Shown here piece by piece: positions 1 through 64,000 of a DNA stretch of 64,000 nucleotides. The notes beneath the pieces were generated by a model. The model was not told the DNA's origin, did not search any database, and was given only the letters and a program-made list of their open reading frames with translations. This DNA comes from Candidatus Thorarchaeota archaeon (lineage in GTDB: Archaea > Asgardarchaeota > Thorarchaeia > Thorarchaeales > Thorarchaeaceae): the NCBI GenBank assembly GCA_011364905.1, contig RDNZ01000003.1, positions 227 to 64,226 on the forward strand. Reading direction: 5' to 3'. A program made the translations under genes and the position numbers. Numbering within the stretch: the first letter of the stretch is position 1; the number at the start of each line of letters is the position of its first letter.

Positions 1-768
1 TCTCTGCTTCACGCAAGTCATTTGACCAGATTCGTGGATGATAGTGTCTTCCAAGATTGCTTTTGCTGGACACTTCTTTATGCAGAAACCGCATGTACTG
101 CAATAATCCGAAATCCAACCATGCTCATTTGAATTTGAAAGCGGGAGGTTCTCAATAGGAGTATAGACAGCAGCCAAACGAACTCGTGGACCAAATTCAG
201 GCGTGATCAAGAGCCCATGTCTTCCTACCCAGCCAATCCCAGCTCTCTGAGCAAGTGGTGGAAACAGCACCAGTCCTCCGAGGGGATGGTCAGCTTGCGC
301 AGCATACCCATGGATTCTAAGGAATTCGGCAATTTTGTTAGCAGCTTTTCCCAGGTCATCATAAGTCCCAAAGACCATGTTCAGGGTCTCCTGACTGGGA
401 GCTTGATCAAGCTTCTCCTTGCTCATCTCCATGGTCAACACAATTGCATTGTCATACAACACGCCAACCTTTTGGAAGATAAGATCATGTGGGAGTTTGA
501 CGAACGCGATATTACCTACACCCAAGGACGTAGCGAATTCCTTGAGTTGCGTTAAGAACTCCTCTGTTATCTCTCTCTTTGTGTGTGGAGGATTCTCTGC
601 TATTGAATCAACAGAGAGATGGATGTTCTTCATGTTTGAGAGTAATCGGCGTAAGGGAAAGATTTGCTGCATCTCGATATCATTACGTTCCTGAATCAGT
701 TTCATGGCTTCAAGAGGAATTTCGAATCTAGTAGGAGAAAAGGCGGTCGGATGTATTATCCCAGGCAT
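1..768 (-). CDS. RdhA/QueG-superfamily (reductive dehalogenase / epoxyqueuosine reductase-like) Fe-S protein; the 3' end runs off the window
   Basis: Absent from the ORF track because there is no stop in the window. The reverse frame opens at ATG 768-766 and stays open to base 1 (256 codons): MPGIIHPTAF...GIGWVGRHGLLITPEFGPRVRLAAVYT...DYCSTCGFCIKKCPAKAI. The GxGxxGRxGLLITPxFGxRxRL block followed by CxxCxxCxxxCP is the family signature. Confidence 0.6.
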   Translation of the reverse strand, partial: MPGIIHPTAFSPTRFEIPLEAMKLIQERNDIEMQQIFPLRRLLSNMKNIHLSVDSIAENPPHTKREITEEFLTQLKEFATSLGVGNIAFVKLPHDLIFQKVGVLYDNAIVLTMEMSKEKLDQAPSQETLNMVFGTYDDLGKAANKIAEFLRIHGYAAQADHPLGGLVLFPPLAQRAGIGWVGRHGLLITPEFGPRVRLAAVYTPIENLPLSNSNEHGWISDYCSTCGFCIKKCPAKAILEDTIIHESGQMTCVKQR

Positions 769-1129
769 CTCGCTTAGAGACCTCTGTTTTTCAAGTATTT
801 TGCGGACTCTTGGTAAGCCGAATCTTCCAAGGAAGAGCTTCATTATCCTGAACTTGAGTCCCATAGCGTTTTGCACCTAGTCGATTATTCAAGTCAATTC
901 GGTCTAATAAATCCTCAATTGATTTTTGGTAATAGTAGACTTTGTCCTGTAATGAATAGGTATTAGGAAACAGCATCCTGCCTCTTCGTAAAGTCTGATT
1001 ACAGTATCAATCATAGTTTGATTCCCGAGTGTGCCCACTCTTTCTCTCAAGTACAGCTATGTGGACTATTTGATATTTGAACTGAGAGATAATCCGGAAC
1101 TTTGTTTTAAGCGACTATTCAAATGCAAT

Positions 1130-2851
1130 CTAATTTCTTAGAGGTATGAAATCATCAAGTAAATCCATCACATATCCGCGTTCAGGCTCTTCCAGATCAG
1201 ACTCAACAAGGTCTATCACACTCTGTGTGGTAATCTTCTCCTTCAAGTAAGATATTCGTAAGTCGTCCATATCCGCGTCAAGAACGATTATTCTATCGAG
1301 TTCTTTAGAGTTGTCCCAGACAGGCCAAACAGGCACGTCTTCATTGTTGGGATTTCCCGTCCTGGCGAAGTTGGCTAGATACTTCATGCATAGGTTCGTC
1401 AATTTCTCTCTTCCAGGTTGGTTCTGTTTGCTATGTGTCTTTCCTATCAGCATGGCCATATCTGACTCGCCCATTCCTAGAAAGAAGGGGACTTCTGAAC
1501 CATGATGAGCACCCAACTCCCGACCCTTCTTTCCGGAAAGGACACTGTTTCCCTTTTCATCCATGCTTCCCCAGTCGAACCTGTATACATAGACATGCAC
1601 ATCGCTACGAGACGTCATCTTGCTCACTACTTCATCGACACCATTTGCACGCCATAGCATGGAATGGTATTTCCAGACCAAATCGTATTTTCTTGTGTTT
1701 AATGGTGGATCCTTTCTGAACCGTCCAAAGAGCTTCATCTCTTCCTTTGTGCAGCCAATAATCACTGGGACTTTGTTTGCCCACTTTCCAGTTGAGAAGG
1801 TATCATAGCCCTCTTTTGGTATAACACTTCCATCAGTGAATATGGTGCGCCAATCTGCCATCCCAAAATCCCTAGCGGGGATGTTCTTCGTTATCGTATA
1901 GGCTGACTTCGATCTGAGGTATGCATCGATTTCATCATCCTGCATCCTGCTGATAACCAGTCGAGCTTGGGTTTCGTCCTCAGCTTTACGGTCCTTCACT
2001 AATAGAGTTGCTAGAAGCTGGTCGCTTTGGGCTTTTGCTACCTCTGGACTCCAGATGAAAGACAAACCACTTTCAACAACGCCTCGGTGGAATAGCCCCT
2101 CTGCTGACGGAGAAACCAAGAGTGACAGTACATTAAAGGCTCCACCAGATTCACCTGCGACAGTTACATTGTTTGGGTCTCCGCCGAAGGCTTCGATGTT
2201 GTCCCTTACCCACTCTAAGGACTTCACTAGGTCAAGAGTCCCATAGTTCCCGCTCTGGTCCTCGGGCGAGCCACTGCTTGTCACTGCTGGGTGAATGAAC
2301 CATCCCATCGCACCAAGACGGTAGTTGACAGAAACGTAGAGCATGTTCGACCTTTCTGCAACAGCATTACCATAATAGGAAGATGTAGCAGAAGACCCAA
2401 TGGAATTCCCTCCACCATGGATGTAAAGATAGACCGGAAGATCTGTTTCTAAACTCTTGGGACGCCAGATGTTGAGGTAAAGACAGTCTTCTGAACCTGA
2501 TGGACCAAGAAAGAGCATTACCTGCGCAGCGGAATTACCGAATTTTCTTGTCTTGCGAGTACCAAGCCACGGAACAGGATCAAGAGGTGCCTTCCATCGC
2601 AGATCTCCAACTGGTGGTGTTGCGTATGGGACACCCTTCCAGCTCCATGTGCCTTTGTCCGAATGTCCCACTACTGTGCCGTATTTTGTTTGCACAGTGG
2701 CGTCGTTTTTCCAAACACCAAGTTCGTAAGTATGATTAGAGGGCTTTGGTGCGAATCTACGTCTTATGGGCAGAGAAACCCTTCTCTTCACTGAGATACC
2801 CAGTCTGATAAATGGTGAGAATACGTAGGCAAGTTTCATCAATAGTGACAT
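1130..2851 (-). CDS. Type-B carboxylesterase/lipase family protein with an N-terminal hydrophobic anchor
   Basis: 573 aa. Carries the conserved EDCLYLNIW block, the nucleophile elbow GESGGA and an oxyanion-region HGGG. Confidence 0.85.
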   Translation of the reverse strand: MSLLMKLAYVFSPFIRLGISVKRRVSLPIRRRFAPKPSNHTYELGVWKNDATVQTKYGTVVGHSDKGTWSWKGVPYATPPVGDLRWKAPLDPVPWLGTRKTRKFGNSAAQVMLFLGPSGSEDCLYLNIWRPKSLETDLPVYLYIHGGGNSIGSSATSSYYGNAVAERSNMLYVSVNYRLGAMGWFIHPAVTSSGSPEDQSGNYGTLDLVKSLEWVRDNIEAFGGDPNNVTVAGESGGAFNVLSLLVSPSAEGLFHRGVVESGLSFIWSPEVAKAQSDQLLATLLVKDRKAEDETQARLVISRMQDDEIDAYLRSKSAYTITKNIPARDFGMADWRTIFTDGSVIPKEGYDTFSTGKWANKVPVIIGCTKEEMKLFGRFRKDPPLNTRKYDLVWKYHSMLWRANGVDEVVSKMTSRSDVHVYVYRFDWGSMDEKGNSVLSGKKGRELGAHHGSEVPFFLGMGESDMAMLIGKTHSKQNQPGREKLTNLCMKYLANFARTGNPNNEDVPVWPVWDNSKELDRIIVLDADMDDLRISYLKEKITTQSVIDLVESDLEEPERGYVMDLLDDFIPLRN

Positions 2852-2945
2852 ATCTGCGCCTCAGGAAACAGGTTGTTCGGTAACCAAGAGTGCATAAACT
2901 CCCTGATATTTGTGTTTCCTAGCCCGCGGGAAGCTGTGGGCAGTT

Positions 2946-4988
2946 CTAAGAATAGACCTTATTCTGATTGAATACCAAGCTCTTTACAGTCACTGGAAAC
3001 GACTGAGTGGATTTTAGAGGAGCTCCTATATCGATCCAATCACCGGCTTCTAGTTGCAGCTCGTCAAGTACCAATATATTGTTCTTAATCGAGGTTCCGT
3101 CACGAATGGCTAGTCCCAGTCTCTTTGCAAGATCATACCCAAAAATCAGGATGATTAGTTTTTTTTTGTATACAGAAGTTGGCAGTGCCTTTTCTATTGC
3201 CTTGGCAAACGGTGTTAGCCACTCATCGCCAATGTAGATCCTAGACACGATCAAGTCCCTGAAATAAAGGGCGACCATATCCTCGCCCTCCACCATATCG
3301 AAAGTCGTGAAAGATTTCCCGATTTCTTCAACTAGTCTGTCAGGTGTGAATTCATCATCCCCTAAGTTGACAGGGAGAACGGGCACATTCATGACGGGAA
3401 GGTCAATTTCTTTGTCGAAGAAAGTTGTTGACCCTGAAACTGAAAGCGAAAATGCTCCCGCTCCAATGACGGTGGCTCGAATCTTATTCTTGGGTTCGAC
3501 AACTGTCAATCCTATGGTTTCGATTAGTGATCTGATTTCCTGAGCTAGCATCAGCCCTATGTCATCGAATGCCTCATCACTTCCAAAGAACAACTCAGCG
3601 ACACCACCTGAGAAGGAGTAAGCATCTATGGGTCGCGAGAAATCGAGGTCAGCTGTCATCATCAGTTCTTTGGCAACTCTGCTCCGTGCTGGGCCCTGCA
3701 TTACCTCGATCAGTGTCTTGGCATATTCTCTGGCAATGGTCCTTGCGTCCTTCTCAGGAATAGTATCACCAATCTTGTAACTCATCCCAAGCTCATTCAT
3801 GAGAAACTGAGTTGGTCCATCAATCCTCCAGATCAGGAAGTTTTCGTCGATTCCGAGTAAGCGCCCGCCAACGTTGATACAGCTCGTGCCAAGGACCTGA
3901 CCCCTGGAAACAATAGCTAAGTTACTTGTTCCGCCGCCAATATCGACATGTAGAAGCGTTTTCTGACTACTGAGTGATTGTTCAACAATTCCACTTCCCA
4001 TCGCACTCAGAAGTGATTCTAGATTGGGACCTGCAGCAGCACTTACGAATTTTCCAGATTCAGAAGAAAGACGATTGACAATTTCTTCTGCATTTTTCTT
4101 CTTTGCAGTTTCTCCAGTTACAATAACAGCTCCTGTTTCCACCATCTCTGGAGTCATTCCAGCTTTCTTATACTCCTCTTTGCAGAAGTGAACAACGGCA
4201 TCAACATCGATGTTAAGGCGGTCAAGTAGAGGTGTGAAAATTATCGAGCCCTCATAAAGGATCTCTCGATTCACAAGGTTGAAACGATTTGTCATGTTGA
4301 ATAGGCTTGTTTCTCGTTTTAGAGTGAGTCGTGAGAAGATGAGATGGGAAGTGGATGATCCAATATCAATTCCAACACTTGTTACTTTCAAGTACTCGAT
4401 ATTGTCAGCTGGGAGGTAACCCATAAGCAGTTCTATTGGTTCAATTGGCGTATCTTCTTTTGTTTCTTCTACCATGACCTTCTTCTGTTTTCTAGAGATT
4501 CGAATCTTAACTGGCTGATCACAATGGACTGGTAGTTGCACCTCTTCCTCTGAATTCAGAATCTCCATCTTCTTCTCATGCGGTACATCTATGACCTGTT
4601 CACAGACTACGCAGTAGAATTCCACATTGATCGATTGATCGCTTCCTGGCATAACCGGTCCCTTACTGGGAGTGGCGGGTTTTGTCATTCTCCGATGAGC
4701 TCCTTCCCATGGAGCCTTAAGCATGGACTGGACCATTGTCATGAGAATATCATACTCTTCACATGGTTCTAACACATACGATAATGCAGGTTTGAAAGAA
4801 ACAATGAGGTTTCTCATTCCCTCCACTTCAGATGAATTTTCCCGCCCATATTTCTCTACAAGGCTTGTATATTCTTCTTCGAATGATTTGCTCCACTCCC
4901 CAGACCTTTCAGGAAACTGTTTCTCAAAGAAGGTCCCTACAACACCAACAATATGTTGTTTCATATTCCTGACTCTATCTTCGTTCAT
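2946..4988 (-). CDS. EutA / glutamate-mutase-MutL-like ASKHA-fold ATPase (reactivase family) with an N-terminal extension of about 190 aa
   Basis: 680 aa. Two actin-fold phosphate motifs (GIDIGSSTSHL and VDIGGGTSNL) lie in EutA-like spacing. The N-terminal part contains CVVC...HC, a possible small zinc ribbon. Confidence 0.55.
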   Translation of the reverse strand: MNEDRVRNMKQHIVGVVGTFFEKQFPERSGEWSKSFEEEYTSLVEKYGRENSSEVEGMRNLIVSFKPALSYVLEPCEEYDILMTMVQSMLKAPWEGAHRRMTKPATPSKGPVMPGSDQSINVEFYCVVCEQVIDVPHEKKMEILNSEEEVQLPVHCDQPVKIRISRKQKKVMVEETKEDTPIEPIELLMGYLPADNIEYLKVTSVGIDIGSSTSHLIFSRLTLKRETSLFNMTNRFNLVNREILYEGSIIFTPLLDRLNIDVDAVVHFCKEEYKKAGMTPEMVETGAVIVTGETAKKKNAEEIVNRLSSESGKFVSAAAGPNLESLLSAMGSGIVEQSLSSQKTLLHVDIGGGTSNLAIVSRGQVLGTSCINVGGRLLGIDENFLIWRIDGPTQFLMNELGMSYKIGDTIPEKDARTIAREYAKTLIEVMQGPARSRVAKELMMTADLDFSRPIDAYSFSGGVAELFFGSDEAFDDIGLMLAQEIRSLIETIGLTVVEPKNKIRATVIGAGAFSLSVSGSTTFFDKEIDLPVMNVPVLPVNLGDDEFTPDRLVEEIGKSFTTFDMVEGEDMVALYFRDLIVSRIYIGDEWLTPFAKAIEKALPTSVYKKKLIILIFGYDLAKRLGLAIRDGTSIKNNILVLDELQLEAGDWIDIGAPLKSTQSFPVTVKSLVFNQNKVYS

Positions 4989-5048
4989 GGTGGTTCATCC
5001 ACTCACTACGCGTAAAGAATCTGACACATTTTTTGTTTTTAAAGAATA

Positions 5049-5068
5049 TGTTTATATATTAAATAATA
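5049..5068 (+). promoter_or_regulatory. Candidate archaeal TATA box for the 5081 gene (short or no leader)
   Basis: TGTTTATATATTAAATAATA lies 13-32 nt upstream of ATG 5081, in the 92-nt divergent gap between the 4988 (-) and 5081 (+) starts. Confidence 0.3.
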
Positions 5069-5080
5069 CATTATTGTATT

Positions 5081-5440
5081 ATGCCGAGAAAGAAGCAGAG
5101 ACGCACCCTTCAGGAACGAGTAGAGTCCATCTTCAAATTCATTGAAATGCAGTCTGAGCCATTCCCGAAATCCGAGTTCCAGCGGATCGGTTTCAATCCT
5201 ACAACCGCAGAGAGTTGGGTCCATCTTATCGAATACATTCAGAGCCAACCTATGATTAAAGTCACAAAAATGGGAGCATCGACATATATCGAAAAGATTG
5301 AGAACAGATACCTAAGCATGATGAGAAAACGAATTCTCAATCCAAAGCTGTCATTGAAAGAGAGAAATGATGCCATGAGGGATTACATCAACGCGCTCAT
5401 GACATTGGAAACGATCGAAGACGGTAGAATCAAGAAATGA
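5081..5440 (+). CDS. Hypothetical small basic protein, possibly a winged-helix DNA-binding protein
   Basis: 119 aa with a basic N-terminus (MPRKKQRRT). The region is clean of better ORFs. The downstream gene starts 2 nt after its stop. Confidence 0.4.
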   Translation: MPRKKQRRTLQERVESIFKFIEMQSEPFPKSEFQRIGFNPTTAESWVHLIEYIQSQPMIKVTKMGASTYIEKIENRYLSMMRKRILNPKLSLKERNDAMRDYINALMTLETIEDGRIKK

Positions 5441-5441
5441 A

Positions 5442-5735
5442 GTGATACAGTGGATACATAAGCCAGAACAGGTTAGACCAGTAGAGGGAGGATTGACATA
5501 CTCATTGACACCAAAGAAGAAGAAGCCCTCAACATTGTCTCGGGTCTGTGGAATGTTGGTTGCACTGGTATTCGTTGTTGTTGCGGTCTATATTGGACTC
5601 AATGCTCAACAAATGGGGTATCAACTGATTATGTATTTCGCCTTTGGAATAGCTGCACTGTGTGTGCTGTTGTGCATCGGAATCGGAACAGGGAAGGTTA
5701 CGCCATCGACCTATATGGGGACACTTGACATGTGA
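5442..5735 (+). CDS. Hypothetical small membrane protein (2 TM)
   Basis: 97 aa with two long hydrophobic helices. The GTG start sits directly after the upstream stop. Confidence 0.4.
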   Translation: MIQWIHKPEQVRPVEGGLTYSLTPKKKKPSTLSRVCGMLVALVFVVVAVYIGLNAQQMGYQLIMYFAFGIAALCVLLCIGIGTGKVTPSTYMGTLDM

Positions 5736-5783
5736 CCTGATTCTACAAGTAAGTGAAAAAAAAGCAAGTAGCTGAGACGGAAA

Positions 5784-6698
5784 ATGAAAGCAGCTGTAGT
5801 TGAAAAATACGGATCACCTGAAGGACTTAGAATAAGGGAGGTAGAAACTCCAATGCCAAAGGATAACGAGCTTCTAGTGAAGATTAATGCAACAACAGTG
5901 ACATATGGGGATGCAGCCCTTCGAAGAATGAAATTCCCCTCTAGAATTGTGTTTGGTCTCTTTTTGGGCGGACTCGGAAAGAACAAGATTTTGGGCCATG
6001 AGCTCGCAGGAGAGGTTGAGACTGTAGGTGACCAAGTGACTCTTTTCAAAGAAGGCGATCAAGTCTTTGCATCCACCGGTATGACTGGTGGTGCTCATGC
6101 TGAATACATTTGTCTACCTGAGGACGCGATGATAACAGGCAAACCTGCCAATATGACTTTTGAGGACGCCGCAGCTGTTCCTGTAGGTGGAAACACAGCT
6201 CTACACATTCTTAGAAAGGCTAACATACAGAGTGGACACAAAGTTCTCATCTATGGAGCTTCCGGCTCCGTAGGAACGTATGCAGTCCAGCTTGCAAAGT
6301 ACTGGGGCGCCGAAGTGACTGGTGTTTGCAGCACATCGAATCTGGAGTGGGTAAGAGACCTAGGGGCCGACAAGATGATTGATTACAAAACAGAGGACTT
6401 CACTGCGATCGGTGAAACATATGATGTCATCTTTGATGCAGTGAGAAAAATCTCTTCATCGCAATGCAAAGGACTGCTGAAGGAGAACGGTGTTTTTCTT
6501 TCCACTCGCTCTCCCACAGATGAGAAGGCGGAGAATCTAGTGTTTCTCAGAGGACTGATTGAAGAAGGAAAACTCAAGTCAGTAATCGATAGACGCTATC
6601 CGCTAGAGAATATTGTCGATGCTCATTTCTATGTTGATCAGGGGCACAAAAAGGGAAACATAGTGATAGTTGTGAACCCTGATAGCAAAGTTGTGTAG
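5784..6698 (+). CDS. Medium-chain dehydrogenase/reductase (NADPH:quinone oxidoreductase-like)
   Basis: 304 aa. GHELAGEV, a GASGSVG Rossmann loop and an MDR fold order, with no structural-zinc Cys cluster. Confidence 0.8.
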   Translation: MKAAVVEKYGSPEGLRIREVETPMPKDNELLVKINATTVTYGDAALRRMKFPSRIVFGLFLGGLGKNKILGHELAGEVETVGDQVTLFKEGDQVFASTGMTGGAHAEYICLPEDAMITGKPANMTFEDAAAVPVGGNTALHILRKANIQSGHKVLIYGASGSVGTYAVQLAKYWGAEVTGVCSTSNLEWVRDLGADKMIDYKTEDFTAIGETYDVIFDAVRKISSSQCKGLLKENGVFLSTRSPTDEKAENLVFLRGLIEEGKLKSVIDRRYPLENIVDAHFYVDQGHKKGNIVIVVNPDSKVV

Positions 6699-6710
6699 TC
6701 TCTTTACGCA

Positions 6711-8066
6711 TCATTGTTCTGATGCAATGTCACTCGGTTCAAGAATTCCTGCTCCGATTGGAGGGCTTTGACCAGTTATCAAACCGCTCCATGCATTCCT
6801 GAACACATTGACGATACTTCTTGAAAAGCTGCTCTCGCGTGGATATCGAAATGCAGTCAACAACAGCCATAGATAAAACACGAGTGTTGGTACAACTTTT
6901 GAGCTATGGTAGAGAATCTGCCAGACCGGGGCCCAGGTTATTGGTTGGACACTGGGACCTGCGCCCGCAAGAAAAGCGACAATCGGTAACATTGGCAGAC
7001 TCATCACTATTGCCAGTACAATGGGAATCCATCTTACTTTGTCTTCAGGTTTTCCTCGAATCCAAGCAAGGACAAGCAGGGGTAGAACGAACGTGTAATG
7101 ATGTTCCCAGACATCAGTCATTATGAAGAAGTAAGTCAAAGACAGCAAGCTTGCGCATGACCACACATCTCGCGAGTACAATGTGGCGATAGCAGCCAAC
7201 AAAACGAAGATGCCGATAAGCAACCCGGTTATTGCATGAAAATCGTTGGTAGACTGGCCAATCAAGTAGAAAATCAACATCTTCAGGGAATGACTCCCTA
7301 CATACGGGTAAATGTACATTGAACGTGCAGTATTGAAGTCCAGGAAGAATCTAAGTGACTCTAGACCAGAAGGTACAACCAAAATTGCTGCTACAGTCAC
7401 TATAGCTGCTGCCAACACTGTACGCGCCTTCCCTGCGCCCAACAGTGCTGGAATAGTGAAGAAAGGAATAAGTTTTGCAAGTGCTCCTGTTGTCCAAAAG
7501 ACTGTCATTCCGCCTTTTGTTTTCCGCCCGTCCACAAACGAGGACGATGTCAGTGCAAAAAACATCAAGATTGCAGCAAAGAGGGTCACTTGTCCGAGAT
7601 AAAATTCAATGTATATGGGGGTGAATACGAACCACATTCCCATGGCGATTCGTCCCTCCCAATCGGGTCGGCTCAGCGATTTGGCGAGCGAGTGAGTCCG
7701 TAAAGCAGCCAACCATACGAAAACGATTAGAGCTCCAACCCATAGCCAGTATGCAAGAACGGGCGGTGCTAGATTGATAACAGTCCCAAACGAGTAGGCG
7801 AAGTAAGGCAGGTATCTATAGGGGTAGAGATAGGGGACCGCTAAGGGATCTGGAATGATATAGCAGTTAAGCCCGTTCAAAACATTATGTCCTGCTTGAT
7901 AATAGGAAAAGAAGTCTGCTCCTTGACCAACCAGGTACTGCGTATCATAGAAGAGCCAGTTCAACATCCCTGTCTGCAACGATATGATGAATGTAATGTG
8001 GATGGCAATTGTAACCGTAAGAAAGCCCCAACTAGTCCATCGCTGCATCCATCCTTCCATGGGCAA
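6711..8066 (-). CDS. Polytopic GT-C-type glycosyltransferase-like membrane protein (DUF2029/GT87-like)
   Basis: 451 aa with more than 10 predicted TM helices. The N-terminal loop GADFFSYYQAGHNVLNGLNCY resembles the DxxxY...G...Y loop of the mannosyltransferase-like DUF2029 family (recognised from memory). Confidence 0.5.
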   Translation of the reverse strand: MPMEGWMQRWTSWGFLTVTIAIHITFIISLQTGMLNWLFYDTQYLVGQGADFFSYYQAGHNVLNGLNCYIIPDPLAVPYLYPYRYLPYFAYSFGTVINLAPPVLAYWLWVGALIVFVWLAALRTHSLAKSLSRPDWEGRIAMGMWFVFTPIYIEFYLGQVTLFAAILMFFALTSSSFVDGRKTKGGMTVFWTTGALAKLIPFFTIPALLGAGKARTVLAAAIVTVAAILVVPSGLESLRFFLDFNTARSMYIYPYVGSHSLKMLIFYLIGQSTNDFHAITGLLIGIFVLLAAIATLYSRDVWSCASLLSLTYFFIMTDVWEHHYTFVLPLLVLAWIRGKPEDKVRWIPIVLAIVMSLPMLPIVAFLAGAGPSVQPITWAPVWQILYHSSKVVPTLVFYLWLLLTAFRYPRESSFSRSIVNVFRNAWSGLITGQSPPIGAGILEPSDIASEQ

Positions 8067-8150
8067 CGCAGAGAAGTCATTTCTTAAGGGTTTTACTACC
8101 TTAAATTGCTACTCTATAATGATCACGATTCAATACTATCATCTGGTCGG

Positions 8151-10751
8151 TCATGACCGACGCCGCTTTATCTCATCCTGGATTTCCTTCAACTCATTGA
8201 TTGCATCAAGCGGAGTTGTTCTGTCAAGGTCCATATGTTCGATTTTCTCGACGATTGGATCGTCAATTACCAGTGCTTCAAGGCTTGCTTGCCGCGTATC
8301 CTCAAAGGTTGCTTCGGTCATGTCTGGAGCGGTTATGTTCTCTCTTTCTAGCTTAACAAGAAGCTCTTTGGCTCGTTTGACCACCTGATTGGGAACCCCT
8401 GCCAAAGCTGCTACATGAACACCATAACTTCTGTCGGTTCCACCGTCGACAATCTTGTGGAGAAAGATGATAGTGTCGCCTGTTTCCTTAGCGAGAGTGT
8501 GGACATTCTTGACGCCATGATATTGGTTGGCCATATCGGTTAACTGATGAAAGTGTGTCGCAAAGAGTGTGCGCGTTTTCATCTGAATAATGCGTTCAGC
8601 AACTGCCCATGCCAGTGCCATACCATCAAAGGTGGAGGTTCCTCTTCCAATCTCATCGAGGATGACAAGGCTCTTCTCTGTAGCATTGTTCAGGATGTTT
8701 GCTGTTTCTACCATCTCAACCATGAATGTGCTCTGTCTTGCAGTGAGATCATCAAAAGCTCCTACCCTCGTGAAAATCCTGTCGACGAGACCTATCTCTG
8801 CGCTTTTTGCGGGAACGAATGAGCCCATCTGAGCAAGTAGAACTATGATTGCGCATTGACGCATGTATGTGCTCTTCCCAGCCATGTTTGGTCCAGTGAC
8901 AATCATTAGTGTAGTACCGCCATCGCCTATCTCGATTCCATTTGGAACGAACTCATTTGGCCCAAGTATAACCTCAAGCGCTGCGTGTCTGCCTTCAGAG
9001 ATCTTGATGCGTGTACCCTCAGTAATCTTCGGTCTGGAATATCGCCTGGTAACTGCCACTTCTGCTAGTGAAACCAAGACGTCCGCCACTGCAACTGACT
9101 CTGAATCCTGACGAAGAATTGCGGTTGCTCCTCTCACTTCTTCTCTCAAACCCTCATAGATCTCAAACTCTAGTTTATTGATACGCTCTTCACCAGCAAG
9201 AACTGTGGACTCCTTCTCTTTAAGCTCAGGAGTAATGTATCTCTCAGCATTTGCCAGTGTCTGCTTTCTCTCATATCCATCTGGCACCATGTTGAGATTA
9301 GATTTAGTCACCTCAATGTAGTAACCAAAGACCTTGTTGAACCCAACCTTGAGAGTCTTGATACCCGTTCTTCTTCTCTCAGAAGATTGCAGCGAGGCAA
9401 TCCACTTCTTGTCTGATGCAATTGTGTCTTTCAAACTATCAAGTTCCTTGCTGAAACCTCGGAGAATCATTCCCCCATCTCGAACTGAAACTGGCGGGTC
9501 ATCAACAATAGCTTCCTTCAGCATTTTGTGGAGCTTGGTTAGCGGGTCGATAGAGTCGGAAGAGTTCTTCAAAATCTTGCTTTTACATTCTGAGAGTGAC
9601 TTCTTAATCTTAGGGAGCTTTGCCAAGGCATTTCTTAGGGCAAGGAAGTCTCTCGCATTCGCTGAGCCAAAGACGATTCTACTAGTGATTCTTTCTAAGT
9701 CTCCAACATCCCTAAGACTCTCAGAAATCCCCTTTCGATTGAGCGCATCCCTAGCTAGCTCCTCAACCGCATCCTGTCGTGATTCAATCTCCCTAATCTC
9801 TCTCAGTGGTCTTAACATCCACTGCTTCAGTTTTCTTTTTCCCATTGGAGTAACAGTCTTTGAAAGAACTGACAGCAGAGTTCCACGGGGGCTTCCATCC
9901 CTTGCATTCCTGATAAGTTCCAAGTTTCGTTGCGTTGTTCCATCAACAATCATGTGGTTCTCTATGTTGTACCTACGAATGCCAGAAACCGTAACAACTC
10001 CGGTCTTATGCACTTCGTTTAGGTATGCTAGGATTGCTCCTGCTGCCCCAATCGCTACTCTCCTATCACTCAAGCCATAACCATCAAGTGTCGTGACGCC
10101 AAACTGCTCCCTAATTCGTTCCTCTGCGGCTTTCGCTGAATAGTCGGTGTCGCTTCTGATTGTGATTCTGATCCCCATTTCCTCAAGTTTTTGACGCAGC
10201 TTGGTTTTCTCAATGGATTCAGGTATGAGTACTTCAGCTGGTGAGAACTTGGCGACTTCGTTGATTGTTCTCTCACTATCAAGACCGGCTTCGAACTGGG
10301 TCGTAACAAACTCCCCTGTGGATACATCTACAGCTGAAATCCCAATTAGCTCATCATGTCTTACTAGTGCCACAAGGTAATTATTGGTGGTGTCATCAAG
10401 CATCGTACTTTCTAGAACTGTCCCTGGAGTAATCACACGTACGACATCTCGTTTCACCAGACCTTTGGCTTGTGAGGCTTCTTCCATCTGTCTAGCGATA
10501 GCCACAGTGTACCCTGCTTGTAGTAGTTTTGCAATGTATCCATCAACTGAATGGTTTGGCACTCCACACATCGGCCACTTTTCCACACCCTCCCCTCGCG
10601 ATGTGAGAACAATATCCAGAATCTTGCTCGCTATCTTGGCATCTTCATTGAACATCTCGTGGAAGTCACCAAGCTGGTACATTAAGATGCAATCGGGATA
10701 CTGTCTCTTCAATTGGAGGTACTGCCGTTGCATGGGGGTTTGCTTGCTCAC
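8151..10751 (-). CDS. mutS: DNA mismatch repair protein MutS (bacterial MutS1 type)
   Basis: 866 aa. N-terminal mismatch-binding block TPMQRQYLQLKRQYPDCILMYQLGDFHEMF, Walker A GPNMAGKST, DEIGRGTST, and the C-terminal ATHFH. Confidence 0.95.
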   Translation of the reverse strand: MSKQTPMQRQYLQLKRQYPDCILMYQLGDFHEMFNEDAKIASKILDIVLTSRGEGVEKWPMCGVPNHSVDGYIAKLLQAGYTVAIARQMEEASQAKGLVKRDVVRVITPGTVLESTMLDDTTNNYLVALVRHDELIGISAVDVSTGEFVTTQFEAGLDSERTINEVAKFSPAEVLIPESIEKTKLRQKLEEMGIRITIRSDTDYSAKAAEERIREQFGVTTLDGYGLSDRRVAIGAAGAILAYLNEVHKTGVVTVSGIRRYNIENHMIVDGTTQRNLELIRNARDGSPRGTLLSVLSKTVTPMGKRKLKQWMLRPLREIREIESRQDAVEELARDALNRKGISESLRDVGDLERITSRIVFGSANARDFLALRNALAKLPKIKKSLSECKSKILKNSSDSIDPLTKLHKMLKEAIVDDPPVSVRDGGMILRGFSKELDSLKDTIASDKKWIASLQSSERRRTGIKTLKVGFNKVFGYYIEVTKSNLNMVPDGYERKQTLANAERYITPELKEKESTVLAGEERINKLEFEIYEGLREEVRGATAILRQDSESVAVADVLVSLAEVAVTRRYSRPKITEGTRIKISEGRHAALEVILGPNEFVPNGIEIGDGGTTLMIVTGPNMAGKSTYMRQCAIIVLLAQMGSFVPAKSAEIGLVDRIFTRVGAFDDLTARQSTFMVEMVETANILNNATEKSLVILDEIGRGTSTFDGMALAWAVAERIIQMKTRTLFATHFHQLTDMANQYHGVKNVHTLAKETGDTIIFLHKIVDGGTDRSYGVHVAALAGVPNQVVKRAKELLVKLERENITAPDMTEATFEDTRQASLEALVIDDPIVEKIEHMDLDRTTPLDAINELKEIQDEIKRRRS

Positions 10752-10988
10752 TCTTTCTCCCTGCGGGTCATTTCAATGCCTGTTGGTCTAATAATAGCAT
10801 CGACAAAACAGTTACGGTGACGATTTCATAAATCGTGTAAAGAATGTCCCTAAATGGACAAATAGTCTTACAATTTGCAACTTATCTTCCATCTTTCAAG
10901 CAGCCAAGTTACAAATCATTATCGGATGATATTTCTAGGTTTAAAGTATCTAATTAGAGCTGCATTATCTGTATAAGATGTTCACCTG

Positions 10989-11624
10989 GTGCAACACTTG
11001 AAAACACGAATTCTGGGAATATCCGGAAGTCCAAGAACAAGCAGTAATACGGCAATCCTCATTGAGACTGCCCTTGAAGCTGCTGAACAAGAAGGCGCTA
11101 TCACTGAGTTCATTGACCTCTCTTATCTTGACATTAGAGCTTGCAAGCACTGTACGGATTGTTCTAAGACTGGAAAATGCACGCAAGATGATGATCTCAA
11201 CAAGGTGGCAGAAACAATGAAAGCTGCAGATGGGATCGTAATAGGTTCGCCTGATCACTTTGCCTCAGTTGCGACTCCAATGAAGAATTTGATGGATCGG
11301 ACTGGAAGGTTTTTGCATTTAGAGGGAAAAGTGGCTGCTGGAATCATTGTTGGACGTCGGTCAGGCGTTGATCTCGCATTATCTCACCTTCTTTTCTTCT
11401 TGCTTGTCAAGGAAATGATTGTGCCTGGTGCGATCCATTGGCCTGTCGGTTATGCACTAAATGCTGGAGATGTTAGAGGAGACACGGAGGCCATGGCAAT
11501 GGCTGAACAGGTTGGAACGCGTGTTGCAATTCTGGCTACAAACTTAGTCCATAATCCTCTCCCATGGGCGCACAATGAGCGTCCAACAGGCCAGAAAGTC
11601 CGTTTTGGAGATGAATGGAAGTGA
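10989..11624 (+). CDS. Iron-sulfur flavoprotein / NADPH-dependent FMN reductase family
   Basis: 211 aa. ILGISGSPRTSSNT flavodoxin-like start and the compact cysteine motif CKHCTDCSKTGKC typical of Isf. The GTG start is uncertain by a few codons. Confidence 0.7.
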   Translation: MQHLKTRILGISGSPRTSSNTAILIETALEAAEQEGAITEFIDLSYLDIRACKHCTDCSKTGKCTQDDDLNKVAETMKAADGIVIGSPDHFASVATPMKNLMDRTGRFLHLEGKVAAGIIVGRRSGVDLALSHLLFFLLVKEMIVPGAIHWPVGYALNAGDVRGDTEAMAMAEQVGTRVAILATNLVHNPLPWAHNERPTGQKVRFGDEWK

Positions 11625-11629
11625 CCAAG

Positions 11630-12016
11630 CTATGGAGTAGTGGTTGCTTCATACTTGCTTGGACATGAGGTCAGGATTTCTGTTGCAATGAAAAGGTACT
11701 TTGATTCTATATGTCCAATGGCAACAATCTCTTGTCCATCTAGTAGGTTTGGTGGGGTACCTTGTATTTGTATCGTTATTGTATTGTTTTCTCCTTCCAT
11801 GACGAGAGTAGTATTGTCTCCTATAGTCGTAAGAGATCCTGCTTGATATGCTCCCTTCAACTGCACCTTTCGACCCATATACGACTCCGGACTCTCGACG
11901 ACTTGATCCACACTTAGGTACGGATTGACGAAGAGGTTCAGCATTGCGTATGCAACAAACCCTATTGTAGCAACCAGAATGATTGCGACAGCTGCCATGC
12001 GGGTCCTTTTGTTCAT
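11630..12016 (-). CDS. ccmE: Cytochrome c maturation haem chaperone CcmE, archaeal CxxxY variant
   Basis: 128 aa. N-terminal TM anchor, OB-fold-sized body and the C-terminal motif SCPSKYE (C118-x3-Y122, nt 11651-11665) in place of HxxxY. It lies at the end of the ccmABCD run. Confidence 0.85.
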   Translation of the reverse strand: MNKRTRMAAVAIILVATIGFVAYAMLNLFVNPYLSVDQVVESPESYMGRKVQLKGAYQAGSLTTIGDNTTLVMEGENNTITIQIQGTPPNLLDGQEIVAIGHIESKYLFIATEILTSCPSKYEATTTP

Positions 12017-12159
12017 TACTCTATGTCTCCCTCAATCTGGGACTCTACAATTCTGAGTTGTTCCTCAATCCCTATCATTCTCAAGAAGAGATATGCCAAG
12101 AACAAGAAGATTCCACCCCAGAGAATTACGGCTACAGCGAATAGTTCAACTTGTTGCAT
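12016..12159 (-). CDS. ccmD: CcmD-like small membrane protein (not in the ORF track)
   Basis: 47 codons: MQQVELFAVAVILWGGIFLFLAYLFLRMIGIEEQLRIVESQIEGDIE. It has one TM helix and a charged tail, starts 4 nt after the ccmC stop, and its stop overlaps the ccmE ATG (TAATG). Confidence 0.6.
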   Translation of the reverse strand: MQQVELFAVAVILWGGIFLFLAYLFLRMIGIEEQLRIVESQIEGDIE

Positions 12160-12163
12160 GATT

Positions 12164-12832
12164 TCAACTCCTTTCCATTCTGATTCTCATAAGCTTTTCA
12201 TTTGCCAGATCGATCCTGTAGGTGAGATCGACCAATATCAGTCCAATCAATGTCATCGCTATCATGGCGACGAACAGAGTCATCATATGTTCAACTTCCA
12301 TATTGAGCCCCGTCGGTTCTATGACAATAGGATGCAAGGTATCCCAAATTCGAATTGAAAGATAGCTCAACAAGACCATTGGAAATGCTACAATCCCAAA
12401 TATGGATCCGAACTGTGCTCTCGACTCACGGTCACTCACTGAAGCTCGATACGCTAGAATACAGGCATAAGCTATCCATAGGATTAGGGTTGTAGTTTCG
12501 CGAGGATCCCAATTCCAGTAAGAATGCCAAGCTGCATTAGCCCACATCATTCCTGTTAACAGGGTAATTGTGGTAAAGAGTAACCCAAGTTTTATCGTAA
12601 CTGCACCAATGATGTCGTACTTCATCTCTCCCTTCCAGAGATACATAATCCCACAAAGCAAGGTACCTCCAAATAGGCCATATGCGACCAAGGCTGGTGC
12701 AACGTGCTGAAAGAAAATACGTACATCTTCCCCGAGTTGTACATCCGGAGGAGCAAATATCCATGTCATATAGATATAGAGTAGGGAAATCGCTGCTGTG
12801 ATTCCGAGGATTATCAGGCGGTTTCTACTCAC
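12164..12832 (-). CDS. ccmC: Haem exporter / haem-handling protein CcmC
   Basis: 222 aa with 6 TM helices and the tryptophan-rich WWD-type motif WHSYWNWDPRET. Confidence 0.9.
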   Translation of the reverse strand: MSRNRLIILGITAAISLLYIYMTWIFAPPDVQLGEDVRIFFQHVAPALVAYGLFGGTLLCGIMYLWKGEMKYDIIGAVTIKLGLLFTTITLLTGMMWANAAWHSYWNWDPRETTTLILWIAYACILAYRASVSDRESRAQFGSIFGIVAFPMVLLSYLSIRIWDTLHPIVIEPTGLNMEVEHMMTLFVAMIAMTLIGLILVDLTYRIDLANEKLMRIRMERS

Positions 12833-12901
12833 TGCTAGTCAACTCGAGTCTTGCGCGAATCCGCTTGTTTGCAATATGAAGGTTGCGTTACTAGCCAAGA
12901 T

Positions 12902-13600
12902 TCAAGGTGAAAGCGCAAAATGAAAGACGGATGCTGAAAGTGTCAACATTGCTATCAAATGCGCGAGAAGAATGTCAAATATAAGTAGAACAGTCAACCC
13001 TGCTCCAATTACCACCGCACCAGAGCCTAGCACCACAATTTTAGTCAGTTCAATTAAAAGCATCAGTCCTGAAGTTGCAGTTGGAAAATAAACCAATGGA
13101 AAAACTGTGGACTTAGATTCGGAAGGCATTGAAAGAGCTGATGCCATCGAACCCACAGCTGCTAAATCCAATGTGCCAACAGCTATTGTGCCAAATGCCA
13201 ATAACGGATCATTGAGTATTGAAAATCCAAATAAGACAGAGATGATAGGGACCAAAAAGACCTCAACAATGCCCATCAGAACGAATCCATAGAATACCTT
13301 TCCCAGGTATACCGACCATGCGGGAATTGGAGCAGTTGCCAATCCTCTCAAAGTTCCCGTTTCAGACTCTGAAAGAAAAATGGGTGCGAAGCCAAACATC
13401 CCTGTAAAGAATATTATAACCCAAAGAAGCGCACTGCCAACCTCTGCTGGAACTGAGCCTCCTGAAACAACAGCAAAGGAGAATGCGATAACTGCTATCA
13501 GGGCAAAAAGGAACATTGAGAATATCTCGAACTTCTTCCGAAATTGAGTGACTATGTCTTTCTTCGCGATGGCAAGTGCGGCGCTTAGACCCGATGTCAT
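12902..13600 (-). CDS. ccmB: Haem exporter permease CcmB (ABC-2 type)
   Basis: 232 aa polytopic membrane protein located between ccmA and ccmC. Confidence 0.75.
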   Translation of the reverse strand: MTSGLSAALAIAKKDIVTQFRKKFEIFSMFLFALIAVIAFSFAVVSGGSVPAEVGSALLWVIIFFTGMFGFAPIFLSESETGTLRGLATAPIPAWSVYLGKVFYGFVLMGIVEVFLVPIISVLFGFSILNDPLLAFGTIAVGTLDLAAVGSMASALSMPSESKSTVFPLVYFPTATSGLMLLIELTKIVVLGSGAVVIGAGLTVLLIFDILLAHLIAMLTLSASVFHFALSP

Positions 13601-13609
13601 CTTATCACC

Positions 13610-14299
13610 TCAGAGCGTCTGGTCAAACTCAGAGATTGGACCTTGGCTCACAACCACTCCCTTTCTCAGCGTTACGTACTCATCACACAAAGCTGCACCA
13701 TATTCTAGGTTGTGTGTAGTCACAATTGTTGTTCTTAGGTTTCTATACTCGTTCAAATACTCCCAAAAGACGTCGGTTGTGTCCTTGTCAAGTCCGCTGA
13801 AAGGCTCATCAAGAAGTAATAACTCAGGATTATGTGTTAAGCTTCGGACTATATCGAATCGTTTCTTGAGACCTGTTGACAGGTTTTTTACAGGCTCTTG
13901 AAGCCACGTCTTTATAGCGAACCGATCAGTCAACTCCTCAACTTGAGATTCAAAGAACTGCTGGTCAAGTCCATACAGCTTAGAGTAGAATCGAAGGTTT
14001 TCGAATCCGGTGAGTTCTTCGTATAGAAGCACTTTGTCACCAACGATACCTATGCGTTTCTTGACCTCCTCTGCCTCTTCCTGTGGGTCGAATCCCATGA
14101 CAGAGATAGTTCCTCCATGAGGTCTAAGAAGAGTCGAGATGACGCGCATGAGCGTAGTCTTACCTGCTCCATTGGAGCCGAAGAGACCATGAATTCCTTG
14201 CGTTGTGAAACTGAGAGAGACTTTTCTTAGAGCAACTCTGTATCCGTACCGGCGAGTTAGTTCATGTGTCTCAACTGCTTTGACTGCCAACAGTTTCAC
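13610..14299 (-). CDS. ccmA: Haem exporter ATP-binding protein CcmA
   Basis: 229 aa. Walker A GSNGAGKTT, signature LSTGLKKR and Walker B LLLLDEPF. Confidence 0.85.
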   Translation of the reverse strand: MKLLAVKAVETHELTRRYGYRVALRKVSLSFTTQGIHGLFGSNGAGKTTLMRVISTLLRPHGGTISVMGFDPQEEAEEVKKRIGIVGDKVLLYEELTGFENLRFYSKLYGLDQQFFESQVEELTDRFAIKTWLQEPVKNLSTGLKKRFDIVRSLTHNPELLLLDEPFSGLDKDTTDVFWEYLNEYRNLRTTIVTTHNLEYGAALCDEYVTLRKGVVVSQGPISEFDQTL

Positions 14300-14382
14300 C
14301 CTAGGAGTTGTCCCGAAGGCTTTTGATATCCCTATTTAATGTGATGGATTGCCTATTGGCACGACTACATTCATTCTCCTTA

Positions 14383-15600
14383 CTATCCGAGTCCCATCAG
14401 ACTGATGAAGAGATCCTCTATATTGAGTACTTTGATGTTGACGTTTCGCTTTTTGACAGCATCAAGGAAGTTCAGCTTGCAGAAAACGCAGGAAGACACA
14501 ATCGTCGTGGCTCCTGTATCGAGTGCTTGATTCAACCGCCTTTCAGCCACATTGACTGCGTTCTCGCCAAATCCTGCTTTGAAACCGCCACCAGCACCGC
14601 AACAGACCGAGTTTTCCCTATTTCGTTCCATCTCAACGAATTCCATATCAGGAATACTCCTCAGGACCTCTCGCGGAGCTTCGAATACTCCAACATGGCG
14701 GCCCAGATGGCAAGGGTCATGATAGGTGACTCTTTCAGGGTAGCCACTTTTCCATTCGAGTTCTCCTTTCTTTATTTTGAGGGCGAGAAACTGGGTGAGG
14801 TGCTGCAATGAGAATGGTAGGATGCCATATCGTTCTCTATAGTACTTTGGCCAGTCTAGAGTAGTTGTACGATAGCATCCCGAACATGAGAAGACCAGAT
14901 GTTCGATACCTCGTTTTTCTATCTCCTCCACATTGTGCAGTATGAACTTCTCAACATCTAGATTACCAAGAAGCTCTTTGTCACCATCTTCTAGCTCTTC
15001 ATATATCGGGCGCGTGCATTGTCCTGTTCTGATGAGTGGACTGCAACAACAGTATTCGTCAGCGCCGAGGATCTGTGGTTCTATTCCGAAGTAATTAAGC
15101 ATACGTAACGTTGCATCAGCTATCTCTGGTCTCTTATAGGATGCAGTACATCCCACAAAATAGCCCCACTCAGAATCGTCAGATATCTTCGTGTCTGGCT
15201 TGACCCAATCGCCTCGTTTCAGTGGGTCTTCACCATAGACATTGTTGTGCTGAAACGCCATGTCTCCCATGACATGCAGCTTTCCGTATGGTCCCTTCCC
15301 CTCTTGCACAAGTTTCTTCCTGACATCCTCAATTATTCTGACATATGGGACCTTTATAGGACATCTTTCCACACATTGTTCACAGGTGCTGCACGCATAC
15401 ACTGCTCTAACAAAGCTGTCATCTATAGGCAGCTTCTTTTCTACATAGGAGCGTAAAAGCCGAAGTCTTCCGCCAGCAAAATATGCCTCGGAATGAAACT
15501 CCTCATAGCTAGTGCATGTCCATCTGCATGTTGAGCAATTACTGCACTTTACGATCATATCTGGGTCGACATCAAGTTCAGGTGTAAAGAATCTCCTCAT
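14383..15600 (-). CDS. CCG-domain Fe-S oxidoreductase (GlcF/GlpC/HdrD-like), cassette A
   Basis: 405 aa. Two ferredoxin motifs (CSNCSTCRWTC and CSTCEQCVERCP) and two CCG domains (GC..CCCSP..CSGC; HDPCHLGR..CCGAGGG..CVFC). Overlaps the upstream FAD gene by 4 nt. Confidence 0.85.
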   Translation of the reverse strand: MRRFFTPELDVDPDMIVKCSNCSTCRWTCTSYEEFHSEAYFAGGRLRLLRSYVEKKLPIDDSFVRAVYACSTCEQCVERCPIKVPYVRIIEDVRKKLVQEGKGPYGKLHVMGDMAFQHNNVYGEDPLKRGDWVKPDTKISDDSEWGYFVGCTASYKRPEIADATLRMLNYFGIEPQILGADEYCCCSPLIRTGQCTRPIYEELEDGDKELLGNLDVEKFILHNVEEIEKRGIEHLVFSCSGCYRTTTLDWPKYYRERYGILPFSLQHLTQFLALKIKKGELEWKSGYPERVTYHDPCHLGRHVGVFEAPREVLRSIPDMEFVEMERNRENSVCCGAGGGFKAGFGENAVNVAERRLNQALDTGATTIVSSCVFCKLNFLDAVKKRNVNIKVLNIEDLFISLMGLG

Positions 15601-17078
15601 CTTGACATCGCCTCCTGGTATGAAACTGGAATTTGAAGTATGTTCTTAGCGCGGCGAAGAACCACTTGCAATCTCCGGAAATACCCATTCATTGTAAACA
15701 TCAGATTCAGCCGAGTGTATGACATATTACATCGAGTCAGTTTATCTGGATTCATGAGTCCGTCTGGGTCCCATTTATTGCGTATTTCCTTGAACCGTTT
15801 GTAGTCATTCTTTTGATATCTCTTGATATACACTGTATTTTGAAGACCGAAGGTATAGAGCTCACCGCCGCCTCTATACATTGTCTTGACTAGCTTATGC
15901 AGCATTGATTTTCCTGACATGAAATGCATCCAATTTCGATGGTCTGATGGTGCAAAGACACAGAGTCGAGCCTTATTTGGCCTACCAAGAACGAGGTAGA
16001 AGCATGAATTGATCCGATATTTGCTAGCAATCTTGTACATGCGTTTTACGATTGGCCCAATATGGTCTAGTGGAATCCAGAAATTCTGCATAGATAGAGT
16101 GGGGACCTCAAGTTTAAGCTTCATCTCTACAATGAATCGGTCGTCCCAATTCTTTTCATAATAGGACTTCTGCATTTCCATGCCTTTCGCAACCTCAAAG
16201 ATGCCTCTTGCCGTCTTCAGCGATTCCTCAACCTCAGCTGTCTCTCCACTGTAGGTGACTAGAACAAAGAACAGTCCTGTTGTTTCTGGGGGCAAGCCGC
16301 CTTGAATACGCCACTCATACTCGAGATCTGTCAGCCTCAGGTAGATGGGTGGTGTCTTGGTTTTACTCAGTCGATTGACAGCATCAATTGCTCTCTCAAG
16401 GTCTTGAAAAGCAAACATCAGTCCCTCTGTAGTTTCAGGAACCGGGATGATCTTCATCTTGATTGAGGTCACAACTCCAGCAATTCCAACTGTCCCAAAA
16501 AAGGGGAGCATCTCATCTCCTGCCACTGTTTCAATTGTCCCATCTGGTCTTACAACCTCCATCTCAAACACGTTGTCAACCATTGAACCATACTTTGGTG
16601 TTCCAATACCAGCTTTTCCACCAATTGACAACCATCCTGCCAAAGTCGAAGCAACTCCACTCTGCGGTTTCACAGGAGTTGTAAATCCCTGTTTTGCCAA
16701 CTCGTTGTCCAGAATCTCCCAAACTGCTCCGGCTCCGACACGGACCCATCCCTCATCCTTGTTAATGTCCAAAATACAGTCCATTGATTTTGTGTCCACA
16801 ACGATTCCGCCTCTAGTGGGACTTGCAGATCCATAGTAGCACGTTCCACCCCCTCTAGCAACTATTGGGATCTTCTTCTTTGAAGCATATTTCAAGATTG
16901 ATGATACTTGCTCATTGGTCTTTGGCCAAGCAACATAATCTGCCAGCCATTTCTTTTTCCACCTGAAGTGATAATACGGTATACCCGTCGTGTCTCCACT
17001 TGCTGACAGGCGTTCGGACATGAGATCACTGATCCATGATACCTCAGACAACTTGGCGATTTGCTCTGTTTCACTCAT
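15597..17078 (-). CDS. GlcD-like FAD-linked oxidase/dehydrogenase (FAD_binding_4 family), cassette A, with a short amphipathic C-terminal tail
   Basis: 493 aa. IPIVARGGGTCYYG, GGIVVDT, AGWLSIGGKAGIGTPKYG, and a C-terminal ..WDPDGLMNPDK followed by about 45 extra residues. Confidence 0.85.
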   Translation of the reverse strand: MSETEQIAKLSEVSWISDLMSERLSASGDTTGIPYYHFRWKKKWLADYVAWPKTNEQVSSILKYASKKKIPIVARGGGTCYYGSASPTRGGIVVDTKSMDCILDINKDEGWVRVGAGAVWEILDNELAKQGFTTPVKPQSGVASTLAGWLSIGGKAGIGTPKYGSMVDNVFEMEVVRPDGTIETVAGDEMLPFFGTVGIAGVVTSIKMKIIPVPETTEGLMFAFQDLERAIDAVNRLSKTKTPPIYLRLTDLEYEWRIQGGLPPETTGLFFVLVTYSGETAEVEESLKTARGIFEVAKGMEMQKSYYEKNWDDRFIVEMKLKLEVPTLSMQNFWIPLDHIGPIVKRMYKIASKYRINSCFYLVLGRPNKARLCVFAPSDHRNWMHFMSGKSMLHKLVKTMYRGGGELYTFGLQNTVYIKRYQKNDYKRFKEIRNKWDPDGLMNPDKLTRCNMSYTRLNLMFTMNGYFRRLQVVLRRAKNILQIPVSYQEAMSR

Positions 17079-17090
17079 TCATACTCACCC

Positions 17091-17501
17091 CTAGGCTATG
17101 TACTGAATGTATCCAATGACGAAAACTATTGTCCAACATACTGCTGCGGTCAAGCCTGGAATTTTCGTTCTGATTCCTGAGATTCCCGTAAGAAATGCGC
17201 CAACTCCAGCTAGATAACCAATCACTCCCAATCCAATATGAATCAGGTGAAACAAGTCTGCAGCTCCAGCACTTAGCACGGTATTGGTGAGAGGCAGAAT
17301 CGCAACGACATTGACTGTTGTCAATAGTAAAGCAAGACCTGCACAGATACCATGAGTAAAGGTGTATTTTTCCCTGGAGATTTGGTATAGCAGCGTAGCT
17401 ATCCAAAGTAAGATTATCGCAGGAAGGCCTAGAATTATACTCAGGTGAATATCGCCAAACTGCAGAGCTTGAAATTGGCCGATTTGAATAGCGGTTGTCA
17501 C
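17091..17501 (-). CDS. 4-TM membrane protein with conserved histidines, homologous to the C-terminal half of the 28920-30116 protein
   Basis: 136 aa. GTG start preceded by AAGGAGGT. By eye, GLPAIILLWIATLLYQISREKYTFTHG aligns with GLPALILAYVGTALEYYDEERFTKIHG, and LFHLIHIGLGV aligns with FMHAWHVWLGI. Confidence 0.65.
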   Translation of the reverse strand: MTTAIQIGQFQALQFGDIHLSIILGLPAIILLWIATLLYQISREKYTFTHGICAGLALLLTTVNVVAILPLTNTVLSAGAADLFHLIHIGLGVIGYLAGVGAFLTGISGIRTKIPGLTAAVCWTIVFVIGYIQYIA

Positions 17502-17698
17502 TTAGATACCTCCTTGATATATAGTCTGTTTGTCCTGTTGGCTTGCACTATTTTTGGTCGATATACTCCTACTACAGACAGAAGTCCATATTGGACTCCA
17601 AGAAGGCGCGAGAGATCTATTGGCATGTTTTATGGAAGTGTGTTGATAGTTAACCACAGTCGTCACGCTTCTATCACATCCAACATCTCTCATCCTCT

Positions 17699-19420
17699 CT
17701 AATGGAAGATTTTCCTTCCTAGTCGCAAGAATGGTGTCCCTATGGAGAGCACAACTGTGATTGGTATTAGATTAACAAATTCAGTTGCAACATATCCCAC
17801 AAGGATTCCCACAATGAACCAGATTAAGAAACTAGTGAGATCATTTACCATTATCCATGGAACATAGGCTGCAAATATCGTAGGCACCAATAATCTAGCT
17901 ACCCAGATCACTATAGGGACCACAAGACCTGCAATAAACATGATTAGCAAATTCAATCGAGTACTAAGGACTAATGGTCCAGCAAAGACCTTGTGGGAGT
18001 TGAGATATCCCTTCTTGTCAGTCTTGTGTTTCAAGTTCGACATCTTTGCATAGTCCTCTTTACCATAGAAACTTCTCGAATGTGCCGCATTCCACATGCC
18101 AATTGAGTATGCCCTGCCGCCATGTTTCAAACCGAGATTGATCACATCTAAGGAACGGTACCATCCCATCAGGAATGAGATTTTTCGCCGCTCATCATCC
18201 GGAAACCATGTAAGGACAGCAACCTCTCCTCTGTCAGTAATTGCACCTTCTAGAGCGAAATCCTCATCCTTGAAATGACTGTTCATATGATCGATATAGC
18301 CATCTAAGTGGTCCAATGGGACATACACTTCAGAGGGAGCAAGACTTGGACCTAATCGTTTAATCCTCATGGGATAGAATCGCTCACTCCACTCATGTTC
18401 CGCAACTTCTCTTGGCTCAAGAGCCCCACTATGTCTACCGACTATATGTTCCAGCTTCTCCATCTCTGTCGCGATTTCATCATCGGTTCCTTCGAATGCG
18501 CATGAGATAACGAACTCCCCAGTTGTTGGAGGAGCTTTGTTCAACTCTTTGAGCATTCTATAAAACTTGTCAGTGATGAAATGCAGATAGAAAGGTCTTG
18601 TAGCCTCCAAGATGTCTTGAAGCGCTGCGACCATTAGGCTTTGGCTTCTAAACGAAGAAGTCGTCGGCATGATGTTTCTAAGTGGTATTATTTTCAGTAC
18701 AATATTAGTGATGATTCCGAGTGTTCCATTGCTCTCAAGGAACAGATGAGTTGAGTCTGGCTTGTACTGGATATCTTTGTCTACATCGCCATAAAAGGAA
18801 TCGCCACCCCCAAATCCCTTCCACTCAGTCTTGCTCATGAGGTCCTGCTCGGATGTATCCTTCGTTCGAATGACCTCGCCATTGGGGAGGACTACCTCAA
18901 GATCAACTACTTGTTCATTAACCCCTCCATACTTGGTGCTTCCGATGCCGCTTCCGCCGGCAGCGACCCAGCCCCCCACGGTACTCGAAGGTGCACTGGA
19001 AGGATAGGCACCAACTGTCAAACCTTCTTCCTCAAGGTCCTCAATAAGCTTACCCCAGATTATTCCAGAGCCCACCTCGACAGTCATGGCTTCCTTGTCG
19101 ATATTCAGGATTTTATTCATCCTGGTCATTTCGACAACCACACCCCCTCTAGTAGGCAAGGCTCCACCATACCCACTTGTGCCATGTCCTCGTGGAACGA
19201 CTGGGATATTATTTTCTTTGCAGTATTTCAAGAGGTTTGAAACAACTTCTGTTGTTGTCGGTTGAGCAATAGCATCAGCATGTGGATTGATGACATCATT
19301 AACGAGTCCAGGTAATGCAGCAATGTCACTTGAGTAGATGCTGGTCATAAAATCCTCTGAAGAGAAGAAGTCTTCACCCACGATGTCTGCAAGATTCTGA
19401 TTTTGTTTTTTTGAAATCAT
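17699..19420 (-). CDS. GlcD-like FAD-linked oxidase with a C-terminal 3-TM anchor, cassette B
   Basis: 573 aa. IPVVPRGHGTSGYGGALPTRGGVVVEM, YPSSAPSSTVGGWVAAGGSGIGSTKYG and YPMRIKRLGPSL. About 95 hydrophobic residues follow ..LNSHKVF. Confidence 0.85.
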   Translation of the reverse strand: MISKKQNQNLADIVGEDFFSSEDFMTSIYSSDIAALPGLVNDVINPHADAIAQPTTTEVVSNLLKYCKENNIPVVPRGHGTSGYGGALPTRGGVVVEMTRMNKILNIDKEAMTVEVGSGIIWGKLIEDLEEEGLTVGAYPSSAPSSTVGGWVAAGGSGIGSTKYGGVNEQVVDLEVVLPNGEVIRTKDTSEQDLMSKTEWKGFGGGDSFYGDVDKDIQYKPDSTHLFLESNGTLGIITNIVLKIIPLRNIMPTTSSFRSQSLMVAALQDILEATRPFYLHFITDKFYRMLKELNKAPPTTGEFVISCAFEGTDDEIATEMEKLEHIVGRHSGALEPREVAEHEWSERFYPMRIKRLGPSLAPSEVYVPLDHLDGYIDHMNSHFKDEDFALEGAITDRGEVAVLTWFPDDERRKISFLMGWYRSLDVINLGLKHGGRAYSIGMWNAAHSRSFYGKEDYAKMSNLKHKTDKKGYLNSHKVFAGPLVLSTRLNLLIMFIAGLVVPIVIWVARLLVPTIFAAYVPWIMVNDLTSFLIWFIVGILVGYVATEFVNLIPITVVLSIGTPFLRLGRKIFH

Positions 19421-19432
19421 TTACTCCACCAC

Positions 19433-20611
19433 CTATAGACCCAATGCCTCCACAACAATCTGAGATAGATCCTTGAACTCGATTGATGATTTTTGGTCCT
19501 CTATTCCATCTTTAAGCGACATAGTACAAGATGGGCACTCGCTTGCCAATATCTCGGCTCCAGTCTTCTCAGCTTCTTTAACCCGCCTTCCTGAAATCCT
19601 GACTGAGGGTATCGGATTTGTTCCCTTCAGCAATCCGCCACCACCACAACATCGAGCTTTGTTTCGATTATGTATCATCTCTTTCAGCTCAAGACCCGGT
19701 ATGGCATTTAATACCTCACGCGCCGGATTGTAGATGTTCTGATGTCTTCCCAATTCACAGGGATCATGCCAGGCTACTTTGTGGGGATATTTTTTAGTGA
19801 ACTTGATTTTTCCCTCCTTGAGTAGCCTAAGGACAAACTCAGAGAACGGTAGAAACTCAAGTCCCTCGGTTGCCTCTTTCCCAAGCAAGTGGGGATACTC
19901 TTCAGAAAATGCTCTGTGGCATCCTGGGCAGTTGAATACTACTGTCTTAACACCAAGATTCTTCAGAGCTTTGATATTATGCAATGCTAGTTCTTTGCCC
20001 TTGTCAAAACCACCAGCTACGAAGTACGGATTTCCACAACAGAACTCATCATCCCCGAGGATTGTGAAATCTACTCCCGCTGCATGCATGACTTTGATGG
20101 TATTTTCTCCCATGTGTGCTAATGTTCCCTTGAAAGATATATTGCAGCCTGCGAAATAGGCGACCTCTGCTTTAATTCCAATCCTGCCCTCCACCAAATC
20201 GTCGACCATGTCTGTCCAGAGTGTTCTATCAATTTGGTCCATTTCCATGATGTTTTGAGTCTGCTGGATGGAGTCATCGATATACTTGACAATCTCGGGC
20301 CATTCATCGAGATTCCCCACTTCTTGTCTGATCAGCTGCCAAAATCTAAGAAGTGGAATATTAGTCTGACATATCTCTTGACAGGCTCCACACAAGGTAC
20401 AGTAGAAAATCCTCTCTGCAAAATCGCGAGGAATTGGTTTATTCTCCTTGATCAACTTCCGCAGCTGAAACAGTTTGCCTCTGGGTGACTGAGAATCCCA
20501 AAGCTTGTCAAGATAAGCTGGGCAAACAAATGTGCAAAATCCACATTTTGCACACACTGTTGGTTCAATATCGAGCCCTTCATGTTTGAGGGCTTCGTAT
20601 AGATTTGTCAT
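19433..20611 (-). CDS. CCG-domain Fe-S oxidoreductase (GlcF/HdrD-like), cassette B
   Basis: 392 aa. CAKCGFCTFVCP, CTLCGACQEICQ, FCCGNPY..CPGCH, and HDPCELGR..CCGGGG..CPSC. Confidence 0.85.
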   Translation of the reverse strand: MTNLYEALKHEGLDIEPTVCAKCGFCTFVCPAYLDKLWDSQSPRGKLFQLRKLIKENKPIPRDFAERIFYCTLCGACQEICQTNIPLLRFWQLIRQEVGNLDEWPEIVKYIDDSIQQTQNIMEMDQIDRTLWTDMVDDLVEGRIGIKAEVAYFAGCNISFKGTLAHMGENTIKVMHAAGVDFTILGDDEFCCGNPYFVAGGFDKGKELALHNIKALKNLGVKTVVFNCPGCHRAFSEEYPHLLGKEATEGLEFLPFSEFVLRLLKEGKIKFTKKYPHKVAWHDPCELGRHQNIYNPAREVLNAIPGLELKEMIHNRNKARCCGGGGLLKGTNPIPSVRISGRRVKEAEKTGAEILASECPSCTMSLKDGIEDQKSSIEFKDLSQIVVEALGL

Positions 20612-20626
20612 TGTTGATTCTCCTTA

Positions 20627-21130
20627 TCATGGCCATGGAATTCCGATCCAGTCCAAGATTGGTTTCAAAATTGATGTGTGATATTCTAGTATTCCTCCAA
20701 GGGCGCCCATGATCATCATCAGTACGCCACCGACCATTATCACAATAGCATATGGGAAATAAGTGGAAGCATTGACCCATACCCTATCGCCAAGCTTTGT
20801 CCTAACAATCATGGCATAGAGAAAGATTTCAAGGGAAACAATGGACCATAGGATTTTGAAACGCAATTCTGGCGTCTGAATTATGATGTTAAGCGGATAT
20901 TCCGGCTCCATGAAACCAGTGATTACCCCAACAATCAGTCCAATGAAACCAATGATGCTTCCAACGTAGATAAAAACATCAAACTCGTGAAATATCTTTG
21001 CCAATCTAGTTCCGGGAGTGTTTATGTTATCCCTGAATAAGATCCGAAGTACAAGATTAATCAACGCCAAGGCCGCAGCGACTGTAAGGATTCCAGTGTG
21101 AAAGTGTACAAAAACAGGATGTATTGCCAT
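20627..21130 (-). CDS. DUF2231-like 4-TM membrane protein
   Basis: 167 aa. The N-terminal MAIHPVFVHFHTG matches the HPxxVHF start I associate with DUF2231 (from memory). It sits between the monohaem cytochrome and the CCG gene. Confidence 0.45.
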   Translation of the reverse strand: MAIHPVFVHFHTGILTVAAALALINLVLRILFRDNINTPGTRLAKIFHEFDVFIYVGSIIGFIGLIVGVITGFMEPEYPLNIIIQTPELRFKILWSIVSLEIFLYAMIVRTKLGDRVWVNASTYFPYAIVIMVGGVLMMIMGALGGILEYHTSILKPILDWIGIPWP

Positions 21131-21143
21131 TCATTCCACCTCT

Positions 21144-21725
21144 CTATTTCTTCCTCCTAAGAGCGAGGTACCCAAAGATTACCAAGATCAAAGCAGTGGC
21201 AGCTGGTACTGTATACAACATCATTGTCCAAATTCCGACCAAGTCAACTGGCGGAGGGCCTGTTGTCACAGTTACACTAGGCTCACCAGTTACAGTAACA
21301 GCCACATCAAAGGAGTCTCCGAGAAGTCCAGTAGCTGCAGTCCAAATACGAATCGTACGTGACCCGTTAAGAAGAGGTGTGAATGTAACATCAACGGTAA
21401 TTTCCCCAACTGCTGCATTAGTATCATTAACTGAATTATCCTGAATGAGAGTATCTGAGATTCGGAAATAGTCGTTGTCACCCCATCCACTCTTAATTGC
21501 GACATACTCTGCTCCATTTCCTGCTTGAATCTGAAGTATGAATGGATCCCCGGTTTCAGCATTGACAGTTGAGTTTGTTGTTAATGTTAATGTGCCAGTG
21601 TTAGTGTGGCAATCCCCGCATTCAGCAGTATAATCGGGATGTGCCATAACTGAACCTGCCGCAGCGATTAGTAAAACAAGAAAGCTCAAAACCACTATGA
21701 GCTTGGTAGCATAGTTACGTTTCAT
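21144..21725 (-). CDS. Exported monohaem c-type cytochrome with a beta-rich (Ig-like) domain and a C-terminal TM anchor
   Basis: 193 aa. Signal peptide ...AAAGSVMA/HP, a single CGDCH (nt 21606-21620) about 8 residues into the mature protein, and a C-terminal hydrophobic helix followed by RRKK. Confidence 0.75.
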   Translation of the reverse strand: MKRNYATKLIVVLSFLVLLIAAAGSVMAHPDYTAECGDCHTNTGTLTLTTNSTVNAETGDPFILQIQAGNGAEYVAIKSGWGDNDYFRISDTLIQDNSVNDTNAAVGEITVDVTFTPLLNGSRTIRIWTAATGLLGDSFDVAVTVTGEPSVTVTTGPPPVDLVGIWTMMLYTVPAATALILVIFGYLALRRKK

Positions 21726-21787
21726 ATAATCGTCACCTATGTTTGGTTACATGTTGCATCTATAGAGCGATTCAAGGTAGTATCCAA

Positions 21788-21802
21788 GTTACGATTTGCA
21801 AC
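21788..21802. promoter_or_regulatory. Imperfect dyad GTTACGATTTGCAAC, with a near-identical copy at 10867-10881
   Basis: GTTACGATTTGCAAC (21788-21802, upstream of the monohaem cytochrome gene) and CTTACAATTTGCAAC (10867-10881, in the mutS/isf divergent gap) match at 13 of 15 positions, and both are followed by nTAT. The half-sites GTTRCAA and TTGCAAC are roughly inverted. Confidence 0.3.
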
Positions 21803-21923
21803 ATATGTCTCGTATAAGAGCATATTGGTTAACCGAGTTTTCTGCGGTCCCAAGATGAACAGTGTTAGTATCTCTTCCATTATGCAACAGATACTTTTGT
21901 GAGCTAAACATTTACTTCAATCT

Positions 21924-23648
21924 TTACCTTCGCATGAGCTTGCTAAGGAAACGCAAAACTGGAATACCTACGGACAATGCTTGATTAATTGTCATGAAGT
22001 AGACGATTGAAAATCCAAGCAATCCTCCTAGCAAAGCCACCCAAATCAAAACAGGTACTGGTAGGAACTGAACCAGATTCGAGGACATTATCTGTGCCAA
22101 CCAAGTCCACCCTATAAGCTCGGGTCCAATCAAGCCCATTAGAAAAGCAATAGCAAATCCTGCTACGAAACCAAGTGATTTTGAAGCCCGTCCTGCAGTA
22201 ACTCTCCCCCCGAAAACCTTGACAGGATTCATGAGATTTCTTGGATCCAGTCTCTTCTTCATGATCTTGAGATTGTTGAATACCCTATCACCATAGTATT
22301 CTCTCGCATGCCGTCCATTCCAGAGACCCACTGCATAGGGAAGGCCACCAAACCGTTGAGCCAGAGCTGCAATTCTGAACGATCTTTGCCATCCTACGGT
22401 GAAAGAAAAACTCCTTCGTTCATCATCAAGAATCCATACCATAAAGGACGAGCTGTTGTCGTTGCTCATTGTACCCTCTATCGCTACATTTGAATTCCTA
22501 AGTTCGACTTTTGTTTTTTCGAGAATTTCTGGTAGCTTGTCCAAAGGCGCTAGCATCTCTGCGGGGACCAAACTTGGACCATAGCGTTTGATTCTCAGAG
22601 GATAGAGGCGTTCATTCCAATAGAACCACGCTCGTTTGTCATCAAGACGTATTCCATCCTCTTCTTCAGTGATGGTCTGAATTGCGGCGATGTTGTCTTC
22701 GTTGTTGTAAATTGTATCTAGAAGAGCCCCCATAAGAACATATTTTCCGTGTTCCAATTTGTTACCTGCAATGGCTCTCAATTTCGAGGTGTAGTTATCA
22801 GCAAGAAATCTTAGGAAGTAAGGCTGCGTATCATTTACCATCCTCGCAGCTGCATTTACTAGATCTTTCATTGAATCAAATGAACTCGCAAAAGGTACAA
22901 GTTGCAGATTAGGGATTGTCTTCAAAGTGACCTTCGTTATGATTCCAAGTGTTCCATAGGTACCTGTGAGTAGCTTTGTTTCTTTTTCTGGAGTTCCAAG
23001 ACCTGCGGCCTCAAGCTCCATCTCAAGCCATTTATTGGCTTTCGACGCTTCATCTTTAATATCATCAGTCTTTGGATCTAATAGAACTCTACCCAGTCTG
23101 ACGACCTTTCCATTTGGTAGGACTGCTTCTATTCCCAAGACTTGTTTCAAGATATCTCCATGGCGGGTGGATCCAATACCAAGTCCTCCACTTGCAACAA
23201 ATCCTCCAACTGTCGCAGCAGTAGCACTTGAGGGATAAACTGGCAAGGTATAGCCTAATCTCTCAAGGAACTCTAACAAGTTTCTCCATGTAATTCCTGA
23301 CTCTACAGTTACAGCTTGCTCAAACTCATTGAAGTACAAAACCCGCGACATACCTGAGAGGCCAATGCATATCCCTCCTCTGGTAGGAATCGAACCACCC
23401 CAACCAGATGTTCCGTTTCCCCGAGGTACTATCGGAATGTTGTTGTCAATCGCATAACCCACAAGATTTTGAAGCGATGGAACATCAACCGGTTGAGTCA
23501 CAACATCAAATTTTGGACTGACAATCTGATACGCTATATCCGGAAGACTCGTAACATCCTTTGAATATATCATACAGGTTTCATGAGTGATTGAGACATT
23601 GTCTGCCCCCACAATATCACCGATGTGTTGCTCGTCAACCTTCCGCAC
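21924..23648 (-). CDS. GlcD-like FAD-linked oxidase with a C-terminal 3-TM anchor, cassette C (start re-assigned)
   Basis: The ORF track extends to 23750. The first 34 codons overlap the upstream CCG gene and have no counterpart in the paralogs. An in-frame GTG at 23648-23646 gives VRKVDEQHIGDIVGADNV, which parallels MISKKQNQNLADIVGEDFF in cassette B. Motifs: IPIVPRGNGTSGWGGSIPTRGG, YPSSATAATVGGFVASGGLGIGSTRHG and YPLRIKRYGPSL. Confidence 0.8.
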   Translation of the reverse strand: MRKVDEQHIGDIVGADNVSITHETCMIYSKDVTSLPDIAYQIVSPKFDVVTQPVDVPSLQNLVGYAIDNNIPIVPRGNGTSGWGGSIPTRGGICIGLSGMSRVLYFNEFEQAVTVESGITWRNLLEFLERLGYTLPVYPSSATAATVGGFVASGGLGIGSTRHGDILKQVLGIEAVLPNGKVVRLGRVLLDPKTDDIKDEASKANKWLEMELEAAGLGTPEKETKLLTGTYGTLGIITKVTLKTIPNLQLVPFASSFDSMKDLVNAAARMVNDTQPYFLRFLADNYTSKLRAIAGNKLEHGKYVLMGALLDTIYNNEDNIAAIQTITEEEDGIRLDDKRAWFYWNERLYPLRIKRYGPSLVPAEMLAPLDKLPEILEKTKVELRNSNVAIEGTMSNDNSSSFMVWILDDERRSFSFTVGWQRSFRIAALAQRFGGLPYAVGLWNGRHAREYYGDRVFNNLKIMKKRLDPRNLMNPVKVFGGRVTAGRASKSLGFVAGFAIAFLMGLIGPELIGWTWLAQIMSSNLVQFLPVPVLIWVALLGGLLGFSIVYFMTINQALSVGIPVLRFLSKLMRR

Positions 23649-24834
23649 TCTTCTTGTCCTCCTCTTTTTTGGGCAAAAGGGACTCTGCAACAATTTGAGT
23701 GATATCTTGCACAGTAATATCGTATCCTGTTGTGAACTTTGCCAAGTCAAAAGCCAGAATGCATCGCGGGCATTCCGTGATTATTCGAGTGGCTGGAGTT
23801 ACAGTCGCATCTCTGAGTCGCATCTCAGCTATTCTAGATGAGAGAACTGGATCAACGACGTCCAAGAGTCCGTGGGCGCCACAGCATCTTGTGCTCTTCC
23901 TAGAAGGCATCATCTCCACATTGTACACACCCGGTATGTCTTCTATAACCTCTCGTGGCTCCTCGGTAGCTTTCAGAACTCTAGCTGAAATGCATGGGTC
24001 ATGGTAGGTAACTGTAACCATCGGTTGCTCTTCGAATTTTAGACGCCCCTCCCTAATCAACCGACTTATGAACTGCGAAGCTGTCAAGAGCTCCAAATCG
24101 TTTTCTTCTTTGAGATGTCTTTTATACTCAGACCAAGTCTGGATGCAGGATGGACAACTAAAGACAACGGTCTTTACTCCCAGGCTACGGATTAACTCTA
24201 GGTTTCTCTCAGCCATTTCGTTAATGCCTTCTAATTTTCCCGCCCACCCCAGAGGCGCTCCACAGCAAACCTCCTTTTCTCCGAGCAAGGTATAATCAAC
24301 GCCTGCATATTCCATTATCTTAATCATTGATCTTGCTACGTCATGCAGCTGCGATTTTAATGAAACATTGCATCCAAGAAAGTATGCTACATCGGCATGC
24401 TTCAAAATCCTGTCTGTGACTATTTCTTCAATCCCCTCCATCCAAAGAAGCCTATCTGCAGAGCCCATCCACATGATGTCTCCTCTCGATTCCAGAGAAT
24501 CCAACACAAACTGGGCGGGACGTGGCAAAAGCCCACGCTGTCTGGCCTCAGCTCGAGTGACTTCCCAGAACCGATCGAGACTGATCCCGGTAGTACAAAC
24601 CGATGTACAGTGTTCACAGAGAGTACAAAGGAAAATCTTGTTTGCGAAGTCTTGACCGAATTCTCCATCACCTTCGATTATGGATTTCATGATGTGAAGT
24701 TTTCCTCTCGGGCCATAGGACTCCCATTTTAGACTGCGAAAGACCGGACAAACAAGTGTGCAGTTTCCACATGAAGCACAGACATACGGTTCATTTTCCT
24801 GCGCATACCTCTCTAAGAAGTCCATTTTGGTCAT
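23635..24834 (-). CDS. CCG-domain Fe-S oxidoreductase (GlcF/HdrD-like), cassette C
   Basis: 399 aa. CASCGNCTLVCP, CTLCEHCTSVC, VCCGAPL..CPSC, and HDPCISAR..CCGAHG..CPRC. Confidence 0.85.
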   Translation of the reverse strand: MTKMDFLERYAQENEPYVCASCGNCTLVCPVFRSLKWESYGPRGKLHIMKSIIEGDGEFGQDFANKIFLCTLCEHCTSVCTTGISLDRFWEVTRAEARQRGLLPRPAQFVLDSLESRGDIMWMGSADRLLWMEGIEEIVTDRILKHADVAYFLGCNVSLKSQLHDVARSMIKIMEYAGVDYTLLGEKEVCCGAPLGWAGKLEGINEMAERNLELIRSLGVKTVVFSCPSCIQTWSEYKRHLKEENDLELLTASQFISRLIREGRLKFEEQPMVTVTYHDPCISARVLKATEEPREVIEDIPGVYNVEMMPSRKSTRCCGAHGLLDVVDPVLSSRIAEMRLRDATVTPATRIITECPRCILAFDLAKFTTGYDITVQDITQIVAESLLPKKEEDKKSAEG

Positions 24835-24938
24835 CTAAGGCTCACCATGGAATGATGACTGCTTCTGAATTGACTACGACATAGTATATAGTTATCCCAT
24901 TGGCTGTTTTTCTTGCCATCTGCAATTCCTATGTGGGT

Positions 24939-26276
24939 CTACTTCATATCGTGTATCATCTCTCCGGCACAAGCAATGCCGGATCTTGAGGCTGCTTCCA
25001 TTGATGCATAGTACATGCCACAATTTGCATATGCTCCTGCAACATAAAGTCCCTCTACGCCAGTCCGATTTGTCTTCAGACGCATATCCATGATTCCTGG
25101 TGGCTGTTTGAGAACCGACTTCCAGATTTTCCAGCTCTTTTTCCATGTGACCTTTTCCTTAACACCTGGAATTAGAATTTCTAGTTCATTAAGGATCTCA
25201 TCTGTTGCTTCTTCATCGCTCATTTTGAGCAGCTCTTTATCAATTCCAGTGACCGTCAGGAGAGATTCTCCAATAGGAGCTAATACACCGGAAACTCTCT
25301 TAGCTTCTGCAACGATGTTGATTTTTCTCTCTGGAACAAACGCGCCAACATTAAAATCAAGAACCCTCGATTTCAGTCCAAAGTATGCAACTGTGGAAGG
25401 TGCGTATTCGAAGTAGGCGGCCTTCTCAAGAAACTCCTTCGGCAAGTCGCTCTTTTTAACGAAGTGTGGCAACAAATCGATGGGAGTTGTAAGAACGACA
25501 GCATCTGTATCAAGGTGTTTGCTCTCTCCATCCTGTTCATAATCGACGCCAACAACTTTTCCATCTTCAATGATCACCTGGTTCACTGCGCAACTGACCT
25601 GGGGTTCGACGCCAAAGTTTCTCGCTTGCAGCATCAGAGTATATGCGACGCTACCAAGTCCACCACGTTCTGGGTACATCGCACTGAATCCGTCTTCATA
25701 TGCAAACCGGAGATGTTCGGAGTATAGATACTGTCCTGCAGAGACCTCATCAGGTTGCATGAAAGTGACAGTTTTGATTAAAGGCTCGTAAAAGTCTTGC
25801 TGGATATCTTCTGGAATGTTCTGGTCATCCGCATAATCCGAGAAGGTCATGCTATCCAGTTCCTTGAATTCCTCCTTAGACCTTTTGATGTTGTTCTGAA
25901 CTAGCATACCAAGTCTAGCTCTATCTGCGACTGGGAGTAGTCCGAATTTTGCGAGCTCAACTGCTGACTTGCGAATGATGTGCCGCTCGCCACCCTTAAG
26001 CCAGACTGCGCCTTCGCCTACGGTGGTCATTCTGACTCCGCTTCTCTCAAGAATAGGAATCAATGATTTGAAACCACCAACGAAGAAGTGCAATCCCTGA
26101 TCAAAGACGTACCCTGACTCAGTGTAAGACCTAGCACGTCCACCTACTGTCTTTTCTTTCTCCAAAATCGTGCATCGGGCTTTGAGACCTTTCAATTCCA
26201 GCGCGCAGCTGAATCCTGAAATCCCACCGCCAACGATTACGACACGAGTGCCTTTTTCTTTGCTCATAATTGACAA
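24939..26276 (-). CDS. FAD/NAD(P)-binding amine-oxidase / phytoene-desaturase-family oxidoreductase
   Basis: 445 aa. The N-terminal dinucleotide fold VVIVGGGISGFSCALEL..ILEKEKTVGGRA and the C-terminal GLYVAGAY are typical of the CrtI/HemY/amine-oxidase superfamily. Confidence 0.7.
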   Translation of the reverse strand: MSIMSKEKGTRVVIVGGGISGFSCALELKGLKARCTILEKEKTVGGRARSYTESGYVFDQGLHFFVGGFKSLIPILERSGVRMTTVGEGAVWLKGGERHIIRKSAVELAKFGLLPVADRARLGMLVQNNIKRSKEEFKELDSMTFSDYADDQNIPEDIQQDFYEPLIKTVTFMQPDEVSAGQYLYSEHLRFAYEDGFSAMYPERGGLGSVAYTLMLQARNFGVEPQVSCAVNQVIIEDGKVVGVDYEQDGESKHLDTDAVVLTTPIDLLPHFVKKSDLPKEFLEKAAYFEYAPSTVAYFGLKSRVLDFNVGAFVPERKINIVAEAKRVSGVLAPIGESLLTVTGIDKELLKMSDEEATDEILNELEILIPGVKEKVTWKKSWKIWKSVLKQPPGIMDMRLKTNRTGVEGLYVAGAYANCGMYYASMEAASRSGIACAGEMIHDMK

Positions 26277-26302
26277 TCTCCTTTTCTTCCTGTTAATTCT
26301 TC

Positions 26303-27427
26303 CTACTCCTCGACTTGTGATGCTTGGGCTTTATCAAGAATAAGCTCGTCGAGCTGAATCACTTCTAGATCAGTGTCCCTTGCGTTATAGCTTAAGTTCT
26401 TGTAGCAAGAGATACAGGTCGTGATAATTCCATCGACTCCTAATTCCTCTGCCTCTTTTACTCGTCGCCTTCCAACTGATTCTGAAAGATCAGGGTCTAG
26501 TACTGTGAGAAAACCACCACAACAGTTTGAGTTTGCGCGGTTGTTTTTCATCTCTACTAATTCGAGACCCGGAACTGCTTTGATAATCTCTCTTGGAGGC
26601 TCGTAGATACCAAGAGCTCTTCCTAAATGGCAGCTATCATGGAATGTGTATTTTCCTTCCATCTCTTCGAAAGTCAACACTCCATTACGGACCATGTCTG
26701 CTAAGACCTCAACAGTATGTAGAATCTTGATATCGAAGTTTGGTATGATCTTCGGGTAATGTTCAGCAAGCGTGCCATAGCACCCGCCGCAGCTAGTAAT
26801 TATGTGCTCAACGCCTGCCTTCTTGAACATCTCATAGTTCTTACGGACCACTCTCTCGAAGCCTTCGTCATCCCCTGCCCAGTAATTGAATAGACCACAA
26901 CAAACCTCGCTAGGGACATATCCTGCTTTTACACCCAATTTGTGAAGCATATCAACGACAGATTCAGGTTGATCTGGATACCAGAATGAACCCATGCAAC
27001 CTGAGAAGATTGCTGAGTTTGATTCAGGTGGTAGTTCCAAATCCTCAGCCCAAACAGTTCGGTCCTCTGATTCATATCCAATGAATGGGGTCCCTTCCTT
27101 TTCAATCCAGTCAAGCACTTTCTGAAGAGGTTCTGACATCTCTGCTCCAGTTCTCAGAAGCTGGCCCTTGGCTTGATGCCAGATGTCTGTTACAGGAACT
27201 CCAGCTGGACAGATTGCTTCACAACGTCGGCAGTCTGCGCAATAGAGTCTTTGCAGAAGCTCTGGCGGAGGATTCCTCATTTTAGTAGCGTAAGCTCGTA
27301 GAGCTCTAAGTTTTCCACCTGGACTATCCAGTTCAGACTTTAATTCAATGTACATTGGACAAGTGTCTCTGCAGTAGTTGCATGATCCGCAGTGTCGTAG
27401 TTCCTCTGCTAAGTTATCGATATTCAT
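26303..27427 (-). CDS. CCG-domain Fe-S oxidoreductase (GlcF/HdrD-like), cassette D
   Basis: 374 aa. CGSCNYCRDTCP, CADCRRCEAICP, VCCGLFN..CGGC, and HDSCHLGR..CCGGF..CISC. Confidence 0.85.
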   Translation of the reverse strand: MNIDNLAEELRHCGSCNYCRDTCPMYIELKSELDSPGGKLRALRAYATKMRNPPPELLQRLYCADCRRCEAICPAGVPVTDIWHQAKGQLLRTGAEMSEPLQKVLDWIEKEGTPFIGYESEDRTVWAEDLELPPESNSAIFSGCMGSFWYPDQPESVVDMLHKLGVKAGYVPSEVCCGLFNYWAGDDEGFERVVRKNYEMFKKAGVEHIITSCGGCYGTLAEHYPKIIPNFDIKILHTVEVLADMVRNGVLTFEEMEGKYTFHDSCHLGRALGIYEPPREIIKAVPGLELVEMKNNRANSNCCGGFLTVLDPDLSESVGRRRVKEAEELGVDGIITTCISCYKNLSYNARDTDLEVIQLDELILDKAQASQVEE

Positions 27428-27436
27428 TGTAACACC

Positions 27437-28930
27437 TCACTTCCCCACATATCTTGATAGCCTCCGGAACGCGGTGGCTAGTAAGAACAGAAAATCAATC
27501 CTCCTGAACGAAGTCATGCAGTCCGTCACTTTGTCTGGGTTCATGACTCCTTCGGGGTCCCACTTCGCTTTCGCTTCTTTCATTCTTGACAGACGATCAG
27601 GGTAGGCTCGTGACATATAGATTGAGTTCTGCAGTCCAATTGTGTATGGTCCACCACCCAGTTTGATGGCTTTCTTCATCATCTTATGAAGAATTCCCTT
27701 ACTCGCGATGAACTTCAGATAATGTTCTGCATCAATCATAGCCATTAACTCAAGTCGCATTTCCTCTGGTGTTCCAAGCATGCCAAACCAAAGGGCTGGG
27801 ATCTTATGTGATTCTCGATATGATTCGTAGGATGAAAGCATCTCATACACTTTGTCGATAGGCATCCAGAACTCCTGGAACATCAATGTTTCAGTATGTT
27901 CCTTTGGATTGAACTCAACATCATATCTGAGATCCCAATCCTTCTCTGAGAATTCATCTCCCAGGTAAGTACCATCATAGTTCCCTGTTATCGATTCTAA
28001 TTCACTAAGTGGAAGGAAATCTGGTTCATCGATATAGGTGACGGTGAGTACGTACCTGCCTTTTTCCATTGGATTACTGTACTTCTGCAATTCACTATCA
28101 GCGATATTGAGGTACAATGGCTTTTTCTCGAGTTTCGCCATTTCCATCATCGAGATGCAGAGTCTTTCTAAGTCATGAAAGCAGTAACTGAAAGTCTTGT
28201 ATCCACTTGGAATTTCATGTACTTTTAGAGTGGCCTCAACAATGATGCCCAGTATGCCATAGGATTGCAGAAACAGGTCAATATCATTGCCCTCAACGGT
28301 CTGGAGCTTACCATCGCTTCTCATCACCGACAGAGATGTTGTGTGCTCTCTGAGAGACCCGTAGAATGGTGTGCCAATCCCGCCTCTTCCTCCGCAAGCG
28401 ATCCACCCACCTATTACAGCAGACTTTGCACTTGAGGGGTAGATGCCCAAGGTCAATCCTTCCTTCTCGAGTTCATTCCCCAATCTTTCGAAAGTTACAC
28501 CAGGTTCTACTCGAACAAACATGGATTTTTTGTTGATCTCAATGACTTTATCCATAGTCTTCATGTCGAGTGATATGCCTCCATGCGTTGGGCTTGACGA
28601 ACCCATACAGCTCGAAGCACCCCCTCGCGGGATAATAGGCAACTTGTGCTGGTGTGCGACCTTTAGAACCTCTTGTATCTCATTCACGTTTTCAACCCGG
28701 ACAACATAATCTGCAAGGTATTTGCCTTTCCATCTATAGTGATACTGAGGAAGAGATGAAGGGTCTCCACTGTATACAACTCTCTCGAGCTCAGAATCTG
28801 AAACTCGTTCATCTCCAACAATCTCCTTGAGTTTGTCAAGTATTGAAACTTCCGTTGTGACTGGCGTAGGTTCTGGTTTGTTTGTAGTTTCTTGTTTCAT
28901 TTCGGCCATCTCAATCGCCTCACGGTACAA
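27437..28930 (-). CDS. GlcD-like FAD-linked oxidase, cassette D, with a short amphipathic C-terminal tail
   Basis: 497 aa. LPIIPRGGASSCMGSSSPTHGGISLDM and YPSSAKSAVIGGWIACGGRGGIGTPFYG; it ends ..WDPEGVMNPDKV plus about 30 residues. The first Met overlaps the upstream gene by 11 nt, and Met8 or Met11 are alternative starts. Confidence 0.85.
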   Translation of the reverse strand: MYREAIEMAEMKQETTNKPEPTPVTTEVSILDKLKEIVGDERVSDSELERVVYSGDPSSLPQYHYRWKGKYLADYVVRVENVNEIQEVLKVAHQHKLPIIPRGGASSCMGSSSPTHGGISLDMKTMDKVIEINKKSMFVRVEPGVTFERLGNELEKEGLTLGIYPSSAKSAVIGGWIACGGRGGIGTPFYGSLREHTTSLSVMRSDGKLQTVEGNDIDLFLQSYGILGIIVEATLKVHEIPSGYKTFSYCFHDLERLCISMMEMAKLEKKPLYLNIADSELQKYSNPMEKGRYVLTVTYIDEPDFLPLSELESITGNYDGTYLGDEFSEKDWDLRYDVEFNPKEHTETLMFQEFWMPIDKVYEMLSSYESYRESHKIPALWFGMLGTPEEMRLELMAMIDAEHYLKFIASKGILHKMMKKAIKLGGGPYTIGLQNSIYMSRAYPDRLSRMKEAKAKWDPEGVMNPDKVTDCMTSFRRIDFLFLLATAFRRLSRYVGK

Positions 28931-30116
28931 ATATCTCTCCCAGGTAGATCCCCATTATTCCTAGTATTGTCCAAAGCACCACAGCGGGTAATCCAAGGTT
29001 GCATGTCTTCCATCCACCGAGGTGTGTGATGAACGCTAGTGTTCCAAGAATCACGCTTATGATACCAAGCCACACATGCCAGGCATGCATGAATTGCAGC
29101 ATGTTACTAATGTTCACCAGATACGCAGGGTTCATGACACTCCAAGTTCCAGCAGGTTCCATAAAGAGACTAATGACGTTAATTGATGTCAAAATGTACG
29201 CCAAACCTAACATCATACCATGTATCTTGGTGAATCGCTCTTCATCATAGTATTCGAGGGCAGTCCCGACATAGGCGAGAATCAAGGCTGGTAAGCCAAT
29301 ATACCATCCATAGTGAAACTGAGGAAGAATCAGAGGCTGAACTGGAATCTGACCGACTGTGTACGAACCTATGCCACTCACAGACTCTCCGGCTGAGTTT
29401 CCAGCAACTATACGCCATTGTACTTCTACGTCCTTGCCTAGTCCCGGAATTTCGCCTGTGTACACATTAGCTTGTGTCGTTTCTGTCATGGAAATATTGG
29501 TCCAGCTTGCCCCAGAATCAGTACTGTATTGAAGTCTGACATAATCAACTCCAAGCGGTGATGTGACCTCGACCGTGACAGTGAATGGCTCTTGTGCCTT
29601 TGGAACATCAACACTTGTAGAGGGTTGTCCAATCGCAGGGCCTTCACCTGCTTGTGCTACATTGATAGTAATAGAATGGCTATCGCCATGAGGCGGATCT
29701 TGTACGGCATACACTGTGAGAGTATAGGTGCCAGCAAAACCTGGAGCAGTAATATTGTAAATTACGTGTATCACCTTAGAAGTAGCATCTAGATCCGAGG
29801 CATCGTTATCATCTACAAGTCCGTTCGGACTTGGATATACAATTGTGAATTGACCGTTGTCATCCACATCACTGGGTATTTTCAAAACGAAATTAGGTGG
29901 ACTTGCTTGTCCTGTGGCTTGCACATCCAACTGGAATGTCTGTCCTGAATCCACATCGATTGATGATGTCGCTGTAATCGCAATCCCAGTTGGATCATCG
30001 TGACAAACACTGCAATCGTTTTGGTCTGCAGGATTAGCCATCACATGTCCTGAGGCCAGAACAACCAACAAAAAGACTGAAGCAAGAACTATACCTATCT
30101 TGGTCCTTCGATTCAT
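28920..30116 (-). CDS. Fusion protein: exported monohaem c-type cytochrome + Ig-like domains + His-bearing 4-TM module
   Basis: 398 aa. Signal peptide ..LASGHVMA/NP, a single CSVCH (nt 30000-30014), about 220 aa of beta-rich sequence, then a C-terminal 130-aa membrane domain homologous to the 17091-17501 protein. Confidence 0.75.
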   Translation of the reverse strand: MNRRTKIGIVLASVFLLVVLASGHVMANPADQNDCSVCHDDPTGIAITATSSIDVDSGQTFQLDVQATGQASPPNFVLKIPSDVDDNGQFTIVYPSPNGLVDDNDASDLDATSKVIHVIYNITAPGFAGTYTLTVYAVQDPPHGDSHSITINVAQAGEGPAIGQPSTSVDVPKAQEPFTVTVEVTSPLGVDYVRLQYSTDSGASWTNISMTETTQANVYTGEIPGLGKDVEVQWRIVAGNSAGESVSGIGSYTVGQIPVQPLILPQFHYGWYIGLPALILAYVGTALEYYDEERFTKIHGMMLGLAYILTSINVISLFMEPAGTWSVMNPAYLVNISNMLQFMHAWHVWLGIISVILGTLAFITHLGGWKTCNLGLPAVVLWTILGIMGIYLGEIFVP

Positions 30117-30401
30117 GTAGTGTAGTCCCCGATTCTTATATCGTCGGTCTTATCCCGGATATATCTCCCGGATAACGAACTCGGGGGTAGTCGACCCTGC
30201 TTAAAATCTTACGGAATGAAGAAGTGCACTATCGTTTAGACTGCTCGAAGGTTACAACTTACGTCCAAATAACCATGAATTAGTAGAAACTGTAACCAGT
30301 CATGTCATTCACTACTACAGATATTATATATGCGGATACAATACCAAATCATCCGTAACCATTCTATTTCAATTTGTAAGAGTAAGCTAACAATTTCAAG
30401 A

Positions 30402-30426
30402 GAAAAAGGGAACATATTTTTATTAG
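30402..30426 (+). promoter_or_regulatory. Candidate BRE/TATA element for the multihaem cytochrome gene
   Basis: GAAAAAGGGAACATATTTTTATTAG: a purine-rich stretch followed by an AT box, about 40-60 nt upstream of ATG 30465. Confidence 0.3.
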
Positions 30427-30464
30427 GCTGTTTGTGGAAAAATACTAACCCTATTCTAGGGACA

Positions 30465-31835
30465 ATGGTGAAAAAACCAATGGTGTATTACACTGAAGAG
30501 ACCCCAGGGGTTAACAGGCGATTGGTTGCAGGTTACTACCTCTTCCTTTGCCTAATTGGTTTCGCCATTCTCTTAGGACCTACGGGATCTGGAATACCTA
30601 TCACCGTTATTGATGATAGAGTACGTGAGGCGCATGAATCAGCTTATCCGTATCTTGGAAACGGAACCGTTGAAGGATGTGGCGAGTGCCACCCTGACGA
30701 GTACATGTACTGGAATATGACACTCCATACAGGTATTGGTGTTTGGCTAAATGAAACATCACAAACTGTAACAGTGTTCGGTCACCGTGAGCGGACATAC
30801 CTGGAGTTCAACGCCAGCTGTGCTCAATGTCACGCAATTGGCTGGACACCCGAAAGGAATGTCACAGATTGGCCAAACACACACGATGGTTTTGGCACCA
30901 ATTGTTTGACATGTCATAGCACTACATCGCCGTACTTTTCAACCAATGGCACAGTCTGTGAAGGCTGCCACGTTGGACATGAAGGTACTTTCGTTGACAA
31001 TTGGGTAAATTCGGCTCATGCCAACTCACTAACAGATCTCAGAGCTAGCAGCCATGCATCATCATCATGCATGCACTGTATGTCGGGCGAAGGATTCGCA
31101 ACTCAAACAGATGTGGATCTAAACGGAGATTATAACTCGATAAATTGCCCGGCTTGCCACTCTGTCCACTCGCCAGATGTGGTGAATCCAGCCCAGATAC
31201 GCGCTGTCAATTCCACAGAGCTTTGTGGTACATGTCACTCTGGAACTCGCTACCCAATGTACGATGTATTCAGTGAAGGACCACATGCGCTCACAGGAGT
31301 TGTCGAGTGTACGTCCTGTCATGGCTATCAGCAAGGTGCTCACGGAGCTGTAATGAACCACACATTTCTGGTTATACCAGAAGATGCATGTGGTCAGAGC
31401 ATGGATTGCCACGAAGGCCAGGAACAGTGGGCTATGAGCCAACTTGAAGAGATTCAGTCATCATTTGACTCGTTGGTAACTGATTTCACTACCGAGGCAG
31501 ACGCTTTCAGTACAATAGTAATGGACTACAATGCTACAGCTGGTGCAGATTACACCCTTACAAGCTATGTGATGGGCGTAGTTGACGATGCTTCTAGCAC
31601 TGTGAGCTATTATCAGGCTGATCGTTCCTCTGGTATTCATGATCCAACAGGGACATTCAGTGAACTGAATTCAGCATTCAGAGACCTTCTCAATGCTGAG
31701 GCGTACTACTACGAGAATCTCCCCGCCGGTGGTGGTGGTGGATTCCCTGCAAGCACTCTAATCATTGTTGGTGGAGCTGCTGGTGGTATTGTTGTTGGAC
31801 TGCTCCTAGGAGTATTGGTTGGCAGACGTCGATAG
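30465..31835 (+). CDS. Multihaem c-type cytochrome (7 canonical CxxCH plus variant motifs), membrane-anchored, with a NrfA/octahaem-family-like C-terminal helical region
   Basis: Start re-assigned to MVKKPMVYY... with signal anchor LFLCLIGFAILLG; the track start at 30330 adds 45 non-hydrophobic codons. Motifs: CGECH, CAQCH, CLTCH, CEGCH, CPACH, CGTCH, CTSCH, plus CMHCM and CGQSMDCH. The C-terminal SSGIHDPTGTFSEL recalls the GFHxPxE block of NrfA-type enzymes. A Gly-rich stalk, a TM helix and RRR follow. Confidence 0.85.
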   Translation: MVKKPMVYYTEETPGVNRRLVAGYYLFLCLIGFAILLGPTGSGIPITVIDDRVREAHESAYPYLGNGTVEGCGECHPDEYMYWNMTLHTGIGVWLNETSQTVTVFGHRERTYLEFNASCAQCHAIGWTPERNVTDWPNTHDGFGTNCLTCHSTTSPYFSTNGTVCEGCHVGHEGTFVDNWVNSAHANSLTDLRASSHASSSCMHCMSGEGFATQTDVDLNGDYNSINCPACHSVHSPDVVNPAQIRAVNSTELCGTCHSGTRYPMYDVFSEGPHALTGVVECTSCHGYQQGAHGAVMNHTFLVIPEDACGQSMDCHEGQEQWAMSQLEEIQSSFDSLVTDFTTEADAFSTIVMDYNATAGADYTLTSYVMGVVDDASSTVSYYQADRSSGIHDPTGTFSELNSAFRDLLNAEAYYYENLPAGGGGGFPASTLIIVGGAAGGIVVGLLLGVLVGRRR

Positions 31836-31993
31836 ACGCTGCGAGAAACAAACATTTGTATGGGCGCCCAGATGCCTTAGGCATCTGGCATCCCTATTTT
31901 TCTTACAGCTGCTAGAAGTTCAACACAGCCACATCCGAGTTTTATTGATGGTGTGGAAAATCGCACAAACTATTCCACTGGGAAAGAAAGACA

Positions 31994-34171
31994 ATGAGAC
32001 AGAAAATCCTCTTCACCGCAATATTTGCCGTCGTGATGTTGAATGCACTAGCTTCGGGTGCGAACATCACTGTTAGTCCGAAGTATACTGTAAACAGGGT
32101 AGACAATGCCAGAACAACTGTTTTGTCACAGGAACAGGAGTACAACATATCTTCATACAAAAACTACTCGGATGCAACTCTAGCCATAATGATGGCCAAG
32201 CACCTGAACATAACGACTGGTGTGGTTTTCCATTCAGTCACTGGGAATTTGTCGGCATATTCTGTAGAAACCAGTCTATCAACTTATTATTGGGCGATTG
32301 CGGCTCTGTCAAGGGCATACACCGAAACAAACAATCAGACTTACAGCATCGTTATGAGCCGGATTGCCAATAAGATGGTTAGTCTTTTCGAAGACCCTAC
32401 CTATCCCGGCTTTTATGTAAACGAGTTCTCCGATCTTGAGTTGAGGCAGACTAAGAGACCTGGTGTCCAAGCCTATGCCTACTGGGCACTTGAAATTGCA
32501 GAATCAACCAATTCCTCTCTTGATTTCACAGAGGAAAAAGAGAGTGCACTGACGTGCGTAACAGATATGCTCTATGATTCCATTTATGGTGGCTTCTTCT
32601 TCTACACGATGAGAAACGGTTCGTTAACTGTACCATCGACTTTCTCTGAGGTTTACCCTAATGATGGAAAAAGACTGGACCATCTTGCTCTTGCGACAAT
32701 GCTCCTTTATGATGTTGGTCAGTCTACAGGGAACACTACGTTGGTTGAGATGGCTAATCGTTCTATTGGATTCATGCTTCGCTACATGCCGTACTACTAT
32801 AATATGGAATTCGTGGGACTGAAGCTCGCAGTGAGCCGAAGTGGTGGGTCTCTCACAGTAGATGTGGGAGATAGAGTTGCATATTCCGTTGTTACAGACA
32901 TCAATGCTATAGCGATTAGTGCTCTAGTCAAGGGGTATGGAGTAACAGGAAATGCTACCTATTTAGACTCAGCAAACCAAGTCTTTGAAGCATTATTTAC
33001 AAACAACTGGGACGGTGTCAATGGAGGGTGGTTCTCAGAGGTGGTTGATGGTGAACCATATGATCCTCTTGATGATGAAGATGTGAAGTATTACAAATAC
33101 ACAGAGATTCAATTCCAGATGATCATGGCATTGGAAGACTTGTACGAAACCACAGGTTCAATTTATCCCATCAGGATTGCTATTGACACTTTGGAGCTAG
33201 TGCTTTCAAACTTATGGGATTTAGAGGATGAAGGCTTTGTAAGTAACTCCAACCAGGTCTGGGAGGTTTTCGCCGAAGACTGGGAGATTCACTATACGAC
33301 TGTACAAGGACAGGCCTTTATTGGTCTGGAACGCGTTTGGAGCTATGGATTACCAATTGTTAGTCGGGTGAGAGTGACTCCAACAAATCCCCGACCTGAA
33401 GATAACGTCTACATTTCTGCAACAGCGCTTGATGATGATGGAATTGAATCTGTCTATGTAAACTACTCTCTGAGAGTAGGAAGCAACATAACTCATGGTA
33501 TTCTCGCATTGTCCCCGCATCCTACTATTAATGGATTGTACAACAGCTCAATTGGGACTCTACCTGATCAATGCGCGGTGAACTTTGAGGTTGTGGCTAA
33601 CGATACAACAGGTCAAGTTTTCGTAGCCGGAATATACTTCTTCATCGTGCGTGCAGACATCTTTGCTCCCAGCATTGATCTATACGCCATTTACCCCACA
33701 AGTGAGGTACGCGTCGGCGATGATGTTGTTGTGGATATGGTGACAACTGAGTTTCCGCCACATAGCTCTACAAACTCGTGCGAGATTTGGTGGAGAGTGA
33801 ATGCTGGCGCATACACACCAGAGAACATGACCCCAATCGGATTTGATGGCACTAGCATCATCTGGCGATTCGAACTCGGGCAGTTCCAGAAAGATGATAA
33901 AGTTGCATTCTTCTGCCTAGTCACTGATGAATCTGGAAATGTTGGAGAGAGCCGGTTGTTCCTCCTCACTATTCTTGGACCCAAAATCAATCTTACACCA
34001 TTCTCAGCTTTCCAGATAGTGGCTACGATTGGTCTAGTTGCCGCACCTGGAGTTGGCTATGCCTACACAAAGATGCGAAAAGGAGGTTACAAAGAGGCAC
34101 AGCGTGAAGGAAAGAAGGAGGCACGCAAACGGGCAAGACGACGAGGTTCGAGGAGGAGGAGCAGAACTTAG
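31994..34171 (+). CDS. Large exported, probably N-glycosylated protein with a helical-repeat (alpha/alpha-toroid-like) region, Ig-like C-terminal domains, a TM anchor and a basic tail
   Basis: 725 aa. Signal peptide MRQKILFTAIFAVVMLNALASG, many NxS/T sequons, a C-terminal helix IVATIGLVAAPGVGYAY, and a KR-rich tail. No catalytic motif recognised. Confidence 0.6.
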   Translation: MRQKILFTAIFAVVMLNALASGANITVSPKYTVNRVDNARTTVLSQEQEYNISSYKNYSDATLAIMMAKHLNITTGVVFHSVTGNLSAYSVETSLSTYYWAIAALSRAYTETNNQTYSIVMSRIANKMVSLFEDPTYPGFYVNEFSDLELRQTKRPGVQAYAYWALEIAESTNSSLDFTEEKESALTCVTDMLYDSIYGGFFFYTMRNGSLTVPSTFSEVYPNDGKRLDHLALATMLLYDVGQSTGNTTLVEMANRSIGFMLRYMPYYYNMEFVGLKLAVSRSGGSLTVDVGDRVAYSVVTDINAIAISALVKGYGVTGNATYLDSANQVFEALFTNNWDGVNGGWFSEVVDGEPYDPLDDEDVKYYKYTEIQFQMIMALEDLYETTGSIYPIRIAIDTLELVLSNLWDLEDEGFVSNSNQVWEVFAEDWEIHYTTVQGQAFIGLERVWSYGLPIVSRVRVTPTNPRPEDNVYISATALDDDGIESVYVNYSLRVGSNITHGILALSPHPTINGLYNSSIGTLPDQCAVNFEVVANDTTGQVFVAGIYFFIVRADIFAPSIDLYAIYPTSEVRVGDDVVVDMVTTEFPPHSSTNSCEIWWRVNAGAYTPENMTPIGFDGTSIIWRFELGQFQKDDKVAFFCLVTDESGNVGESRLFLLTILGPKINLTPFSAFQIVATIGLVAAPGVGYAYTKMRKGGYKEAQREGKKEARKRARRRGSRRRSRT

Positions 34172-34192
34172 AAAGAAACAGGAGAGAGAATT

Positions 34193-36307
34193 ATGGATAT
34201 TGGTACAATTCTTTTAATTGCTGCTGCCGCAGTTGGAGTTTTAGACGCACTCATAATGCTGCTGGGACCAAGAATCAAAGGATACGAAAACTACTCATTT
34301 GTTGCATCGTTAATTGGCTTCTTTGCCAGTACTGCTGCAATTGTTTGGCTAGGTTTTCTGATTTTCACGAATCAGTTTCAGTATGTATATGTAACACAGG
34401 TCACTGAGAGAAGTGCTAGTGTATTGCTCAAGATATCAGGTCTTTGGGCTGGTCAATCAGGTTCTCTGGTTTTTTGGACGTTCTTGTCCTTCACGTTATA
34501 CTTTGGTTTCCGCGCTTTGACCCGTGGGTATGAGGATGACAAACTTGTTTATCGTGCAGCAATAATCATGGTAGCAGAGTCTGTCATTATTGCAGTGAAC
34601 ACTCTTGTTGCTAGACCATTTAGACTGATAGAAGGAACAATTCCGTCTGACGGGTTCGGTCTGAATCCGCTTCTCTCAACTCTTCTGAATGTGATTCATC
34701 CTCCACTCATCTTCATCTCATATGCGCTCATACTTGTACCTTTCTCAGTCAAGTTGGCAGGATTCACTCTCAGTAGTGAAGACCGTAATCAGGATCCAAT
34801 CCCTGTCGTGAATGCGTATGTTCGTTTCATGACAATACTTGCTTGGATTTTGCTCTCTTGTGGCATTGCGATTGGTGGATATTGGGCTTACACGGTTCTT
34901 GGATGGGGCGGCTATTGGGCTTGGGACCCCGTAGAAACAACGTCATTGATTCCATGGTTGCTTATCACACTCTACTATCATGCTAGACCGACGTTGCGCA
35001 AGAATGATGTAATCCGCGACTCGTTCCTTGTGATGGCGTACATCACTGTTCTCTTTGCCACATGGACAACAAGAAGTGGAGTTCTCTCATCAGTTCACGG
35101 ATTTGCCATAAGCCTTGTCAGCTGGACAATGCTAGCAACACTCGTATCCAACTTGATAATTGGTGTAGGACTTGCATTTTACTCTGGCTTTAAAGACATG
35201 ACAGATGATGATCAATTGTCTGGACCTGGATTCTTTGACACCTCTAATGTTCGAACATTCTCCATCAAAGTCGCACTCATCGGGTTGCTGGTTGTCGCGG
35301 CGACCTCAACAATTGGAGTCGCTCTTCCAGCCACTTACAATGTTGGAATAGCGATATTTGATCCCACACATCTTTCGGACAGGATGATTGGAATGGACAC
35401 AGAGTTCTTCAGGATTGGTTTCTATGCCTCATGTGCCTTCCTCATTGCCTCCGCATTCTATTGTATGCGAACGGATTTCCTCACTTATCGGAGACGAGGA
35501 ATCATCTTGATAGTTGTCTTTGGAATTGGGGCAATACTCGCATTCATCACTGCCTTTGGAAATATAATCCTAGAATTTCTTGGAATTGGTTGGCGCTTCG
35601 GACCAATGCCAACTTACTACTGGCCTGCGAATCTCTTGATTCTTCCAGCAGCTGCAGGTATCGTATTTCTAGCAGTTGCATTCGCCCGATTACTAGCTGG
35701 AAAAGAACGGATTGCCAGCACACGTCACATTGGTCGTCTAATGCTTCACCTGGGATTGATCATCTTGCTTCTCGGAGTTTTCATGAGTGAGAATGTTGTC
35801 TACGAATCAAACTCTACTTACCTCACAGCTCAGATGAATGAAGTCGCTCCGAATTTGTATATTCGAGTTGCAGATATCGACTTGCAGTCTTGGGTCGATT
35901 CATCAAACTTCCACATGGTTGTGGAAATTAATGTGGTCAGGAATACGACTCAGGGCTGGCGGGTAATCGGACTGGGTTATACTACTGTCACGGGCGATCC
36001 AAACTGGAATATGATCAGCCATACGGTCTATCTGGACTCAACGGCTTTGAGGGATGTATTCGTAGCTGTGACTGGATTTTCGCAAGGCAGTGAAGGTCTT
36101 CAGGTGACTATTCATACAAAGGTACTGCCACTCATCTCATTCGTCTGGATTGGCGCCGTATTCATGATTCTGGCAATGGTTCCTATGTCTTGGATAGAGG
36201 TGCAATCTCTACTGAAGTCAATGCATGGAAAAGAAACGCATCTCTACGAAGATGATGAAAATGACGAGCATTTTGAAGTATCTAAGGATGTGATTCCAGA
36301 AAACTAA
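34193..36307 (+). CDS. ccmF: Cytochrome c haem lyase / haem-handling protein CcmF
   Basis: 704 aa polytopic protein with the WWD-type motif WGGYWAWDPVETTSLIPWL. Confidence 0.9.
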   Translation: MDIGTILLIAAAAVGVLDALIMLLGPRIKGYENYSFVASLIGFFASTAAIVWLGFLIFTNQFQYVYVTQVTERSASVLLKISGLWAGQSGSLVFWTFLSFTLYFGFRALTRGYEDDKLVYRAAIIMVAESVIIAVNTLVARPFRLIEGTIPSDGFGLNPLLSTLLNVIHPPLIFISYALILVPFSVKLAGFTLSSEDRNQDPIPVVNAYVRFMTILAWILLSCGIAIGGYWAYTVLGWGGYWAWDPVETTSLIPWLLITLYYHARPTLRKNDVIRDSFLVMAYITVLFATWTTRSGVLSSVHGFAISLVSWTMLATLVSNLIIGVGLAFYSGFKDMTDDDQLSGPGFFDTSNVRTFSIKVALIGLLVVAATSTIGVALPATYNVGIAIFDPTHLSDRMIGMDTEFFRIGFYASCAFLIASAFYCMRTDFLTYRRRGIILIVVFGIGAILAFITAFGNIILEFLGIGWRFGPMPTYYWPANLLILPAAAGIVFLAVAFARLLAGKERIASTRHIGRLMLHLGLIILLLGVFMSENVVYESNSTYLTAQMNEVAPNLYIRVADIDLQSWVDSSNFHMVVEINVVRNTTQGWRVIGLGYTTVTGDPNWNMISHTVYLDSTALRDVFVAVTGFSQGSEGLQVTIHTKVLPLISFVWIGAVFMILAMVPMSWIEVQSLLKSMHGKETHLYEDDENDEHFEVSKDVIPEN

Positions 36308-36417
36308 ACAAACCAAATGTGCTAACTAATGGTCGAGCTTCTGGTTCGACCAACCACTCTTATTTCTCAAGAAGGGTTAATAGATGTCGCTTGTTTAGCC
36401 AGATAAGACAGCTCTGG

Positions 36418-37620
36418 ATGGAATCCAACTTGGCACAATTATATGATGTTGCAGTAGTAGGTGCTGGTCCTGCAGGTTCATCTACAGCAAGAGTTGTGGC
36501 CAAAGAGGGATTCCGAACTATTGTGATTGACAGACGCTCTAGTTTAGGTCTTCCTGTCCAGTGTGGCGAGTTAATCCCTACACCATCTGAAGCTCGCAAC
36601 TTGTTTCCCCGATCAAAAAGAATGCCTCGAGCGGTCCATGTTCCCAGCAGATTTGTGACAAATAAGACCAAGTTGATACGTCTGGTTTCCCCTAACGGAT
36701 CCGTCTACGAGTTTTCTTTCAACGCTAATATTATTGACAGAGCAGAGTATGATCCCTATCTGGCGCGCCAAGCTCAGGATGCGGGAGCCAAGTTCTTGAT
36801 TGAATCAACTCTGAAAAAGCGTTCTGCCAATAACAATCTGCTCATTAAGTCAGGGGTTTCAGAAACTGAAATCCTCTCAAAACTCGTTGTGGGAGCCGAT
36901 GGTGCTAACTCGGTCGTAGCACGGTCTCTTGGGCAACACTTCATTCACTCTGATAAAGACCTTAGCCCTTCACTTCAGTATGTCATGAGTGGCGCGGATG
37001 TTGATACCTCGGTCGTGGAAATGCATTTTGGCGGAAAAATTGCACCAGGTGGCTACGCATGGTGTATTCCGAAGGAGGATGGGATTGCCAATGTGGGATT
37101 CGGCATGAGACGATCTCTGGCCCGGGATGCTACACCACTTCGCGCATACCTTGAGAGATTCGCATTCAAAACTCTCTCATCATCGTTGAAGAATGCAAAA
37201 ATCTCGAGCCGAGTAGCTGCGATTATTCCTATGGGAGGACCATTAAGAAAGACTTGGACCAACAACGTACTTTTGGTTGGAGATGCTGCGGGTCATGTAA
37301 TGGCATCCAATGGTGGCGGGATTCCTACAGCCCTTTGTGGCGGTGAAATTGCCGGAGACGTGGTTTCTAAGCATTTGGAGAAAGGTACTCCGCTCTCTGA
37401 CTACGAACGCATTTGGAAAAAGGAGTATGGTAAGGAGCTCGAAACTGCGTTACGAGTCTTACGAGTAGCTGACACAGTGATGCCTTCAGATACAATTACT
37501 GACATTTGTATGAAACTCGCAGGAGTACGATTTCTTGAACCATTGATTAGATGTCGTCTTCCCGCTCCTGTTGATATAGCCTCTAAAACAGTGGTCAAGG
37601 TTCTCAGTCAATTCATGTAA
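36418..37620 (+). CDS. Geranylgeranyl reductase family flavoprotein (prenyl-chain reductase)
   Basis: Start re-assigned to MESNLAQLYDVAVVGAGPAGSS. Also LVVGADGANSVVA and GDAAGHVMASNGGGIPTAL. Confidence 0.8.
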   Translation: MESNLAQLYDVAVVGAGPAGSSTARVVAKEGFRTIVIDRRSSLGLPVQCGELIPTPSEARNLFPRSKRMPRAVHVPSRFVTNKTKLIRLVSPNGSVYEFSFNANIIDRAEYDPYLARQAQDAGAKFLIESTLKKRSANNNLLIKSGVSETEILSKLVVGADGANSVVARSLGQHFIHSDKDLSPSLQYVMSGADVDTSVVEMHFGGKIAPGGYAWCIPKEDGIANVGFGMRRSLARDATPLRAYLERFAFKTLSSSLKNAKISSRVAAIIPMGGPLRKTWTNNVLLVGDAAGHVMASNGGGIPTALCGGEIAGDVVSKHLEKGTPLSDYERIWKKEYGKELETALRVLRVADTVMPSDTITDICMKLAGVRFLEPLIRCRLPAPVDIASKTVVKVLSQFM

Positions 37621-37621
37621 A

Positions 37622-38677
37622 CTAGTAGAGTCTCTTCATAGCAAAATTTGCCAGTAGCAAAAGCAAATCTTCATTTGCAAACCCATAACCTCGAATTGCT
37701 TCTTTTGCCTTCAGCATGAACTTTTTAGAAACCTCAATCGATTCCTCAACAGATCTGCTCTCACTGATTCTTTTAAGAGCATACTCCAAATCGCCATCAT
37801 TTAACTTTCGAACAAACTCCTCCTTCTGTTTGGAAGAGCATCTCTCTACTGCATGAGCAAGTACATAGTTGCTACGGCTGCCCCTAAGATCGGATAGTAC
37901 TGTCTTTCCGGTTCCGTTTTGAGTTGCAACAATGTCAAGAATGTCATCTCTGATTTGAAACGAATATCCGAGATTTTCAGAGTACTTGATTAATGCCTCT
38001 ATTTGGTTTTTGTCTGCCTTGCCAAGCATGGCTCCGACCTTGGCTGCTGCAGTCATGAATGAAACAGTCTTCATGCGAATAATCTCCAGTGCTGCATCAG
38101 TGGTATATGACTGAATCTTGTCCTGGCTTAGCAGAAGATCTGCGGCCTCACCTTCACACATCCTTATCCCTCCAGCTGCAACATATGTGAGAAGTTCAGG
38201 AGTCGACCTTTCTCCAATCAGCTTGATTGCGAGAGCGACCAACAAATCACCTGCAATAATCGCCATCTTTCTCCCGTACTTCTTATGTGTGGTTTCGACA
38301 CCCCTCCGAATGCTGTCTTCGTCAACGACATCATCATGAATCAGACTTGCTGTTTGAATGAACTCAGTAGCGACAGCAAATGGCAATGCATCAACGACTG
38401 ATCCCCCAACAGCTTCAGCGCAGAGAACAAGCAAAAGAGATCTCAATCGCTTTCCGCCCGCAAGAATGAGATGCCGCGTGGTCTCGTAGAGAATGGGCGG
38501 ATCTCCATTTTCATCTAGAAGACAGCGTTTAATCTCTTCATTGATGAGATTGATGCGGGTTCGTATCTTTTCGTTCTCAAGCAAACCTGATGCATCCATC
38601 AATCTCAGTGATTCTTCGTCTGCAGGAGACTTGGGACTTGAGTCAACAGAGGTTCGTTCTGACATTGATTGATACAC
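37622..38677 (-). CDS. Trans-polyprenyl diphosphate synthase, predicted long-chain product
   Basis: 351 aa. First Asp-rich motif LIHDDVVDED, second RDDILD. The residues at -5/-4 before the first motif are small (Ala and Ser in TASLIHDD), the pattern associated with long-chain products. Confidence 0.8.
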   Translation of the reverse strand: MYQSMSERTSVDSSPKSPADEESLRLMDASGLLENEKIRTRINLINEEIKRCLLDENGDPPILYETTRHLILAGGKRLRSLLLVLCAEAVGGSVVDALPFAVATEFIQTASLIHDDVVDEDSIRRGVETTHKKYGRKMAIIAGDLLVALAIKLIGERSTPELLTYVAAGGIRMCEGEAADLLLSQDKIQSYTTDAALEIIRMKTVSFMTAAAKVGAMLGKADKNQIEALIKYSENLGYSFQIRDDILDIVATQNGTGKTVLSDLRGSRSNYVLAHAVERCSSKQKEEFVRKLNDGDLEYALKRISESRSVEESIEVSKKFMLKAKEAIRGYGFANEDLLLLLANFAMKRLY

Positions 38678-38773
38678 CTAGTTGTTTTGTTCCAAATCGT
38701 AAGCACCTTAAAGCAATTACCGTTCTTATTGCAAACGTCATAGTAAAGGTAAGCCTTTTCTGCATGACGAATT

Positions 38774-39853
38774 TTGAGCAGATGTCTGGTGAACCAATTG
38801 AATTCCAGTGAAGGCACAGAATTAGAAAAGCCATCAAAAGTCCGTATATGGTTGGGTGAGATGAGGGCTCCTTTTCTTACAGGAGCAATTGTTCCTGTCA
38901 TACTTGGAACATGCGTTGCTTGGGCATCAACTGGTACATTCTTGCTTGACATATTCCTTCTGACCCTTGCTGCTGGAGTTTTTGTCCACATTGCTTCCAA
39001 TGTGGCCAATGATTACTATGACCACAAAAGCGGTGCTGATGACATCAATGTGGAGTTCGTTCGACCGTTCACCGGAGGGAGTCGGATGATCCAGAGAGGC
39101 TGGATGTCTCCCCGAGAAGTATTCGCCGAGGCAATGATCTTCTTTATTCTTGGAGGCGGCATCGGGATATACCTTGCATATACAAGAGGGATTATTGTTC
39201 TTTATCTTGGAATAATAGGCGTTGGATCAGGTTTCTTCTACACAGCACCTCCTTTTCGTTTTGTAAGTCGAGGGTACGGCGAGGTGTTCATAGGTCTGAA
39301 CTTCGGTGTACTCATGACTCTTGGAGCATATTTTGTTCAAACTCAGGTCTTGGCATGGGAGGCTGTATTTCCATCAATCCCGGTTGCAATCCTCATTACA
39401 GCGGTTCTGTACATCAATGAGTTTCCGGACCATGATGCTGATCGAGACTCTGGTAAAAGAACAATTGTTGTTAGACTTGGTCGGCAAAGAGCTGCAAAAG
39501 GCTATGTAGTCCTTATGGCCTCAGTCTATCTATCGATTCTCCTCCCTATACTGCTGCTCCTCACCAACTGGTACACAATACTTGGTATTGCGACCCTACC
39601 CGCTGCAGTCCTGGGGTCTCGCTATGCTCTTGCTCACTATGACCAGTCTCTCCCATTGACTCCTGCGTACGCGTCTACCGTCTTCAATCACTTATTTACA
39701 GGTCTTTTCCTATCCCTCTCCTATCTCCTAATAGGCTTGGGAAGACCGCCTATTTGCATAGTTCTGTGGGGATCCATCTGTCTGGCAATCTCTTTGATAT
39801 TCTACCTAATGACAGAGCGTAAAGTAAAAGCAATGGCTAATCCTCAAATTTAG
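38774..39853 (+). CDS. menA: UbiA-family prenyltransferase, MenA-like (1,4-dihydroxy-2-naphthoate polyprenyltransferase)
   Basis: 359 aa with 8-9 TM helices. NVANDYYDHKSGAD and INEFPDHDADRDSGKRT match the MenA Asp-rich motifs. The TTG start at 38774 is uncertain; GTG at 38789 is an alternative. Confidence 0.75.
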   Translation: MSRCLVNQLNSSEGTELEKPSKVRIWLGEMRAPFLTGAIVPVILGTCVAWASTGTFLLDIFLLTLAAGVFVHIASNVANDYYDHKSGADDINVEFVRPFTGGSRMIQRGWMSPREVFAEAMIFFILGGGIGIYLAYTRGIIVLYLGIIGVGSGFFYTAPPFRFVSRGYGEVFIGLNFGVLMTLGAYFVQTQVLAWEAVFPSIPVAILITAVLYINEFPDHDADRDSGKRTIVVRLGRQRAAKGYVVLMASVYLSILLPILLLLTNWYTILGIATLPAAVLGSRYALAHYDQSLPLTPAYASTVFNHLFTGLFLSLSYLLIGLGRPPICIVLWGSICLAISLIFYLMTERKVKAMANPQI

Positions 39854-39867
39854 CGCGAATTATCTTT

Positions 39868-40344
39868 CTAGGCTTTCCACTGGAAGAATCTCGCACCCTT
39901 CCAGAATGATATCTTCCGGGGTTTCACCTGAATAGCTATTCTGGATCCCATGGGATACCCAGGTCCAAGAAAGTGCATGTATTTTGCCAGGAACTCAACC
40001 ATGACAATATTGTCCGCTACCTCCATTTCAATGAGCTGTGCCCGTCCTTGGATCATCACCCCACGATTGCCAGCCGGGGACTTGGGATCTCTTCGGTCGA
40101 CAGTGACACAGACTCGAGTGTTTCTACGAATGTTCGCAACCTTTCGACTTGTTTTCGTTGATACCAAATAGATGGATTTTGAATCATCATCCCAAAGATA
40201 GAACATCGCTGTCAAATGGGGATCGCAACCTGATTCAACAGTCCCAAGGTAAGCAAAGAAGCCATTTTCAAGGATTTCAAGTGCTCCCTTTGGAATGTTC
40301 TTCAATTTGGATGTGTAAGCTTTGTGCGGTTTTGCTAGTAGCAT
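39868..40344 (-). CDS. PNPOx-like split-beta-barrel flavin/deazaflavin-binding protein
   Basis: 158 aa with a typical pyridoxamine-5'-phosphate-oxidase-fold sequence pattern (..AYLGTV..PHLTAMFYLWDD..IYLVSTKTSRKVANIRRNTRVCVTVD..). Confidence 0.65.
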   Translation of the reverse strand: MLLAKPHKAYTSKLKNIPKGALEILENGFFAYLGTVESGCDPHLTAMFYLWDDDSKSIYLVSTKTSRKVANIRRNTRVCVTVDRRDPKSPAGNRGVMIQGRAQLIEMEVADNIVMVEFLAKYMHFLGPGYPMGSRIAIQVKPRKISFWKGARFFQWKA

Positions 40345-40348
40345 CTTA

Positions 40349-41635
40349 TCACGCTCTCAACACTCTTGGTTTTGCTTCACGCCAGTATGTGATGTGTTCT
40401 GGTTCAATTCGAACCATGACCCTCGATATGAATGGCTTGTTCTGCCATGCTAGAGGCAGTTCTGCCACATTGGTTTCATAGTATTTCATGTATCTTGGAT
40501 ATTTCTGAGCAAACAATGAGCGAACTCGAACCATCCAAAGGCCATAGATGAACATTCTAGCTATGCCCATAGGCGTTATCTCACCAAGGATGAGTCCCTT
40601 TCCTTTTATCATAACAGCTCGGTTTCTCATAGGATTAGTGGAATCTCTCATGTCCACAAGGATGGAAACCTTGGGATTCTTTCTCACTATTCGATACTTT
40701 GCTGAGGCGACTGAAATTCCCACATAGATGTATTTTCCATCATAGACAAAGATCACAGGAGTCACATGTGGCTGTTCCTTATCGCATATTCCCACGTAGG
40801 CAAATCTCTCATTATGCAATATGCTCTCTACATCCGGCGGGAACCAAGGAACTGTTTCCATTGCAAGGAAACTAATGAATGAAAGAACCAATATCGAAAC
40901 CAGATATGCAAGAATTGCCAAAAAGAGCAAATCTGAATAAACAGCTAATGGCGCAAGAAGTACCGCCGATGCTCCCCAATAGAGGTTCACTGAATCCAAA
41001 AACTTGAGTGTTCGGACTTCGGAATACGCAGTATACTGTAGTCCTCTCCTTCTTCTTGCAGCATAGCTAAGCGCTATCGACCTTCGAGCAGCGAAAAGTG
41101 TAGTCATAAACGAAAGACCCAGTCTATAGCTAACATCCCATGCCAGAACAAGAACTAAGATGAATAGTAATGGATTGCCATAACCTTCCCCCAAGAAGTG
41201 TTCCAAGAACACAGGAGTCCTGATAGTGTAAACAATGACTACGACAAAGCAGAGTATACCTGCCACAAGCTCATATCTTCTCTTCATTAGCAGATCTTCT
41301 TTGTATTCTCGAAGCACATGAAGCTCCTGCTCATTCGTTGGATTCCTTAGCTTTCGCATCGAAGGAATGATGAATAGACAACCTGCAGACCAGACAACAG
41401 TATACATTATGATTAGGGAGCCAAGTATTGCAGATTCAAAGGGCATTTGAAAATAGACGAATGCAAAGATGCCCACTGCCTCGACAAGGAAAAGTTGTGC
41501 AATCACATCCCATGTTGGAGGTAGCCATTTGAATGGAGGGATGCGTTCTACAATCTCTTCATAGATCCATTTTCTTTGAGCTTGCTTTTGGCTTCCAGAA
41601 ACCACAGACATCATTTTGTAGCTCTGCACGGTCAT
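40349..41635 (-). CDS. Membrane protein (about 7 TM) fused to a C-terminal PNPOx-like split-beta-barrel domain
   Basis: 428 aa. The N-terminal 270 aa are hydrophobic. The C-terminal region, FAYVGICDKEQPHVTPVIFVYDGKYIYVGISVASAKYRIVRKNPKVSILVD.., is paralogous in pattern to the neighbouring 158-aa protein. Confidence 0.6.
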   Translation of the reverse strand: MTVQSYKMMSVVSGSQKQAQRKWIYEEIVERIPPFKWLPPTWDVIAQLFLVEAVGIFAFVYFQMPFESAILGSLIIMYTVVWSAGCLFIIPSMRKLRNPTNEQELHVLREYKEDLLMKRRYELVAGILCFVVVIVYTIRTPVFLEHFLGEGYGNPLLFILVLVLAWDVSYRLGLSFMTTLFAARRSIALSYAARRRRGLQYTAYSEVRTLKFLDSVNLYWGASAVLLAPLAVYSDLLFLAILAYLVSILVLSFISFLAMETVPWFPPDVESILHNERFAYVGICDKEQPHVTPVIFVYDGKYIYVGISVASAKYRIVRKNPKVSILVDMRDSTNPMRNRAVMIKGKGLILGEITPMGIARMFIYGLWMVRVRSLFAQKYPRYMKYYETNVAELPLAWQNKPFISRVMVRIEPEHITYWREAKPRVLRA

Positions 41636-41678
41636 ATATTTACATGTCGAAACCTAGCGATGCTTCGATAAGGAACTA

Positions 41679-42905
41679 CTACCCATAGATTTCATCAAGG
41701 CCGTCCCATGTCAACCCAAGTGCTTGAGCCACCAGAACAACTAAGTCTTTCACTGTCTTGCTGGAACCAGCCTGCGGCAATTGGTCGGCCATGAAGTCAA
41801 CGCAAGATGGACATCCTGCAGCAACCACGTTTGCATTTGTGGCTTCTATGTCCTCAACTTTCAGCCGGTTAATCTTCAAAGCAAAGTCTGCATCATATGC
41901 CCTGAGTACACCACCCGAACCACAACAGAAGCAGTTTTTCTTATTATGTGGCAACTCCTCGAATGTGACTCCAGGGAGATATTCCAGTACCTTTCTAGGC
42001 TCCTCAAAGAATCCGGTATTCCGACCTGCGTCACAACCATCATGAAAAGTGACTGTCATGTCAAGTGGAGTGTTAAGCCCCGTCAATTTTCCTCTATCAA
42101 GTAAGTCTGCAAGATATTGATAGCCATAGAGTATCTCGAAACCATGGTCAATCCCCAAGAATTCATGATACTCATGTGCCCACATCTTGTAGCATCCTGG
42201 GCAGTTGGTGAATATCCGCTCGACACCCAGTTCTTTGTATTTCTGGATATTGTGCTCTGCAAGAGCTCGTGCTCCCTCAAAATCTCCAGACATAATCAGG
42301 GGTGCACCGCAGCAATATTCCTCTTCACCAAGTAGAGTGTACTCTTCGCCAATCTTATCCATTATCAAAGTGGACGCAATTGTGGCTTGAATTGATACGC
42401 CTCGAAATGATGATGCACACCCAACGAAGAAGGCAGTCTTTGCTGGTGTTCCCTGTTTATCTAGCAGGTCATCCTCATTAGGAGTCCAGTATGACCAACC
42501 TTCGATTCTATCCATTTGCGCTTGTCCTTGAATATTGTGACTTTTGAGAAGCGTTTCTTTTGCCATGTTCAACTCTTCTGGCCACATCCCCCGCTTCATG
42601 AATTCAGAGCGCATCGCTTGGTAGATCTTGACGAATGGGATGTCGACCTGACAGACCTCTTCACAACCACCACAAAGCGTGCACCCAAAAATGCCATTTC
42701 TCAATCCTTCAAGTCCTTCATTGGGTTTGATGCGACCCTGCATCAATGCCCGAGTCAATAGCATCTTTCCCTTTCCAGAATAAGTGTCCCGCCGCTTGAC
42801 CTTGTAGGTCGGGCAGGCTCCGTGGCCAACTTGGCAAAAACTGCATTGAGCACATGTATACGCATAGTCTTGGAGGTCAAAATCATTGAGTGTCTGAAAT
42901 TCCAT
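41679..42905 (-). CDS. CCG-domain Fe-S oxidoreductase (GlcF/HdrD-like), cassette E, divergent from the FAD-oxidase::NuoB gene
   Basis: 408 aa. CAQCSFCQVGHGACP, CTLCGGCEEVCQ, YCCGAPL..CPGC, and HDGCDAGR..CCGSGG..CPSC. Confidence 0.85.
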   Translation of the reverse strand: MEFQTLNDFDLQDYAYTCAQCSFCQVGHGACPTYKVKRRDTYSGKGKMLLTRALMQGRIKPNEGLEGLRNGIFGCTLCGGCEEVCQVDIPFVKIYQAMRSEFMKRGMWPEELNMAKETLLKSHNIQGQAQMDRIEGWSYWTPNEDDLLDKQGTPAKTAFFVGCASSFRGVSIQATIASTLIMDKIGEEYTLLGEEEYCCGAPLIMSGDFEGARALAEHNIQKYKELGVERIFTNCPGCYKMWAHEYHEFLGIDHGFEILYGYQYLADLLDRGKLTGLNTPLDMTVTFHDGCDAGRNTGFFEEPRKVLEYLPGVTFEELPHNKKNCFCCGSGGVLRAYDADFALKINRLKVEDIEATNANVVAAGCPSCVDFMADQLPQAGSSKTVKDLVVLVAQALGLTWDGLDEIYG

Positions 42906-43117
42906 TGCAGTGCGTCTCCGCTTGTGAGTGACTCATGAGTTGCGGCGCAACACACCTTAAAATCTTTCCAGTTTAACACAGAATCACTTGGAGTAACGAT
43001 TCTGGCATTTTTCGAGTACAAAGTGCACTTTTTAATCTGGCACGCTAGGTTTTTATCTTACAACTTTCCAAGCCACAAAGTGTAAGCGGCTCTGTTCATG
43101 AGCTGGAGAGTGGACTA

Positions 43118-45058
43118 ATGGTCCTGAAACAAAAGCCAAAAACGAAACTCGAAGAGATTTTTGGAGACCGCCTTATTACAGAGAAGTACGAACTGATTCT
43201 ATTCGGTCAAGATGTTGGTTCTCTTCCAAAGCAAGTAGGCTGGCTCATGAACACAAAACCTGATGCCATTGTCCAGCCCACAACTCCTGAAGAAATTTCT
43301 GCAATCTATGAAGTCGCAAACACATACAAAATCCCTCTGGTCCCTCGAGCTGCTGGAACATCTGGGTACGGTGGCGCTATCCCCCGAAAAGGCGGCATAG
43401 TTGTTGATATGCGTCGCATGGACAAGATACTTGAGGTTGATAGCGATAACCTGACAGTAACCGTGGAACCAGGCATATCTTGGGCAAATCTTCAGTTTGA
43501 GTTGAATAGGGAGGGTCTGGACACTAGGTGCTATCCATCGTCTGGCATATCTGCTACCGTGGGTGGCTGGGTGTCTCAGGGCGGAGATGGTATAGGGTCT
43601 CTTAAGTATGGAAACGTCAACAAGAACGTCGTCAAACTAGAGGTAGTTCTTCCTACAGGAAAGATAGTCACGACAAAGGATCTTGACCTATTCTGCGAAA
43701 CCGAAGGAATCCTGGGGATTATTACCAAAGTCACCCTGAAGATTAAACCTTTGACTCCTATGAAAGTGATAGTTGCCAGTTTCGAAGAAAACTATCAGAT
43801 GGTCCTGGCAATAGAGAAGATACTGGAAGACGGGCCTCTCCCGTACACCATCAAGTTTGAAGAATCAAAATACACTGACCTGAAGAAGGCAATTTGGGAG
43901 GGAGAAAAACCATTCCCGATTCCTGTTCATCATGGTTCATTGATGATCGTATATGAGGGAGATGAGGATGAGATTGAGGAAGGTGTCCAGGTAGTTCGAG
44001 AAGTGACTGAGATGTATCGCGGTCATCTCTACGATGATGAATTTGCAGAGCATGAGTGGAGCCAGCGCTACTATCCTATGAAGATCAAGAAACTTGGACC
44101 AACTCTTGTTGTGGGTCAGGCCTTCGCTCCACTGGAGAATCTTACTTCTGTCCTAGATGACTTCCAGTTTGAACAAGCCTCTGCGAAAGGAGGCATTGAT
44201 GGCTATGTGAACTCCAAGTCCGGGGTCACAATGATGGGTTACTTCCTTGAGGATGAGCGGAGAATGTTCTACATGTTCTCCTGGTCTCAGAGTTTCGTCA
44301 TATTCAAGATCGCTCAACGTCATGGCGGACATGTACACTCAACCGGCATCTGGTTCGCTAACTATAGTCGGCAATACTTCGGGGACCGACGGCTTGCTCG
44401 TATCAGAGCGGCAAAACTCAAATGGGATAAGAAGGAAATATCCAATCCGGGAAAGGTCTTTGCCTTTTGGTTGCCCTTCATTCTCAAAATTGGAAAATAC
44501 TTCCTGTGGATATTCTATGACCTGTTCAGAAACGGATTCGGTCGCATAGCACCTATTCTGCTCAAATGGCTCCAGAATGTTCCACCCTTGAAATGGTTAC
44601 TTAGATGGGGCAGAGCACATAGTCCCTGGCCAATGCAGTACGGCATAGGTTGTTGCATGGTCGATGGTGCAGCCGGTATCGCGCCACGTTGGGACTTTGA
44701 AAGGTTCGGAATGCTTCCACTCTTTGGTCCTCGACAGACGGATGTCCTCTGGATCTCAGGTTCACTCACTAAGAAGATGGCTCCAAGACTCAGACGTATA
44801 TATGAGCAAATGCCTGAGCCAAAGTATGTCATCGCCTTCGGTCAGTGCGTTGCTTCGGGAGGCCTCTTCTGGGAAGGATACAGCCTGATGACACCACCGG
44901 ACAAAGTTGTCCCCGTCGATGTCTACCTTCCTGGTTGCCCACCGAAACCAGCGGACTTCATTCGGGCTCACATTATTTTGCAGAACAAGATTCGAGCGGG
45001 CACAACTAACTGGCAGCGGAAATACGAGAACCAAGATGCTATGGGGATGATGAAATAA
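43118..45058 (+). CDS. Fusion: GlcD-like FAD-linked oxidase (aa 1 to about 448) + hydrophobic linker + NuoB-like [4Fe-4S] subunit (aa 495 or so to 646)
   Basis: 646 aa in one uninterrupted frame. The N-terminal part has IPLVPRAAGTSGYGGAIPRKGGIVVDM, YPSSGISATVGGWVSQGGDGIGSLKYG, YPMKIKKLGPTL and ..SNPGKVF. The C-terminal part has SPWPMQYGIGCCMVD, VIAFGQCVASGG and LPGCPPKP, the four Cys positions of the NuoB/PSST cluster N2 site. Confidence 0.85.
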   Translation: MVLKQKPKTKLEEIFGDRLITEKYELILFGQDVGSLPKQVGWLMNTKPDAIVQPTTPEEISAIYEVANTYKIPLVPRAAGTSGYGGAIPRKGGIVVDMRRMDKILEVDSDNLTVTVEPGISWANLQFELNREGLDTRCYPSSGISATVGGWVSQGGDGIGSLKYGNVNKNVVKLEVVLPTGKIVTTKDLDLFCETEGILGIITKVTLKIKPLTPMKVIVASFEENYQMVLAIEKILEDGPLPYTIKFEESKYTDLKKAIWEGEKPFPIPVHHGSLMIVYEGDEDEIEEGVQVVREVTEMYRGHLYDDEFAEHEWSQRYYPMKIKKLGPTLVVGQAFAPLENLTSVLDDFQFEQASAKGGIDGYVNSKSGVTMMGYFLEDERRMFYMFSWSQSFVIFKIAQRHGGHVHSTGIWFANYSRQYFGDRRLARIRAAKLKWDKKEISNPGKVFAFWLPFILKIGKYFLWIFYDLFRNGFGRIAPILLKWLQNVPPLKWLLRWGRAHSPWPMQYGIGCCMVDGAAGIAPRWDFERFGMLPLFGPRQTDVLWISGSLTKKMAPRLRRIYEQMPEPKYVIAFGQCVASGGLFWEGYSLMTPPDKVVPVDVYLPGCPPKPADFIRAHIILQNKIRAGTTNWQRKYENQDAMGMMK

Positions 45059-45636
45059 TGCGCATTCGGCAAGATAGTGATCCTTACTGCATGCTGTTTC
45101 TAGGACTAGTAGTGCTGACAGCATTCATCTTCAACTTCATATACCTCGGCATCCTATACCCATCAGCATCACTTCTTATTTCAGGATCACTAAGCTCGAT
45201 AATCAGTGGTATGTCTATTCTCATGGTATTCCTCCTGACAGGGTATTTAAGACCAGAGAAAGGCGCGGGAAAGAATGTGATGTTTGGTTTCTCTATTCTG
45301 GGAAGCTTCTTCTTTGTGGTATTTGTTAGTTGGTTTGTGGATTCTGTCCCTGCTGCAGGAGACTGGCTCTACCTTTCGTTCTGGGGACTCGGAGGTTCAA
45401 TTCTGACAGCAGCGGGCTTTTCTATGATGCACAACTATGAGGAGAGCTATTCGCCGGGAATTATGGACACAAGCAAACTTCACTATGGGCCGGAGCCTGA
45501 ACCAGAACCGGAACCAGAACCTGAGGCAGAAGAAGCCGAAGTCGTGTCTACTAATTCCGAAGCTCCAGCAGCCAGCGATTCACCTGATCAGGTTGAAACA
45601 ACAGCTGAAACATCAAAAGATGCTGAAACTGAGTAA
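45058..45636 (+). CDS. 4-TM membrane protein with an acidic Pro/Glu-repeat tail, translationally coupled to the fusion gene
   Basis: 192 aa. Its ATG overlaps the upstream stop (TAATG). Four hydrophobic helices are followed by PEPEPEPEPEPEAEEAE... No family recognised. Confidence 0.55.
   Translation: MRIRQDSDPYCMLFLGLVVLTAFIFNFIYLGILYPSASLLISGSLSSIISGMSILMVFLLTGYLRPEKGAGKNVMFGFSILGSFFFVVFVSWFVDSVPAAGDWLYLSFWGLGGSILTAAGFSMMHNYEESYSPGIMDTSKLHYGPEPEPEPEPEPEAEEAEVVSTNSEAPAASDSPDQVETTAETSKDAETE
45490..45525 (+). repeat. In-frame (CCN-GAR)x6 hexanucleotide repeat encoding (Pro-Glu)6
   Basis: ccggagcctgaaccagaaccggaaccagaacctgag, read directly from the sequence. Confidence 0.9.
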
Positions 45637-45645
45637 GGCCTGTGC

Positions 45646-46011
45646 TTATTCGTGCAGCCAACTGTAGGCTGCAAAGGAGATAAGAACTCCAAATGCCATC
45701 AGTGCAAACAAGATTATTGCCACTATGAGGGAGTACAATGTGAATATGAGGTATGTATGGATACCTCCAAGAATCCCTGTGAGCATAGTAAGGCCAACTC
45801 TGCTAGAACGAGTGGTAGATGAGGCGAATCCAAATGTTGATGCCACAAAGAGCATTCCTCCAAGGACAAGAACCCAATAGAATATCAAATTCCTTACAAC
45901 CACTTCAGTGGTCATGATAGTCCAGAAGTAGACTCCCAGTAGAGCCATTCCAATCAATAAAGCAAGATAATAGAAGAATGTGCCTTCTTCGCCACGAACC
46001 AAGTGAATCAC
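45646..46011 (-). CDS. Hypothetical 4-TM membrane protein
   Basis: 121 aa, entirely hydrophobic helices, convergent with the 45058 gene. No family recognised. Confidence 0.45.
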   Translation of the reverse strand: MIHLVRGEEGTFFYYLALLIGMALLGVYFWTIMTTEVVVRNLIFYWVLVLGGMLFVASTFGFASSTTRSSRVGLTMLTGILGGIHTYLIFTLYSLIVAIILFALMAFGVLISFAAYSWLHE

Positions 46012-46372
46012 CTGAAATTATAGAGTGCTGTATTGGTTTGTTGTTCGGTGCCTCGTGGTATATAACTGCTTTGAGTCTCCCAAAAACCCGAAGTGTTTTT
46101 ATCACGGGACTTTTCCTACCGCTTCAGGTTTCAATGTAGATGGTTGGACATATTTCCTTTGGAAGGATTGTCAAAAAACGGAAAACAATGCCCTCCAATA
46201 GGTTACAGTCCTGTCATCGCACTGACATGTTAGCACAGAAGGACTCGTGAACAATGAAGACTGAGATTCCCTGCATCACTCTTTTTGTCGGTATCTTCAA
46301 AAACCGCCGTGTTCCGTCCGGTGCCAGCACTAGCAACGCTTTAGAAGCAAAATCAGAGGAAGGTCTCAAAGA

Positions 46373-46840
46373 ATGATGCAAACTGAAAGACTGTTTAGGC
46401 AATTCATCCCAGTCCTGATCTGGGTCATATTGGCCATTGTCCTTGTCGTTGTGATGCTGCTTGCATCATGGGTATTGCGGCCTCATGTATTGCAGAACTC
46501 TGAGAAGACATCAACCTATGAGTGCGGCGAAGAACCAATTGGCCCAGCACGAGTCTCGTATCCCTACAACTACTTCATCTACACAGTGCTTTTCGTTGTG
46601 GTTGATGTCATGGGTGCATTTCTCTGGATTCTAACAGCATCGGACATTCTTTGGGTTGGCAGTGCCAAGTACAGTGTGATTCTGCAAGTTGCATTGTTTG
46701 TGCTGCTCGTGATGGGAGGAATTTGGTATGTGATGAAGAAGCTCCCAGAAGCAGCCCTGGATGGTAAAGAAACCCTGGAGATTTATCGAAAGGCAAAAGC
46801 TGAGAGAGAGAAAGAACAACATCATATGGGAGGTCATTAG
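46373..46840 (+). CDS. nuoA: Complex I subunit NuoA-like
   Basis: 155 aa with 3 TM helices and the YECGEEPIG motif. Confidence 0.85.
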   Translation: MMQTERLFRQFIPVLIWVILAIVLVVVMLLASWVLRPHVLQNSEKTSTYECGEEPIGPARVSYPYNYFIYTVLFVVVDVMGAFLWILTASDILWVGSAKYSVILQVALFVLLVMGGIWYVMKKLPEAALDGKETLEIYRKAKAEREKEQHHMGGH

Positions 46841-46842
46841 AG

Positions 46843-47496
46843 TTGCAGTATACTGATTGGTTTCTAAGCATATTCGAACCTGTGGAATTCCTCCTAGTTG
46901 CGGCTATTGTGCTTGTACTTGCCTATCTCGCGCTGGAACACAAAGAGATAGTGTACGCAGCATTCTTCTTTGGTTTCATGGCCTCATTCGTGGCTGCTAT
47001 CTTTCTGCTACTAGAGGCTCCTTTCGTAGCCGGTATGCAGATTGCAGTGTATACCGGGGGAATAACGGCACTCATCATTTTTGCCGTTCTACTATTACCT
47101 AGAGCTCAAGACTCATCGCTTGAGCTGTTTGCGACACCCCGGAAACGTCAGCTAGGCTTCTTGATTGCAGCGTTAGTAATGATTCTCTCCGGCCTGCTTG
47201 CTTTTATCTTTCCATGGGCCGAGTCTTTTGATGATGCTGTTGTTACTATCTCGAATAACCTGAACGATCTTGCGATGTGGCTCTGGTCCTATAATGGAGT
47301 CTATGTTCAGTTGATTGCTTTGATTATGGTCACTTCGATGGTTGGCGCCGTTGCGCTTCTGAAGATGGACAAGGCTGAACAATTGAGTGAGATTCGTGGC
47401 GAGTTCGGTATTGAAGCCAAGCCCGATTTCGAGGAAGCTGAACCTTCCAGTAATGAAGAGGTCGCAGATGAGGATTCTGAGGAGGGCGATGACTAA
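46843..47496 (+). CDS. nuoJ: Complex I subunit NuoJ-like with an acidic C-terminal tail
   Basis: 217 aa with a TTG start. Carries the GMQIAVYTGGITALIIFAVLL block. The tail is EEAEPSSNEEVADEDSEEGDD. Confidence 0.8.
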   Translation: MQYTDWFLSIFEPVEFLLVAAIVLVLAYLALEHKEIVYAAFFFGFMASFVAAIFLLLEAPFVAGMQIAVYTGGITALIIFAVLLLPRAQDSSLELFATPRKRQLGFLIAALVMILSGLLAFIFPWAESFDDAVVTISNNLNDLAMWLWSYNGVYVQLIALIMVTSMVGAVALLKMDKAEQLSEIRGEFGIEAKPDFEEAEPSSNEEVADEDSEEGDD

Positions 47497-47807
47497 TGGT
47501 TCCACTCTCTTGGTATCTCGTTCTGGCGTTCATGCTGATAGGCTTGGGAGGATATGGTATGATGGTAAAGAGGAACCTAATCCGTATTCTCATCGGAGCC
47601 GAAATAATGGGAAACGGAGTCAACATCGCCATAATCGCTATGTCGCTCTATAGCCCCGTATTCACCTTCACGGGGCAAGGACTGATTATTCTAGTGATTT
47701 CCGTTGCGGCTGCACACACAGCATTAGCCATGGTTCTGATGCTTGTGTACAATCGTCGTTACGACACAGTGGACCTCGGACACCCAGTTGTCAAGGAGGA
47801 ATCGTAA
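47496..47807 (+). CDS. nuoK: Complex I subunit NuoK-like
   Basis: 103 aa with 3 TM helices and KRNLIRILIGAEIMGNGVNI. Confidence 0.85.
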   Translation: MVPLSWYLVLAFMLIGLGGYGMMVKRNLIRILIGAEIMGNGVNIAIIAMSLYSPVFTFTGQGLIILVISVAAAHTALAMVLMLVYNRRYDTVDLGHPVVKEES

Positions 47808-47808
47808 G

Positions 47809-48336
47809 ATGGCTGACACTTCTACAATGAAAGCTTCAACATTCGGGAGATCCGTCATCAATAAACTCCCCGAGGTAACCTCGAATCTCTTAAGCGACAG
47901 TAGGATCGAACTTGTAGTTCCAGCCAGCAAGATTCGCGATGTAGTTCAGCTGGTTGATGAGGAGCTGAGTGATGCTCTCCCTGAGTCAGTTTTTGGTGTC
48001 GATCTTCAGAATGATCAATACAACCTCATCTACATCTTCTGGTCTTGGTCAAACCGATTGTTGGTCCAACTGCGAGTATCTCTGGAGGGTGAGAACCCAG
48101 AGATTGATAGTACCTGCGATATCTTTCCAGGTCTCGAGTGGCATGAACGAGAGACCCGTGAGATGTTTGGAATTGAGTTTAGGAATCATCCAGATCCTCG
48201 CCTCCTTCTCTTACCTGACGAACTCGAAGGGGCATATCCACTACGAAAGAGGTTCCAGTCTGATCTAAGTAGATTGGATGAAACCGGTATCAATCCTCCA
48301 AAGCCCCGACCTAAAGAAGGAGGTGAGCAAAAGTGA
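47809..48336 (+). CDS. nuoC: Complex I subunit NuoC-like
   Basis: Start re-assigned to MADTSTMK, 2 nt after the nuoK stop. Carries LEWHERETREMFGIEFRNHPDPRLLLLPDELEGAYPLRKRF. Confidence 0.85.
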   Translation: MADTSTMKASTFGRSVINKLPEVTSNLLSDSRIELVVPASKIRDVVQLVDEELSDALPESVFGVDLQNDQYNLIYIFWSWSNRLLVQLRVSLEGENPEIDSTCDIFPGLEWHERETREMFGIEFRNHPDPRLLLLPDELEGAYPLRKRFQSDLSRLDETGINPPKPRPKEGGEQK

Positions 48337-49469
48337 GTCCGGATATTCTAGATGGAAGCATGGATATTTGGTTTGGTCCGCAGCACGTATCGGCTCATGG
48401 TTGGGCAACCAAACTGACCTTGGTGGGCGACTACATTGTAGAGTGTGATCCCAACGCGGGCTATTTCCATCGGTCAGCAGAGAAAGTACTTGAATTCAAG
48501 AATTTCAGACAAGGACCTCTTGTTCTCGAGAGAATGTGCATGCTTGAAGCATTCCTTGCAGAATATCCCTATGTCGCAGCGGTTGAGAAGATTGCGGAGT
48601 TGGAGATTCCTGAACGTGCAAAGGTCATGCGTACAATTATGATGGAAATGTCACGTATTCATAGCATCCAGTTTTGGTGGGGCCAATTCAATGCTGAACT
48701 TGGATTCTTCACAATGGCTCTTTGGCCTTGGGTAGACCGTGAATACTCGCTTGATGTTTTCGAGGAGCTGACAGGTTCGCGACATACGGTTTCATTCTCA
48801 ACTCCCGGCGGAGTGAAATACGACTTTACTGAAAAGGTCATGACGCAGCTCAACCGTGCAATCGACCGTTTTGAAGATAGGCTGGTGAAGTTCAAGGACA
48901 TGCAGCTTGGTAGCCCCACATTTAGAGCGCGGACTGAGAATATAGGTCTGTACGATGTTAAGCAGGGGCTAAAGTGGGGTCTGAGCGGACCGCCGATTAA
49001 GGCTTGTGGTGTTCCGATGGACCTTCGAAAGGATGATCCTGACCCGAACCTTGCTTACGACATGGTAGACTTTGATGTACCCATTACAGAGAATCCTGAA
49101 CATCCTGGTCAGAGCGACGCTTTTGACAGGATGGAGCAAAGATTTGCTGAGGCTGAAACAGCAGTCAGTATCATTAAACAGCTAATTCCTCAGATTCCTG
49201 AGGGTGACATTGTTGACCCCAAGGCTCGCGGCAAGGCAAATAGACTACCAGAGGGAGAGGCTTATGCTCGAGTTGAAGGGACACGAGGCATTACTTCTGT
49301 ATGGCTCAAGACTGAGGAAAAAGGCCAAACTGCATATCGCGCTAAGATTCGTGGTCCTTGTATTGCCTCTTATTATGCCTTGAAGGATTTAGTGCCTGGT
49401 TCGAAGTTCGCAGATTTCATCGTGATTTTCGGGAGTCTGGATCCATATCCGGGGTGGTGGGATCGATGA
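48333..49469 (+). CDS. nuoD: Complex I subunit NuoD-like (no NiFe-binding CxxC pairs)
   Basis: 378 aa. GTG start with GGAGGTGA upstream. GPQHVSAHG at the N-terminus and DPYPGWWDR at the C-terminus, where hydrogenase large subunits carry DPCxxC. Confidence 0.85.
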   Translation: MSPDILDGSMDIWFGPQHVSAHGWATKLTLVGDYIVECDPNAGYFHRSAEKVLEFKNFRQGPLVLERMCMLEAFLAEYPYVAAVEKIAELEIPERAKVMRTIMMEMSRIHSIQFWWGQFNAELGFFTMALWPWVDREYSLDVFEELTGSRHTVSFSTPGGVKYDFTEKVMTQLNRAIDRFEDRLVKFKDMQLGSPTFRARTENIGLYDVKQGLKWGLSGPPIKACGVPMDLRKDDPDPNLAYDMVDFDVPITENPEHPGQSDAFDRMEQRFAEAETAVSIIKQLIPQIPEGDIVDPKARGKANRLPEGEAYARVEGTRGITSVWLKTEEKGQTAYRAKIRGPCIASYYALKDLVPGSKFADFIVIFGSLDPYPGWWDR

Positions 49470-50632
49470 TTGGAGGTGTCATGTTGCAGTTCGATTTCTT
49501 TGCATGGCTGGCAGGGATTCCTGACTGGATTCTTGGGGTCCTGAAATGGATTTACGGCATCTTTAGTTATGTCTTCCACTGGATTTTCAACGTGTTTACT
49601 TGGATATGGACAACCATCTTCATTCCGAAGAACTTCATGTTCCTCTTCCGGGCTGTGATATTCCCTGGGCTCATATTCGTTGTCATGGCTCTGATATGGG
49701 CTGTCTGGTTCACCAGAAAACTGTGGGGACGTATTCAGGATAGGCGCGGCCCGCTCCATATGGGTAAGTATGGTGGCCTTCAATTGTTTGCTGATGCCAT
49801 CAAACTGATTGGAAAGGAAACTATCATTCCTGATAAAGCCAAGAGATGGATGTTTAGGTTCCTTCCTGGACTCCTTCTAGTTATTGTTCTTCTACCGTTC
49901 GCGTTCATTCCATGGGACACTGTTTCAGCTGTGGACGGTGGTTGGGCAATCTCTGATCTCAATGTCAGCCTTGTGCTTGCGTTCGCATTCCTGACAGCAG
50001 TCCCAGTAATTGCACTGTTAGCAGGTTGGGTCAGCGGTTCGAAGTACACCCTGATTGGAGGATTCAGAGCCGCTAACAATCAGTTTGCCGCTGAGATTCC
50101 GATGATTATATCCACCATCGGATGTGCGTTTCTTGCCCGTTCACTAAGCATCTTTGACATCTCAATGGCACAGTCGAGTTTGTGGTTTGCGATTCTCCTG
50201 CCCATCAATCTCGCTACATTCTTGGTTGCTGCAATAGCTTCTGTGGGAGTATTCCCATTTGATGCTCCTGTTGCAGATTCGGAGATAATATTTGGCTGGA
50301 GGACAGAGTACACAGGAATTTACTTCACGTTGACTTACTTCGCAGAATTCGCAGAACAGATGCTCTACTCAGCTCTGATTGTTGCTTTATTCTTGGGTGG
50401 ACCTAATGGACTTCCGTTCCTTCCTGGTCCAGTGAACTTCATAATCAAGTTCCTAATCACATTCTTCTTCTTCGTCTTGGTCAGTTCGTCATTCCAAAGG
50501 CTGCGACAAGACCAGATTGTGTACTTTTGTTGGAAGTATTTACTTCCACTTGCTGTGTTGAACGTAATCGTCATCATGTTTGCAGTAGTCTATCTACCTG
50601 GACTAATGCTACCATTACTGGGGGTTGGCTAA
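49466..50632 (+). CDS. nuoH: Complex I subunit NuoH-like
   Basis: Start re-assigned to the ATG that overlaps the nuoD stop (ATGA). Carries RKLWGRIQDRRGPLHMGKYGGLQLFADAIKLIGKE. Confidence 0.85.
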   Translation: MIGGVMLQFDFFAWLAGIPDWILGVLKWIYGIFSYVFHWIFNVFTWIWTTIFIPKNFMFLFRAVIFPGLIFVVMALIWAVWFTRKLWGRIQDRRGPLHMGKYGGLQLFADAIKLIGKETIIPDKAKRWMFRFLPGLLLVIVLLPFAFIPWDTVSAVDGGWAISDLNVSLVLAFAFLTAVPVIALLAGWVSGSKYTLIGGFRAANNQFAAEIPMIISTIGCAFLARSLSIFDISMAQSSLWFAILLPINLATFLVAAIASVGVFPFDAPVADSEIIFGWRTEYTGIYFTLTYFAEFAEQMLYSALIVALFLGGPNGLPFLPGPVNFIIKFLITFFFFVLVSSSFQRLRQDQIVYFCWKYLLPLAVLNVIVIMFAVVYLPGLMLPLLGVG

Positions 50633-50635
50633 ACA

Positions 50636-51067
50636 ATGGGTTTCTTCAGCGTACTAGGTGACTGTTTTCAGATTTTGAAACATACGTTTAGACAGGTCTT
50701 CAAAAGACCCTTCACTTACTTCTACCCCTTCGAGGATAGAATCTATCCGGAGCGGACTCGGGGTCGGCACATACACGTACGAGAGAACTGCACTGCATGT
50801 GCTCAGTGTGTTCGAATCTGTCCTGTGGTAGCAATACGAATGGACAAAGAAGACAAAATGTATGAGAAAGACTGCGCCTTGTACTTCGATTATACACGAT
50901 GTATCTTCTGCGGTCTCTGTGTTCAAGCCTGCAGATTCGAAGCGCTCTTCCACACTCCTGTCGTGGACCTAAGCGAAGGCGATCGGGACGACTTAATCTA
51001 TGGGCCTGACAAGATCGAGACACTTGATAGGGACCCACTGAAGTGGCGAGGAAGGAGGTTCCGTTAA
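50636..51067 (+). CDS. nuoI: Complex I subunit NuoI-like (2x[4Fe-4S])
   Basis: 143 aa with CTACAQCVRICP and CIFCGLCVQAC. Confidence 0.85.
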   Translation: MGFFSVLGDCFQILKHTFRQVFKRPFTYFYPFEDRIYPERTRGRHIHVRENCTACAQCVRICPVVAIRMDKEDKMYEKDCALYFDYTRCIFCGLCVQACRFEALFHTPVVDLSEGDRDDLIYGPDKIETLDRDPLKWRGRRFR

Positions 51068-58757: not shown

Positions 58758-60737
58758 CTAACACCCATTTGGCAATTTGATAACGAACCGGGTGCCTTTA
58801 GTAAAGTCTCCTTCTACACGACTTTCCACACCTATGGTTCCAGAATACATTTCCACTATTTGCTTCACTAGAGTAAGTCCTACTCCTGAAACTCTATGGA
58901 CTCTATCATCAATACCCGTTAGAATACTCTTTTTCAATCTATCATCGATTCCTGGACCCCAGTCCTCGAATTCGAATTGCAGGAACTCCCCCTCATCAAC
59001 AAGGCTAGTCTTGATGTCAATCCGTATTTCGTCGTCAGGTGTGAACTTGACAGAATTATGCAAGAGATTATAGAAGACATCCTGAAGAAAATCGTTGGAC
59101 ATGATGCAGTACTTTCCAGAGTCCAAGTCTGTATTGATGGTGACCTTCATCTGAGGAAATGACTGTTTCACCATTTGGATCGATGCGGTCAAGGCATCAG
59201 CCGGGTCAGTCTTTTCGAGAGGAAACGTTTCCTGATTGACCAACTGAAACTTTTTCACGTTATTAATCAAAGATACACTCCGATGGACTTGTTCCAATGC
59301 TCTTCTGGCAATATCTTTCAGGTTGTCAGTCATCTCTTCGCTCTCAAGAAGCAGTTCAAGACTAGACATGATTCCTTGATGCAGATTGTTAATATCATGC
59401 GCCATAAGGTCAGACATCCAAATAGCACGTGCTCTTGCCTCCTCACGCTGCTTCTCAGCTTCAACCTGTTCTGTTATGTCGATTGAAAAGCCACCAATGA
59501 GCGGCTCTCGTCCTTCTCTTATAATCGGGAACTTGTGTGTCCGATACGTCCGTTGCTTACCATCCAGCAATCTCTCGTGGATTCTGTCAATTGGGCCTTC
59601 TTTCAATACTAAACGATCCTCTTCAGTTAGCTGCATCGCCCTGTCTTTATTGAAAAGATCCACATTGCTGAGACCCTCCCAATCGTCCCGTTTGGGTTTG
59701 GGTGACTGGTCACGCATGTATCTATTCACGAAGAGAATCTTCGAATCTTGGTCTTTGATGTACACTGGACCCGGCATATTATCTGCAAAGGCAGTGAAGC
59801 GGTCTCTAAACTCCTGCAGCTCTTCCTCTGCTTGCTTTCTCTCAAGAATTGTTGAGAACATACTTGCGATGGTGGAGAAAACTGTTCGTTGCTCTTCTTC
59901 CAGTGATTTAGGTTCTTTGGCTGCGATATTGATAACACCCAGGAGGTCGCCATCTGATCCAATAATCGGCCAAAAGATGAGAGCATGGATGCCCAATTCT
60001 TTAGCTCTCGCCATTCTGTCTTTGCTCTCTGGAGATTTGTCTATGTTTTCAGTGAACAAAGGCGACAGGGTTCGAGCAGTTCGCGCCACTAAGAAATCAG
60101 GATCATCCATTGATACAATGGCCTGTGTGTCTCCTTCCTCTAGACCAACATGAGCTACAAGGTCCAGTGAATTGGTTGTTCTGTTGAAGAGTCGAACCGT
60201 ACCTATTTGGAATCCAAGTGTATCGACAAGGCCTTTTAGTACTCGATTGCACAGGTCAGGAATCGCTTCAGAACTGAGGGTGGCCTCAGCGATCACACTA
60301 AAGACTTTACGCTCATCGGCTAGAGTTTTCTTGGAAAACTCATCGCTGCTGACATCGACCCCATACAAGACAATGAACCTTTTCTTGTCTACCTTTATTG
60401 CGTTTGCTGAAAATTCCAAGACGTACTTTTTCCCCTTCTCATCGCTGAGCTGGAAGCGGTCTTTGTCGAACTTTCTTTTTCCAGAGCTTAATGCAGAAAA
60501 CCTTGAAACAACATCCTCTTGATTGTCTAGGTCAATTAGTGACGCAATTCGAGAAATCTCCTGTCCTACAACTTGTTGGGGTTTGAGACCAACCGCATGA
60601 GCTAAGGCTGAATTAGTAAAGATAATCTTGCCATCTTTTACGACTAGCATTGCTTGTGGTGATGAATCAAACAGAATTCTCAGCATGGAGTAATCTATCT
60701 TGCTGTTCTGAATTTCAGAGCCTGTCATATGCGTCAC
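58758..60737 (-). CDS. Cytoplasmic sensor histidine kinase (PAS-GAF-PAS-HisKA-HATPase)
   Basis: 659 aa with no TM segment. H-box LMAHDINNL, N-box NLLHNSVKFT, G1 DWGPGI and G2 GVGLTLV. Confidence 0.85.
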   Translation of the reverse strand: MTHMTGSEIQNSKIDYSMLRILFDSSPQAMLVVKDGKIIFTNSALAHAVGLKPQQVVGQEISRIASLIDLDNQEDVVSRFSALSSGKRKFDKDRFQLSDEKGKKYVLEFSANAIKVDKKRFIVLYGVDVSSDEFSKKTLADERKVFSVIAEATLSSEAIPDLCNRVLKGLVDTLGFQIGTVRLFNRTTNSLDLVAHVGLEEGDTQAIVSMDDPDFLVARTARTLSPLFTENIDKSPESKDRMARAKELGIHALIFWPIIGSDGDLLGVINIAAKEPKSLEEEQRTVFSTIASMFSTILERKQAEEELQEFRDRFTAFADNMPGPVYIKDQDSKILFVNRYMRDQSPKPKRDDWEGLSNVDLFNKDRAMQLTEEDRLVLKEGPIDRIHERLLDGKQRTYRTHKFPIIREGREPLIGGFSIDITEQVEAEKQREEARARAIWMSDLMAHDINNLHQGIMSSLELLLESEEMTDNLKDIARRALEQVHRSVSLINNVKKFQLVNQETFPLEKTDPADALTASIQMVKQSFPQMKVTINTDLDSGKYCIMSNDFLQDVFYNLLHNSVKFTPDDEIRIDIKTSLVDEGEFLQFEFEDWGPGIDDRLKKSILTGIDDRVHRVSGVGLTLVKQIVEMYSGTIGVESRVEGDFTKGTRFVIKLPNGC

Positions 60738-61109
60738 CTTTGGAATGAATCCAAATTGTTTTGTTCAAAAAATGTTTGGTAGCTACCATATATGAAGGTC
60801 AAAAACTAGGATGTACATAAATGTACACTGATGCACACAAATGAGTAATGCTTATAAGGGGGGATGTTCCGGCCATTACAAACGTTTCCGAGTGTGGATA
60901 TATGATACGAGCGTGCCTTGGCCAATGGCTTTTGGGTCCTGTGGGACCCGTTTAGTTTGTTCGCTATTTGGCATAGCCACAATCTCGTTGTCTTCTTTTG
61001 AGGTTGCTAGTTCATCCCTAGCTGATTGTATGACAGTTCTCTCTCTTTGTGTTGTCCATCTCAACGCTGTATCCACACTCGGATTCCATTTCATTATGGA
61101 GATCGAAAT

Positions 61110-62444
61110 ATGAACAAAGAACAAGCCAGAATCCAGTTGGATATCGAAGATACACCCAAAGAATATGTCAACTTACTACCACATCTGAAGAATCCCCTTC
61201 CGCCACCAATCAACCCTGCAACTGAAGAACCGGTCAGTCCTGATGCTCTCTTAGCTCTATTTCCCGGAGAGTGTGTAAAACAAGAGATTTCAACTGAAAA
61301 TACCATACCAGTTCCAGAGGAAGTTCGAGAGATATTAATGAGGTCGGGTCGACCCACACCTTTGCAAAGAGCGATTGGGCTCGAGCGCGCCCTTAAGACA
61401 CCGTGCAGGATTTATTACAAGCGAGAGGATGTTTCGCCAACCGGCAGTCATAAGCTCAACACTGCAGCTGCCCAAGCATACTATGCCCAAAAGGAAGGCA
61501 TCGAAAGGATGGCTACTGAGACCGGTGCAGGGCAATGGGGTAGTGCTGTTTCACTTGCTTGTGCATATTTTGGACTTGAAGCAATGGTCTACATGGTTCG
61601 GATCAGTTACCAACAAAAGCAATATCGTGGCACCCTGATGCGAACCTATGGTGCAAAGGTGGTTCCGAGTCCATCGGACCTAACTGAATTTGGTCGAAAG
61701 ATAAACGAGGAACATCCAGACCATCCAGGAACACTTGGTATTGCAATCAGCGAAGCGTTAGAGGACACTATCAATCATGAGAACACCAAGTACACTCTTG
61801 GATCTGTTCTGAACTTCGTTTTGCTTCATCAGTCTGTGATTGGCCAAGAGACCATAGCTCAGCTCGATAGCGTTGACGAAACTCCTGATTATGTCATAGG
61901 TTGTGTAGGTGGTGGCAGCAATTTTGCTGGACTGGCCTATCCATTCATCGCAAGCAAACGGTATCCTGATACCAAGTTTATTGCTGCTGAACCCACAGCT
62001 TGTCCATCTCTCACAAAAGGAACCTACCGATATGACTTCGGTGATACAGCAGGGCTTACGCCTAAATTAAAGATGTACACTCTGGGCGCTGACTTTACTC
62101 CTCCCAAAATCCACGCAGGCGGCCTAAGGTATCATGGTGTCGCTCCCTCAGTCAGCGCCCTTGTTCTAGAAGGGCGAATTACTCCATACGCTTACAATCA
62201 GATAGACGTATTGAATGCTGGAGTGCTCTTTGCGAAGTCTGAAGGTATTGTTCCTGCTCCTGAATCTGCTCATGCAATCAAAGCCGCAATTGACATTGCA
62301 CTGGAAGCTAAAGAGAAGAATCAGTCTTCAACAATCGTCTTCAATCTATCAGGCCATGGTCATTTTGACATGGCAGCTTATGGCGCGCTGATGGATGGCA
62401 CTTTGAATGGCGATACTCCAGAACTAACTCCACTTGTAATGTGA
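61110..62444 (+). CDS. trpB: Tryptophan synthase beta-like PLP enzyme, TrpB2 type
   Basis: Start re-assigned to [11 protein letters not shown]. Carries [35 protein letters not shown] (PLP Lys), [11 protein letters not shown], and the TrpB2-type N-terminal extension. Confidence 0.85.
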
Positions 62445-62473
62445 CCTTCTCACTGTAGAGGGTGAGTGATACA

Positions 62474-62510
62474 AGAACCGCTGTTAGATGCAGCGGTTCT
62501 TCTCTTTTTT
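62474..62510. terminator. Hairpin plus T-tract between convergent genes
   Basis: AGAACCGCTG-ttagatg-CAGCGGTTCT is a perfect 10-bp stem. It is followed by TCTCTTTTTT, 30 nt after the trpB2 stop, and the T-tract abuts the stop of the opposite gene. Confidence 0.55.
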
Positions 62511-63897
62511 ATCTGGCAATTTTCAGCATGTTTGCCAGAGCCTGCGCTGCTCTCTGAGGACTAGAGAAAAATGGAATACCAGCGGCCTCCAGAATTTCAT
62601 GACCCGGTGGTTTTCTTGTGTCAGGTGATGCAAGAATACTAACTACCGGTTTTGAAACCTTCCGGGTAGCCTCAACGATCTCTTTTATTGGAACGCCACC
62701 TCCAATGCCTTCTTGGTAATTTGGAGAGAACACGATTATGACCGCATCAAACTGCTTCTCGTTCAGAATCAACTCGAATGACTCTGCAAAGATTCGAGGG
62801 TCCGCCCACCCCTGAGCCAGCAGGTCTACAGGATTCTTAATCGGGATTTCAACGGGCATGTTAAGTTTCGATTGAATTGTTTTCGCGACTTCATCAGATG
62901 GAAGCGGAAGCTTTACCCCGTTTTGCTCCAAGGTCTGAGCAGCAATCAAGGCAACTCCCAGTGTGTGAGTGACAACCGCAACGTTACGTCCTTTGGGCCT
63001 GTGTTTACAGATGTTAAGGACACGAGCTGTATCAATTAATTCACCAACTCCTGAAACCTCAATCGCTCCAGACTGTTTAATCGCGGCACTATACAGCTTA
63101 GCATTTCCAGCAAGACTACCTGTATGACTTAGCGCAGCGTCCCTGGATGCAGGCGTCTTTCCTACCTTGAAAGCAATAACGGGCTTTTTCGGAGTTGTCT
63201 TCCTAATCTCCTGAGTCATTTCCCGAGCATACTCTGTTCCTTCAATGAAGAGACAGATGACTTCCGTGTCAGGGTCTTCTCTCAAATATCTGAGCATGTC
63301 GTGGAAATCTATATTGACACGATTTCCAACGCTCGCAAATTTGGAAATCCCAAGGTCTGAATCAGCTGCTCGATAAATCATTAATCCCGTAACTCCTCCA
63401 CTTTGACTCACCATTGCGACCGAGCCTCCTTTGATGGGTGTCGGATGGGGAAAGAATGTTGCATTCAGCCCAATATTGCAGTTGCCTGCTCCTAAGCAGT
63501 TAGGTCCAATTACTGCTATGTGTCCCGCATCAGCGATCTCTCTTACTCTCTGTTGATGTTCAATACCAATTCCTCCAAGTTCTTTGAAACCAGCTGAGAA
63601 GATTATAGCGCCTTTCACTCCGATCTCTGAGCACTCTTTCAGGGTTGGGAGTATGTATTGAGGACCAAGAGCAATCATTACGAGATCCACTTTTTCTGCA
63701 ATTTTTGAGAGCGTTGGATAGCACTTTAACTCTCCAATTTTTTTGATTCGAGGATTGACTGGATAGAGATCTCCATCAAAGCTTCGAAGTGCCATTAATG
63801 TAAGAGCGCCGAGCTTATCCGGCTTGTCTGAGGCACCAACTATAGCTATCGAGTTAGGATTGAATAGTTTGTCAAGTGAATCATTTTTCCAGTTCAT
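62509..63897 (-). CDS. ADP-forming acyl-CoA synthetase alpha subunit / CoA-binding succinyl-CoA-ligase-like protein
   Basis: 462 aa. NPNSIAIVGASDKPDKLG CoA-binding start and the phosphohistidine-loop-like SHTGSLAG. Confidence 0.8.
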   Translation of the reverse strand: MNWKNDSLDKLFNPNSIAIVGASDKPDKLGALTLMALRSFDGDLYPVNPRIKKIGELKCYPTLSKIAEKVDLVMIALGPQYILPTLKECSEIGVKGAIIFSAGFKELGGIGIEHQQRVREIADAGHIAVIGPNCLGAGNCNIGLNATFFPHPTPIKGGSVAMVSQSGGVTGLMIYRAADSDLGISKFASVGNRVNIDFHDMLRYLREDPDTEVICLFIEGTEYAREMTQEIRKTTPKKPVIAFKVGKTPASRDAALSHTGSLAGNAKLYSAAIKQSGAIEVSGVGELIDTARVLNICKHRPKGRNVAVVTHTLGVALIAAQTLEQNGVKLPLPSDEVAKTIQSKLNMPVEIPIKNPVDLLAQGWADPRIFAESFELILNEKQFDAVIIVFSPNYQEGIGGGVPIKEIVEATRKVSKPVVSILASPDTRKPPGHEILEAAGIPFFSSPQRAAQALANMLKIAR

Positions 63898-64000
63898 AAT
63901 CTGACAGCACTCTCCTCAAAAGAACGAAGGAGCTTCTCCACCCTTGAAACAATTATTGACGAAACCTTCTTTCGAGCTTCATCATACTCTGTTAGAGGGA
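63894..64000 (-). CDS. C-terminal end (35 codons) of an unidentified gene; its stop overlaps the downstream ATG
   Basis: The reverse frame reads ..PLTEYDEARKKVSSIIVSRVEKLLRSFEESAVRL*. The TGA at 63894-63896 overlaps ATG 63895-63897. Too short to assign a function. Confidence 0.3.
   Translation of the reverse strand, partial: PLTEYDEARKKVSSIIVSRVEKLLRSFEESAVRL

Follow-up and report, generated by a model that had tools for sequence, protein, structure and literature searches.

Paralogous flavoprotein and HdrD-type Fe-S protein cassettes as candidate electron-transfer modules in Thorarchaeota

Gene content, order, and conservation of the cassettes

In a 64,000-nucleotide stretch of Thorarchaeota DNA (the window), a minus-strand run of 13 consecutive ORFs between positions 14383 and 30116 makes up four cassettes, A to D, each encoding one flavoprotein of the VAO/GlcD fold and one Fe-S/CCG protein of the HdrD type. 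This arrangement had been described in an earlier note on the same DNA, and all of its ORFs were found at the coordinates below, given in transcription order.

28920 to 30116, minus: D_cyt4TM; signal peptide, N-terminal CxxCH, two beta-sandwich domains, C-terminal 4-helix membrane module
27437 to 28930, minus: D_FAD; soluble type-1 VAO/GlcD-fold flavoprotein, 497 aa (Pfam)
26303 to 27427, minus: D_CCG; HdrD-type Fe-S protein, 2 cubane motifs and 2 CCG motifs (Pfam)
24939 to 26276, minus: D_AO; phytoene-desaturase/HpnE-like FAD protein (Pfam Amino_oxidase), 26 bp past D_CCG
23635 to 24834, minus: C_CCG; HdrD-type Fe-S protein (Pfam)
21924 to 23648, minus: C_FAD; type-2 flavoprotein, C-terminal hydrophobic anchor (Pfam, hydropathy)
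21144 to 21725, minus: B_cyt; exported monoheme protein, signal peptide, CxxCH at 36-40, beta-rich domain, C-terminal TM anchor and RRKK
20627 to 21130, minus: B DUF2231-like; 4TM protein with near-invariant H4, H9, H11, and H48
19433 to 20611, minus: B_CCG; HdrD-type Fe-S protein (Pfam)
17699 to 19420, minus: B_FAD; type-2 flavoprotein, C-terminal hydrophobic anchor (Pfam, hydropathy)
17091 to 17501, minus: A_4TM; 136-aa four-helix membrane protein with invariant H19, H50, H85, and H88
15597 to 17078, minus: A_FAD; type-1 flavoprotein, 493 aa (Pfam, PDB and profile alignments)
14383 to 15600, minus: A_CCG; HdrD-type Fe-S protein (Pfam), 4-bp overlap with A_FAD

Genes within a cassette overlap or are spaced by 9 to 26 bp, and the gaps between cassettes are 83 to 213 bp. 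The three overlaps noted previously (15597-15600, 23635-23648, and 28920-28930) are real, given a C_FAD start at GTG 23648, which is the probable one; the longest ORF extends to 23750, and C_FAD orthologues are 568 to 574 aa long. Cassettes A and D are of one type (type 1, order 4TM-FAD-CCG), and B and C are of another (type 2, order CCG-FAD, the flavoprotein being TM anchored at its C terminus). Pfam assigned FAD_binding_4 and FAD-oxidase_C to the flavoproteins of A, B, C, and D, and Fer4_8 plus two CCG domains to the four Fe-S proteins. Paralogy among the cassettes is far above chance (blastp, 24 to 41% identity, E values of 1e-33 to 1e-115); D_FAD is 36% identical to A_FAD, and C_CCG is 41% identical to B_CCG. 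Orthologues specific to each paralogue exist in other genomes (45 to 93% identity), which excludes assembly repeats; as had been proposed, the duplication of the cassettes is ancient.

The array is flanked by the following genes.

11630 to 14299, minus: ccmA, ccmB, ccmC, and ccmE; System I cytochrome c maturation (Pfam), 83 bp downstream of cassette A
30330 to 31835, plus: seven-heme c-type cytochrome; 7 CxxCH, Pfam multiheme families, C-terminal TM anchor, divergent from cassette D
34193 to 36307, plus: CcmF-like cytochrome c assembly protein (Pfam Cytochrom_C_asm)
36319 to 39853: GGR-family reductase (plus), polyprenyl diphosphate synthase (minus), MenA-type aromatic prenyltransferase (plus) (Pfam)
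39868 to 41635, minus: two PNPOx/PPOX-class flavoprotein genes, one fused to DUF7530 (Pfam)
41679 to 42905, minus: E_CCG, cassette E (Pfam)
43118 to 45058, plus: E_FAD::NuoB fusion, cassette E (Pfam, NuoB models)
46373 to 58082, plus: complex-I-like operon; NuoA, J, K, C, D, H, I, N, L, M, N (Pfam)

Cassette E, the fifth unit of the earlier description, is thus present. The NuoB part of its fusion protein scored 177 bits against a cutoff of 116 and has the N2-cluster Cys residues, and the fusion is kept in Thorarchaeota at 71 to 90% identity. Neither NuoB nor NuoEFG was found in the complex-I-like operon, for which the fused protein is the only NuoB, and NuoD is without the NiFe Cys residues. 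The CcmE protein has the archaeal CxxxY motif, as CPSKY. In NCBIfam, the prenyltransferase matched menA (TIGR00751) with 120 bits, above the cutoff of 102, and DGGGPS with just 36 bits; the GGR-family reductase was above the GG-red-SF cutoff, and the PNPOx/PPOX-class proteins matched the PPOX F420 class below cutoff. In deep-branching genomes the PNPOx/PPOX-class genes always lie between E_CCG and cassette D or a UbiA gene.

The cassette array is kept as a unit across 54 related Asgard loci, and retention of neighbors within a cassette ranged from 13 of 14 to 35 of 35 loci; C_FAD followed C_CCG in 31/31. A 'Hermodarchaeota' MAG and a complete genome, the latter with an orthologue of 48% identity, have the array in the same order. 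An independent type-1 unit (exported-domain::4TM, FAD, CCG) was found in a more distant Asgard MAG (L073), where it lies inside ccm genes, between ccmF, ccmC, ccmB, and ccmA. These comparisons show that the cassettes are conserved as units, and they change one part of the earlier account: the multicassette expansion is there, but it is an old, lineage-wide feature rather than a peculiarity of this window. The ccm genes directly follow cassette A in 6 of 13 loci and cassette B in 10 of 30, the seven-heme cytochrome gene adjoins D_cyt4TM in 10 distinct loci, and in other genomes MenA/prenyl genes show linkage to cassettes A/E. The ccmABCE/F genes, the seven-heme cytochrome, and the MenA-type prenyltransferase share the island with the cassettes and covary with them.

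Flavoproteins and CCG proteins

The earlier note implied glycolate or D-lactate dehydrogenase chemistry, and the best named models and structures for the flavoproteins are GlcD, mouse LDHD, LctD, and glycolate oxidase. The cassettes might be canonical 2-hydroxyacid dehydrogenases, GlcD/GlcF- or Dld-II-type pairs that feed the quinone pool from glycolate, D-lactate, or 2-hydroxyglutarate and whose paralogues would differ solely in the hydroxyacid used. The CCG half is similar to GlcF, GlpC, and LdhH, and 'HdrD/GlcD' pairs of other archaea have been proposed as lactate oxidizers. However, every score is 3- to 10-fold under the curated cutoffs, and in the GlcD/D-lactate dehydrogenase equivalog models the flavoproteins reach 128 to 160 bits against a cutoff of 568. 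Alignments to LDHD and LctD showed that the metal-binding His-His-Glu triad is absent from all of the flavoprotein paralogues; in profile alignments both His residues are replaced by Ala/Val/Leu-type residues, and the Glu is deleted in one alignment and opposite Arg in another. The position of the catalytic His is an invariant Tyr in A to D, with His kept only in E. The same residue pattern was found in 19 of 19 sampled relatives from outside the window, and the cap domain aligns weakly. Thus, it seems decidedly unlikely that the cassettes are 2-hydroxyacid dehydrogenases, and the GlcD/D-lactate assignments were rejected.

FAD-CCG pairing is widespread elsewhere in the form of single fused proteins, for example in Thermincola potens, and the cassette pairs are split members of this widespread FAD-FeS-CCG subfamily, for which none of the curated models has a name. 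The C termini of B_FAD and C_FAD have 2 to 4 hydrophobic segments by hydropathy.

A motif scan and Pfam agreed with the earlier description of two CxxCxxCxxxC motifs and two CCG domains in every CCG protein. All 18 Hdr-pattern Cys residues are invariant in A_CCG (16 orthologues; two extra Cys are less conserved), as are 18 Cys in B_CCG (37 orthologues) and in D_CCG (30 orthologues), the last of which is one of the best-conserved array proteins (72 to 93% identity). In C_CCG, 16 of 18 conserved Cys are invariant among 36 orthologues, and the remaining two have a conservation of 0.97. Both CCG motifs retain all five Cys at Hdr spacing in five of five paralogues, which gives the CCG proteins the full set of HdrD cofactor ligands. 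With the complete catalytic Hdr pattern at both CCG sites, a disulfide-type reaction there would be conceivable.

The closest solved relative of B_CCG is EtfD (9ojn_A; E value, 2.9e-32), whose structure contains a wire from flavin through CCG clusters, cubane clusters, and heme b to menaquinone. The EtfD clusters are noncatalytic, with Thr in place of the second Cys and a capping His583 in CPHC, whereas the Thorarchaeota proteins have CC and CPGC. The best NCBIfam match of the CCG proteins is TfrB, a subunit of thiol:fumarate reductase. Together with the intact Cys spacing, these features would fit Hdr-like reductases working inward, in which electrons from quinol or an extracellular donor pass via heme c and heme b to the CCG clusters and there, either in place of the flavin site or along with it, reduce a disulfide- or polysulfide-type substrate of the cytoplasm, as in HdrDE and DsrMK. 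The combination of a membrane cytochrome, a CCG protein, and an outer-face cytochrome c is also that of DsrMKJOP, Tmc, and Hmc. However, GlcF, GlpC, and LutA-type proteins keep the Hdr-like Cys pattern, and we know of no disulfide chemistry for them. No thiol-cofactor or DsrC-like gene was seen within the window, and the constant VAO-type flavoprotein, like the fusion of one of them to NuoB, would be left unexplained. An inward reductase function is considered unlikely.

Membrane modules and exported heme proteins

B_cyt and D_cyt4TM each contain a single CxxCH near the mature N terminus, and hydropathy indicated four TM segments in A_4TM and in the C-terminal third of D_cyt4TM. The N-terminal domain of D_cyt4TM is 29% identical to B_cyt, and its C-terminal module is 34% identical to A_4TM. 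Among 91 D_cyt4TM sequences, C35, C38, and H39 (the CxxCH) and H268, H299, H344, H347, and H365, the five His of the four-helix module, are invariant, and M210 is present in at least 90% of them; in 21 locus orthologues these residues are invariant. In B_cyt, C36, C39, and H40 are invariant among 34 orthologues, in which no other His or Met is invariant. The conservation of the His residues of the DUF2231-like protein was measured in 35 orthologues. Across homologues, the membrane modules thus proved to have the conserved His that the earlier account called for, and the exported proteins their CxxCH.

The AF2 model of D_cyt4TM (pLDDT, 87.7) has helices at 270-290, 292-319, 339-366, and 375-393, with H268 and H344/347 near the outer face and H299 and H365 near the inner face. 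A Foldseek search with it returned Ig/FN3-like matches only, and the exported domains do not have the class I cytochrome c fold. All named proteins among the 139 full-length homologues of D_cyt4TM are from Asgard archaea. The 4TM module forms a tiny Asgard-only family (57 matches among 1.84e9 representative proteins); A_4TM belongs to no Pfam or NCBIfam family, and its model (AF2; pLDDT, 84.6) had no significant fold match. Comparison with known heme proteins gave no significant relative of the module in either sequence or fold, and binding of heme b is predicted from the His conservation.

The membrane proteins of cassettes A/D and B had been grouped as His-rich membrane modules. The B protein matches Pfam DUF2231 weakly (23.4 bits, where the gathering score is 26.4), and it is unrelated to the A/D module (hhalign probability, 1.35%). 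On what is predicted to be the inner face, A_4TM and the DUF2231-like protein each have only one conserved His.

The direct adjacency of type-1 or B cassettes to ccmABCE in Thorarchaeota and the position of the L073 unit might suggest that type-1 units bring reducing equivalents across the membrane for heme/apocytochrome handling, as functional analogues of CcdA/DsbD-CcmG or of the heme b reductase function of CcmF. CcmG, CcmH, and CcdA genes were not recognized within the window, and the exported domain starts with a Cys-containing motif. However, the modules' own requirement for Ccm would explain the adjacency equally well, and four to five paralogues and a complex I fusion are unexpected for a maturation factor. 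Relatives from outside Thorarchaeota mostly lack the first Cys of CxxCH and sometimes both Cys; the residue that they keep invariant is the His, as would fit a heme ligand and not a redox-active dithiol. A role as maturation accessory thus seems extremely doubtful.

Quinone-related genes and the proposed electron path

D_AO has the Amino_oxidase domain expected of the amine-oxidase-like flavoprotein first described but is more exactly phytoene-desaturase/HpnE-like. It scored 118 bits with the HpnE model, below cutoff, and plant phytoene desaturase (5mog) is the one relative that it has in the PDB. D_AO follows D_CCG in 31 of 32 loci, and in one locus (L017) a MenA-type gene is inserted between the two. 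D_AO may be tied to quinone or isoprenoid chemistry. Such chemistry could extend to the cassettes, with the VAO-type flavoproteins and D_AO modifying the membrane carrier or lipids at the prenyl chain or head group and the Fe-S/heme partners merely supplying or removing electrons for biosynthesis. The prenyltransferase, polyprenyl synthase, and GGR-family reductase genes adjoin the cassettes, the flavoproteins of B and C are membrane anchored, and there are VAO-fold enzymes that act on prenylated substrates (DprE1 and cytokinin dehydrogenase, weaker matches here). However, five paralogous pairs, exported c-type heme proteins, and a NuoB fusion fit biosynthesis poorly; the L073 unit has no prenyl genes within 8 kb, and fused FAD-CCG relatives are found in bacteria whose menaquinone pathways are of the ordinary kind. 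A tailoring function therefore seems very improbable.

We consider it reasonably probable that the array consists of EtfD/HdrDE-like electron-transfer modules at the core of a respiratory or extracellular electron transfer island of Thorarchaeota. The earlier proposal of modular membrane-bound dehydrogenase complexes is supported with respect to conserved units and ligands but not to glycolate/D-lactate-type chemistry. There would be four paralogous membrane-associated modules, or five with cassette E, each with a core of a cytoplasmic VAO-fold flavoprotein and an HdrD-type protein with sites for two cubane [4Fe-4S] and two Hdr-type CCG clusters. The predicted partner of the core is a four-helix, tetra-His membrane protein in A; an A-like 4TM module joined in one protein with an exported beta-sandwich domain and its one heme c in D; a DUF2231-like His-rich membrane protein and a separately anchored monoheme c protein in B; its own C-terminal anchor only in C; and NuoB, from a complex I that lacks NuoEFG, in E.

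As in EtfD, HdrDE, and DsrMK, electrons would move between flavin, CCG clusters, cubane clusters, and membrane heme(s) b, a path that, like cofactor occupancy and subunit contacts, we infer from these comparisons. In A, C, and E they could continue from heme b to a prenyl-naphthoquinone, and in B and D they may cross the membrane to the outer-face heme c and then to the neighboring seven-heme cytochrome. The favored direction is outward, in which case the modules would rid the cytoplasm of reducing equivalents. The core of the island would comprise the cassettes, the ccm genes, and the MenA-type prenyltransferase. These results suggest that the cassettes probably move electrons among cytoplasm, membrane quinone, and cell surface in Thorarchaeota, a lineage that, to our knowledge, is usually considered to be without such a respiratory chain.

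Layout and conservation of the cassette array

The proposal of the earlier note that 13 consecutive minus-strand genes between positions 14383 and 30116 fall into repeating cassettes (A to D) was borne out gene by gene by ORF listing and profile searches. The array encodes four flavoproteins of the VAO/GlcD fold (FAD_binding_4 plus FAD-oxidase_C); four HdrD-type iron-sulfur (CCG) proteins, each containing two CxxCxxCxxxC motifs plus a pair of CCG domains; one flavoprotein of the amine-oxidase family (D_AO); two small four-helix membrane proteins, one of which is a sub-threshold match to DUF2231; one exported, anchored protein with a single CxxCH motif (B_cyt); and a protein in which an exported domain of this kind is fused to a four-helix module (D_cyt4TM). 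Genes within a cassette overlap or are spaced by 9 to 26 bp, and 83 to 213 bp lie between cassettes. The flavoprotein gene of cassette C (C_FAD; 21924-23750, minus strand) has an ambiguous start: the longest ORF runs from a TTG at 23750 and overlaps the C_CCG gene by 116 bp, and the 574-aa product that starts from a GTG at 23648 fits the orthologue lengths of 568 to 572 aa.

All-against-all BLASTP of the paralogues (E values of 1e-33 to 1e-115; 24 to 41% identity) resolved two subtypes. In type 1 (cassettes A and D), the membrane module comes first, followed by FAD and then CCG; in type 2 (B and C), CCG precedes FAD, and the flavoprotein ends in a hydrophobic C-terminal anchor. The neighbor-joining tree has no bootstrap support and was read for coarse grouping only.

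Comparison of a central array gene with species-representative genomes identified 54 Asgard loci, after which identity dropped to ∼24% in bacteria. When the loci were annotated with the window proteins, the gene order D > C > B (> A) > ccmABCE recurred, and neighbours within a cassette were kept in 13/14 to 35/35 assessable cases, so the cassettes are conserved as units in related genomes. The 139 full-length homologues of D_cyt4TM that were found are, wherever they carry names, from Asgard archaea, overwhelmingly Thorarchaeota; public assemblies contained no exact match to the D_cyt4TM of the window, so the comparison relied on these homologues. Cassette A is missing from one group of loci, and ccmA directly follows B_FAD in 10 of 30. 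In a complete genome whose orthologue is merely 48% identical, the array adjoins cassette E and the Nuo-like operon. Because the array order recurs and each paralogue has its own orthologues, the paralogues are ancient and not assembly artefacts, in agreement with the earlier view that they are old duplications.

In a distant Asgard MAG (locus L073), the gene for a ∼317-aa relative of the four-helix family overlaps by 4 bp the next gene, for an A-type flavoprotein, after which comes one for a CCG protein of the A type; this unit is embedded among ccmF, ccmC, ccmB, and ccmA. Therefore, neither the type 1 unit nor its association with cytochrome c maturation is confined to Thorarchaeota.

In some genomes (loci L042, L045, and L048), a lone B-type flavoprotein gene without a CCG partner precedes cassette A, and these loci adjoin genes for MenA, polyprenyl synthase, and a GGR-type reductase. 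LCG1B.62 has such a locus plus a separate D-C-B-ccm array (L032). This arrangement hints that the junction of B_FAD with cassette A in the window came about by fusion of two loci.

Flavoprotein and iron-sulfur subunits

All five flavoproteins (A to E) contained FAD_binding_4 and FAD-oxidase_C above the Pfam gathering scores. None reached the cutoffs of glcD TIGR00387 (128 to 160 bits; cutoff, 567.9), PRK11230 (70 to 101 bits; cutoff, 897), or the YdiJ model (58 to 77 bits; cutoff, 1350). In single-sequence and profile alignments with mouse LDHD and LctD, the FAD-binding half aligned well and the cap domain weakly. The reference sites in the mouse LDHD chain are the metal ligands H385, H392, and E429 and the catalytic H430, with the motifs GHxGDGNxH and GEHGxG. 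In the window flavoproteins, residues of the Ala/Val/Leu type occupy the positions of the GHxGDGNxH metal His pair (profile and MAFFT alignments), the position of the metal Glu is a gap (MAFFT) or lies opposite an Arg in type 2 (HMMER), and at the site of the catalytic His there is a Tyr, invariant, in A to D, whereas E keeps the His.

These substitutions bear on the possibility that the pairs are canonical hydroxyacid dehydrogenases. GlcDEF, Dld-II, YdiJ, and LDHD/LctD share the flavoprotein fold and the FAD-plus-CCG partnership with the thorarchaeal proteins and are the top named hits. However, the thorarchaeal proteins have a divergent cap and no metal triad, and A to D lack the catalytic His. 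The active-site comparison thus contradicts the assignment of the pairs as glycolate or D-lactate dehydrogenases, the role that the earlier note gave for known GlcD/GlcF-type pairs, and the equivalog cutoffs were widely missed.

The nearest relatives outside Thorarchaeota, at 35 to 39% identity, are single-chain FAD + Fer4 + CCG proteins of 860 to 1037 aa from Thermincola, Desulfitobacterium, Chloroflexi, Methanoperedens, and Bathyarchaeia. The active-site substitutions and an EWxERFYPMRIK motif are common to the thorarchaeal flavoproteins and these fused relatives. A strict regular expression for H.GDGN.H/GEHG.G had no match in the relatives, an absence that anchored alignment upheld, and an NCBIfam scan placed no curated model above its cutoff in the fused bacterial and archaeal proteins. 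Because the substitutions and the EWxERFYPMRIK motif are shared with fused relatives that also fall below the cutoffs, the thorarchaeal pairs are, judging from sequence, split members of a widespread FAD-FeS-CCG subfamily that has no curated model name. As the alignments have it, "GlcD-like" describes their fold and not their chemistry. The subfamily is present in named (non-MAG) Firmicutes such as Thermincola and Desulfitobacterium, and databases name its members "glycolate oxidase" or "FAD-binding oxidoreductase" despite the missing catalytic residues for that chemistry.

The expectation that every CCG protein has two CxxCxxCxxxC ferredoxin-type motifs and two CCG domains held for A to D (motifs and Pfam); the first ferredoxin motif of E_CCG, the CCG protein of cassette E, is spaced C18-x2-C21-x2-C24-x6-C31. 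Each CCG protein has 18 conserved Cys, 8 for two cubane clusters and the rest in two 5-Cys CCG sets of the form C-X31-39-CC-X35-36-CxxC, the HdrB/HdrD signature with all five Cys (in B_CCG, C156/C191-192/C228/C231 and C285/C321-322/C359/C362). The eight cubane-cluster Cys of A to D are invariant among orthologues, and the Cys of the CCG sets are invariant or near-invariant (≥0.97) across 7 to 37 orthologues per paralogue. None of the proteins reached the curated cutoffs for HdrB, DsrK, TfrB, GlpC, or GlcF.

Among solved structures, the CCG protein nearest to the thorarchaeal ones is mycobacterial EtfD (Rv0338c/MSMEG homologue; PDB 9ojn; E value, 2.9e-32), a DUF224-type ETF:quinone oxidoreductase that shares with them the pair of cubane [4Fe-4S] motifs and the pair of CCG domains. 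Its cryo-EM structure (9ojn) shows an electron path that starts at a flavoprotein, runs along the two clusters of the CCG sites and the two cubane clusters, and leads to a haem b in the membrane and to menaquinone. EtfD is a single chain whose five-helix domain carries one haem b, whereas the thorarchaeal components are separate subunits and their CCG proteins, which have no TM segment, lack the fused NarI-like haem-b domain. The flavoprotein partner of EtfD is ETF and not a VAO-fold flavoprotein, and the thorarchaeal membrane part is a four-helix His module unrelated to that of EtfD, at times with an exported haem c domain.

The CCG sites differ as well. Those of EtfD are remodelled (a linear [3Fe-4S] cluster and a His-capped cluster), with a Thr in place of the second Cys in CCG1, whereas the thorarchaeal proteins have full Hdr-type Cys sets, with CC in both motifs and CPGC where EtfD has CPHC. 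This retention of the full catalytic Hdr pattern without the capping changes is a point in favor of Hdr-like reductases, in which a thiol/disulfide reaction would take place at the CCG end and electrons would flow inward, a reading that is less parsimonious than electron transfer from flavin to the membrane.

Following the EtfD precedent and the logic of HdrDE and DsrMK, each cassette would act as such a flavin-to-membrane electron-transfer module. In HdrDE, DsrMK(JOP), TmcABCD, and HmcA-F, too, an HdrD-like CCG protein on the cytoplasmic side docks on a membrane subunit rich in His, and some systems of this type reach c-type haems on the outer face, as proposed for Thorarchaeota. The TmcB, HmcF, and DsrK models matched the thorarchaeal CCG proteins with scores far below cutoffs. 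Unlike these systems, the thorarchaeal units have an obligatory VAO-fold flavoprotein, membrane subunits that are not NarI/HdrE/DsrM-like (Pfam and Foldseek), and c-type proteins that are predicted monohaem beta-sandwiches.

Membrane modules, exported domains, and neighbouring genes

The membrane modules retained conserved His across homologues, as had been anticipated. H19, H50, H85, and H88 of the four-helix protein of cassette A (A_4TM) are kept, as H268, H299, H344, and H347 in the module of D_cyt4TM, which has an additional invariant H365. The DUF2231-like protein of cassette B keeps H4, H9, H11, and H48; it matched PF09990 over 133/139 profile positions at 23.4 bits (gathering score, 26.4; E value, 6.9e-5). 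The A/D module has no Pfam or NCBIfam family and no relation to the DUF2231-like family detectable with hhalign (probability, 1.35%). It had 57 matches in 1.84 billion representative proteins, and the four named members that were checked are all from Asgard archaea; a word-index search gave 64 hits, one of them labelled Thermoplasmata.

In the AlphaFold model of D_cyt4TM (pLDDT, 87.7), a signal helix is followed by a pair of beta-sandwiches and a bundle of four TM helices; H268 and H344/H347 lie at the outer ends of this bundle, and its inner ends hold H299 and H365. This layout would suit two stacked bis-His haems. A_4TM has three outer His and only H50 on the inner side. A Foldseek search with the isolated four-helix model found nothing significant (best E value, 0.29, to a cytochrome oxidase subunit III bundle; Dcytb at rank 44), and the full D_cyt4TM model retrieved Ig/FN3-like tandems only, which is uninformative for the membrane part.

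The CxxCH motif of the exported proteins, which have an N-terminal signal helix, is invariant in 91 homologues of D_cyt4TM (C35/C38/H39) and in 34 orthologues of B_cyt (C36/C39/H40). M210 of the exported domain of D is invariant in 21 locus orthologues and conserved in at least 90% of the 91-sequence alignment. The exported domains match no Pfam or NCBIfam cytochrome family and are not class I cytochrome folds. Cytochrome f is an exported beta-sandwich protein with CxxCH near the mature N terminus and a C-terminal membrane anchor. B_cyt resembles it in architecture only, a lead for which no sequence or Foldseek match was seen.

In Asgard relatives of the exported-domain::4TM protein outside Thorarchaeota (P0305-P0357; L073:8001-8954), the mature N terminus reads (C-x-x-)C-H-x-x-G-x-Y. 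The first Cys is often missing, so that usually just the second Cys of CxxCH is present (xxxCH or CxCH); a few have none, and the His and downstream GxY are kept. This pattern may point to a haem held by differing numbers of thioether bonds; a single-thioether haem, a non-covalent haem, or a different ligand could likewise account for it.

The placement of the array beside ccm genes was likewise confirmed: ccmA, ccmB, ccmC, and ccmE lie in the same island, together with a CcmF-like gene. An accessory role of the cassettes in the Ccm system is less parsimonious than electron transfer to the membrane. CcmE (11630-12016, minus strand) has the archaeal CxxxY motif (CPSKY) and not the bacterial HxxxY. 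No genes for CcmG, CcmH, or CcdA were recognised in the window. The following features flank the array on its other side.

Features beyond cassette D
30330-31835, plus strand: cytochrome with seven CxxCH motifs, a C-terminal TM helix, and an RRR tail; divergent from cassette D
36319-37620, plus strand: GGR/MenJ-like reductase
37622-38677, minus strand: polyprenyl synthase
38774-39853, plus strand: UbiA-family MenA-type prenyltransferase (menA model above cutoff)
43118-45058, plus strand: E_FAD::NuoB, a GlcD-fold flavoprotein joined to NuoB via a hydrophobic linker

The longest ORF of the seven-haem cytochrome probably starts too early; an internal Met at about residue 45 precedes a hydrophobic, signal-like segment. 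Between this gene and the CcmF-like gene lies one for a 725-aa signal-peptide protein of no confident family (31994-34171, plus strand), which may sit at the cell surface or be a partner of the cytochrome system.

The MenA-type gene set suggests a prenyl-naphthoquinone carrier in Thorarchaeota. Assignment of the UbiA-family protein as a lipid DGGGP synthase was rejected, with menA (DHNA prenyltransferase) above cutoff and DGGGPS at 36 bits; the polyprenyl synthase and GGR are possibly housekeeping archaeal lipid genes. In other genomes MenA and polyprenyl synthase genes flank cassette A, and in one genome MenA lies inside cassette D, beside D_AO, whose sole solved relative is phytoene desaturase. 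Quinone or isoprenoid tailoring by the cassettes would nevertheless be less parsimonious than the electron-transfer reading. The prenyl genes, PNPOx, and multihaem cytochromes had also prompted consideration of an ANME/Methanosarcinales methanophenazine cluster, which was rejected: the homologues are thorarchaeal and the UbiA protein is MenA-type.

Two genes for PPOX/PNPOx-class flavoproteins, one fused to the membrane-associated DUF7530, occupy 39868-41635 (minus strand). In deep-branching Thorarchaeota they always have E_CCG on one side and either cassette D or the MenA gene on the other, and they weakly resemble F420-dependent PPOX-class enzymes. Small GTPases of the Ras/Roc/Arf family are typical Asgard eukaryotic-signature proteins, and genes for them lie beside the respiratory island both in the window (58105-58662, minus strand) and in L073 (729-1694). 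Unrelated to the array is a 680-aa EutA-like protein (ethanolamine ammonia-lyase reactivase family; 2946-4988, minus strand) with an N-terminal extension of ∼200 aa, whose gene adjoins a carboxylesterase gene.

Cassette E and proposed routes of electron transfer

E_FAD::NuoB exceeded the cutoffs of the NuoB models NF005012 (177.4 bits; cutoff, 116) and TIGR01957 (167.8 bits; cutoff, 142.7), and its NuoB domain has the N2-cluster Cys ligands in GCCMVD, GQCVASGG, and LPGCPP. Databases annotate it simply as NuoB. The fusion is 71 to 90% conserved, and its named hits are almost all thorarchaeal, with one labelled Hodarchaeota. The adjacent operon (46373-58082, plus strand) encodes NuoA, J, K, C, D, H, I, N, L, M, and N but no NuoEFG and no NuoB other than the one fused to E_FAD, and its NuoD has no [NiFe] ligands. 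Together with E_CCG (41679-42905, minus strand), E_FAD::NuoB has the look of a new module that would feed electrons into complex I.

A comparable unit, "Fpo-associated HdrD/GlcD," in which GlcD-like and HdrD-like proteins accompany an Fpo/Nuo-like complex without its usual input module, has been proposed from genomes of Bathyarchaeia, Methanomethylicia, Korarchaeia, and Methanomassiliicoccales. A Bathyarchaeia fusion of 899 aa is among the nearest relatives and has the thorarchaeal-type active-site substitutions; the lactate:heterodisulfide function proposed for that unit does not fit the missing catalytic residues. In Thorarchaeota, by contrast, the flavoprotein is covalently fused to NuoB, and there are four more paralogous units with putative haem-type partners.

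Cassettes A, C, and E would deliver electrons to the quinone pool, E by way of complex I, and B and D would pass them across the membrane to haem c and then to the multihaem cytochrome. In such a conduit, a new class of non-canonical VAO-fold flavoprotein/HdrD-like dehydrogenases would use cytoplasmic electrons to reduce a new tetra-/penta-His four-helix haem module, and this module would pass electrons to the predicted beta-sandwich monohaem c proteins and the seven-haem cytochrome at the cell surface. The sister flavoprotein-NuoB fusion and its HdrD-like partner would substitute for NuoEFG at the input of a quinone-reducing complex I. We put forward only tentatively, and as rather unlikely to hold in all its parts, the joint claim that Thorarchaeota have both this lineage-specific transmembrane conduit to the cell surface, for direct extracellular or interspecies transfer, and a replacement of NuoEFG by E_FAD::NuoB and E_CCG.

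FAD + CCG pairs and complexes of CCG proteins with cytochrome b (and c) are already known kinds. New are the tandem fourfold array conserved across an Asgard class and the covalent flavoprotein-NuoB fusion, as well as, by their sequences, two unrelated His-rich membrane partners, one of them a new family, and the predicted beta-sandwich monohaem proteins. No account of the array, of its membrane partners or monohaem proteins, of an FAD::NuoB fusion, or of c-type cytochrome chains in Thorarchaeota was found in the literature searched, in agreement with the earlier note, which did not recognise the fourfold expansion beside ccm genes as described.

The eukaryotic host lineage has its closest known relatives among the Asgard archaea, and the way in which these archaea dispose of reducing equivalents is a central question for models that derive eukaryogenesis from syntrophy. 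To our knowledge, Thorarchaeota are regarded as fermentative or acetogenic, without a cytochrome-based chain. Published Asgard models place cytochrome c chains in Heimdallarchaeia only, and in published reconstructions of the Thor, Sif, and Loki lineages complex I lacks NuoEFG, no electron donor is named for it, and the terminal acceptor is "unidentified." The island offers concrete candidates for both ends of this chain: as input, a flavoprotein/HdrD-like module fused to NuoB, and as a candidate exit route, the putative modules for haem b and haem c, accompanied by a multihaem cytochrome and a Ccm system. The finding also draws attention to a widespread FAD-FeS-CCG subfamily that curated models have left nameless.

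Follow-up and report, generated by a model that had tools for sequence, protein, structure and literature searches.

Among the closest described systems, the HdrE/DsrM/NarI-type cytochromes b (HdrDE, DsrMK, HmeCD) comprise a small membrane subunit, encoded next to an HdrD-like Fer4_8 plus CCG gene, with histidines at both membrane faces; HdrD and DsrK, themselves CCG proteins, act as reductases that receive their electrons from haem b in the membrane. GlcDEF, Dld-II and YdiJ have the FAD_binding_4 plus FAD-oxidase_C and Fer4_8 plus CCG architecture of the partner proteins considered here. These FAD/CCG relatives reduce quinones, and we know of no dedicated integral-membrane or cytochrome subunit for them. 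Both DUF420 and cytochrome b561 are four-helix, haem-related families, and b561 carries its four haem-ligand histidines on four consecutive helices. Geobacter CbcL is a single polypeptide that combines nine haems c with a dihaem b domain of the HydC/FdnI type; it oxidizes quinol and acts upstream of multihaem cytochromes. In cytochrome f, the haem-c motif lies near the mature N-terminus of a beta-sandwich with a C-terminal membrane anchor, and the alpha-amino group of the Tyr1-Pro2 terminus is the sixth haem ligand. CtaM, the characterised DUF420 member, is an assembly factor for aa3 oxidase of obscure mechanism and with no known cofactor (PMC8239418, PMC4958251).

Here we describe a fusion gene, in a stretch of 64,000 nucleotides of Thorarchaeota DNA (the window), that resembles each of these systems in part. 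Its product consists, in order, of a signal peptide, a CSVCH motif, two Ig-like beta-sandwich domains and a four-transmembrane (4-TM) module (Table 1). Like HdrE, DsrM and NarI, it is predicted to transfer electrons between the membrane and a cytoplasmic FeS/CCG protein, but its module matches neither the NarI family nor any other b-cytochrome family of Pfam, has four helices rather than five and only three family-wide histidines, shares its polypeptide with an extracellular haem-c domain, and has a partner set that adds an FAD_binding_4 dehydrogenase. The module shares its four TM helices and length of ~130 aa with DUF420 (PF04238; CtaM of Bacillus and Staphylococcus), whereas its genomic context differs and CtaM has no extracellular domain. 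The eukaryotic CYBDOM proteins (DOMON haem domain plus b561) join a trans-membrane four-helix haem core to an extracellular beta-sandwich haem domain, a layout that the fusion would share, although its extracellular haem would be c-type and N-terminal rather than a DOMON haem b. CbcL likewise unites a His-bearing membrane module with exported haem c, but the TM family of our protein is unrelated, its single haem c would sit on an Ig-like domain, and it has a dedicated cytoplasmic FAD/FeS partner. The layout of the extracellular part also recalls cytochrome f, to which neither sequence searches nor Foldseek gave a match. On balance, the fusion probably serves as membrane subunit in a complex akin to 2-hydroxyacid dehydrogenases, where electrons would pass from cytoplasmic FeS clusters, probably via a His-ligated haem b, to a haem c outside the cell.

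Table 1. Features of the fusion locus and of related cassettes, with positions counted in the window.
Feature	Position	Strand	Basis
Fusion gene, 398 aa	28920..30116	-	ORF call, homolog alignment, AlphaFold2 model
Signal peptide, aa 1-27 (MNRRTK, hydrophobic core, VMA cleavage site)	30036..30116	-	Hydropathy and charge analysis
CSVCH haem-c attachment motif, aa 35-39	30000..30014	-	Alignment of 33 fusion homologs
Extracellular part, two Ig-like beta-sandwiches, aa ~40-155 and ~170-255	29352..29999	-	Domain searches, AlphaFold2, Foldseek
4-TM module, aa 262-398 (H268, H299, H344, H347, H365, C372)	28923..29333	-	BLASTP, alignments
FAD_binding_4/FAD-oxidase_C (GlcD/Dld-like) dehydrogenase, neighbor of the fusion gene	27437..28930	-	Pfam, NCBIfam, ortholog loci
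Fer4_8 plus 2xCCG iron-sulfur protein (HdrD/GlcF-like), third operon gene	26303..27427	-	Pfam, ortholog loci
Amine-oxidase-family flavoprotein, fourth conserved operon gene	24939..26276	-	Pfam, ortholog loci
Stand-alone 4-TM paralog, cassette A, 136 aa (H19, H50, H85, H88)	17091..17501	-	BLASTP, alignment
FAD_binding_4 dehydrogenase, cassette A	15597..17078	-	Domain search, paralog comparison
Fer4_8 plus CCG protein, cassette A	14383..15600	-	Domain search
Stand-alone haem-c/beta-sandwich paralog, cassette B, 193 aa (signal peptide, CGDCH, C-terminal TM anchor)	21144..21725	-	BLASTP
His-bearing membrane protein, unrelated, weak DUF2231 match, paired with the split cytochrome of cassette B	20627..21130	-	Pfam, hhalign
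Heptahaem cytochrome c (7 CxxCH), hydrophobic C-terminal tail like a TM anchor	30330..31835	+	Motif count, Pfam
CcmA (13610-14299), CcmB (12902-13600), CcmC (12164-12832), CcmE (11630-12016)	11630..14299	-	Domain search; co-directional with the cassettes
CcmF-like cytochrome c assembly protein	34193..36307	+	Pfam

A predicted exported monohaem cytochrome c with Ig-like domains

The first-pass annotation described the product as an exported monohaem cytochrome with a signal peptide and a single CSVCH about eight residues past the cleavage site, followed by a beta-rich stretch and a C-terminal 4-TM domain, and this description holds throughout. CSVCH is the only CxxCH in the protein, which has three cysteines in total, and it lies eight residues past the likely cleavage site between VMA and NP. 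The AlphaFold2 model (pLDDT 84.5) contains a helix at aa 3-23, within the signal peptide, beta-sandwiches at aa ~46-154 and ~178-253, and then TM helices at 274-290, 292-319, 339-366 and 375-395. Foldseek matches of the full-length model were to generic tandem Ig/FN3/Big_2-CBM56 folds only. The second beta-sandwich is CBM56-like with an Asp-box, and Pfam and NCBIfam gave weak Reelin, CBM56 and Asp-box signals for it and weak 'choice-of-anchor V' matches for the first. Topology signals predict that the cytochrome domain and the FAD/CCG partners are on opposite sides of the membrane, as a conduit to an extracellular haem had implied. The signal peptide, the acidic character of the extracellular domain and an N-glycosylation sequon at N207, kept in 33/33 fusion homologs, point to the outside, while loops 1 and 3, highly conserved and the only ones with K/R residues, would face the inside, where the signal-less FAD and CCG proteins are.

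Conservation of the haem-c motif was strict among the 33 fusion homologs: C35, C38 and H39 are invariant in all of them at an overall identity of 43-85%, with an inter-Cys spacing of CX2 (n=18), CX4 (n=13) or CX5 (n=2). In the family alignment, the CxxCH of distant 4-TM relatives is reduced to a single-Cys 'CH' or is gone, so the term cytochrome c is secure for the clade of the fusion and does not extend to the whole family. A conserved CXnCH, predicted export and nearby Ccm genes are the marks of a c-type cytochrome matured by system I, and on these sequence features that assignment is secure for the clade; a covalent haem c on the extracellular domain is predicted from the CxxCH. As for a sixth ligand, no Met, His or Lys is conserved in the first extracellular domain across the family, and M210 is invariant in the 400-aa clade only. 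An X-Pro at the predicted mature N-terminus (P29, present in 92% of cases) recalls the Tyr1-Pro2 of cytochrome f, and by this analogy one may speculate that the N-terminus ligates the haem. An Ig-like cytochrome c of this kind would be an unusual type.

A conserved four-helix module of an undescribed family

The 4-TM domain had been aligned by eye with the entire stand-alone protein of cassette A, and BLASTP bears out their homology: residues 254-389 of the fusion align with residues 7-130 of the stand-alone protein, which is 136 aa long (34% identity, E=8e-17), a similarity far beyond chance. The three histidines picked out at the time recur in both proteins, namely H299 of xHG together with H344 and H347 of HxxH. 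We found a fourth shared histidine, H268, which corresponds to H19 of the paralog, where TM1 reaches the outer face. Conservation was assessed in 51 diverse members of the family, down to ~20-25% identity. Among these, H299 and H347 are invariant, H268 is present in at least 90%, and H344 is frequent. H365 and C372 are limited to the 400-aa clade, the position of H365 being Gly elsewhere, including in the stand-alone paralog of the window. The three family-wide histidines sit at helix ends on both membrane faces, and the conserved family histidines lie on TM1, TM2 and TM3, with none on TM4. In addition, small residues line one side of TM3 in an i+3/i+4 stripe without a break (H347-G351-G/S354-G358-A361-G/H365-G368), which may serve porphyrin packing as in b-type cytochromes, and the cytoplasmic loops, with conserved YYDEE and GGWKTCN, are the best-conserved part of the fusion protein in the homolog alignment, which fits docking of a redox partner.

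The family comprises 57 clusters among 1.84 billion proteins, and all named members but one are from Asgard archaea; a profile search of a 5.8-billion-protein set with alignment A4 gave, among the matches listed, close Thorarchaeota fragments only. The first-pass annotation could not assign the module to a named family, and the same holds after searches of Pfam, NCBIfam and the PDB. Neither Pfam nor NCBIfam gave a significant match to the TM module of the fusion or the stand-alone paralog, PDB profile searches with alignments A2 and A4 gave 0 matches at E<=10, and a single-sequence PDB search gave no relevant match. Pfam scans gave no match of the module to a transporter family. As for cytochromes b of the NarI/HdrE/DsrM type, the NarI family was absent both from the per-protein Pfam tables (E<=1; E<=0.01 for the fusion and the stand-alone paralog) and from the 25 families that a scan of all 51 members listed at E<=5. 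Two families alone recurred, both at sub-threshold scores. DUF420 matched 7 of the 51 members, not including the fusion itself, with a best E of 6.8e-5, below the Pfam cut-off, and a best inspected score of 21 bits against a cut-off of 30.5; the four matches inspected of these seven align end to end (profile positions 2-127 of 130). Cytochrome b561 (PF03188) matched nine of the 51, again without the fusion; the strongest of these matches has E=0.021 and scores 15.5 bits, where the cut-off is 23, and five of six inspected matches share one register. We rejected membership in DUF420/CtaM, since all matches fall under the Pfam gathering cut-off, and membership in b561, since the score is below the gathering cut-off and TM4 has no conserved histidine. 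With the TM-only model, the best Foldseek match (E=0.34) was the four-helix part of cytochrome oxidase subunit III, which is cofactor-free, and b561, STEAP and a designed dihaem bundle came far down the list; we judged these matches to reflect generic four-helix bundle likeness and did not count them as family evidence. Full-text literature searches found no description of the family. Judged from these searches, the 4-TM module is an undescribed family.

The absence of a match to any b-cytochrome family fits the alternative that the module is a haem-free site for quinone, or another lipid-soluble carrier, that anchors the FAD/CCG enzyme. The conserved His, Thr and Asn would then form a quinone/quinol pocket, for which T310 and N313, polar, nearly invariant and mid-membrane, are candidates; the extracellular haem c would be reduced by quinol oxidation at the outer His cluster or be accessory, and TM-only members would be dehydrogenase:quinone anchors. 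Such members without an extracellular haem do exist (cassette A and locus L008), the quinone reduction by GlcDEF, Dld-II and YdiJ fits this role, and the window also has a complex-I-like operon, from which a membrane carrier of some kind is to be expected. Nevertheless, three histidines on both faces and a full-length stripe on TM3 fit haem packing better, and fusion to an extracellular haem domain favors transfer through the membrane. Moreover, genes for quinone biosynthesis were looked for in the window and not identified; its trio of UbiA, polyprenyl synthase and GGR genes likely serves archaeal lipid synthesis instead. We therefore regard a haem-free quinone site as unlikely and predict, from the histidine pattern, a haem b in the 4-TM module.

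Conserved partners in the operon

The fusion gene is followed by redox partners in a conserved order. An ortholog of the FAD dehydrogenase lies directly downstream in 33/33 genome loci (in the window, the FAD ORF as listed, from TTG 28930, overlaps the stop of the fusion gene), and the CCG gene comes next in 28 of the 33, the remaining five loci ending within the FAD gene. The fusion gene is adjacent to and co-oriented with both, as expected of a membrane subunit. The amine-oxidase-family flavoprotein is 73-91% identical across orthologous loci. The link extends to distant 4-TM members: those at L004, L006, L007 and L008, the last a TM-only member without an extracellular haem, adjoin both partners, and at L001 the FAD gene alone fits on the contig. 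The partners are adjacent and divergently oriented at L007, and at L006 they form an 892-aa FAD::Fer4_8::CCG fusion like Dld-II/YdiJ. In cassette A, the FAD protein is the closest paralog of the FAD partner of the fusion (36% identity, 327 bits), and the two FAD proteins that adjoin a 4-TM module are each other's closest paralogs, a sign of co-diversification. The partnership of the fusion with FAD and CCG proteins, which had been assumed at the outset, is thus strongly supported by gene order, and its invariance suggests that the fusion is probably a membrane subunit passing electrons across the membrane.

The family relationships of the partners bear on direction. The CCG partner has family-level NCBIfam matches to TfrB, DsrK and HdrB, and HdrD and DsrK work as reductases; the extracellular haem c could take electrons from outside, with the heptahaem protein as intermediary (from a partner's cytochromes, reduced minerals or humics), and pass them inward to a CCG protein that reduces a cytoplasmic disulfide or 2-oxoacid. 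Inward electron flow with cytoplasmic proton uptake would build membrane potential, making this an HdrDE-like, charge-separating and energy-conserving redox loop. However, the FAD_binding_4 partner is similar to dehydrogenases that oxidize 2-hydroxyacids (a GlcD match of 128 bits against a cut-off of 568, hence at family level only), no external donor system was identified, and sequence cannot tell direction. We consider the inward direction rather improbable.

A putative route for electrons across the membrane

In the outward direction that we prefer, the cytoplasmic FAD_binding_4 protein would take electrons from a 2-hydroxyacid-type substrate and pass them through the two [4Fe-4S] clusters of the HdrD/GlcF-like FeS/CCG protein, for which the conserved loops on the cytoplasmic side of the 4-TM module may be the docking site. 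Haem b, bound by the conserved histidines, would then take the electrons through the membrane, with H268 and H347 as the putative outer site, H344 nearby, and H299, plus H365 in the 400-aa clade, as the putative inner site. A canonical bis-His dihaem arrangement needs four histidines; since only three are family-wide, the second inner-site histidine would be available in the 400-aa clade only. Next would come the haem c bound covalently in the extracellular beta-sandwich domain, and the final acceptor may be the neighboring membrane-anchored heptahaem cytochrome or an external acceptor. Fusion of the TM module to an extracellular haem domain argues for through-membrane electron transfer, and the TM-only members without that haem indicate that the module must also work with another acceptor. 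The domain architecture, paralogy, conservation, topology signals, gene order and Ccm genes are observed directly, whereas we infer from sequence that both domains hold haem, what the substrate is and which way electrons flow. The first-pass reading, a one-polypeptide conduit with intramembrane histidines that ligate haem b or form a quinone site, is supported in part. With the amine-oxidase-family flavoprotein as a possible fourth component, we lean toward a complex of three or four components that is specific to Asgard archaea.

A distinctly improbable alternative takes the module for an anchor, or a factor that handles cofactors, with no redox role (DUF420/CtaM-like assembly, haem handling or membrane dock) and the extracellular part for a surface domain (adhesion, S-layer-like or carbohydrate-binding) whose Cys-His motif binds metal or nothing: DUF420 as the best family hint, the generic Ig/CBM56-like folds, the loss of the motif in distant members and the lack of a conserved distal haem-c ligand speak for it, but they are set against a FAD/FeS oxidoreductase link that is invariant in 33/33 genomes and the distant relatives examined, motif Cys and His residues that are invariant within the clade, Ccm genes that co-localize with the fusion gene, and cytoplasmic loops conserved as if for redox-partner docking.

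If the electron-transfer reading is true, a complex leading from a flavin/FeS dehydrogenase to an exterior haem would be a concrete, testable route for electron export or import in the Asgard lineage, encoded here beside Ccm genes and a heptahaem cytochrome, and the 4-TM module would represent a membrane redox module of a new family. Models of Asgard archaea usually treat them as fermenters or syntrophs in need of reductant disposal, and syntrophy models of eukaryote origins hinge on how they dispose of reducing equivalents. More tentatively, and doubtful as a whole, the protein could be a single-polypeptide trans-membrane wire specific to Thorarchaeia and related Asgard archaea, made of a new four-helix haem-b fold and an Ig-like cytochrome c with possible cytochrome f-like N-terminal ligation and single-Cys attachment tolerated in relatives, that couples cytoplasmic oxidation of a 2-hydroxyacid (e.g., D-lactate) directly to extracellular multihaem cytochromes. 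Such a wire, if real, would offer a route for extracellular or interspecies electron transfer in the closest archaeal relatives of eukaryotes.

Related genes in the window

The heptahaem cytochrome gene is divergent from the fusion gene and has the same placement in 14 orthologous loci. The CcmE of the window has a CPSKY variant of the motif, which is the archaeal CxxxY form, and Ccm genes flank the distant 4-TM member at L004 as well. In cassette B, the His-bearing membrane protein (DUF2231-like, PF09990) was considered as a relative of the 4-TM module and rejected, as hhalign of alignment A4 against ORF 20627-21130 gave a probability of 1.2% and BLASTP was not significant. Finally, the N-terminal half of the fusion also has a stand-alone paralog, which the first-pass annotation had missed: the cassette B cytochrome is 29% identical to it over 168 aa (E=1e-12).

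A haem-c domain and a histidine-bearing membrane module in one polypeptide

The target ORF joins an exported CxxCH domain and a four-helix, histidine-bearing membrane module in a single protein of 398 aa. As proposed in the first-pass annotation, a signal-peptide-like N-terminus (MNRRTK, a hydrophobic stretch, then VMA before and NP after the likely cleavage site) is followed 8 residues on by the sole CxxCH, CSVCH at aa 35-39; the protein has three cysteines in all. An AlphaFold2 model made from 33 homologs (mean pLDDT 84.5) places two beta-sandwich domains (aa ~46-154 and ~178-253) ahead of four transmembrane (TM) helices (274-290, 292-319, 339-366 and 375-395). The earlier by-eye alignment of the C-terminal domain with an entire 136-aa protein held up under BLASTP, which matched aa 254-389 to aa 7-130 of this stand-alone 4-TM paralog with 34% identity (E=8e-17) and brought a fourth common histidine, H268 (H19 of the paralog). 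The N-terminal half likewise occurs on its own, in a paralog (29% identity over 168 aa, E=1e-12) that carries CGDCH and a beta domain between its signal peptide and C-terminal TM anchor.

Lysine and arginine precede the signal-peptide core and occupy loops 1 and 3 but are absent from loop 2 and the C-terminus. The extracellular region contains 28 D/E versus 6 K/R and about four sequons on average versus 0.3 in the TM module, and the N207-x-S/T sequon is kept in all 33 fusions. Taken together, these sequence features predict that the haem-c domain lies outside and the conserved loops 1 and 3 inside, with H268 (TM1), H344 and H347 (both TM3) at outer helix ends and H299 (TM2) and H365 (TM3) at inner ends.

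Conservation of candidate cofactor ligands

Conservation was assessed in a close set of 33 fusions (43-85% identity) and in diverse sets of 51 members for the module and 38 for the extracellular domain. Within the close set, the TM module and cytoplasmic loops are far better conserved than the extracellular domains. Module invariants are H268, H299, H344, H347, H365 and C372, together with the loops YYDEE (289-293) and GWKTCN (368-373); extracellular invariants include C35, C38, H39 and M210, and the Cys-Cys spacing is CX2 in 18 fusions, CX4 in 13 and CX5 in two. Of the three histidines originally singled out (xHG and HxxH), H299 and H347 do not vary among the 51 diverse members, and about three quarters of these have H344; H268 is retained in at least 90%. 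H365 and C372 are limited to the 400-aa clade and are elsewhere Gly and Lys/Arg, respectively (Gly and Lys in the window's stand-alone paralog). TM3 carries an unbroken i+3/i+4 stripe of small residues (H347-G351-G/S354-G358-A361-G/H365-G368), TM1 and TM2 have similar stripes, and T310 and N313 are nearly invariant.

Across the 38 extracellular domains, H39 is universal and D103 and D108 (97%), P29 (92%) and C38 (91%) nearly so; no Met, His or Lys that could serve as a sixth haem ligand is conserved among them. In distant relatives the first Cys of the haem motif is often absent, leaving HxxCH, xxxCH or CxCH (altered motifs occur, for example, in P0185, P0191, P0203, P0192, P0219 and P0209), and three members lack Cys altogether (TTHHS, CEDGHS, EGAHS). 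The motif of P0203 is ACH, yet Ccm genes flank its gene. Altered motifs could reflect single-thioether attachment by an archaeal Ccm system, or non-covalent haem. Directly upstream of the P0203 gene (L004:5210-7897) lies a gene for an 895-aa surface protein with a signal peptide, CGSGCGAH near the N-terminus, at least eight Ig-like repeats and a C-terminal TM anchor, which may be a relative of the extracellular domain with an altered motif. Cytochrome f begins with Tyr1-Pro2, and its N-terminal amino group ligates haem. The Pro at +2 of the target's predicted mature N-terminus (P29; aa 27-29), 9-12 residues before the Cys-His, and the absence of a conserved distal ligand in the domain recall this arrangement, although similar ligation by the target's N-terminus is speculative.

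Distribution and relationships of the family

The window derives from a Thorarchaeota-type Asgard archaeon. A word-indexed search with the fusion returned 139 homologs, nearly all of full length (~400 aa) and up to 94% identical, of which the closest and all named ones come from Thorarchaeota, Promethearchaeota, Odin-, Hermod- or Hodarchaeota MAGs. The same type of search returned 64 homologs of the stand-alone protein, a close homolog of which (P0155) is labelled Thermoplasmata. When 1.84 billion cluster representatives were searched with an HMM profile of the TM module, just 57 proteins reached E<=1e-3. With one genome per species, the 400-aa fusion is present in 33 of 185,579 species, labelled exclusively as Thorarchaeota, Promethearchaeota, Hermodarchaeota or archaeon without a finer label. 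In most distant members (280-310 aa), a signal peptide and an N-terminal Cys-His motif precede a single beta domain and the 4-TM module; TM-only forms also occur, at times with extra N-terminal helices. They are Asgard wherever a name or context is available: a cluster mate of one is named Promethearchaeota, and two loci (L004 and L006) have Arf/Ras/Roc GTPase genes in the vicinity.

The TM module had no significant match in Pfam, NCBIfam or PDB, and the best Foldseek match of a TM-only model (pLDDT 79.5) reached only E=0.34. A Pfam scan of the 51 members returned two families recurrently below threshold. Cytochrome b561 matched nine members (best E=0.021), with TM1-TM3 aligned to profile positions ~26-43 through 130 in five of six matches examined, and DUF420 matched seven (best E=6.8e-5), with the whole module on positions 2-127 of 130 in the four matches examined. 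We treat both as leads and not as memberships. CtaM, the characterised member of the 4-TM family DUF420, is required for active aa3 oxidase by an unknown mechanism (PMC8239418, PMC4958251). Kinship with the DUF2231-like protein of cassette B was ruled out (hhalign probability 1.2%). The extracellular domains have generic Ig-like folds, with weak choice-of-anchor V matches in domain 1 and CBM56/Asp-box signals in domain 2. Both CCG-partnering membrane cytochromes and b/c fusion cytochromes have precedents; in the literature searched, we found no description of the TM family, the Ig-like haem-c fusion, its pairing with a GlcD-like flavoprotein or its Asgard restriction.

Invariant operon partnership with a cytoplasmic flavin/iron-sulfur enzyme

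An ortholog of the target's neighbouring FAD_binding_4/FAD-oxidase_C (GlcD-like) gene, hereafter FAD, immediately follows the fusion in all 33 genome loci, often overlapping its stop codon. The gene for the Fer4_8+2xCCG (HdrD/GlcF-like) iron-sulfur protein, CCG, comes next in 28, the other five loci stopping within the FAD gene, and an amine-oxidase-like gene follows CCG in nearly all loci that reach far enough. These partners are better conserved than the fusion (72-93% identity for CCG, 73-91% for the amine oxidase and 55-77% for FAD versus 43-71%). Adjacency also extends to distant members. FAD lies directly downstream in L001 (31% identical to the window's FAD partner, E=3e-72), FAD and CCG lie beside the member in L004 amid CcmF, C, B and A genes, the two are one 892-aa FAD::Fer4_8::CCG protein in L006, both follow a TM-only member in L008, and both adjoin the member in L007 but in divergent orientation.

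The heptahaem cytochrome gene divergently adjoins the fusion in the 14 loci of the closer clade, and at most loci of the Thorarchaeota clade that is more distant a PNPOx/DUF7530 pair takes its place. Since orthologs of the window's own pair (39868-41635) lie directly upstream of the fusion in 11 loci of the latter clade, a functional link between this pair and the fusion is suggested.

Within the window, the minus strand from 30116 to 11630 holds four co-directional cassettes, each with FAD and CCG and each with a different membrane element, and Ccm genes accompany them. The FAD proteins beside the two 4-TM modules are mutual closest paralogs (36% identity, 327 bits), apart from the B, C, E clade. 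The CPSKY of the window's CcmE is the CxxxY variant known from archaea and some sulfate reducers.

Features of the window discussed in the text
Feature	Position	Strand	Remarks
Target fusion (cassette D)	28920-30116	-	Membrane element of D; others FAD, CCG, amine-oxidase-like flavoprotein
CSVCH	30000-30014	-
Predicted mature N-terminus	~30030-30038	-
Amine-oxidase-family (PF01593) flavoprotein	24939-26276	-	Fourth gene of target operon
Cassette C			C-terminal TM tail on FAD; other CCG
Cassette B			Split cytochrome c + DUF2231-like membrane protein; TM tail on FAD; other CCG
Stand-alone 4-TM protein (cassette A)	17091-17501	-	136 aa; membrane element of A; others FAD, CCG
Paralog of target N-terminal half	21144-21725	-	193 aa
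CcmA, B, C, E		-	Immediately downstream of cassettes; array reaches 11630
CcmE	11630-12016	-	CPSKY (CxxxY) in place of HxxxY
Heptahaem cytochrome c	30330-31835	opposite to target	7 CxxCH; hydrophobic C-terminal tail, TM-anchor-like
CcmF-like gene		opposite to target
DUF7530+PNPOx-like protein	40349-41635	-	~10 kb from target
ORF beside it	39868-40344	-	L003 counterpart PNPOx-like
CCG of fifth pair	41679-42905	-
FAD_binding_4::NuoB of fifth pair	43118-45058	+
NuoA, J, C, D and following genes	46373-58082	+

Proposed electron path

We infer haem b binding by the 4-TM module. H268 and H347 would flank an outer haem, and an inner haem would lie at H299, with H365 as the second ligand in the 400-aa clade; in other clades this second ligand would have to be supplied by a partner or dimer mate, unless the inner site is five-coordinate or absent. 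So arranged, the module would relay electrons between CCG and the extracellular haem c. These cofactor assignments are predictions, and the main rivals are that the same module is a haem-free quinone site or that it has a non-redox role in anchoring or cofactor handling. The partner architecture, which at family-level scores fits the D-2-hydroxyacid dehydrogenases GlcDEF, Dld-II and YdiJ, suggests outward electron flow from 2-hydroxyacid oxidation; inward, charge-separating flow to a CCG reductase is the alternative.

Other features of the window

Five paralogous FAD_binding_4 and CCG pairs are present (14383-30116 (-) and 41679-45058), each associated with its own membrane element: the 4-TM His module alone, haem-c::4-TM, a split cytochrome c plus DUF2231-like protein, C-terminal FAD TM tails, or NuoB with a complex-I-like arm. 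In the last, CCG is divergent from the adjoining FAD_binding_4/FAD-oxidase_C::NuoB (Oxidored_q6) gene, which heads the complex-I-like operon; Thorarchaeota CP070761.1 (L003) has this fusion next to Nuo genes too, suggesting that a flavin dehydrogenase serves as the input module in place of NuoEFG. Genes for geranylgeranyl reductase, polyprenyl synthetase and a UbiA-family prenyltransferase cluster at 36319-39853, probably for archaeal lipid rather than quinone synthesis, and a UbiA gene is directly upstream of the TM-only member in L008. Between the heptahaem cytochrome and CcmF, a 725-aa protein (31994-34171 (+)) has weak epimerase-type matches (GlcNAc 2-epimerase, C5-epimerase). Finally, a full five-domain MutS (8151-10751 (-)) and an EutA-like protein extended by 200 aa at its N-terminus (2946-4988 (-)) are encoded.

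Follow-up and report, generated by a model that had tools for sequence, protein, structure and literature searches.

Introduction

The closest described relatives of the cytochrome considered here are OcwA of Thermincola potens (6I5B) and OmhA of Carboxydothermus ferrireducens (6QVM), cell-surface nona-/undecahaem terminal reductases; nonahaem cytochromes of the OcwA/OmhA type constitute clade 3 of Soares et al. (bioRxiv 10.1101/2022.02.24.481543) and are associated with extracellular transfer of electrons to Fe(III), electrodes or flavins. Haems 5–9 of OcwA superpose on NrfA haems 1–5, its haems 2 and 5 are five-coordinate and represent putative active sites, and the protein slowly reduces nitrite (PMC6703420). 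Both five-coordinate haems of the OcwA type are His-ligated, and each is provided with a distal His-His motif.

Few departures from the CxxCH haem c motif are known, namely CXXCK in NrfA, CXnCH (n = 3, 4, 11, 15, 17), A/FXXCH in Euglenozoa and the contracted CXCH in anammox, and each of them brought new haem chemistry and maturation specificity. Here, we studied a window of 64,000 nucleotides (the whole stretch of DNA analysed) from contig RDNZ01000003.1 of Candidatus Thorarchaeota archaeon, in which an original prediction made from the letters had placed a multihaem cytochrome with two non-canonical motifs.

The gene, its haem motifs and its predicted membrane anchors

The position of every motif was worked out anew from the DNA. 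The ORF 30465–31835 indeed contains the seven canonical CxxCH motifs that had been read in it, one CxxCM (CMHCM) lying after WVNSAHANS between the fourth and fifth of them, and one Cx5CH (CGQSMDCH) after the seventh. Its features, all on the + strand, are as follows.

30465..31835, +: gene of the predicted nonahaem c-type cytochrome P0001, 456 aa (ORF translation)
30516..30584, +: N-terminal transmembrane anchor, residues 18–40, with NRR before it (hydropathy)
30678..30971, +: c554-like tetrahaem module, haem motifs 1–4 (Pfam PF13435, OcwA alignment)
30678–30692, +: motif 1, CGECH, residues 72–76
30819–30833, +: motif 2, CAQCH, residues 119–123
30903–30917, +: motif 3, CLTCH, residues 147–151
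30957–30971, +: motif 4, CEGCH, residues 165–169
31011..31043, +: SAHANSLTDLR block, 5′ of motif 5 (aligned to GHATALETLK of OcwA)
31068–31082, +: motif 5, CMHCM, residues 202–206 (TGC ATG CAC TGT ATG)
31146..31322, +: haem motifs 6–8, putative equivalents of NrfA haems 2–4 (OcwA alignment, homolog counts)
31146–31160, +: motif 6, CPACH, residues 228–232
31224–31238, +: motif 7, CGTCH, residues 254–258
31248..31256, +: R262-Y263-P264, predicted distal pocket of haem 5 (OcwA/NrfA alignment)
31308–31322, +: motif 8, CTSCH, residues 282–286
31389–31412, +: motif 9, CGQSMDCH, expanded CX5CH of haem 9, residues 309–316 (homolog alignment)
31422..31718, +: C-terminal three-helix bundle (Pfam PF02335, alignments, predicted helices)
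31620–31646, +: D386-x-S388-x-G-[F/I]-H392-x-P, NrfA-type GFHxP block within the three-helix bundle
31749..31832, +: C-terminal transmembrane anchor, residues 429–453, with an RRR tail (hydropathy, homolog alignment)

In most homologs, the second Met (MVYYT...) is the first residue, and the true start is likely the second ATG at 30480 instead of 30465. The sequence of the N-terminal anchor is unusually conserved, with Y24, Y25, L26, L28, G32 and F33 invariant in the homolog columns. A PGF-CTERM/archaeosortase signal was considered for the C-terminus; it had no NCBIfam match, and this segment was treated as a plain transmembrane anchor. The protein would thus be extracytoplasmic and held in the membrane through both its N-terminal and its C-terminal helix.

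The C-terminal region reads YYQADRSSGIHDPTGTFSEL, in which DRSSGIHDP (residues 386–394) is the NrfA/octahaem-like block noticed earlier; the Pfam PF02335 match and alignments with NrfA structures bear out this likeness. The His of the block (H392) is a predicted distal haem ligand. In the SAHANSLTDLR block, the homolog alignment shows little or no variation at S183, H185, S188, D191 and R193; of these, H185 is probably a distal haem ligand, and R193 a candidate active-site or propionate-binding Arg.

P0001 compared with OcwA, OmhA and MccA

Pfam Cytochrome_C554 (PF13435) matched residues 72–152 above the cut-off (E = 1e-8), and Cytochrom_C552 (PF02335) matched the C-terminal half only (residues 261–413, 34.3 bits vs. 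a cut-off of 24.1). In a profile search of the PDB, OcwA (6i5b) gave 7.3e-24, NrfA (1oah) 4e-13 and OmhA (6qvm) 7.4e-12. Nine haem-type motifs are colinear with OcwA haems 1–9, as the suggested 8- or 9-haem protein would have it, and the profile alignment keeps motifs 5–9 in register with OcwA haems 5–9.

The soluble domain was modelled with AF2 from an alignment of 132 diverse homologs; this model reached pLDDT 89.8 and pTM 0.85 and superseded an earlier full-length model made with 100 close homologs (pLDDT 66.6, residues 175–311 poor, Foldseek TM about 0.27); AF2 is cofactor-blind and biased toward canonical motif geometry. Foldseek ranked OcwA first for the soluble-domain model (E = 1.8e-10, TMq 0.64); next came NrfA (TM 0.47), ONR and MccA (TMq 0.42–0.48, a weaker fold match than OcwA). 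As far as sequence and predicted structure tell, these comparisons show P0001 to be a member of the OcwA/OmhA branch of the NrfA-octahaem-c554 superfamily and not an NrfA, with a predicted domain order of c554-like tetrahaem module, NrfA-like pentahaem module and three-helix bundle. The original assignment to the NrfA/octahaem superfamily thus stands by profile and fold, but the closest relatives turned out to be OcwA and OmhA and not NrfA, ONR, Otr or HAO.

Like OcwA and OmhA, with which it shares about 25% sequence identity, P0001 has nine colinear haem motifs in the same domain order, two sites matching the five-coordinate haems (2 and 5), and a distal [H/R]-H-P segment above haem 5 (R-Y-P in P0001 itself). 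Unlike them, its family has C-x-H-C-[M/Q] at haem 5 (CLKCH and CLECH in OcwA and OmhA) and CXnCH at haem 9, where OcwA and OmhA have a canonical CxxCH; the haem-1 distal His has moved, with H57 present instead of the GPGAxH segment after motif 3; the long loop that leads from motif 7 to the HHP segment has been deleted; and the host is an archaeon with two membrane anchors on the protein, in contrast to the Gram-positive cell-wall location. At site 5 of P0001, the proximal His is absent (CMHCM) and the predicted distal pair is R-Y, the wider family having R/H-H.

MccA octahaem sulfite reductase (4RKM) falls into the same superfamily clade and also has an active-site haem 2 in the N-module. The last haem motif is expanded in both proteins, as CX15CH in MccA and CX4-11CH in the family of P0001 (CX5CH in P0001 itself). 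However, MccA has no site-5 haem and binds Cu(I) by two Cys at haem 2, whereas P0001 keeps the Cys pair of site 5.

P0001 and the NrfA annotation

Many homologs are named NrfA by NCBI's pipeline, and whether P0001 truly is an ammonia-forming cytochrome c nitrite reductase has to be weighed. P0001 shares with NrfA (1GU6, 2J7A, 1OAH) a pentahaem C-module, a three-helix bundle, the GFHxP block and a QHPEY-like distal segment; the C-terminal helices, the block and the segment align with NrfA structures, and the above-cut-off match to Cytochrom_C552 speaks for NrfA as well. In both, moreover, the equivalent haem has an atypical residue where the proximal His would stand, Lys in the case of NrfA. 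By analogy with the slow nitrite reduction by OcwA, some nitrite or hydroxylamine activity would be plausible.

The catalytic triad of E. coli NrfA comprises R106, Y216 and H264, and the Ca2+ site E215/K261/Q263 lies near haem 1 (PDB titles 2rf7, 4wjy). P0001 lacks the stretch that bears the Ca2+ ligands and the catalytic Tyr, with RYP following CGTCH after just 3 residues, and Tyr263 replaces the catalytic His (His in 90 of 113 relatives). Nine haem motifs are found vs. five in NrfA, the column equivalent to CxxCK carries CMHCM, OcwA matches P0001 far better, by sequence as well as by fold, and no NrfH or NrfB partner accompanies the protein, the neighbouring genes including none of the nrfH type. 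None of the NCBIfam NrfA models matched P0001 at E ≤ 1. We therefore rejected membership in the NrfA family on account of the nine motifs, the missing CxxCK/Tyr/Ca2+ region and the better match to OcwA; that P0001 is a genuine NrfA is highly improbable.

Position and conservation of the CMHCM motif

The peptide carrying CMHCM contains the segment SSCMHCMSGEGF. Because the motif aligns with OcwA haem 5 in the profile alignment, and this haem superposes on NrfA haem 1, its position is shown, at the sequence level, to be equivalent to that of OcwA haem 5 and of the catalytic haem 1 of NrfA. A HMMER alignment with 1oah had set CMHCM on NrfA haem 3; this register was rejected as a slip because two extra haem motifs intervene before the equivalent of NrfA haem 4. 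Some homologs bear the NrfA-style CxxCK in the site-5 column, and together with the OcwA-based mapping they fix this column.

Motif statistics were obtained for 193 homologs and finer residue counts for 113 full-length family members. The Cys pair is nearly invariant throughout the nine sites, with 191/193 homologs keeping it at site 5. At sites 1, 3, 4, 6, 7, 8 and 9, the second Cys is followed by His in 188–193 of the 193, and residues other than His in this position are restricted to sites 2 and 5. At site 5 this residue is Met in 132 homologs, His in 40, Gln in 11, Lys in 3, Leu and Val in 2 each and Arg in 1; the exceptions at site 2 are Met in 11 and Arg, Lys and Phe in 1 each. A His at X2, i.e., immediately before the second Cys, occurs in 143/153 site-5 motifs without the +1 His vs. 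0/40 with it, in 6/15 such motifs at site 2 vs. 0/178, and at about 1 per 1350 motifs in the other seven sites. Among the full-length members, C202, H204 and C205 are invariant, M203 is kept in 112/113, and position 206 is Met in 102, Gln in 10 and Leu in 1. The conserved unit at site 5, as judged from these alignments, is C-x-H-C-[M/Q], in which the X2 His is more conserved than the Met.

The change from His to Met takes three nucleotide substitutions (CAY to ATG). Together with the invariant residues in 113 members, this places CMHCM far beyond chance or a sequencing error. Phylogeny derives the CxHCM clade from CxxCH ancestors, with Gln at site 5 gained at least five times and one reversion to CMYCH (P0124). 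In giant repeat cytochromes, the unit [CxxCH][CAHCM][CxxCH] recurs as many as 9 times, and P0151 has CAKCH, CAHCM and CAKCM on one repeat scaffold. In the literature searched (motif forms, Asgard/Thorarchaeota cytochromes), no description of the C-x-H-C-[M/Q] motif or of the family was found, in agreement with the initial impression that CxxCM is undescribed. The known non-canonical motifs resemble it in placing a covalent site off CXXCH and in raising the question of maturation specificity; none of those listed above puts Met or Gln in place of the His, or a conserved His at X2.

The RYP of P0001 aligns with HH380/381-P of OcwA and with Q-H-P of NrfA, which includes the catalytic His. In the distal pocket of haem 5, the first position is Arg in 70 and His in 29 of the 113 members and the second is His in 90 and Tyr in 12, P0001 itself having R-Y.

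Other haem sites

Haem 2 (CAQCH, canonical in P0001) is the predicted equivalent of the five-coordinate N-module haem in OcwA, c554 and MccA. In motif 9, which like CMHCM is retained in homologs, C309, C315 and H316 are invariant in the 113 full-length members, and the spacer varies from 2 to 11 in the family, being 5 in 72/113. Alignment presents the last haem, the putative equivalent of NrfA haem 5 and MccA haem 8, as a site with a variable CXnCH, of which Cx5CH is one form. Seven conserved non-motif His match the seven six-coordinate haems. These already suffice, and a role for H204 as the distal ligand of a neighbouring haem was rejected.

Genomic context and haem maturation

P0001 is the sole ORF in the genome with more than two CxxCH motifs. 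The window carries the following associated genes.

31994..34171, +: exported 725-aa protein, C-terminally anchored, of no known family
34193..36307, +: CcmF/NrfE-family haem lyase, 704 aa, the genome's only one
11630..14299, −: ccmE (archaeal CPSKY type), ccmC, ccmB and ccmA, the remaining System I genes

By synteny, the gene of the 725-aa protein always lies between the cytochrome gene and ccmF, and the triad is kept in three distant loci. The cytochrome and CcmF occur together in 13/28 congeneric genomes, and 11/28 have neither. Other neighbouring genes encode FAD/CCG cassettes, MenA, prenyl synthase and GGR, and the locus lies within a menaquinone/flavoprotein-FeS/complex-I-like island.

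The CcmE of the host ends in ...LTSCPSKYE and has the archaeal CxxxY motif; no CcmH was found among the annotated neighbours. Judged by gene content, the maturation pathway would be the archaeal variant of System I (CcmABCEF, CcmE CxxxY). NrfA depends on a lyase of its own (NrfEFG or CcsA1), whereas the P0001 genome (a MAG 81% complete) has one CcmF and one CcmC, and the congeners have one CcmF apiece. A dedicated second haem lyase, such as NrfE for CxxCK, was rejected on this basis. According to work cited in PMC4158909, E. coli System I does not mature engineered CXXCM, CXXCK or CXXCR. This failure on CXXCM, as cited there, and the lack of a second lyase in the genome count against a haem at CMHCM.

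It is possible, though we consider it unlikely, that CMHCM carries no haem. P0001 would then be an octahaem wire or enzyme, with Cys202, His204, Cys205 and Met206 forming a disulfide or a small metal site, e.g., for Cu. Besides the maturation data and the single CcmF, MccA offers a parallel with its missing site-5 haem and Cys-bound Cu(I), and haem 5 is a side branch without which the MccA chain functions (PMC6703420). Cys, His, Cys and Met are also classic Cu ligands, and Met, Gln or Leu is typical of the axial position in type-1 Cu. However, helix ligands at i, i+2, i+3 and i+4 are unable to converge on one ion, and lineages that lost this haem dropped the whole motif, whereas nearly all homologs keep both Cys here. 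Canonical CxxCH and NrfA-type CxxCK stand in the same homolog column, and CAKCH alternates with CAHCM on the P0151 scaffold, which implies pockets of equal size. The conserved distal R/H-H-P residues and the recurrence of the substitution at site 2, likewise a catalytic haem site, also argue for a haem.

Proposed ligation of haem 5

We regard it as rather likely that P0001 is a nonahaem cytochrome of the OcwA/OmhA branch, with haem 5 on the Cys pair of C-x-H-C-[M/Q] and Met206 as its ligand, working as an outward terminal reductase. Seven haems would be held by CxxCH and haem 9 by the expanded CX5CH loop, while haem 5 would be attached via both Cys of the permuted motif, the canonical proximal His having been lost. 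We infer that site 5 is occupied by haem and that its ligand is Met206 or His204. Most likely, Met206 in the canonical proximal position would serve as a weak, potential-raising axial ligand, with Gln taking this role in some lineages, and the invariant His204 may supply the histidine required by the single archaeal-type CcmF for haem attachment. To our knowledge, five-coordinate Met-ligated catalytic haems have no precedent; Tyr263 at the distal position that is catalytic in NrfA also speaks against this reading.

Alternatively, the iron ligand could be His204 itself. The +1 residue (M/Q/L/V) is less conserved than this His, so Met may not be an essential ligand. CMHCM would then be a positionally permuted CxxCH and not a CxxCM: the X2 His would be the true proximal ligand, Cys1-x-His-Cys2 would be locally non-helical, and the +1 Met, Gln, Leu or Val would merely pack on the haem edge. 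We treat this as a possible but tentative explanation. It accommodates the retention of the X2 His (143/143 where +1 is M/Q/L/V) while the +1 residue varies, and the strict rule of one His per motif, at X2 or +1, which two independent sites and the repeat proteins obey; the sole reversion, P0124, switches both positions at once, and no other haem needs H204. C-alpha distances would permit it as well, i−1 being as near to Cys2 as i+1, with Cys1 to i+2 at about 5.5 Å. On the other hand, the AF2 soluble-domain model gives the CMHCM segment a regular helix with pLDDT >90, like the canonical motifs, which directs X2 away from the Cys-bound haem. Motifs with Met and without His do occur (CLKCM, CAKCM), and the recurrent change from Met to Gln, two substitutions each time, resembles the Met/Gln/Leu axial series of blue copper proteins, a weak-ligand pattern. 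Moreover, we know of no natural c-type haem with a ligand at X2.

Of the initial proposal that CxxCM marks a candidate catalytic haem site, the location thus holds, the motif mapping to OcwA haem 5 and NrfA haem 1; its definition is refined to C-x-H-C-[M/Q], with Met as a ligand that is not certain.

Discussion

In this work, we describe a cytochrome that may face outward and serve an anaerobic respiratory chain as its terminal reductase, its substrate being reduced at haem 5 and/or haem 2. This reading rests on P0001 being the sole multihaem cytochrome and on its place in the respiratory island. As a guess from the context, the acceptor might be extracellular Fe(III)/humics, by analogy with OcwA, or else nitrite or hydroxylamine, or sulfur oxyanions.

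On balance, we lean cautiously to the view that C-x-H-C-[M/Q] is a new class of haem c motif at catalytic-type sites, found in Asgard OcwA-like proteins and giant repeat cytochromes, that it provides an active-site haem ligated by Met/Gln or by the X2 His and matured by a single archaeal CcmF, and that P0001 represents an unrecognised Asgard anaerobic reductase mis-annotated as NrfA. If true, this would be a new active-site haem ligation, confined to two catalytic-type positions in more than 140 independent sequences. It would make testable how System I recognizes its substrates and whether or not the motif His is a transient iron ligand. The automatic NrfA label could inflate the DNRA potential inferred for sediment metagenomes. 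Being the sole multihaem cytochrome of a respiratory island in Thorarchaeota, and present also in Hod- and Promethearchaeota, the protein bears on whether anaerobic respiration through outward-facing reductases takes place in Asgard archaea.

An OcwA-like nonahaem cytochrome

The nonahaem cytochrome and the segments discussed first are as follows, with haem sites numbered as in OcwA of Thermincola potens:

30465-31835, forward strand: ORF of the cytochrome (456 aa)
30516-30584, forward strand: first TM helix
31068-31082, forward strand: CMHCM, residues 202-206 (TGC ATG CAC TGT ATG), site 5
31389-31412, forward strand: CGQSMDCH, residues 309-316, site 9
31749-31823, forward strand: second TM helix

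Re-derivation from the DNA confirmed what the original prediction had read here, namely seven CxxCH motifs (at C72, C119, C147, C165, C228, C254 and C282), CMHCM preceded by WVNSAHANS, the Cx5CH spacing of CGQSMDCH, and YYQADRSSGIHDPTGTFSEL in the C-terminal helical region. The protein has only two hydrophobic segments, at residues ~18-40 (after NRR) and 429-453 (before RRR), and nine N-x-S/T sequons, from which we infer an outward-facing haem domain tethered at both ends. Both TM helices are unusually conserved, the first with an invariant YYL.L...GF and the second with a GG..GG...G...G pattern. Such conservation suggests more than simple anchoring, namely a membrane partner with which the helices pack specifically, or else a quinol site or access. 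Most homologs start with MVYYT..., corresponding to the second Met of the window's protein (nt 30480). Both the ORF annotated from 30465 and the longer one from 30330 probably begin too far upstream.

Pfam recognised a c554-type module at residues 72-152 and, at residues 261-413, the C-terminal half of NrfA, both with scores above the cut-offs, and none of the NCBIfam NrfA models matched the protein. OcwA (6i5b) was the top match of a single-sequence search of PDB sequences, and a profile of 100 family sequences gave OcwA at 7.3e-24, NrfA (1oah) at 4e-13 and OmhA (6qvm) at 7.4e-12. An initial AF2 model was of low quality (pLDDT 66.6); the second, built on the soluble domain with 132 diverse homologs, reached pLDDT 89.8 and pTM 0.85. 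When it was compared by Foldseek with known structures, similarity to the suggested NrfA, ONR, MccA and IhOCC types was indeed found, OcwA being the strongest match (rank 1, E=1.8e-10, TMq 0.64). NrfA (TMq up to 0.47) came next, then ONR, MccA (0.42-0.48) and a Kuenenia HAO-like protein, with a weak match to IhOCC. In OcwA, haems 1-4 overlay those of cytochrome c554, and haems 5-9 overlay NrfA haems 1-5; two of the nine, haems 2 and 5, are five-coordinate and putatively catalytic, each lying beneath a His-His motif (PMC6703420). The profile and Foldseek rankings, taken with this reference architecture, identify the window's protein as an OcwA-like nonahaem cytochrome. Motifs 5-9 align with those of OcwA in register (CMHCM/CLKCH, CPACH/CQVCH, CGxCH/CTQCH, CxxCH/CVDCH, CGQ..CH/C-SS-CH). 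Together with the OcwA/NrfA haem superposition, this bears out the guess that CMHCM lies at the catalytic haem position of NrfA. OcwA, OmhA, MccA and c554 belong to one clade, within which both catalytic haems are retained only in OcwA and OmhA (Soares et al., bioRxiv 10.1101/2022.02.24.481543).

Variant motifs at the two catalytic haem positions

A word-indexed search yielded 134 homologs, nearly all of them in MAGs of Thor-, Prometh- and Odinarchaeota, and motifs were counted in 113 full-length sequences (40-96% identity). Both unusual motifs proved to be conserved: C202, H204 and C205, as well as C309, C315 and H316, are invariant, M203 is kept in 112 of the 113, and position 206 is Met in 102, Gln in 10 and Leu in one. 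Distant relatives were added with HMMER, run exhaustively over 1.8 billion cluster representatives. Among these, many Hod- and Promethearchaeota proteins carry CLHCM, CVHCM, CIHCM or CTHCM, OcwA-like sequences keep CxxCH at site 5, a few relatives have NrfA-style CFSCK or CMTCK in this column, and CLHCV, CMPCV, CMPCR, CLKCL, CLKCM and CMKCQ occur as singletons.

Residue after the second Cys (+1) in the alignment of 193 full-length homologs
Sites 1, 3, 4, 6, 7, 8, 9: His in 188-193 of 193
Site 2: His 178, Met 11, Arg 1, Lys 1, Phe 1
Site 5: Met 132, His 40, Gln 11, Lys 3, Leu 2, Val 2, Arg 1

At each of the nine sites the two Cys are almost invariant, and departures from the +1 His are thus confined to two positions, those of the five-coordinate active-site haems in OcwA. 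The second x of the C-x-x-C motif (X2; H204 here) is His in 143 of the 153 site-5 motifs without a +1 His and in none of the 40 with one; at site 2 the corresponding figures are 6/15 and 0/178, and at the other seven sites about one motif in 1350 has an X2 His. As a rule, then, a motif has one His, at +1 or at X2. In a tree for which these columns were left out, the CxHCM clade is nested inside CxxCH relatives, Gln at site 5 arose at least five times, and one homolog (P0124) reverted to CMYCH, both positions switching together.

Site-2 variants (CGHCM, CSHCM, CAHCM, CAGCM, CFMCK, CASCR, CYACF) are found in the Hodarchaeota-type relatives P0127, P0138, P0144, P0145, P0159, P0141, P0134 and P0148, whose seven electron-transfer haems all have CxxCH. 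In two congeneric genomes (genome:contig G351:C148:21477-22856 and G350:C221:215-1570; loci L015, L017) the homolog is interrupted by one in-frame stop codon, which is TGA in one genome and TAA in the other. Either gene may be a pseudogene or wrongly assembled, and the TGA may also reflect recoding.

We found no paper on haem motifs of the CxxCM or CxHCM type in nature, and none linking Asgard archaea to OcwA-type cytochromes. The protein family itself is already known, its homologs being deposited but mis-named; the novelty lies in the C-x-H-C-M/Q motif, in its confinement to the positions of catalytic haems and in the X2-His rule.

Probable haem and iron ligand at site 5

Five points argue that the CMHCM site would still hold a haem. 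The Cys pair is kept throughout the homologs, whereas MccA, a lineage known to have lost the site-5 haem, lost the motif too. CxxCH and CxxCK share this column in relatives. The distal segment is conserved ([R70/H29]-[H90/Y12]-P in the family, R-Y-P in the window's protein) and aligns with HH380/381 of OcwA and with Q-H-P of NrfA, which includes the catalytic His. The giant cytochromes P0132, P0137 and P0151 have up to nine copies of a three-motif unit [CxxCH][CAHCM][CxxCH], and CAKCH, CAHCM or CAKCM in otherwise equivalent repeats of P0151 imply the same pocket. Finally, CMHCM is helical in the second AF2 model, as are the canonical motifs. Against these stand two points in favour of a site without haem: C, H and M are copper ligands too, and, according to work cited in PMC4158909, E. 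coli Ccm did not mature engineered CXXCM, CXXCK and CXXCR.

The three giant proteins (1160-1744 aa, from metagenomes) have a ~95-aa unit [CGACH][CAHCM][CIVCH], and P0132 (locus L006 338-4174) adjoins CCG/Fer4/FrhB genes.

Seven non-motif His are conserved (H57, H88, H185, H235, H274, H299 and H392). They suffice for the seven six-coordinate haems, so that no neighbouring haem needs H204 as a ligand, and this role was rejected. H57 stands in for the GPGAxH His after motif 3 of OcwA-like sequences. This looks like a ligand swap at haem 1: in the OcwA-like relatives a His follows motif 3 after 5-6 residues (segment 30918-30956 of the window), but this His is missing from the CxHCM clade, where a conserved His lies 15 residues ahead of motif 1 instead (VREAH57, 30633-30635).

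For the site-5 iron, Met206 has roughly an even chance of being the ligand in the canonical proximal place. This would fit the helical model of CMHCM, and the M-to-Q changes, two-nucleotide and repeated, would mimic the Met/Gln/Leu axial-ligand series of blue copper proteins. His204 would then be kept as the motif His that haem lyase needs for transient iron ligation, a need which would explain one CcmF serving both canonical and variant motifs. Ligation by His204 itself is rather unlikely: it would account for the one-His-per-motif rule, the residue is more conserved than that at +1, and the Cys-His spacing would permit it at the C-alpha level, but a regular helix does not. Other outcomes are less probable still.

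The expanded motif at haem 9

In the 113 full-length sequences, the spacer of the last motif is 5 in 72, 4 in 18 and otherwise 2-11, and that of the first motif is 2 in 43 and 4 in 57. S312 aligns with the first Cys of NrfA haem 5, C309 lying three residues upstream, and distant relatives have CxxCH, CX4CH or CX5CH as the last motif; judged by these alignments, CGQSMDCH is a loop expansion between the two Cys of the last haem. MccA also has an expanded motif at its last haem, CX15CH rather than CX5CH, which we take to be at the equivalent position. The equivalence rests on general knowledge of MccA and on the alignment of OcwA haems 6-9 with the MccA haem core (PMC6703420).

Genomic context and proposed function

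The window constitutes a respiratory island of Thorarchaeota, in which FAD-oxidase/CCG-FeS cassettes and the gene of an exported monohaem/4-TM protein lie upstream of the cytochrome and divergent from it; downstream follow a 725-aa exported protein, CcmF, a GGR-type reductase, a prenyl synthase, a UbiA/MenA-type transferase and complex-I-like genes. The 725-aa protein, C-terminally anchored and of no known family (only weak (alpha/alpha)6 epimerase-like matches), could by analogy with NrfG/CcmI be a partner subunit or maturation chaperone. The order cytochrome, ~725-aa protein, CcmF (the last two at 31994-36307 in the window) is kept in three loci (L003, L004, L005) at 43-62% identity with differing flanks. 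CcmF (34193-36307) matched the NrfE subfamily model TIGR03145 at 7.7e-51 versus 4.4e-44 for the generic CcmF/NrfE model TIGR00353, both far below the curated cut-offs. The ccmABCE genes lie at 11.6-14.3 kb, CcmE having the archaeal CPSKY motif. The genome (3.08 Mb, 81% complete) contains one CcmC, one CcmF and no other ORF with >2 CxxCH motifs.

A homolog is present in 50 of 400 Asgard genomes, in two GTDB families. Thirteen genomes of the genus have both cytochrome and CcmF, and 11 have neither; the cytochrome module is thus accessory, its gain or loss tied to that of the maturation gene. Four genomes of the genus are discordant, and in two of these the cytochrome is a fragment lying at a contig end.

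OcwA is able to reduce Fe(III) and flavins as well as nitrite and hydroxylamine (PMC6703420). We infer that the nonahaem cytochrome is an outward-facing terminal reductase of a menaquinone-linked chain, whose reaction site would be haem 5 and/or haem 2. Efficient nitrite ammonification is unlikely, because the catalytic Tyr/Ca2+ region of NrfA is missing from its sequence. NCBI's pipeline gives many homologs the name "ammonia-forming cytochrome c nitrite reductase subunit c552". Since the family fails the defining features of NrfA, the DNRA potential of Asgard MAGs inferred from such names is probably overstated.

Follow-up and report, generated by a model that had tools for sequence, protein, structure and literature searches.

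The gene at positions 43118-45058 of the window (the whole stretch of 64,000 nucleotides of the Candidatus Thorarchaeota contig RDNZ01000003.1 that was analysed) encodes a genuine and conserved fusion of an FAD dehydrogenase, a helical linker and NuoB, and this is the only NuoB of the adjacent complex-I-like locus. The model that we tentatively prefer, though at less than even odds, is that of a ferredoxin-driven complex-I-like pump carrying a tethered, self-contained and probably menaquinone-linked FAD/HdrD-like dehydrogenase. The fusion gene and its parts are:

43118..45058, + strand: fusion gene (FAD dehydrogenase, helical linker and NuoB), 646 aa; open reading frame with translation, Pfam, NCBIfam
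43259..43675, + strand: FAD_binding_4 domain, residues 48-186; Pfam 4.5e-42, 138/139 profile positions covered
43763..44458, + strand: FAD-oxidase_C, a divergent substrate/cap domain, residues 216-447; Pfam 1.3e-7
44459..44584, + strand: linker, residues 448-489 (42 residues), two amphipathic helices running into NuoB helix H1
44585..45007, + strand: NuoB/PSST domain, residues 490-630; phmmer, N2 ligands C512, C513, C577 and C607

The frame is single and unbroken, with an ATG start and a TAA stop, and its product is identical to NCBI NHI88210.1. Pfam and NCBIfam profiles match both halves, which bears out the fusion proposed in the original prediction, and the motifs cited there lie where they had been placed (NPGKVF at nt 44444-44461, GCCMVD at 44648-44665, GQCVASGG at 44840-44863 and GCPPKP at 44933-44950). 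The NuoB half passes the cut-offs of NF005012 (177.4 bits vs 116), TIGR01957 (167.8 vs 142.7) and Pfam PF01058 (81 vs 27; the Oxidored_q6/NuoB match spans residues 524-617, 6.5e-23), and its phmmer matches are NdhK (5e-44), NDUFS7 (3e-42) and Nqo6 (5e-41). C512, C513, C577 and C607 fall in the same alignment columns as the N2 ligands of NdhK and NDUFS7, and none of the four varies among 45 fusion sequences, so the N2 site is as complete as had been claimed, with no misalignment of its cysteines. On these alignments, the NuoB half is a complex-I-type subunit with a predicted N2 [4Fe-4S] site, the tandem Cys-Cys included.

The trivial explanation, namely that an assembly chimera or a frameshift has joined two separate genes, is practically refuted. 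No point in its support was found, and the same 646-aa protein is present in NCBI, JGI, ENA and Logan assemblies. Inspection of the junction in independent assemblies, which the original prediction had called for together with a search for the fusion and its synteny in relatives, revealed five independent loci with ungapped, stop-free 646-codon genes; a closed 3.16 Mb Thorarchaeota genome is among the carriers of the gene, and the locus is kept there and in four other MAGs. GC content is uniform over the junction region. About 45 clusters of full-length homologues (71-90% identity) were recovered from independent assemblies, and they form one single 50%-identity cluster among 1.84 billion representatives. 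In the five fusion loci, where synonymous sites are saturated (pS about 0.8), pN/pS is 0.18 for the FAD half, 0.09 for the linker and 0.09 for NuoB; purifying selection on the linker is equal in strength to that on NuoB. Full-text literature searches found no description of an FAD dehydrogenase-NuoB fusion, in agreement with the original prediction.

The operon to which this NuoB would belong starts 1.3 kb downstream of the fusion gene, and its gene order (nuoA-J-K-C-D-H-I-M'-L-M-N) is conserved:

46373..47807, + strand: nuoA (46373-46840), nuoJ (46843-47496) and nuoK (47496-47807); Pfam Oxidored_q4, Oxidored_q3 and Oxidored_q2
47743..49469, + strand: nuoC (47743-48336) and nuoD (48333-49469); Pfam
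49358..51067, + strand: nuoH (open reading frame from 49358, start probably near 49470; called at 378 aa in locus L001) and nuoI (50636-51067)
51068..58082, + strand: four antiporter-like subunits, NuoM-like (51068-52606), NuoL (52617-54905), NuoM (54907-56532) and NuoN (open reading frame from 56463); Pfam, NCBIfam

The nuo genes accompany the fusion gene in L001 and L007-L009. Pfam and NCBIfam confirmed that the run contains neither nuoB nor nuoEFG, which leaves the fusion as the only NuoB of the locus, as predicted. NuoE, NuoF and NuoG are absent from the operon and from the window, as is FpoF, while NuoI retains both CX2CX2CX3C motifs. The set thus resembles other NuoEFG-less eleven-subunit complexes (cyanobacterial NDH-1 and the Fpo-like complexes of Methanothrix and Methanomassiliicoccales), which share subunits A, B, C, D, H, I, J, K, L, M and N, the lack of an NADH module, a tandem-Cys N2 in NuoB (NdhK being the best match) and a two-cluster NuoI as the presumed ferredoxin entry. 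It differs from them in that NuoB is fused to a 450-residue flavoenzyme and encoded outside the nuoA-N operon, and also in its A-J-K-C-D-H-I-M'-L-M-N order, a NuoD without Tyr87 and an extra NuoM-like subunit.

The antiporter-like subunits show both features of the “2M” complexes of Nitrospira and Manganitrophus, namely an additional NuoM and a longer lateral helix in NuoL; these complexes have been linked to a large ferredoxin/quinone potential span (PMC9040806). The additional NuoM-like protein (51068-52606) passes TIGR01972 (302 bits vs 264), and NuoL (762 aa, with 108 aa between its last two TM helices) has a 26-residue duplication in the lateral-helix region (DDxhhDG at residues 680 and 706). 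Unlike the 2M complexes, the system is archaeal (Asgard), has a dehydrogenase fused on NuoB and a non-canonical NuoD site.

The best PDB match of NuoD is MbsL of the Pyrococcus MBS (6u8y_L, 6.8e-57, vs 9e-50 for the 49 kDa subunits of complex I). Of the two quinone head-group ligands (PMC7684303; T. thermophilus numbering), the His38 equivalent is kept (GPQHVSAHG), whereas Tyr87, which has this role in every characterised complex I, is replaced by Met (ERMCMLE vs DRLDYVS) in a motif, ER[ML]C[ML]LEAF, conserved in five loci. One relic NiFe cysteine, C69, remains; it is the equivalent of C85 in MbsL, which likewise has no Tyr87 equivalent (6U8Y; PMC7684303). Other features differ from MBS: NuoD has His38 but no longer the C-terminal cysteine, NuoB carries the complex-I CC with all four ligands (the loop of MbsJ is shortened and one of its Cys lies too far away), and no genes of an Mrp-type Na+ module were seen. 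By its sequence, NuoD looks intermediate between sulfur-reducing MBS and quinone-reducing complex I. Neither end of this range was accepted as an identity for the complex: canonical complex I (NADH:quinone oxidoreductase) was rejected on the absent NuoE/F/G module and the replaced Tyr87, and MBS on the tandem CC and four ligands of NuoB, the absence of MbsA/B/C-like genes and the complex-I-type NuoA/J/K.

The FAD half has the two-domain VAO/PCMH fold with an FAD_binding_4 domain, in which AF2 pLDDT is mostly 85-97. Foldseek aligns it with mouse LDHD (TM 0.82-0.84 normalised to LDHD, E 1e-29) and less closely with AGPS (TM 0.65-0.69). It shares with the D-2-hydroxyacid dehydrogenases (mouse LDHD 8JDE, D2HGDH and GlcD) and alkyl-DHAP synthase the fold, the FAD domain and equivalents of an Arg and a His: R317 and H407 align with the carboxylate-binding Arg347 and the catalytic His443 of mouse LDHD and, together with H405, are invariant among fusion sequences, whereas paralogues of the FAD half in the window have Tyr at the catalytic His position. 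In contrast, the Mn/Zn ligands of D-2-hydroxyacid dehydrogenases (H398, H405 and E442 in mouse LDHD; PMC10589216) are replaced in the fusion by Tyr, Val/Thr and Val, and this triad is absent in every aligned clade member, including unfused members and four paralogues of the window. The C-terminal membrane tail and the electron output to a CCG Fe-S protein further set the clade apart from these dehydrogenases.

The label “GlcD-type” given to this half is consequently too specific: besides the missing metal ligands, the score against the GlcD equivalog TIGR00387 is far under the cut-off (145.6 bits vs 567.9; for NF008408, 101 vs 897). No GlcE-like gene was found, and the CCG partner matches GlcF weakly (55 bits vs 333). 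On sequence and fold comparison, the FAD half is better placed in a branch of the D-lactate-dehydrogenase/AGPS fold whose members are membrane-associated and devoid of the metal triad. The link to membrane and quinone appears to belong to the clade as a whole: the C-termini of the window paralogues are 2-3 TM helices or amphipathic tails, a relative with 41% identity is fused to an NrfD/PsrC quinone-interacting anchor, and menA is a neighbouring gene. Other relatives are fused to Fer4+CCG. Such FAD-Fer4-CCG proteins of about 1020 aa (YdiJ-like) belong to the same clade (35-38% identity) and have the same type of Fe-S module; in the window, by comparison with them and with the CCG anchors GlpC and LdhH, the Fe-S module is a separate gene and the FAD C-terminus is joined to NuoB.

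The divergent cap domain (Pfam 1.3e-7) and the missing canonical metal ligands could indicate that the FAD domain is mainly structural or regulatory (anchoring, assembly, redox sensing), with no substrate turnover. We regard this as very unlikely, considering that the FAD half is under purifying selection (pN/pS 0.18), that its FAD-binding profile is matched end to end, that R317, H405 and H407 are invariant, that the cysteines of the partner protein are kept, and that the metal site is missing throughout the clade, unfused members too.

The partner and the quinone-related genes beside it are:

41679..42905, - strand: HdrD-like Fe-S partner, 408 aa, Fer4_8 and two complete CCG domains; Pfam
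36319..39853: quinone side-chain genes, GGR-type prenyl reductase (36319-37620, +), polyprenyl synthase (37622-38677, -) and MenA (38774-39853, +)

The cysteines of the CCG protein make up two 4Fe-4S motifs (18/21/24/31 and 75/78/81/85) and two CCG domains with five Cys each (163/198/199/235/238 and 291/327/328/365/368); 18 of 19 are kept in 54/54 aligned sequences and the remaining one, C325, in 48/54. Its best NCBIfam matches are TfrB, LdhH and GlpC, which, like HdrB, all score under the cut-off, and no HdrE-like gene is present. The full HdrB/HdrD cysteine set would equally fit disulfide chemistry. The assignment of this protein as cognate partner of the FAD half was upheld, as it stays with the FAD gene in fused and unfused genomes. 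Unfused orthologues of the FAD half (55% identity) also end in a linker-like tail and are likewise found with the same CCG partner (67% identity) and near menA; at their loci (L002 and L003) the fetched sequence, about 10 kb on each side, contains no nuo genes, which suggests that the FAD/CCG pair can work alone. The genes for MenA (TIGR00751, 120 bits vs a cut-off of 102), polyprenyl synthase and the GGR-type enzyme adjoin the pair in L002, L003, L007 and L010, that is, in fused and unfused contexts. Of the menaquinone pathway, only MenA and side-chain genes were seen in the window.

The linker itself has no transmembrane segment (Kyte-Doolittle maximum 1.39, under the threshold of 1.6). AF2 places helices at residues 451-472, 474-486 and 489-501, leading from the linker into NuoB, and the unfused orthologues P0050 and P0051 have a homologous stretch as their C-terminal tail. 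The tether is, by this homology, the dehydrogenase's own putative amphipathic membrane tail, spliced to the N-terminal helix of NuoB. In E. coli, the N-terminal segment of NuoB is ordered only at the arm interface, and the residues that follow form the Q-site wedge. By analogy, the NuoB N-terminus to which the FAD enzyme is attached would be the membrane-proximal heel of the complex, by the Q-site wedge. To our knowledge, all known input modules dock at the NuoI/NuoG end.

This geometry bears directly on the reading advanced in the original prediction, in which the FAD/CCG pair is the input module of the pump and electrons pass from substrate through FAD and the CCG clusters to N2 and quinone, coupled to proton translocation. 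The covalent bond to the N2 subunit, the lack of any other input module in the operon, the four cluster sites of the CCG protein, which could form a wire, and a linker constrained like a catalytic domain are all in its favour. It is nevertheless made doubtful by the attachment at the NuoB N-terminus, at the membrane-arm interface and away from the NuoI/NuoG docking end, while NuoI keeps both 4Fe-4S motifs; by the occurrence of the unfused pair with no nuo genes nearby; and by the absence of the hydroxyacid-dehydrogenase metal site. Energetics point the same way: four antiporter-like subunits, moving roughly 5 H+ per 2 e-, need about 400 mV, whereas hydroxyacid/oxoacid couples to menaquinone make available about 115 mV. 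The small driving force from lactate to menaquinone had already been raised as a caveat; given the four antiporter-like subunits and the extended lateral helix, it is decisive against a hydroxyacid-to-menaquinone pump. We therefore consider the input-module role improbable.

In the model that we prefer, the fused NuoB is the N2-bearing subunit of a complex-I-like pump specific to Thorarchaeota. Reduced ferredoxin would instead deliver electrons through the two NuoI clusters and N2 to menaquinone (ferredoxin as donor and menaquinone as acceptor are both inferred), and this would drive proton pumping. The tether would hold the FAD/CCG unit at the heel, on the cytoplasmic face of the membrane and by the NuoB/NuoD/NuoH substrate chamber. 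The substrate oxidised there by the pair would carry a carboxylate and is probably a hydroxyacid-type compound; its electrons would travel along the pair's Fe-S clusters into the same local pool of menaquinone in a non-pumping reaction, presumably with no direct transfer from FAD/CCG to N2; the fusion would fix the stoichiometry and position of this second electron entry point. The ferredoxin route is suggested by the two cluster motifs of NuoI, the absence of NuoEFG/FpoF and an antiporter set matching the 2M type (PMC9040806), and the menaquinone link by the MenA neighbours, the NrfD/PsrC relative and a CCG protein nearest to TfrB/LdhH/GlpC. Several observations argue against this model. NuoD is MbsL-like at the position of Tyr87, which leaves menaquinone reduction in the chamber unproven. 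Reduction of a shared pool gives no evident advantage for a covalent tether or for strong constraint on the linker. MenA and side-chain genes are all that was seen of a menaquinone pathway, and the cysteine set of the CCG protein suits disulfide chemistry equally well. Moreover, the distance from the CCG clusters to N2 may be short. The pair may instead exchange electrons with N2 or use a disulfide acceptor, or electron flow may be reversed.

Another reading is a quinone-free enzyme of the Fpo-like/HdrD type, in which electrons would flow from ferredoxin through NuoI and N2 to the CCG protein and on to a disulfide or soluble acceptor, FAD being a second donor or part of that site. With its missing Tyr87, its relic cysteine as in MbsL and MBS as the best structural-database match, NuoD fits such a scheme, as does the complete HdrB/HdrD-type cysteine set of the CCG protein. 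Published proposals are also in line with it: GlcD/HdrD pairs acting with Fpo-like complexes in Bathyarchaeia, Methanomethylicia and Korarchaeia (PMC10667645, PMC6421429), Dld-HdrD pairs in Sifarchaeia and Jordarchaeia (PMC9723677), and Hdr-like domains on MBH-like complexes in deep Asgard lineages (bioRxiv 10.1101/2024.07.04.601786). A quinone-free enzyme would be a physical form of the hypothesised “Fpo-associated HdrD/GlcD” complexes. The window resembles the GlcD/Dld-HdrD pairs in that an FAD_binding_4 gene adjoins a Fer4 + 2xCCG gene beside a NuoEFG-less complex; it differs in the covalent NuoB fusion (their association is deduced from gene content only), the non-methanogenic lineage and the adjacent menA. 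We judge the quinone-free reading to be unlikely, because the genes for MenA, polyprenyl synthase and GGR are conserved beside the FAD/CCG pair, members of this FAD clade are elsewhere fused to NrfD or TM anchors, NuoB has the complex-I tandem CC and not the MBS/hydrogenase spacing, NuoD keeps His38, and the window showed no mcr or CoM/CoB context.

Reverse electron transport was also considered. Here FAD/CCG would reduce menaquinone and the complex would use the proton motive force to drive electrons from menaquinol to ferredoxin (for CO2 reduction, or to H2/formate). Transfer from quinol to ferredoxin has been proposed for the 2M complexes of Nitrospira and Manganitrophus (PMC9040806), a tether beside the quinone chamber would channel quinol, and the five FAD/CCG pairs of the window suggest many mid-potential donors. 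On standard energetics, however, the ATP cost of about five protons for each electron pair would exceed the yield of substrate-level phosphorylation from hydroxyacid oxidation. In addition, nothing that could supply proton motive force independently was identified, and the multihaem cytochrome c and maturation gene of the window point to forward respiration. Such a direction of operation seems to us decidedly improbable.

More open to consideration, yet still rather doubtful, is the possibility that the FAD/HdrD-like pair is a true redox module wired to N2 from the NuoB side. The enzyme would then be a pump driven by ferredoxin and reducing an acceptor other than quinone at the CCG/FAD site, or else one with two electron inputs that converge. 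If this were true, it would constitute a new class of complex I module, placed at the membrane-proximal end and not at the NuoI/NuoG tip, and the first physical (Rosetta-stone) evidence for the hypothesised Fpo-like-HdrD/GlcD complexes of uncultured archaea.

The current view is that complex-I-like enzymes diversified by exchanging electron-input modules at the far end of a conserved NuoB/D/H/I core. The Thorarchaeota fusion places a second redox enzyme on the last-cluster subunit, at what would be the opposite, membrane-proximal end. Gene fusions are firm evidence that proteins associate physically, and this one ties a “GlcD/HdrD-type” redox module to a respiratory pump, a link of such modules with NuoEFG-less complexes that metagenomic papers have inferred from gene content only. 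The apparently intermediate character of NuoD is informative for the transition from hydrogenase through MBS to complex I, and the hosts are Asgard archaea, a group with an energy metabolism that matters for models of eukaryogenesis. The fusion complex also offers a single defined target for settling what such complexes oxidise and reduce.

The remaining genes around the fusion are:

40349..41635, - strand: membrane DUF7530 (about 6 TM) fused to a PPOX-like flavin domain; Pfam, NCBIfam, TM scan
39868..40344, - strand: PPOX-class (FMN/F420-type) small flavoprotein, tentatively a member of the system
45058..45636, + strand: small membrane protein, 192 aa, 3-4 TM, acidic PE-repeat tail; no family match (Pfam, NCBIfam)
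45646..46011, - strand: small membrane protein, 121 aa, 3-4 TM

The DUF7530-PPOX gene immediately follows the CCG gene, in the same orientation, and is syntenic in L001, L007, L008 and L010; it is absent at the unfused loci L002 and L003, and we include it in the system only tentatively. Elsewhere in the window there is a gene for a multihaem cytochrome c, with its maturation gene. The start of the 192-aa membrane protein overlaps the stop codon of the fusion gene (TAATG), and its position is conserved in L001 and L007-L009. The 121-aa membrane protein is conserved in position in the same four loci, with 51-55% identity.

The gene at 43118-45058 (plus strand) consists of one uninterrupted frame of 646 codons, and the coordinates and motifs of the original prediction were all correct on re-checking. 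Both halves of its product were matched by Pfam and the NuoB part also by NCBIfam, in which the curated cut-offs of NuoB subfamily models were exceeded. The domains of the fusion protein are as follows.

Residues 48-186: FAD_binding_4, complete (Pfam, 4.5e-42)
Residues 216-447: FAD-oxidase_C, divergent (Pfam, 1.3e-7)
Residues 524-617: Oxidored_q6/NuoB (Pfam, 6.5e-23)

The fusion proved to be genuine. Among 5.8 billion proteins searched, full-length homologues made up about 45 clusters, almost every one exactly 646 aa long (71-90% identity). They were drawn from NCBI, JGI, ENA and Logan assemblies (contigs of up to 3.16 Mb), and almost all carry the label Thorarchaeota. NCBI entry NHI88210.1 is identical to the protein of the window, whose cluster also represents the 2016 genome SMTZ1-45, where the annotation reads merely “hypothetical” or “NuoB”. 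The junction and the reading frame were upheld in independent assemblies, since the closed genome CP070761.1 and four other MAG loci contain the same gene without gaps or stops. Synonymous sites are saturated (pS about 0.8); pN/pS was estimated at 0.18 for the FAD part and 0.09 for both the linker and NuoB, and the GC content is uniform across the region. The multi-source homologues, ungapped loci, purifying selection and even composition together rule out an assembly artefact or chimera. Among 1.84 billion representatives clustered at 50% identity, exactly one (P0026) contains both domains; no more distant FAD-NuoB fusion, which would have ranked near the top, was found in this set.

Full-text literature searches likewise yielded no description of an FAD_binding_4-NuoB fusion. 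The fusion is restricted to one lineage and already present in databases, yet it has gone unremarked. Related arrangements have been proposed: “Fpo-associated HdrD/GlcD” in Bathyarchaeia, Methanomethylicia and Korarchaeia (PMC10667645, PMC6421429), and Dld-HdrD pairs in Sifarchaeia and Jordarchaeia (PMC9723677). Hdr-like domains have also been reported from MBH-like complexes of deep Asgard lineages (bioRxiv 10.1101/2024.07.04.601786).

Compared with the PDB, residues 490-630 matched NdhK, NDUFS7 and Nqo6 (E values from 1e-41 to 1e-44), and in the alignment to the PDB NuoB homologues the four N2 ligand columns are occupied by C512/C513, C577 and C607. The tandem Cys-Cys in NuoB is typical of complex I. 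A NuoB-domain scan of the genome collection included at least four Asgard loci among the matches listed. The closest stand-alone NuoBs (62-65% identity) were considered as second copies in the same genomes, but this reading found no support, because their contigs derive from more distant archaeal lineages. Both (loci L004 and L006) stand in orphan contexts, one by itself next to hypC/D/E/F maturation genes and the other accompanied by nuoA only. A tandem Oxidored_q6 protein (P0437) was an irrelevant plant sequence.

The FAD part has the fold of D-lactate dehydrogenase (Foldseek E value 1e-29; TM score 0.82-0.84 normalised to LDHD), with alkyl-DHAP synthase as a close second Foldseek match. The label “GlcD-type” had to be abandoned, as the GlcD equivalog score (146 bits) lies far under the cut-off of 568 bits. 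In mouse LDHD, Mn2+ is bound by His398, His405 and Glu442, the carboxylate by Arg347, and His443 acts as the base (PMC10589216). The fusion resembles this enzyme in two invariant residues, R317 for the carboxylate Arg and H407 for the His, but differs in its metal ligands, all three of which are replaced (by Tyr, Val/Thr and Val). Its substrate is probably a carboxylate. The replacement of the metal ligands is common to the unfused orthologues, a 573-aa family, FAD-Fer4-CCG proteins of about 1020 aa, and all four paralogues of the window, which are encoded in the following region.

14383-30116, minus strand: four further FAD_binding_4/CCG gene pairs of the same clade lacking the metal triad (CCG405 with FAD493, FAD573 with CCG392, FAD608 with CCG399, and CCG374 with FAD497)
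20627-21130, among these pairs: DUF2231 membrane protein
21144-21725 and 28920-30116, among these pairs: two ORFs
24939-26276, among these pairs: amine-oxidase-type flavoprotein

Outside the window, an 867-aa protein (P0362, NCBI MFQ6051053.1) bears an NrfD/PsrC anchor, a membrane part that interacts with quinones, on the N-terminus of an FAD domain with 41% identity to that of the fusion; it is another membrane/quinone-module fusion of this clade.

The divergent gene at 41679-42905, predicted to encode a CCG Fe-S protein, was confirmed as such (Fer4_8 and two CCG domains). The product carries a pair of ferredoxin-type motifs along with two CCG domains, each with its full set of five Cys; 18 of its 19 cysteines are conserved in 54/54 sequences, and the remaining one, C325, in 48/54. 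TfrB, LdhH and GlpC are the nearest named models, all under cut-off, and the orthologues make up a group specific to Thorarchaeota (66-93% identity, next relatives at 35%). The CCG gene adjoins the FAD gene in fused and unfused genomes alike. The conserved order around the fusion runs from GGR, polyprenyl synthase, MenA, PPOX, DUF7530-PPOX and CCG (minus strand) to the fusion (plus strand), a small TM protein, whose start codon overlaps the fusion stop codon, a second small TM protein (minus strand) and nuoA to nuoN. The UbiA-family gene scores 120 bits against the MenA equivalog TIGR00751 (cut-off 102); a lipid DGGGP synthase was rejected in favour of MenA, as the DGGGPS models are far weaker. 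Directly downstream of the CCG gene lie the PPOX genes.

39868-41635, minus strand: two PPOX-class (FMN/F420-type) flavoprotein genes

One of them is joined to a six-TM DUF7530 domain. Both were present at the fused loci L001, L007, L008 and L010 and absent from the unfused ones, and their products may be extra membrane subunits.

In unfused genomes, the MutS and ACD flanks enclose just GGR, PPS, MenA, CCG and FAD; at L002 and L003, from related Thorarchaeota, these flanks are merely about 8 kb apart. The corresponding flanks of the window (MutS and an ACD-like CoA ligase; 8151-10751 and 62509-63897) are separated by a block of about 52 kb with five FAD/CCG pairs, cytochrome genes, quinone genes and the nuo operon. 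This suggests that a respiratory island was inserted or deleted between them. The CCG partner, the MenA neighbourhood, the unfused loci and the NrfD/PsrC fusion argue that FAD/CCG is a membrane-bound, probably menaquinone-linked dehydrogenase, able to work without the pump.

No TM segment reaches the hydropathy threshold in the linker (448-489), which is strongly amphipathic. AlphaFold2 (70-sequence alignment; mean pLDDT 78, pTM 0.70) predicted helices at 451-472, 474-486 and 489-501, those in the linker being amphipathic and the last being NuoB's own N-terminal helix. The unfused orthologues P0050 and P0051 (498 and 499 aa, 55% identity) can be aligned along the entire linker and end at “FPPLKW”, just where stand-alone NuoBs start to align. 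The tether would thus be the membrane tail that the dehydrogenase itself has at its C-terminus, unless the 498-aa forms are fusions that were later truncated. These forms are not a split version with nuoB next door, as no nuo genes lie within about 10 kb on either side. Among the paralogues of the window, the 573- and 608-aa proteins have two or three TM helices at the C-terminus and the 493- and 497-aa proteins short amphipathic tails, so that membrane association characterises the clade.

In E. coli complex I, the N-terminal segment of NuoB orders only at the membrane-arm interface, and the following residues form the Q-site wedge (PMC8357420). Given this position of the NuoB N-terminus, the flavoenzyme should be located at the heel of the complex, on the cytoplasmic face of the membrane and next to the substrate chamber, and not at the NuoI tip. 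The latter is the site where NuoEFG, FpoF or ferredoxin act.

The downstream run contains nuoA, J, K, C, D, H, I, a NuoM-like gene, L, M and N, and, as anticipated, neither nuoB nor nuoEFG. NuoI retains both CX2CX2CX3C motifs. Of the four antiporter-like subunits, the first exceeds the NuoM model cut-off. In NuoL (762 aa), DDxhhDG occurs at residues 680 and 706, exactly 26 apart (54654-54752, residues 680-712), and the last two TM helices are 108 residues apart. This repeat is an internal duplication lengthening the lateral helix, as expected if that helix must span a fourth antiporter-like subunit. The pump thereby shows the signature of “2M” complexes, which have been tied to a large ferredoxin/quinone potential span (PMC9040806). 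A loop of NuoL also carries an insert that might bind metal.

54129-54266 (NuoL residues 505-550): His/Glu/Asp-rich insert HTESHEEHDSDEEKSDSHEEHDAHEEESETHEEEEHHDDHHQTPHD

NuoD finds its best PDB match in MbsL, from the sulfur-reducing MBS (6.8e-57; complex I, 9e-50). NuoD keeps the equivalent of His38, has Met at the complex I Tyr87 position and retains one relic NiFe cysteine, equivalent to MbsL C85 (residue roles according to PMC7684303); the pattern is conserved in five loci. With just one of the four Ni-Fe cysteines left, an active [NiFe] hydrogenase was rejected. Because NuoD is MbsL-like, with Met for Tyr87, the complex appears to stand between MBS and complex I on this side, and on the NuoB side it looks like complex I throughout. 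The NuoD anomaly, together with the full HdrD cysteine set of the CCG protein, would also suit a quinone-free Fpo-like/HdrD-type enzyme, which we regard as unlikely.

The original prediction had the FAD/CCG pair feeding electrons into the pump. This is disfavoured: the FAD part is joined at the membrane-proximal N-terminus of NuoB, away from the NuoI tip, the NuoI wire is retained and the unfused pair is autonomous. Moreover, about five coupling sites need roughly 400 mV, against about 115 mV available between hydroxyacid and menaquinone. What the data show directly is the fusion with its cofactor motifs and its partner, its place in a conserved operon, and a tether that is helical and not transmembrane. 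Our tentative preference, held with less than even confidence, is for a ferredoxin-driven, menaquinone-reducing pump to which a self-contained FAD/CCG oxidoreductase is tethered. Electrons would pass from reduced ferredoxin through NuoI and N2 to menaquinone, coupled to pumping, and the tethered pair would pass electrons from its substrate into the same quinone pool nearby, with no pumping. If the fusion serves mere co-localisation, the strong selection on the linker is what this ferredoxin-driven model accounts for least well. Reverse electron transport with quinol channelling seems improbable.

Two further groups of genes were observed within the block.

Within 30330-36307, plus strand: multihaem cytochrome c, 501 aa (c552/c554/c7 matches)
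Within 30330-36307, plus strand: 725-aa protein with an N-terminal hydrophobic segment
Within 30330-36307, plus strand: CcsA/ResC-type cytochrome c assembly protein, 704 aa
Within 58105-60737, minus strand: Ras-family small GTPase, 185 aa (Pfam Ras, 1.4e-43)

The first group represents cytochrome c maturation by an Asgard archaeon and gives a hint of anaerobic respiration. Ras-family small GTPases are typical of Asgard archaea, and the one found here, immediately downstream of nuoN, is adjoined by a PAS-GAF-PAS histidine kinase (58105-60737, minus strand).
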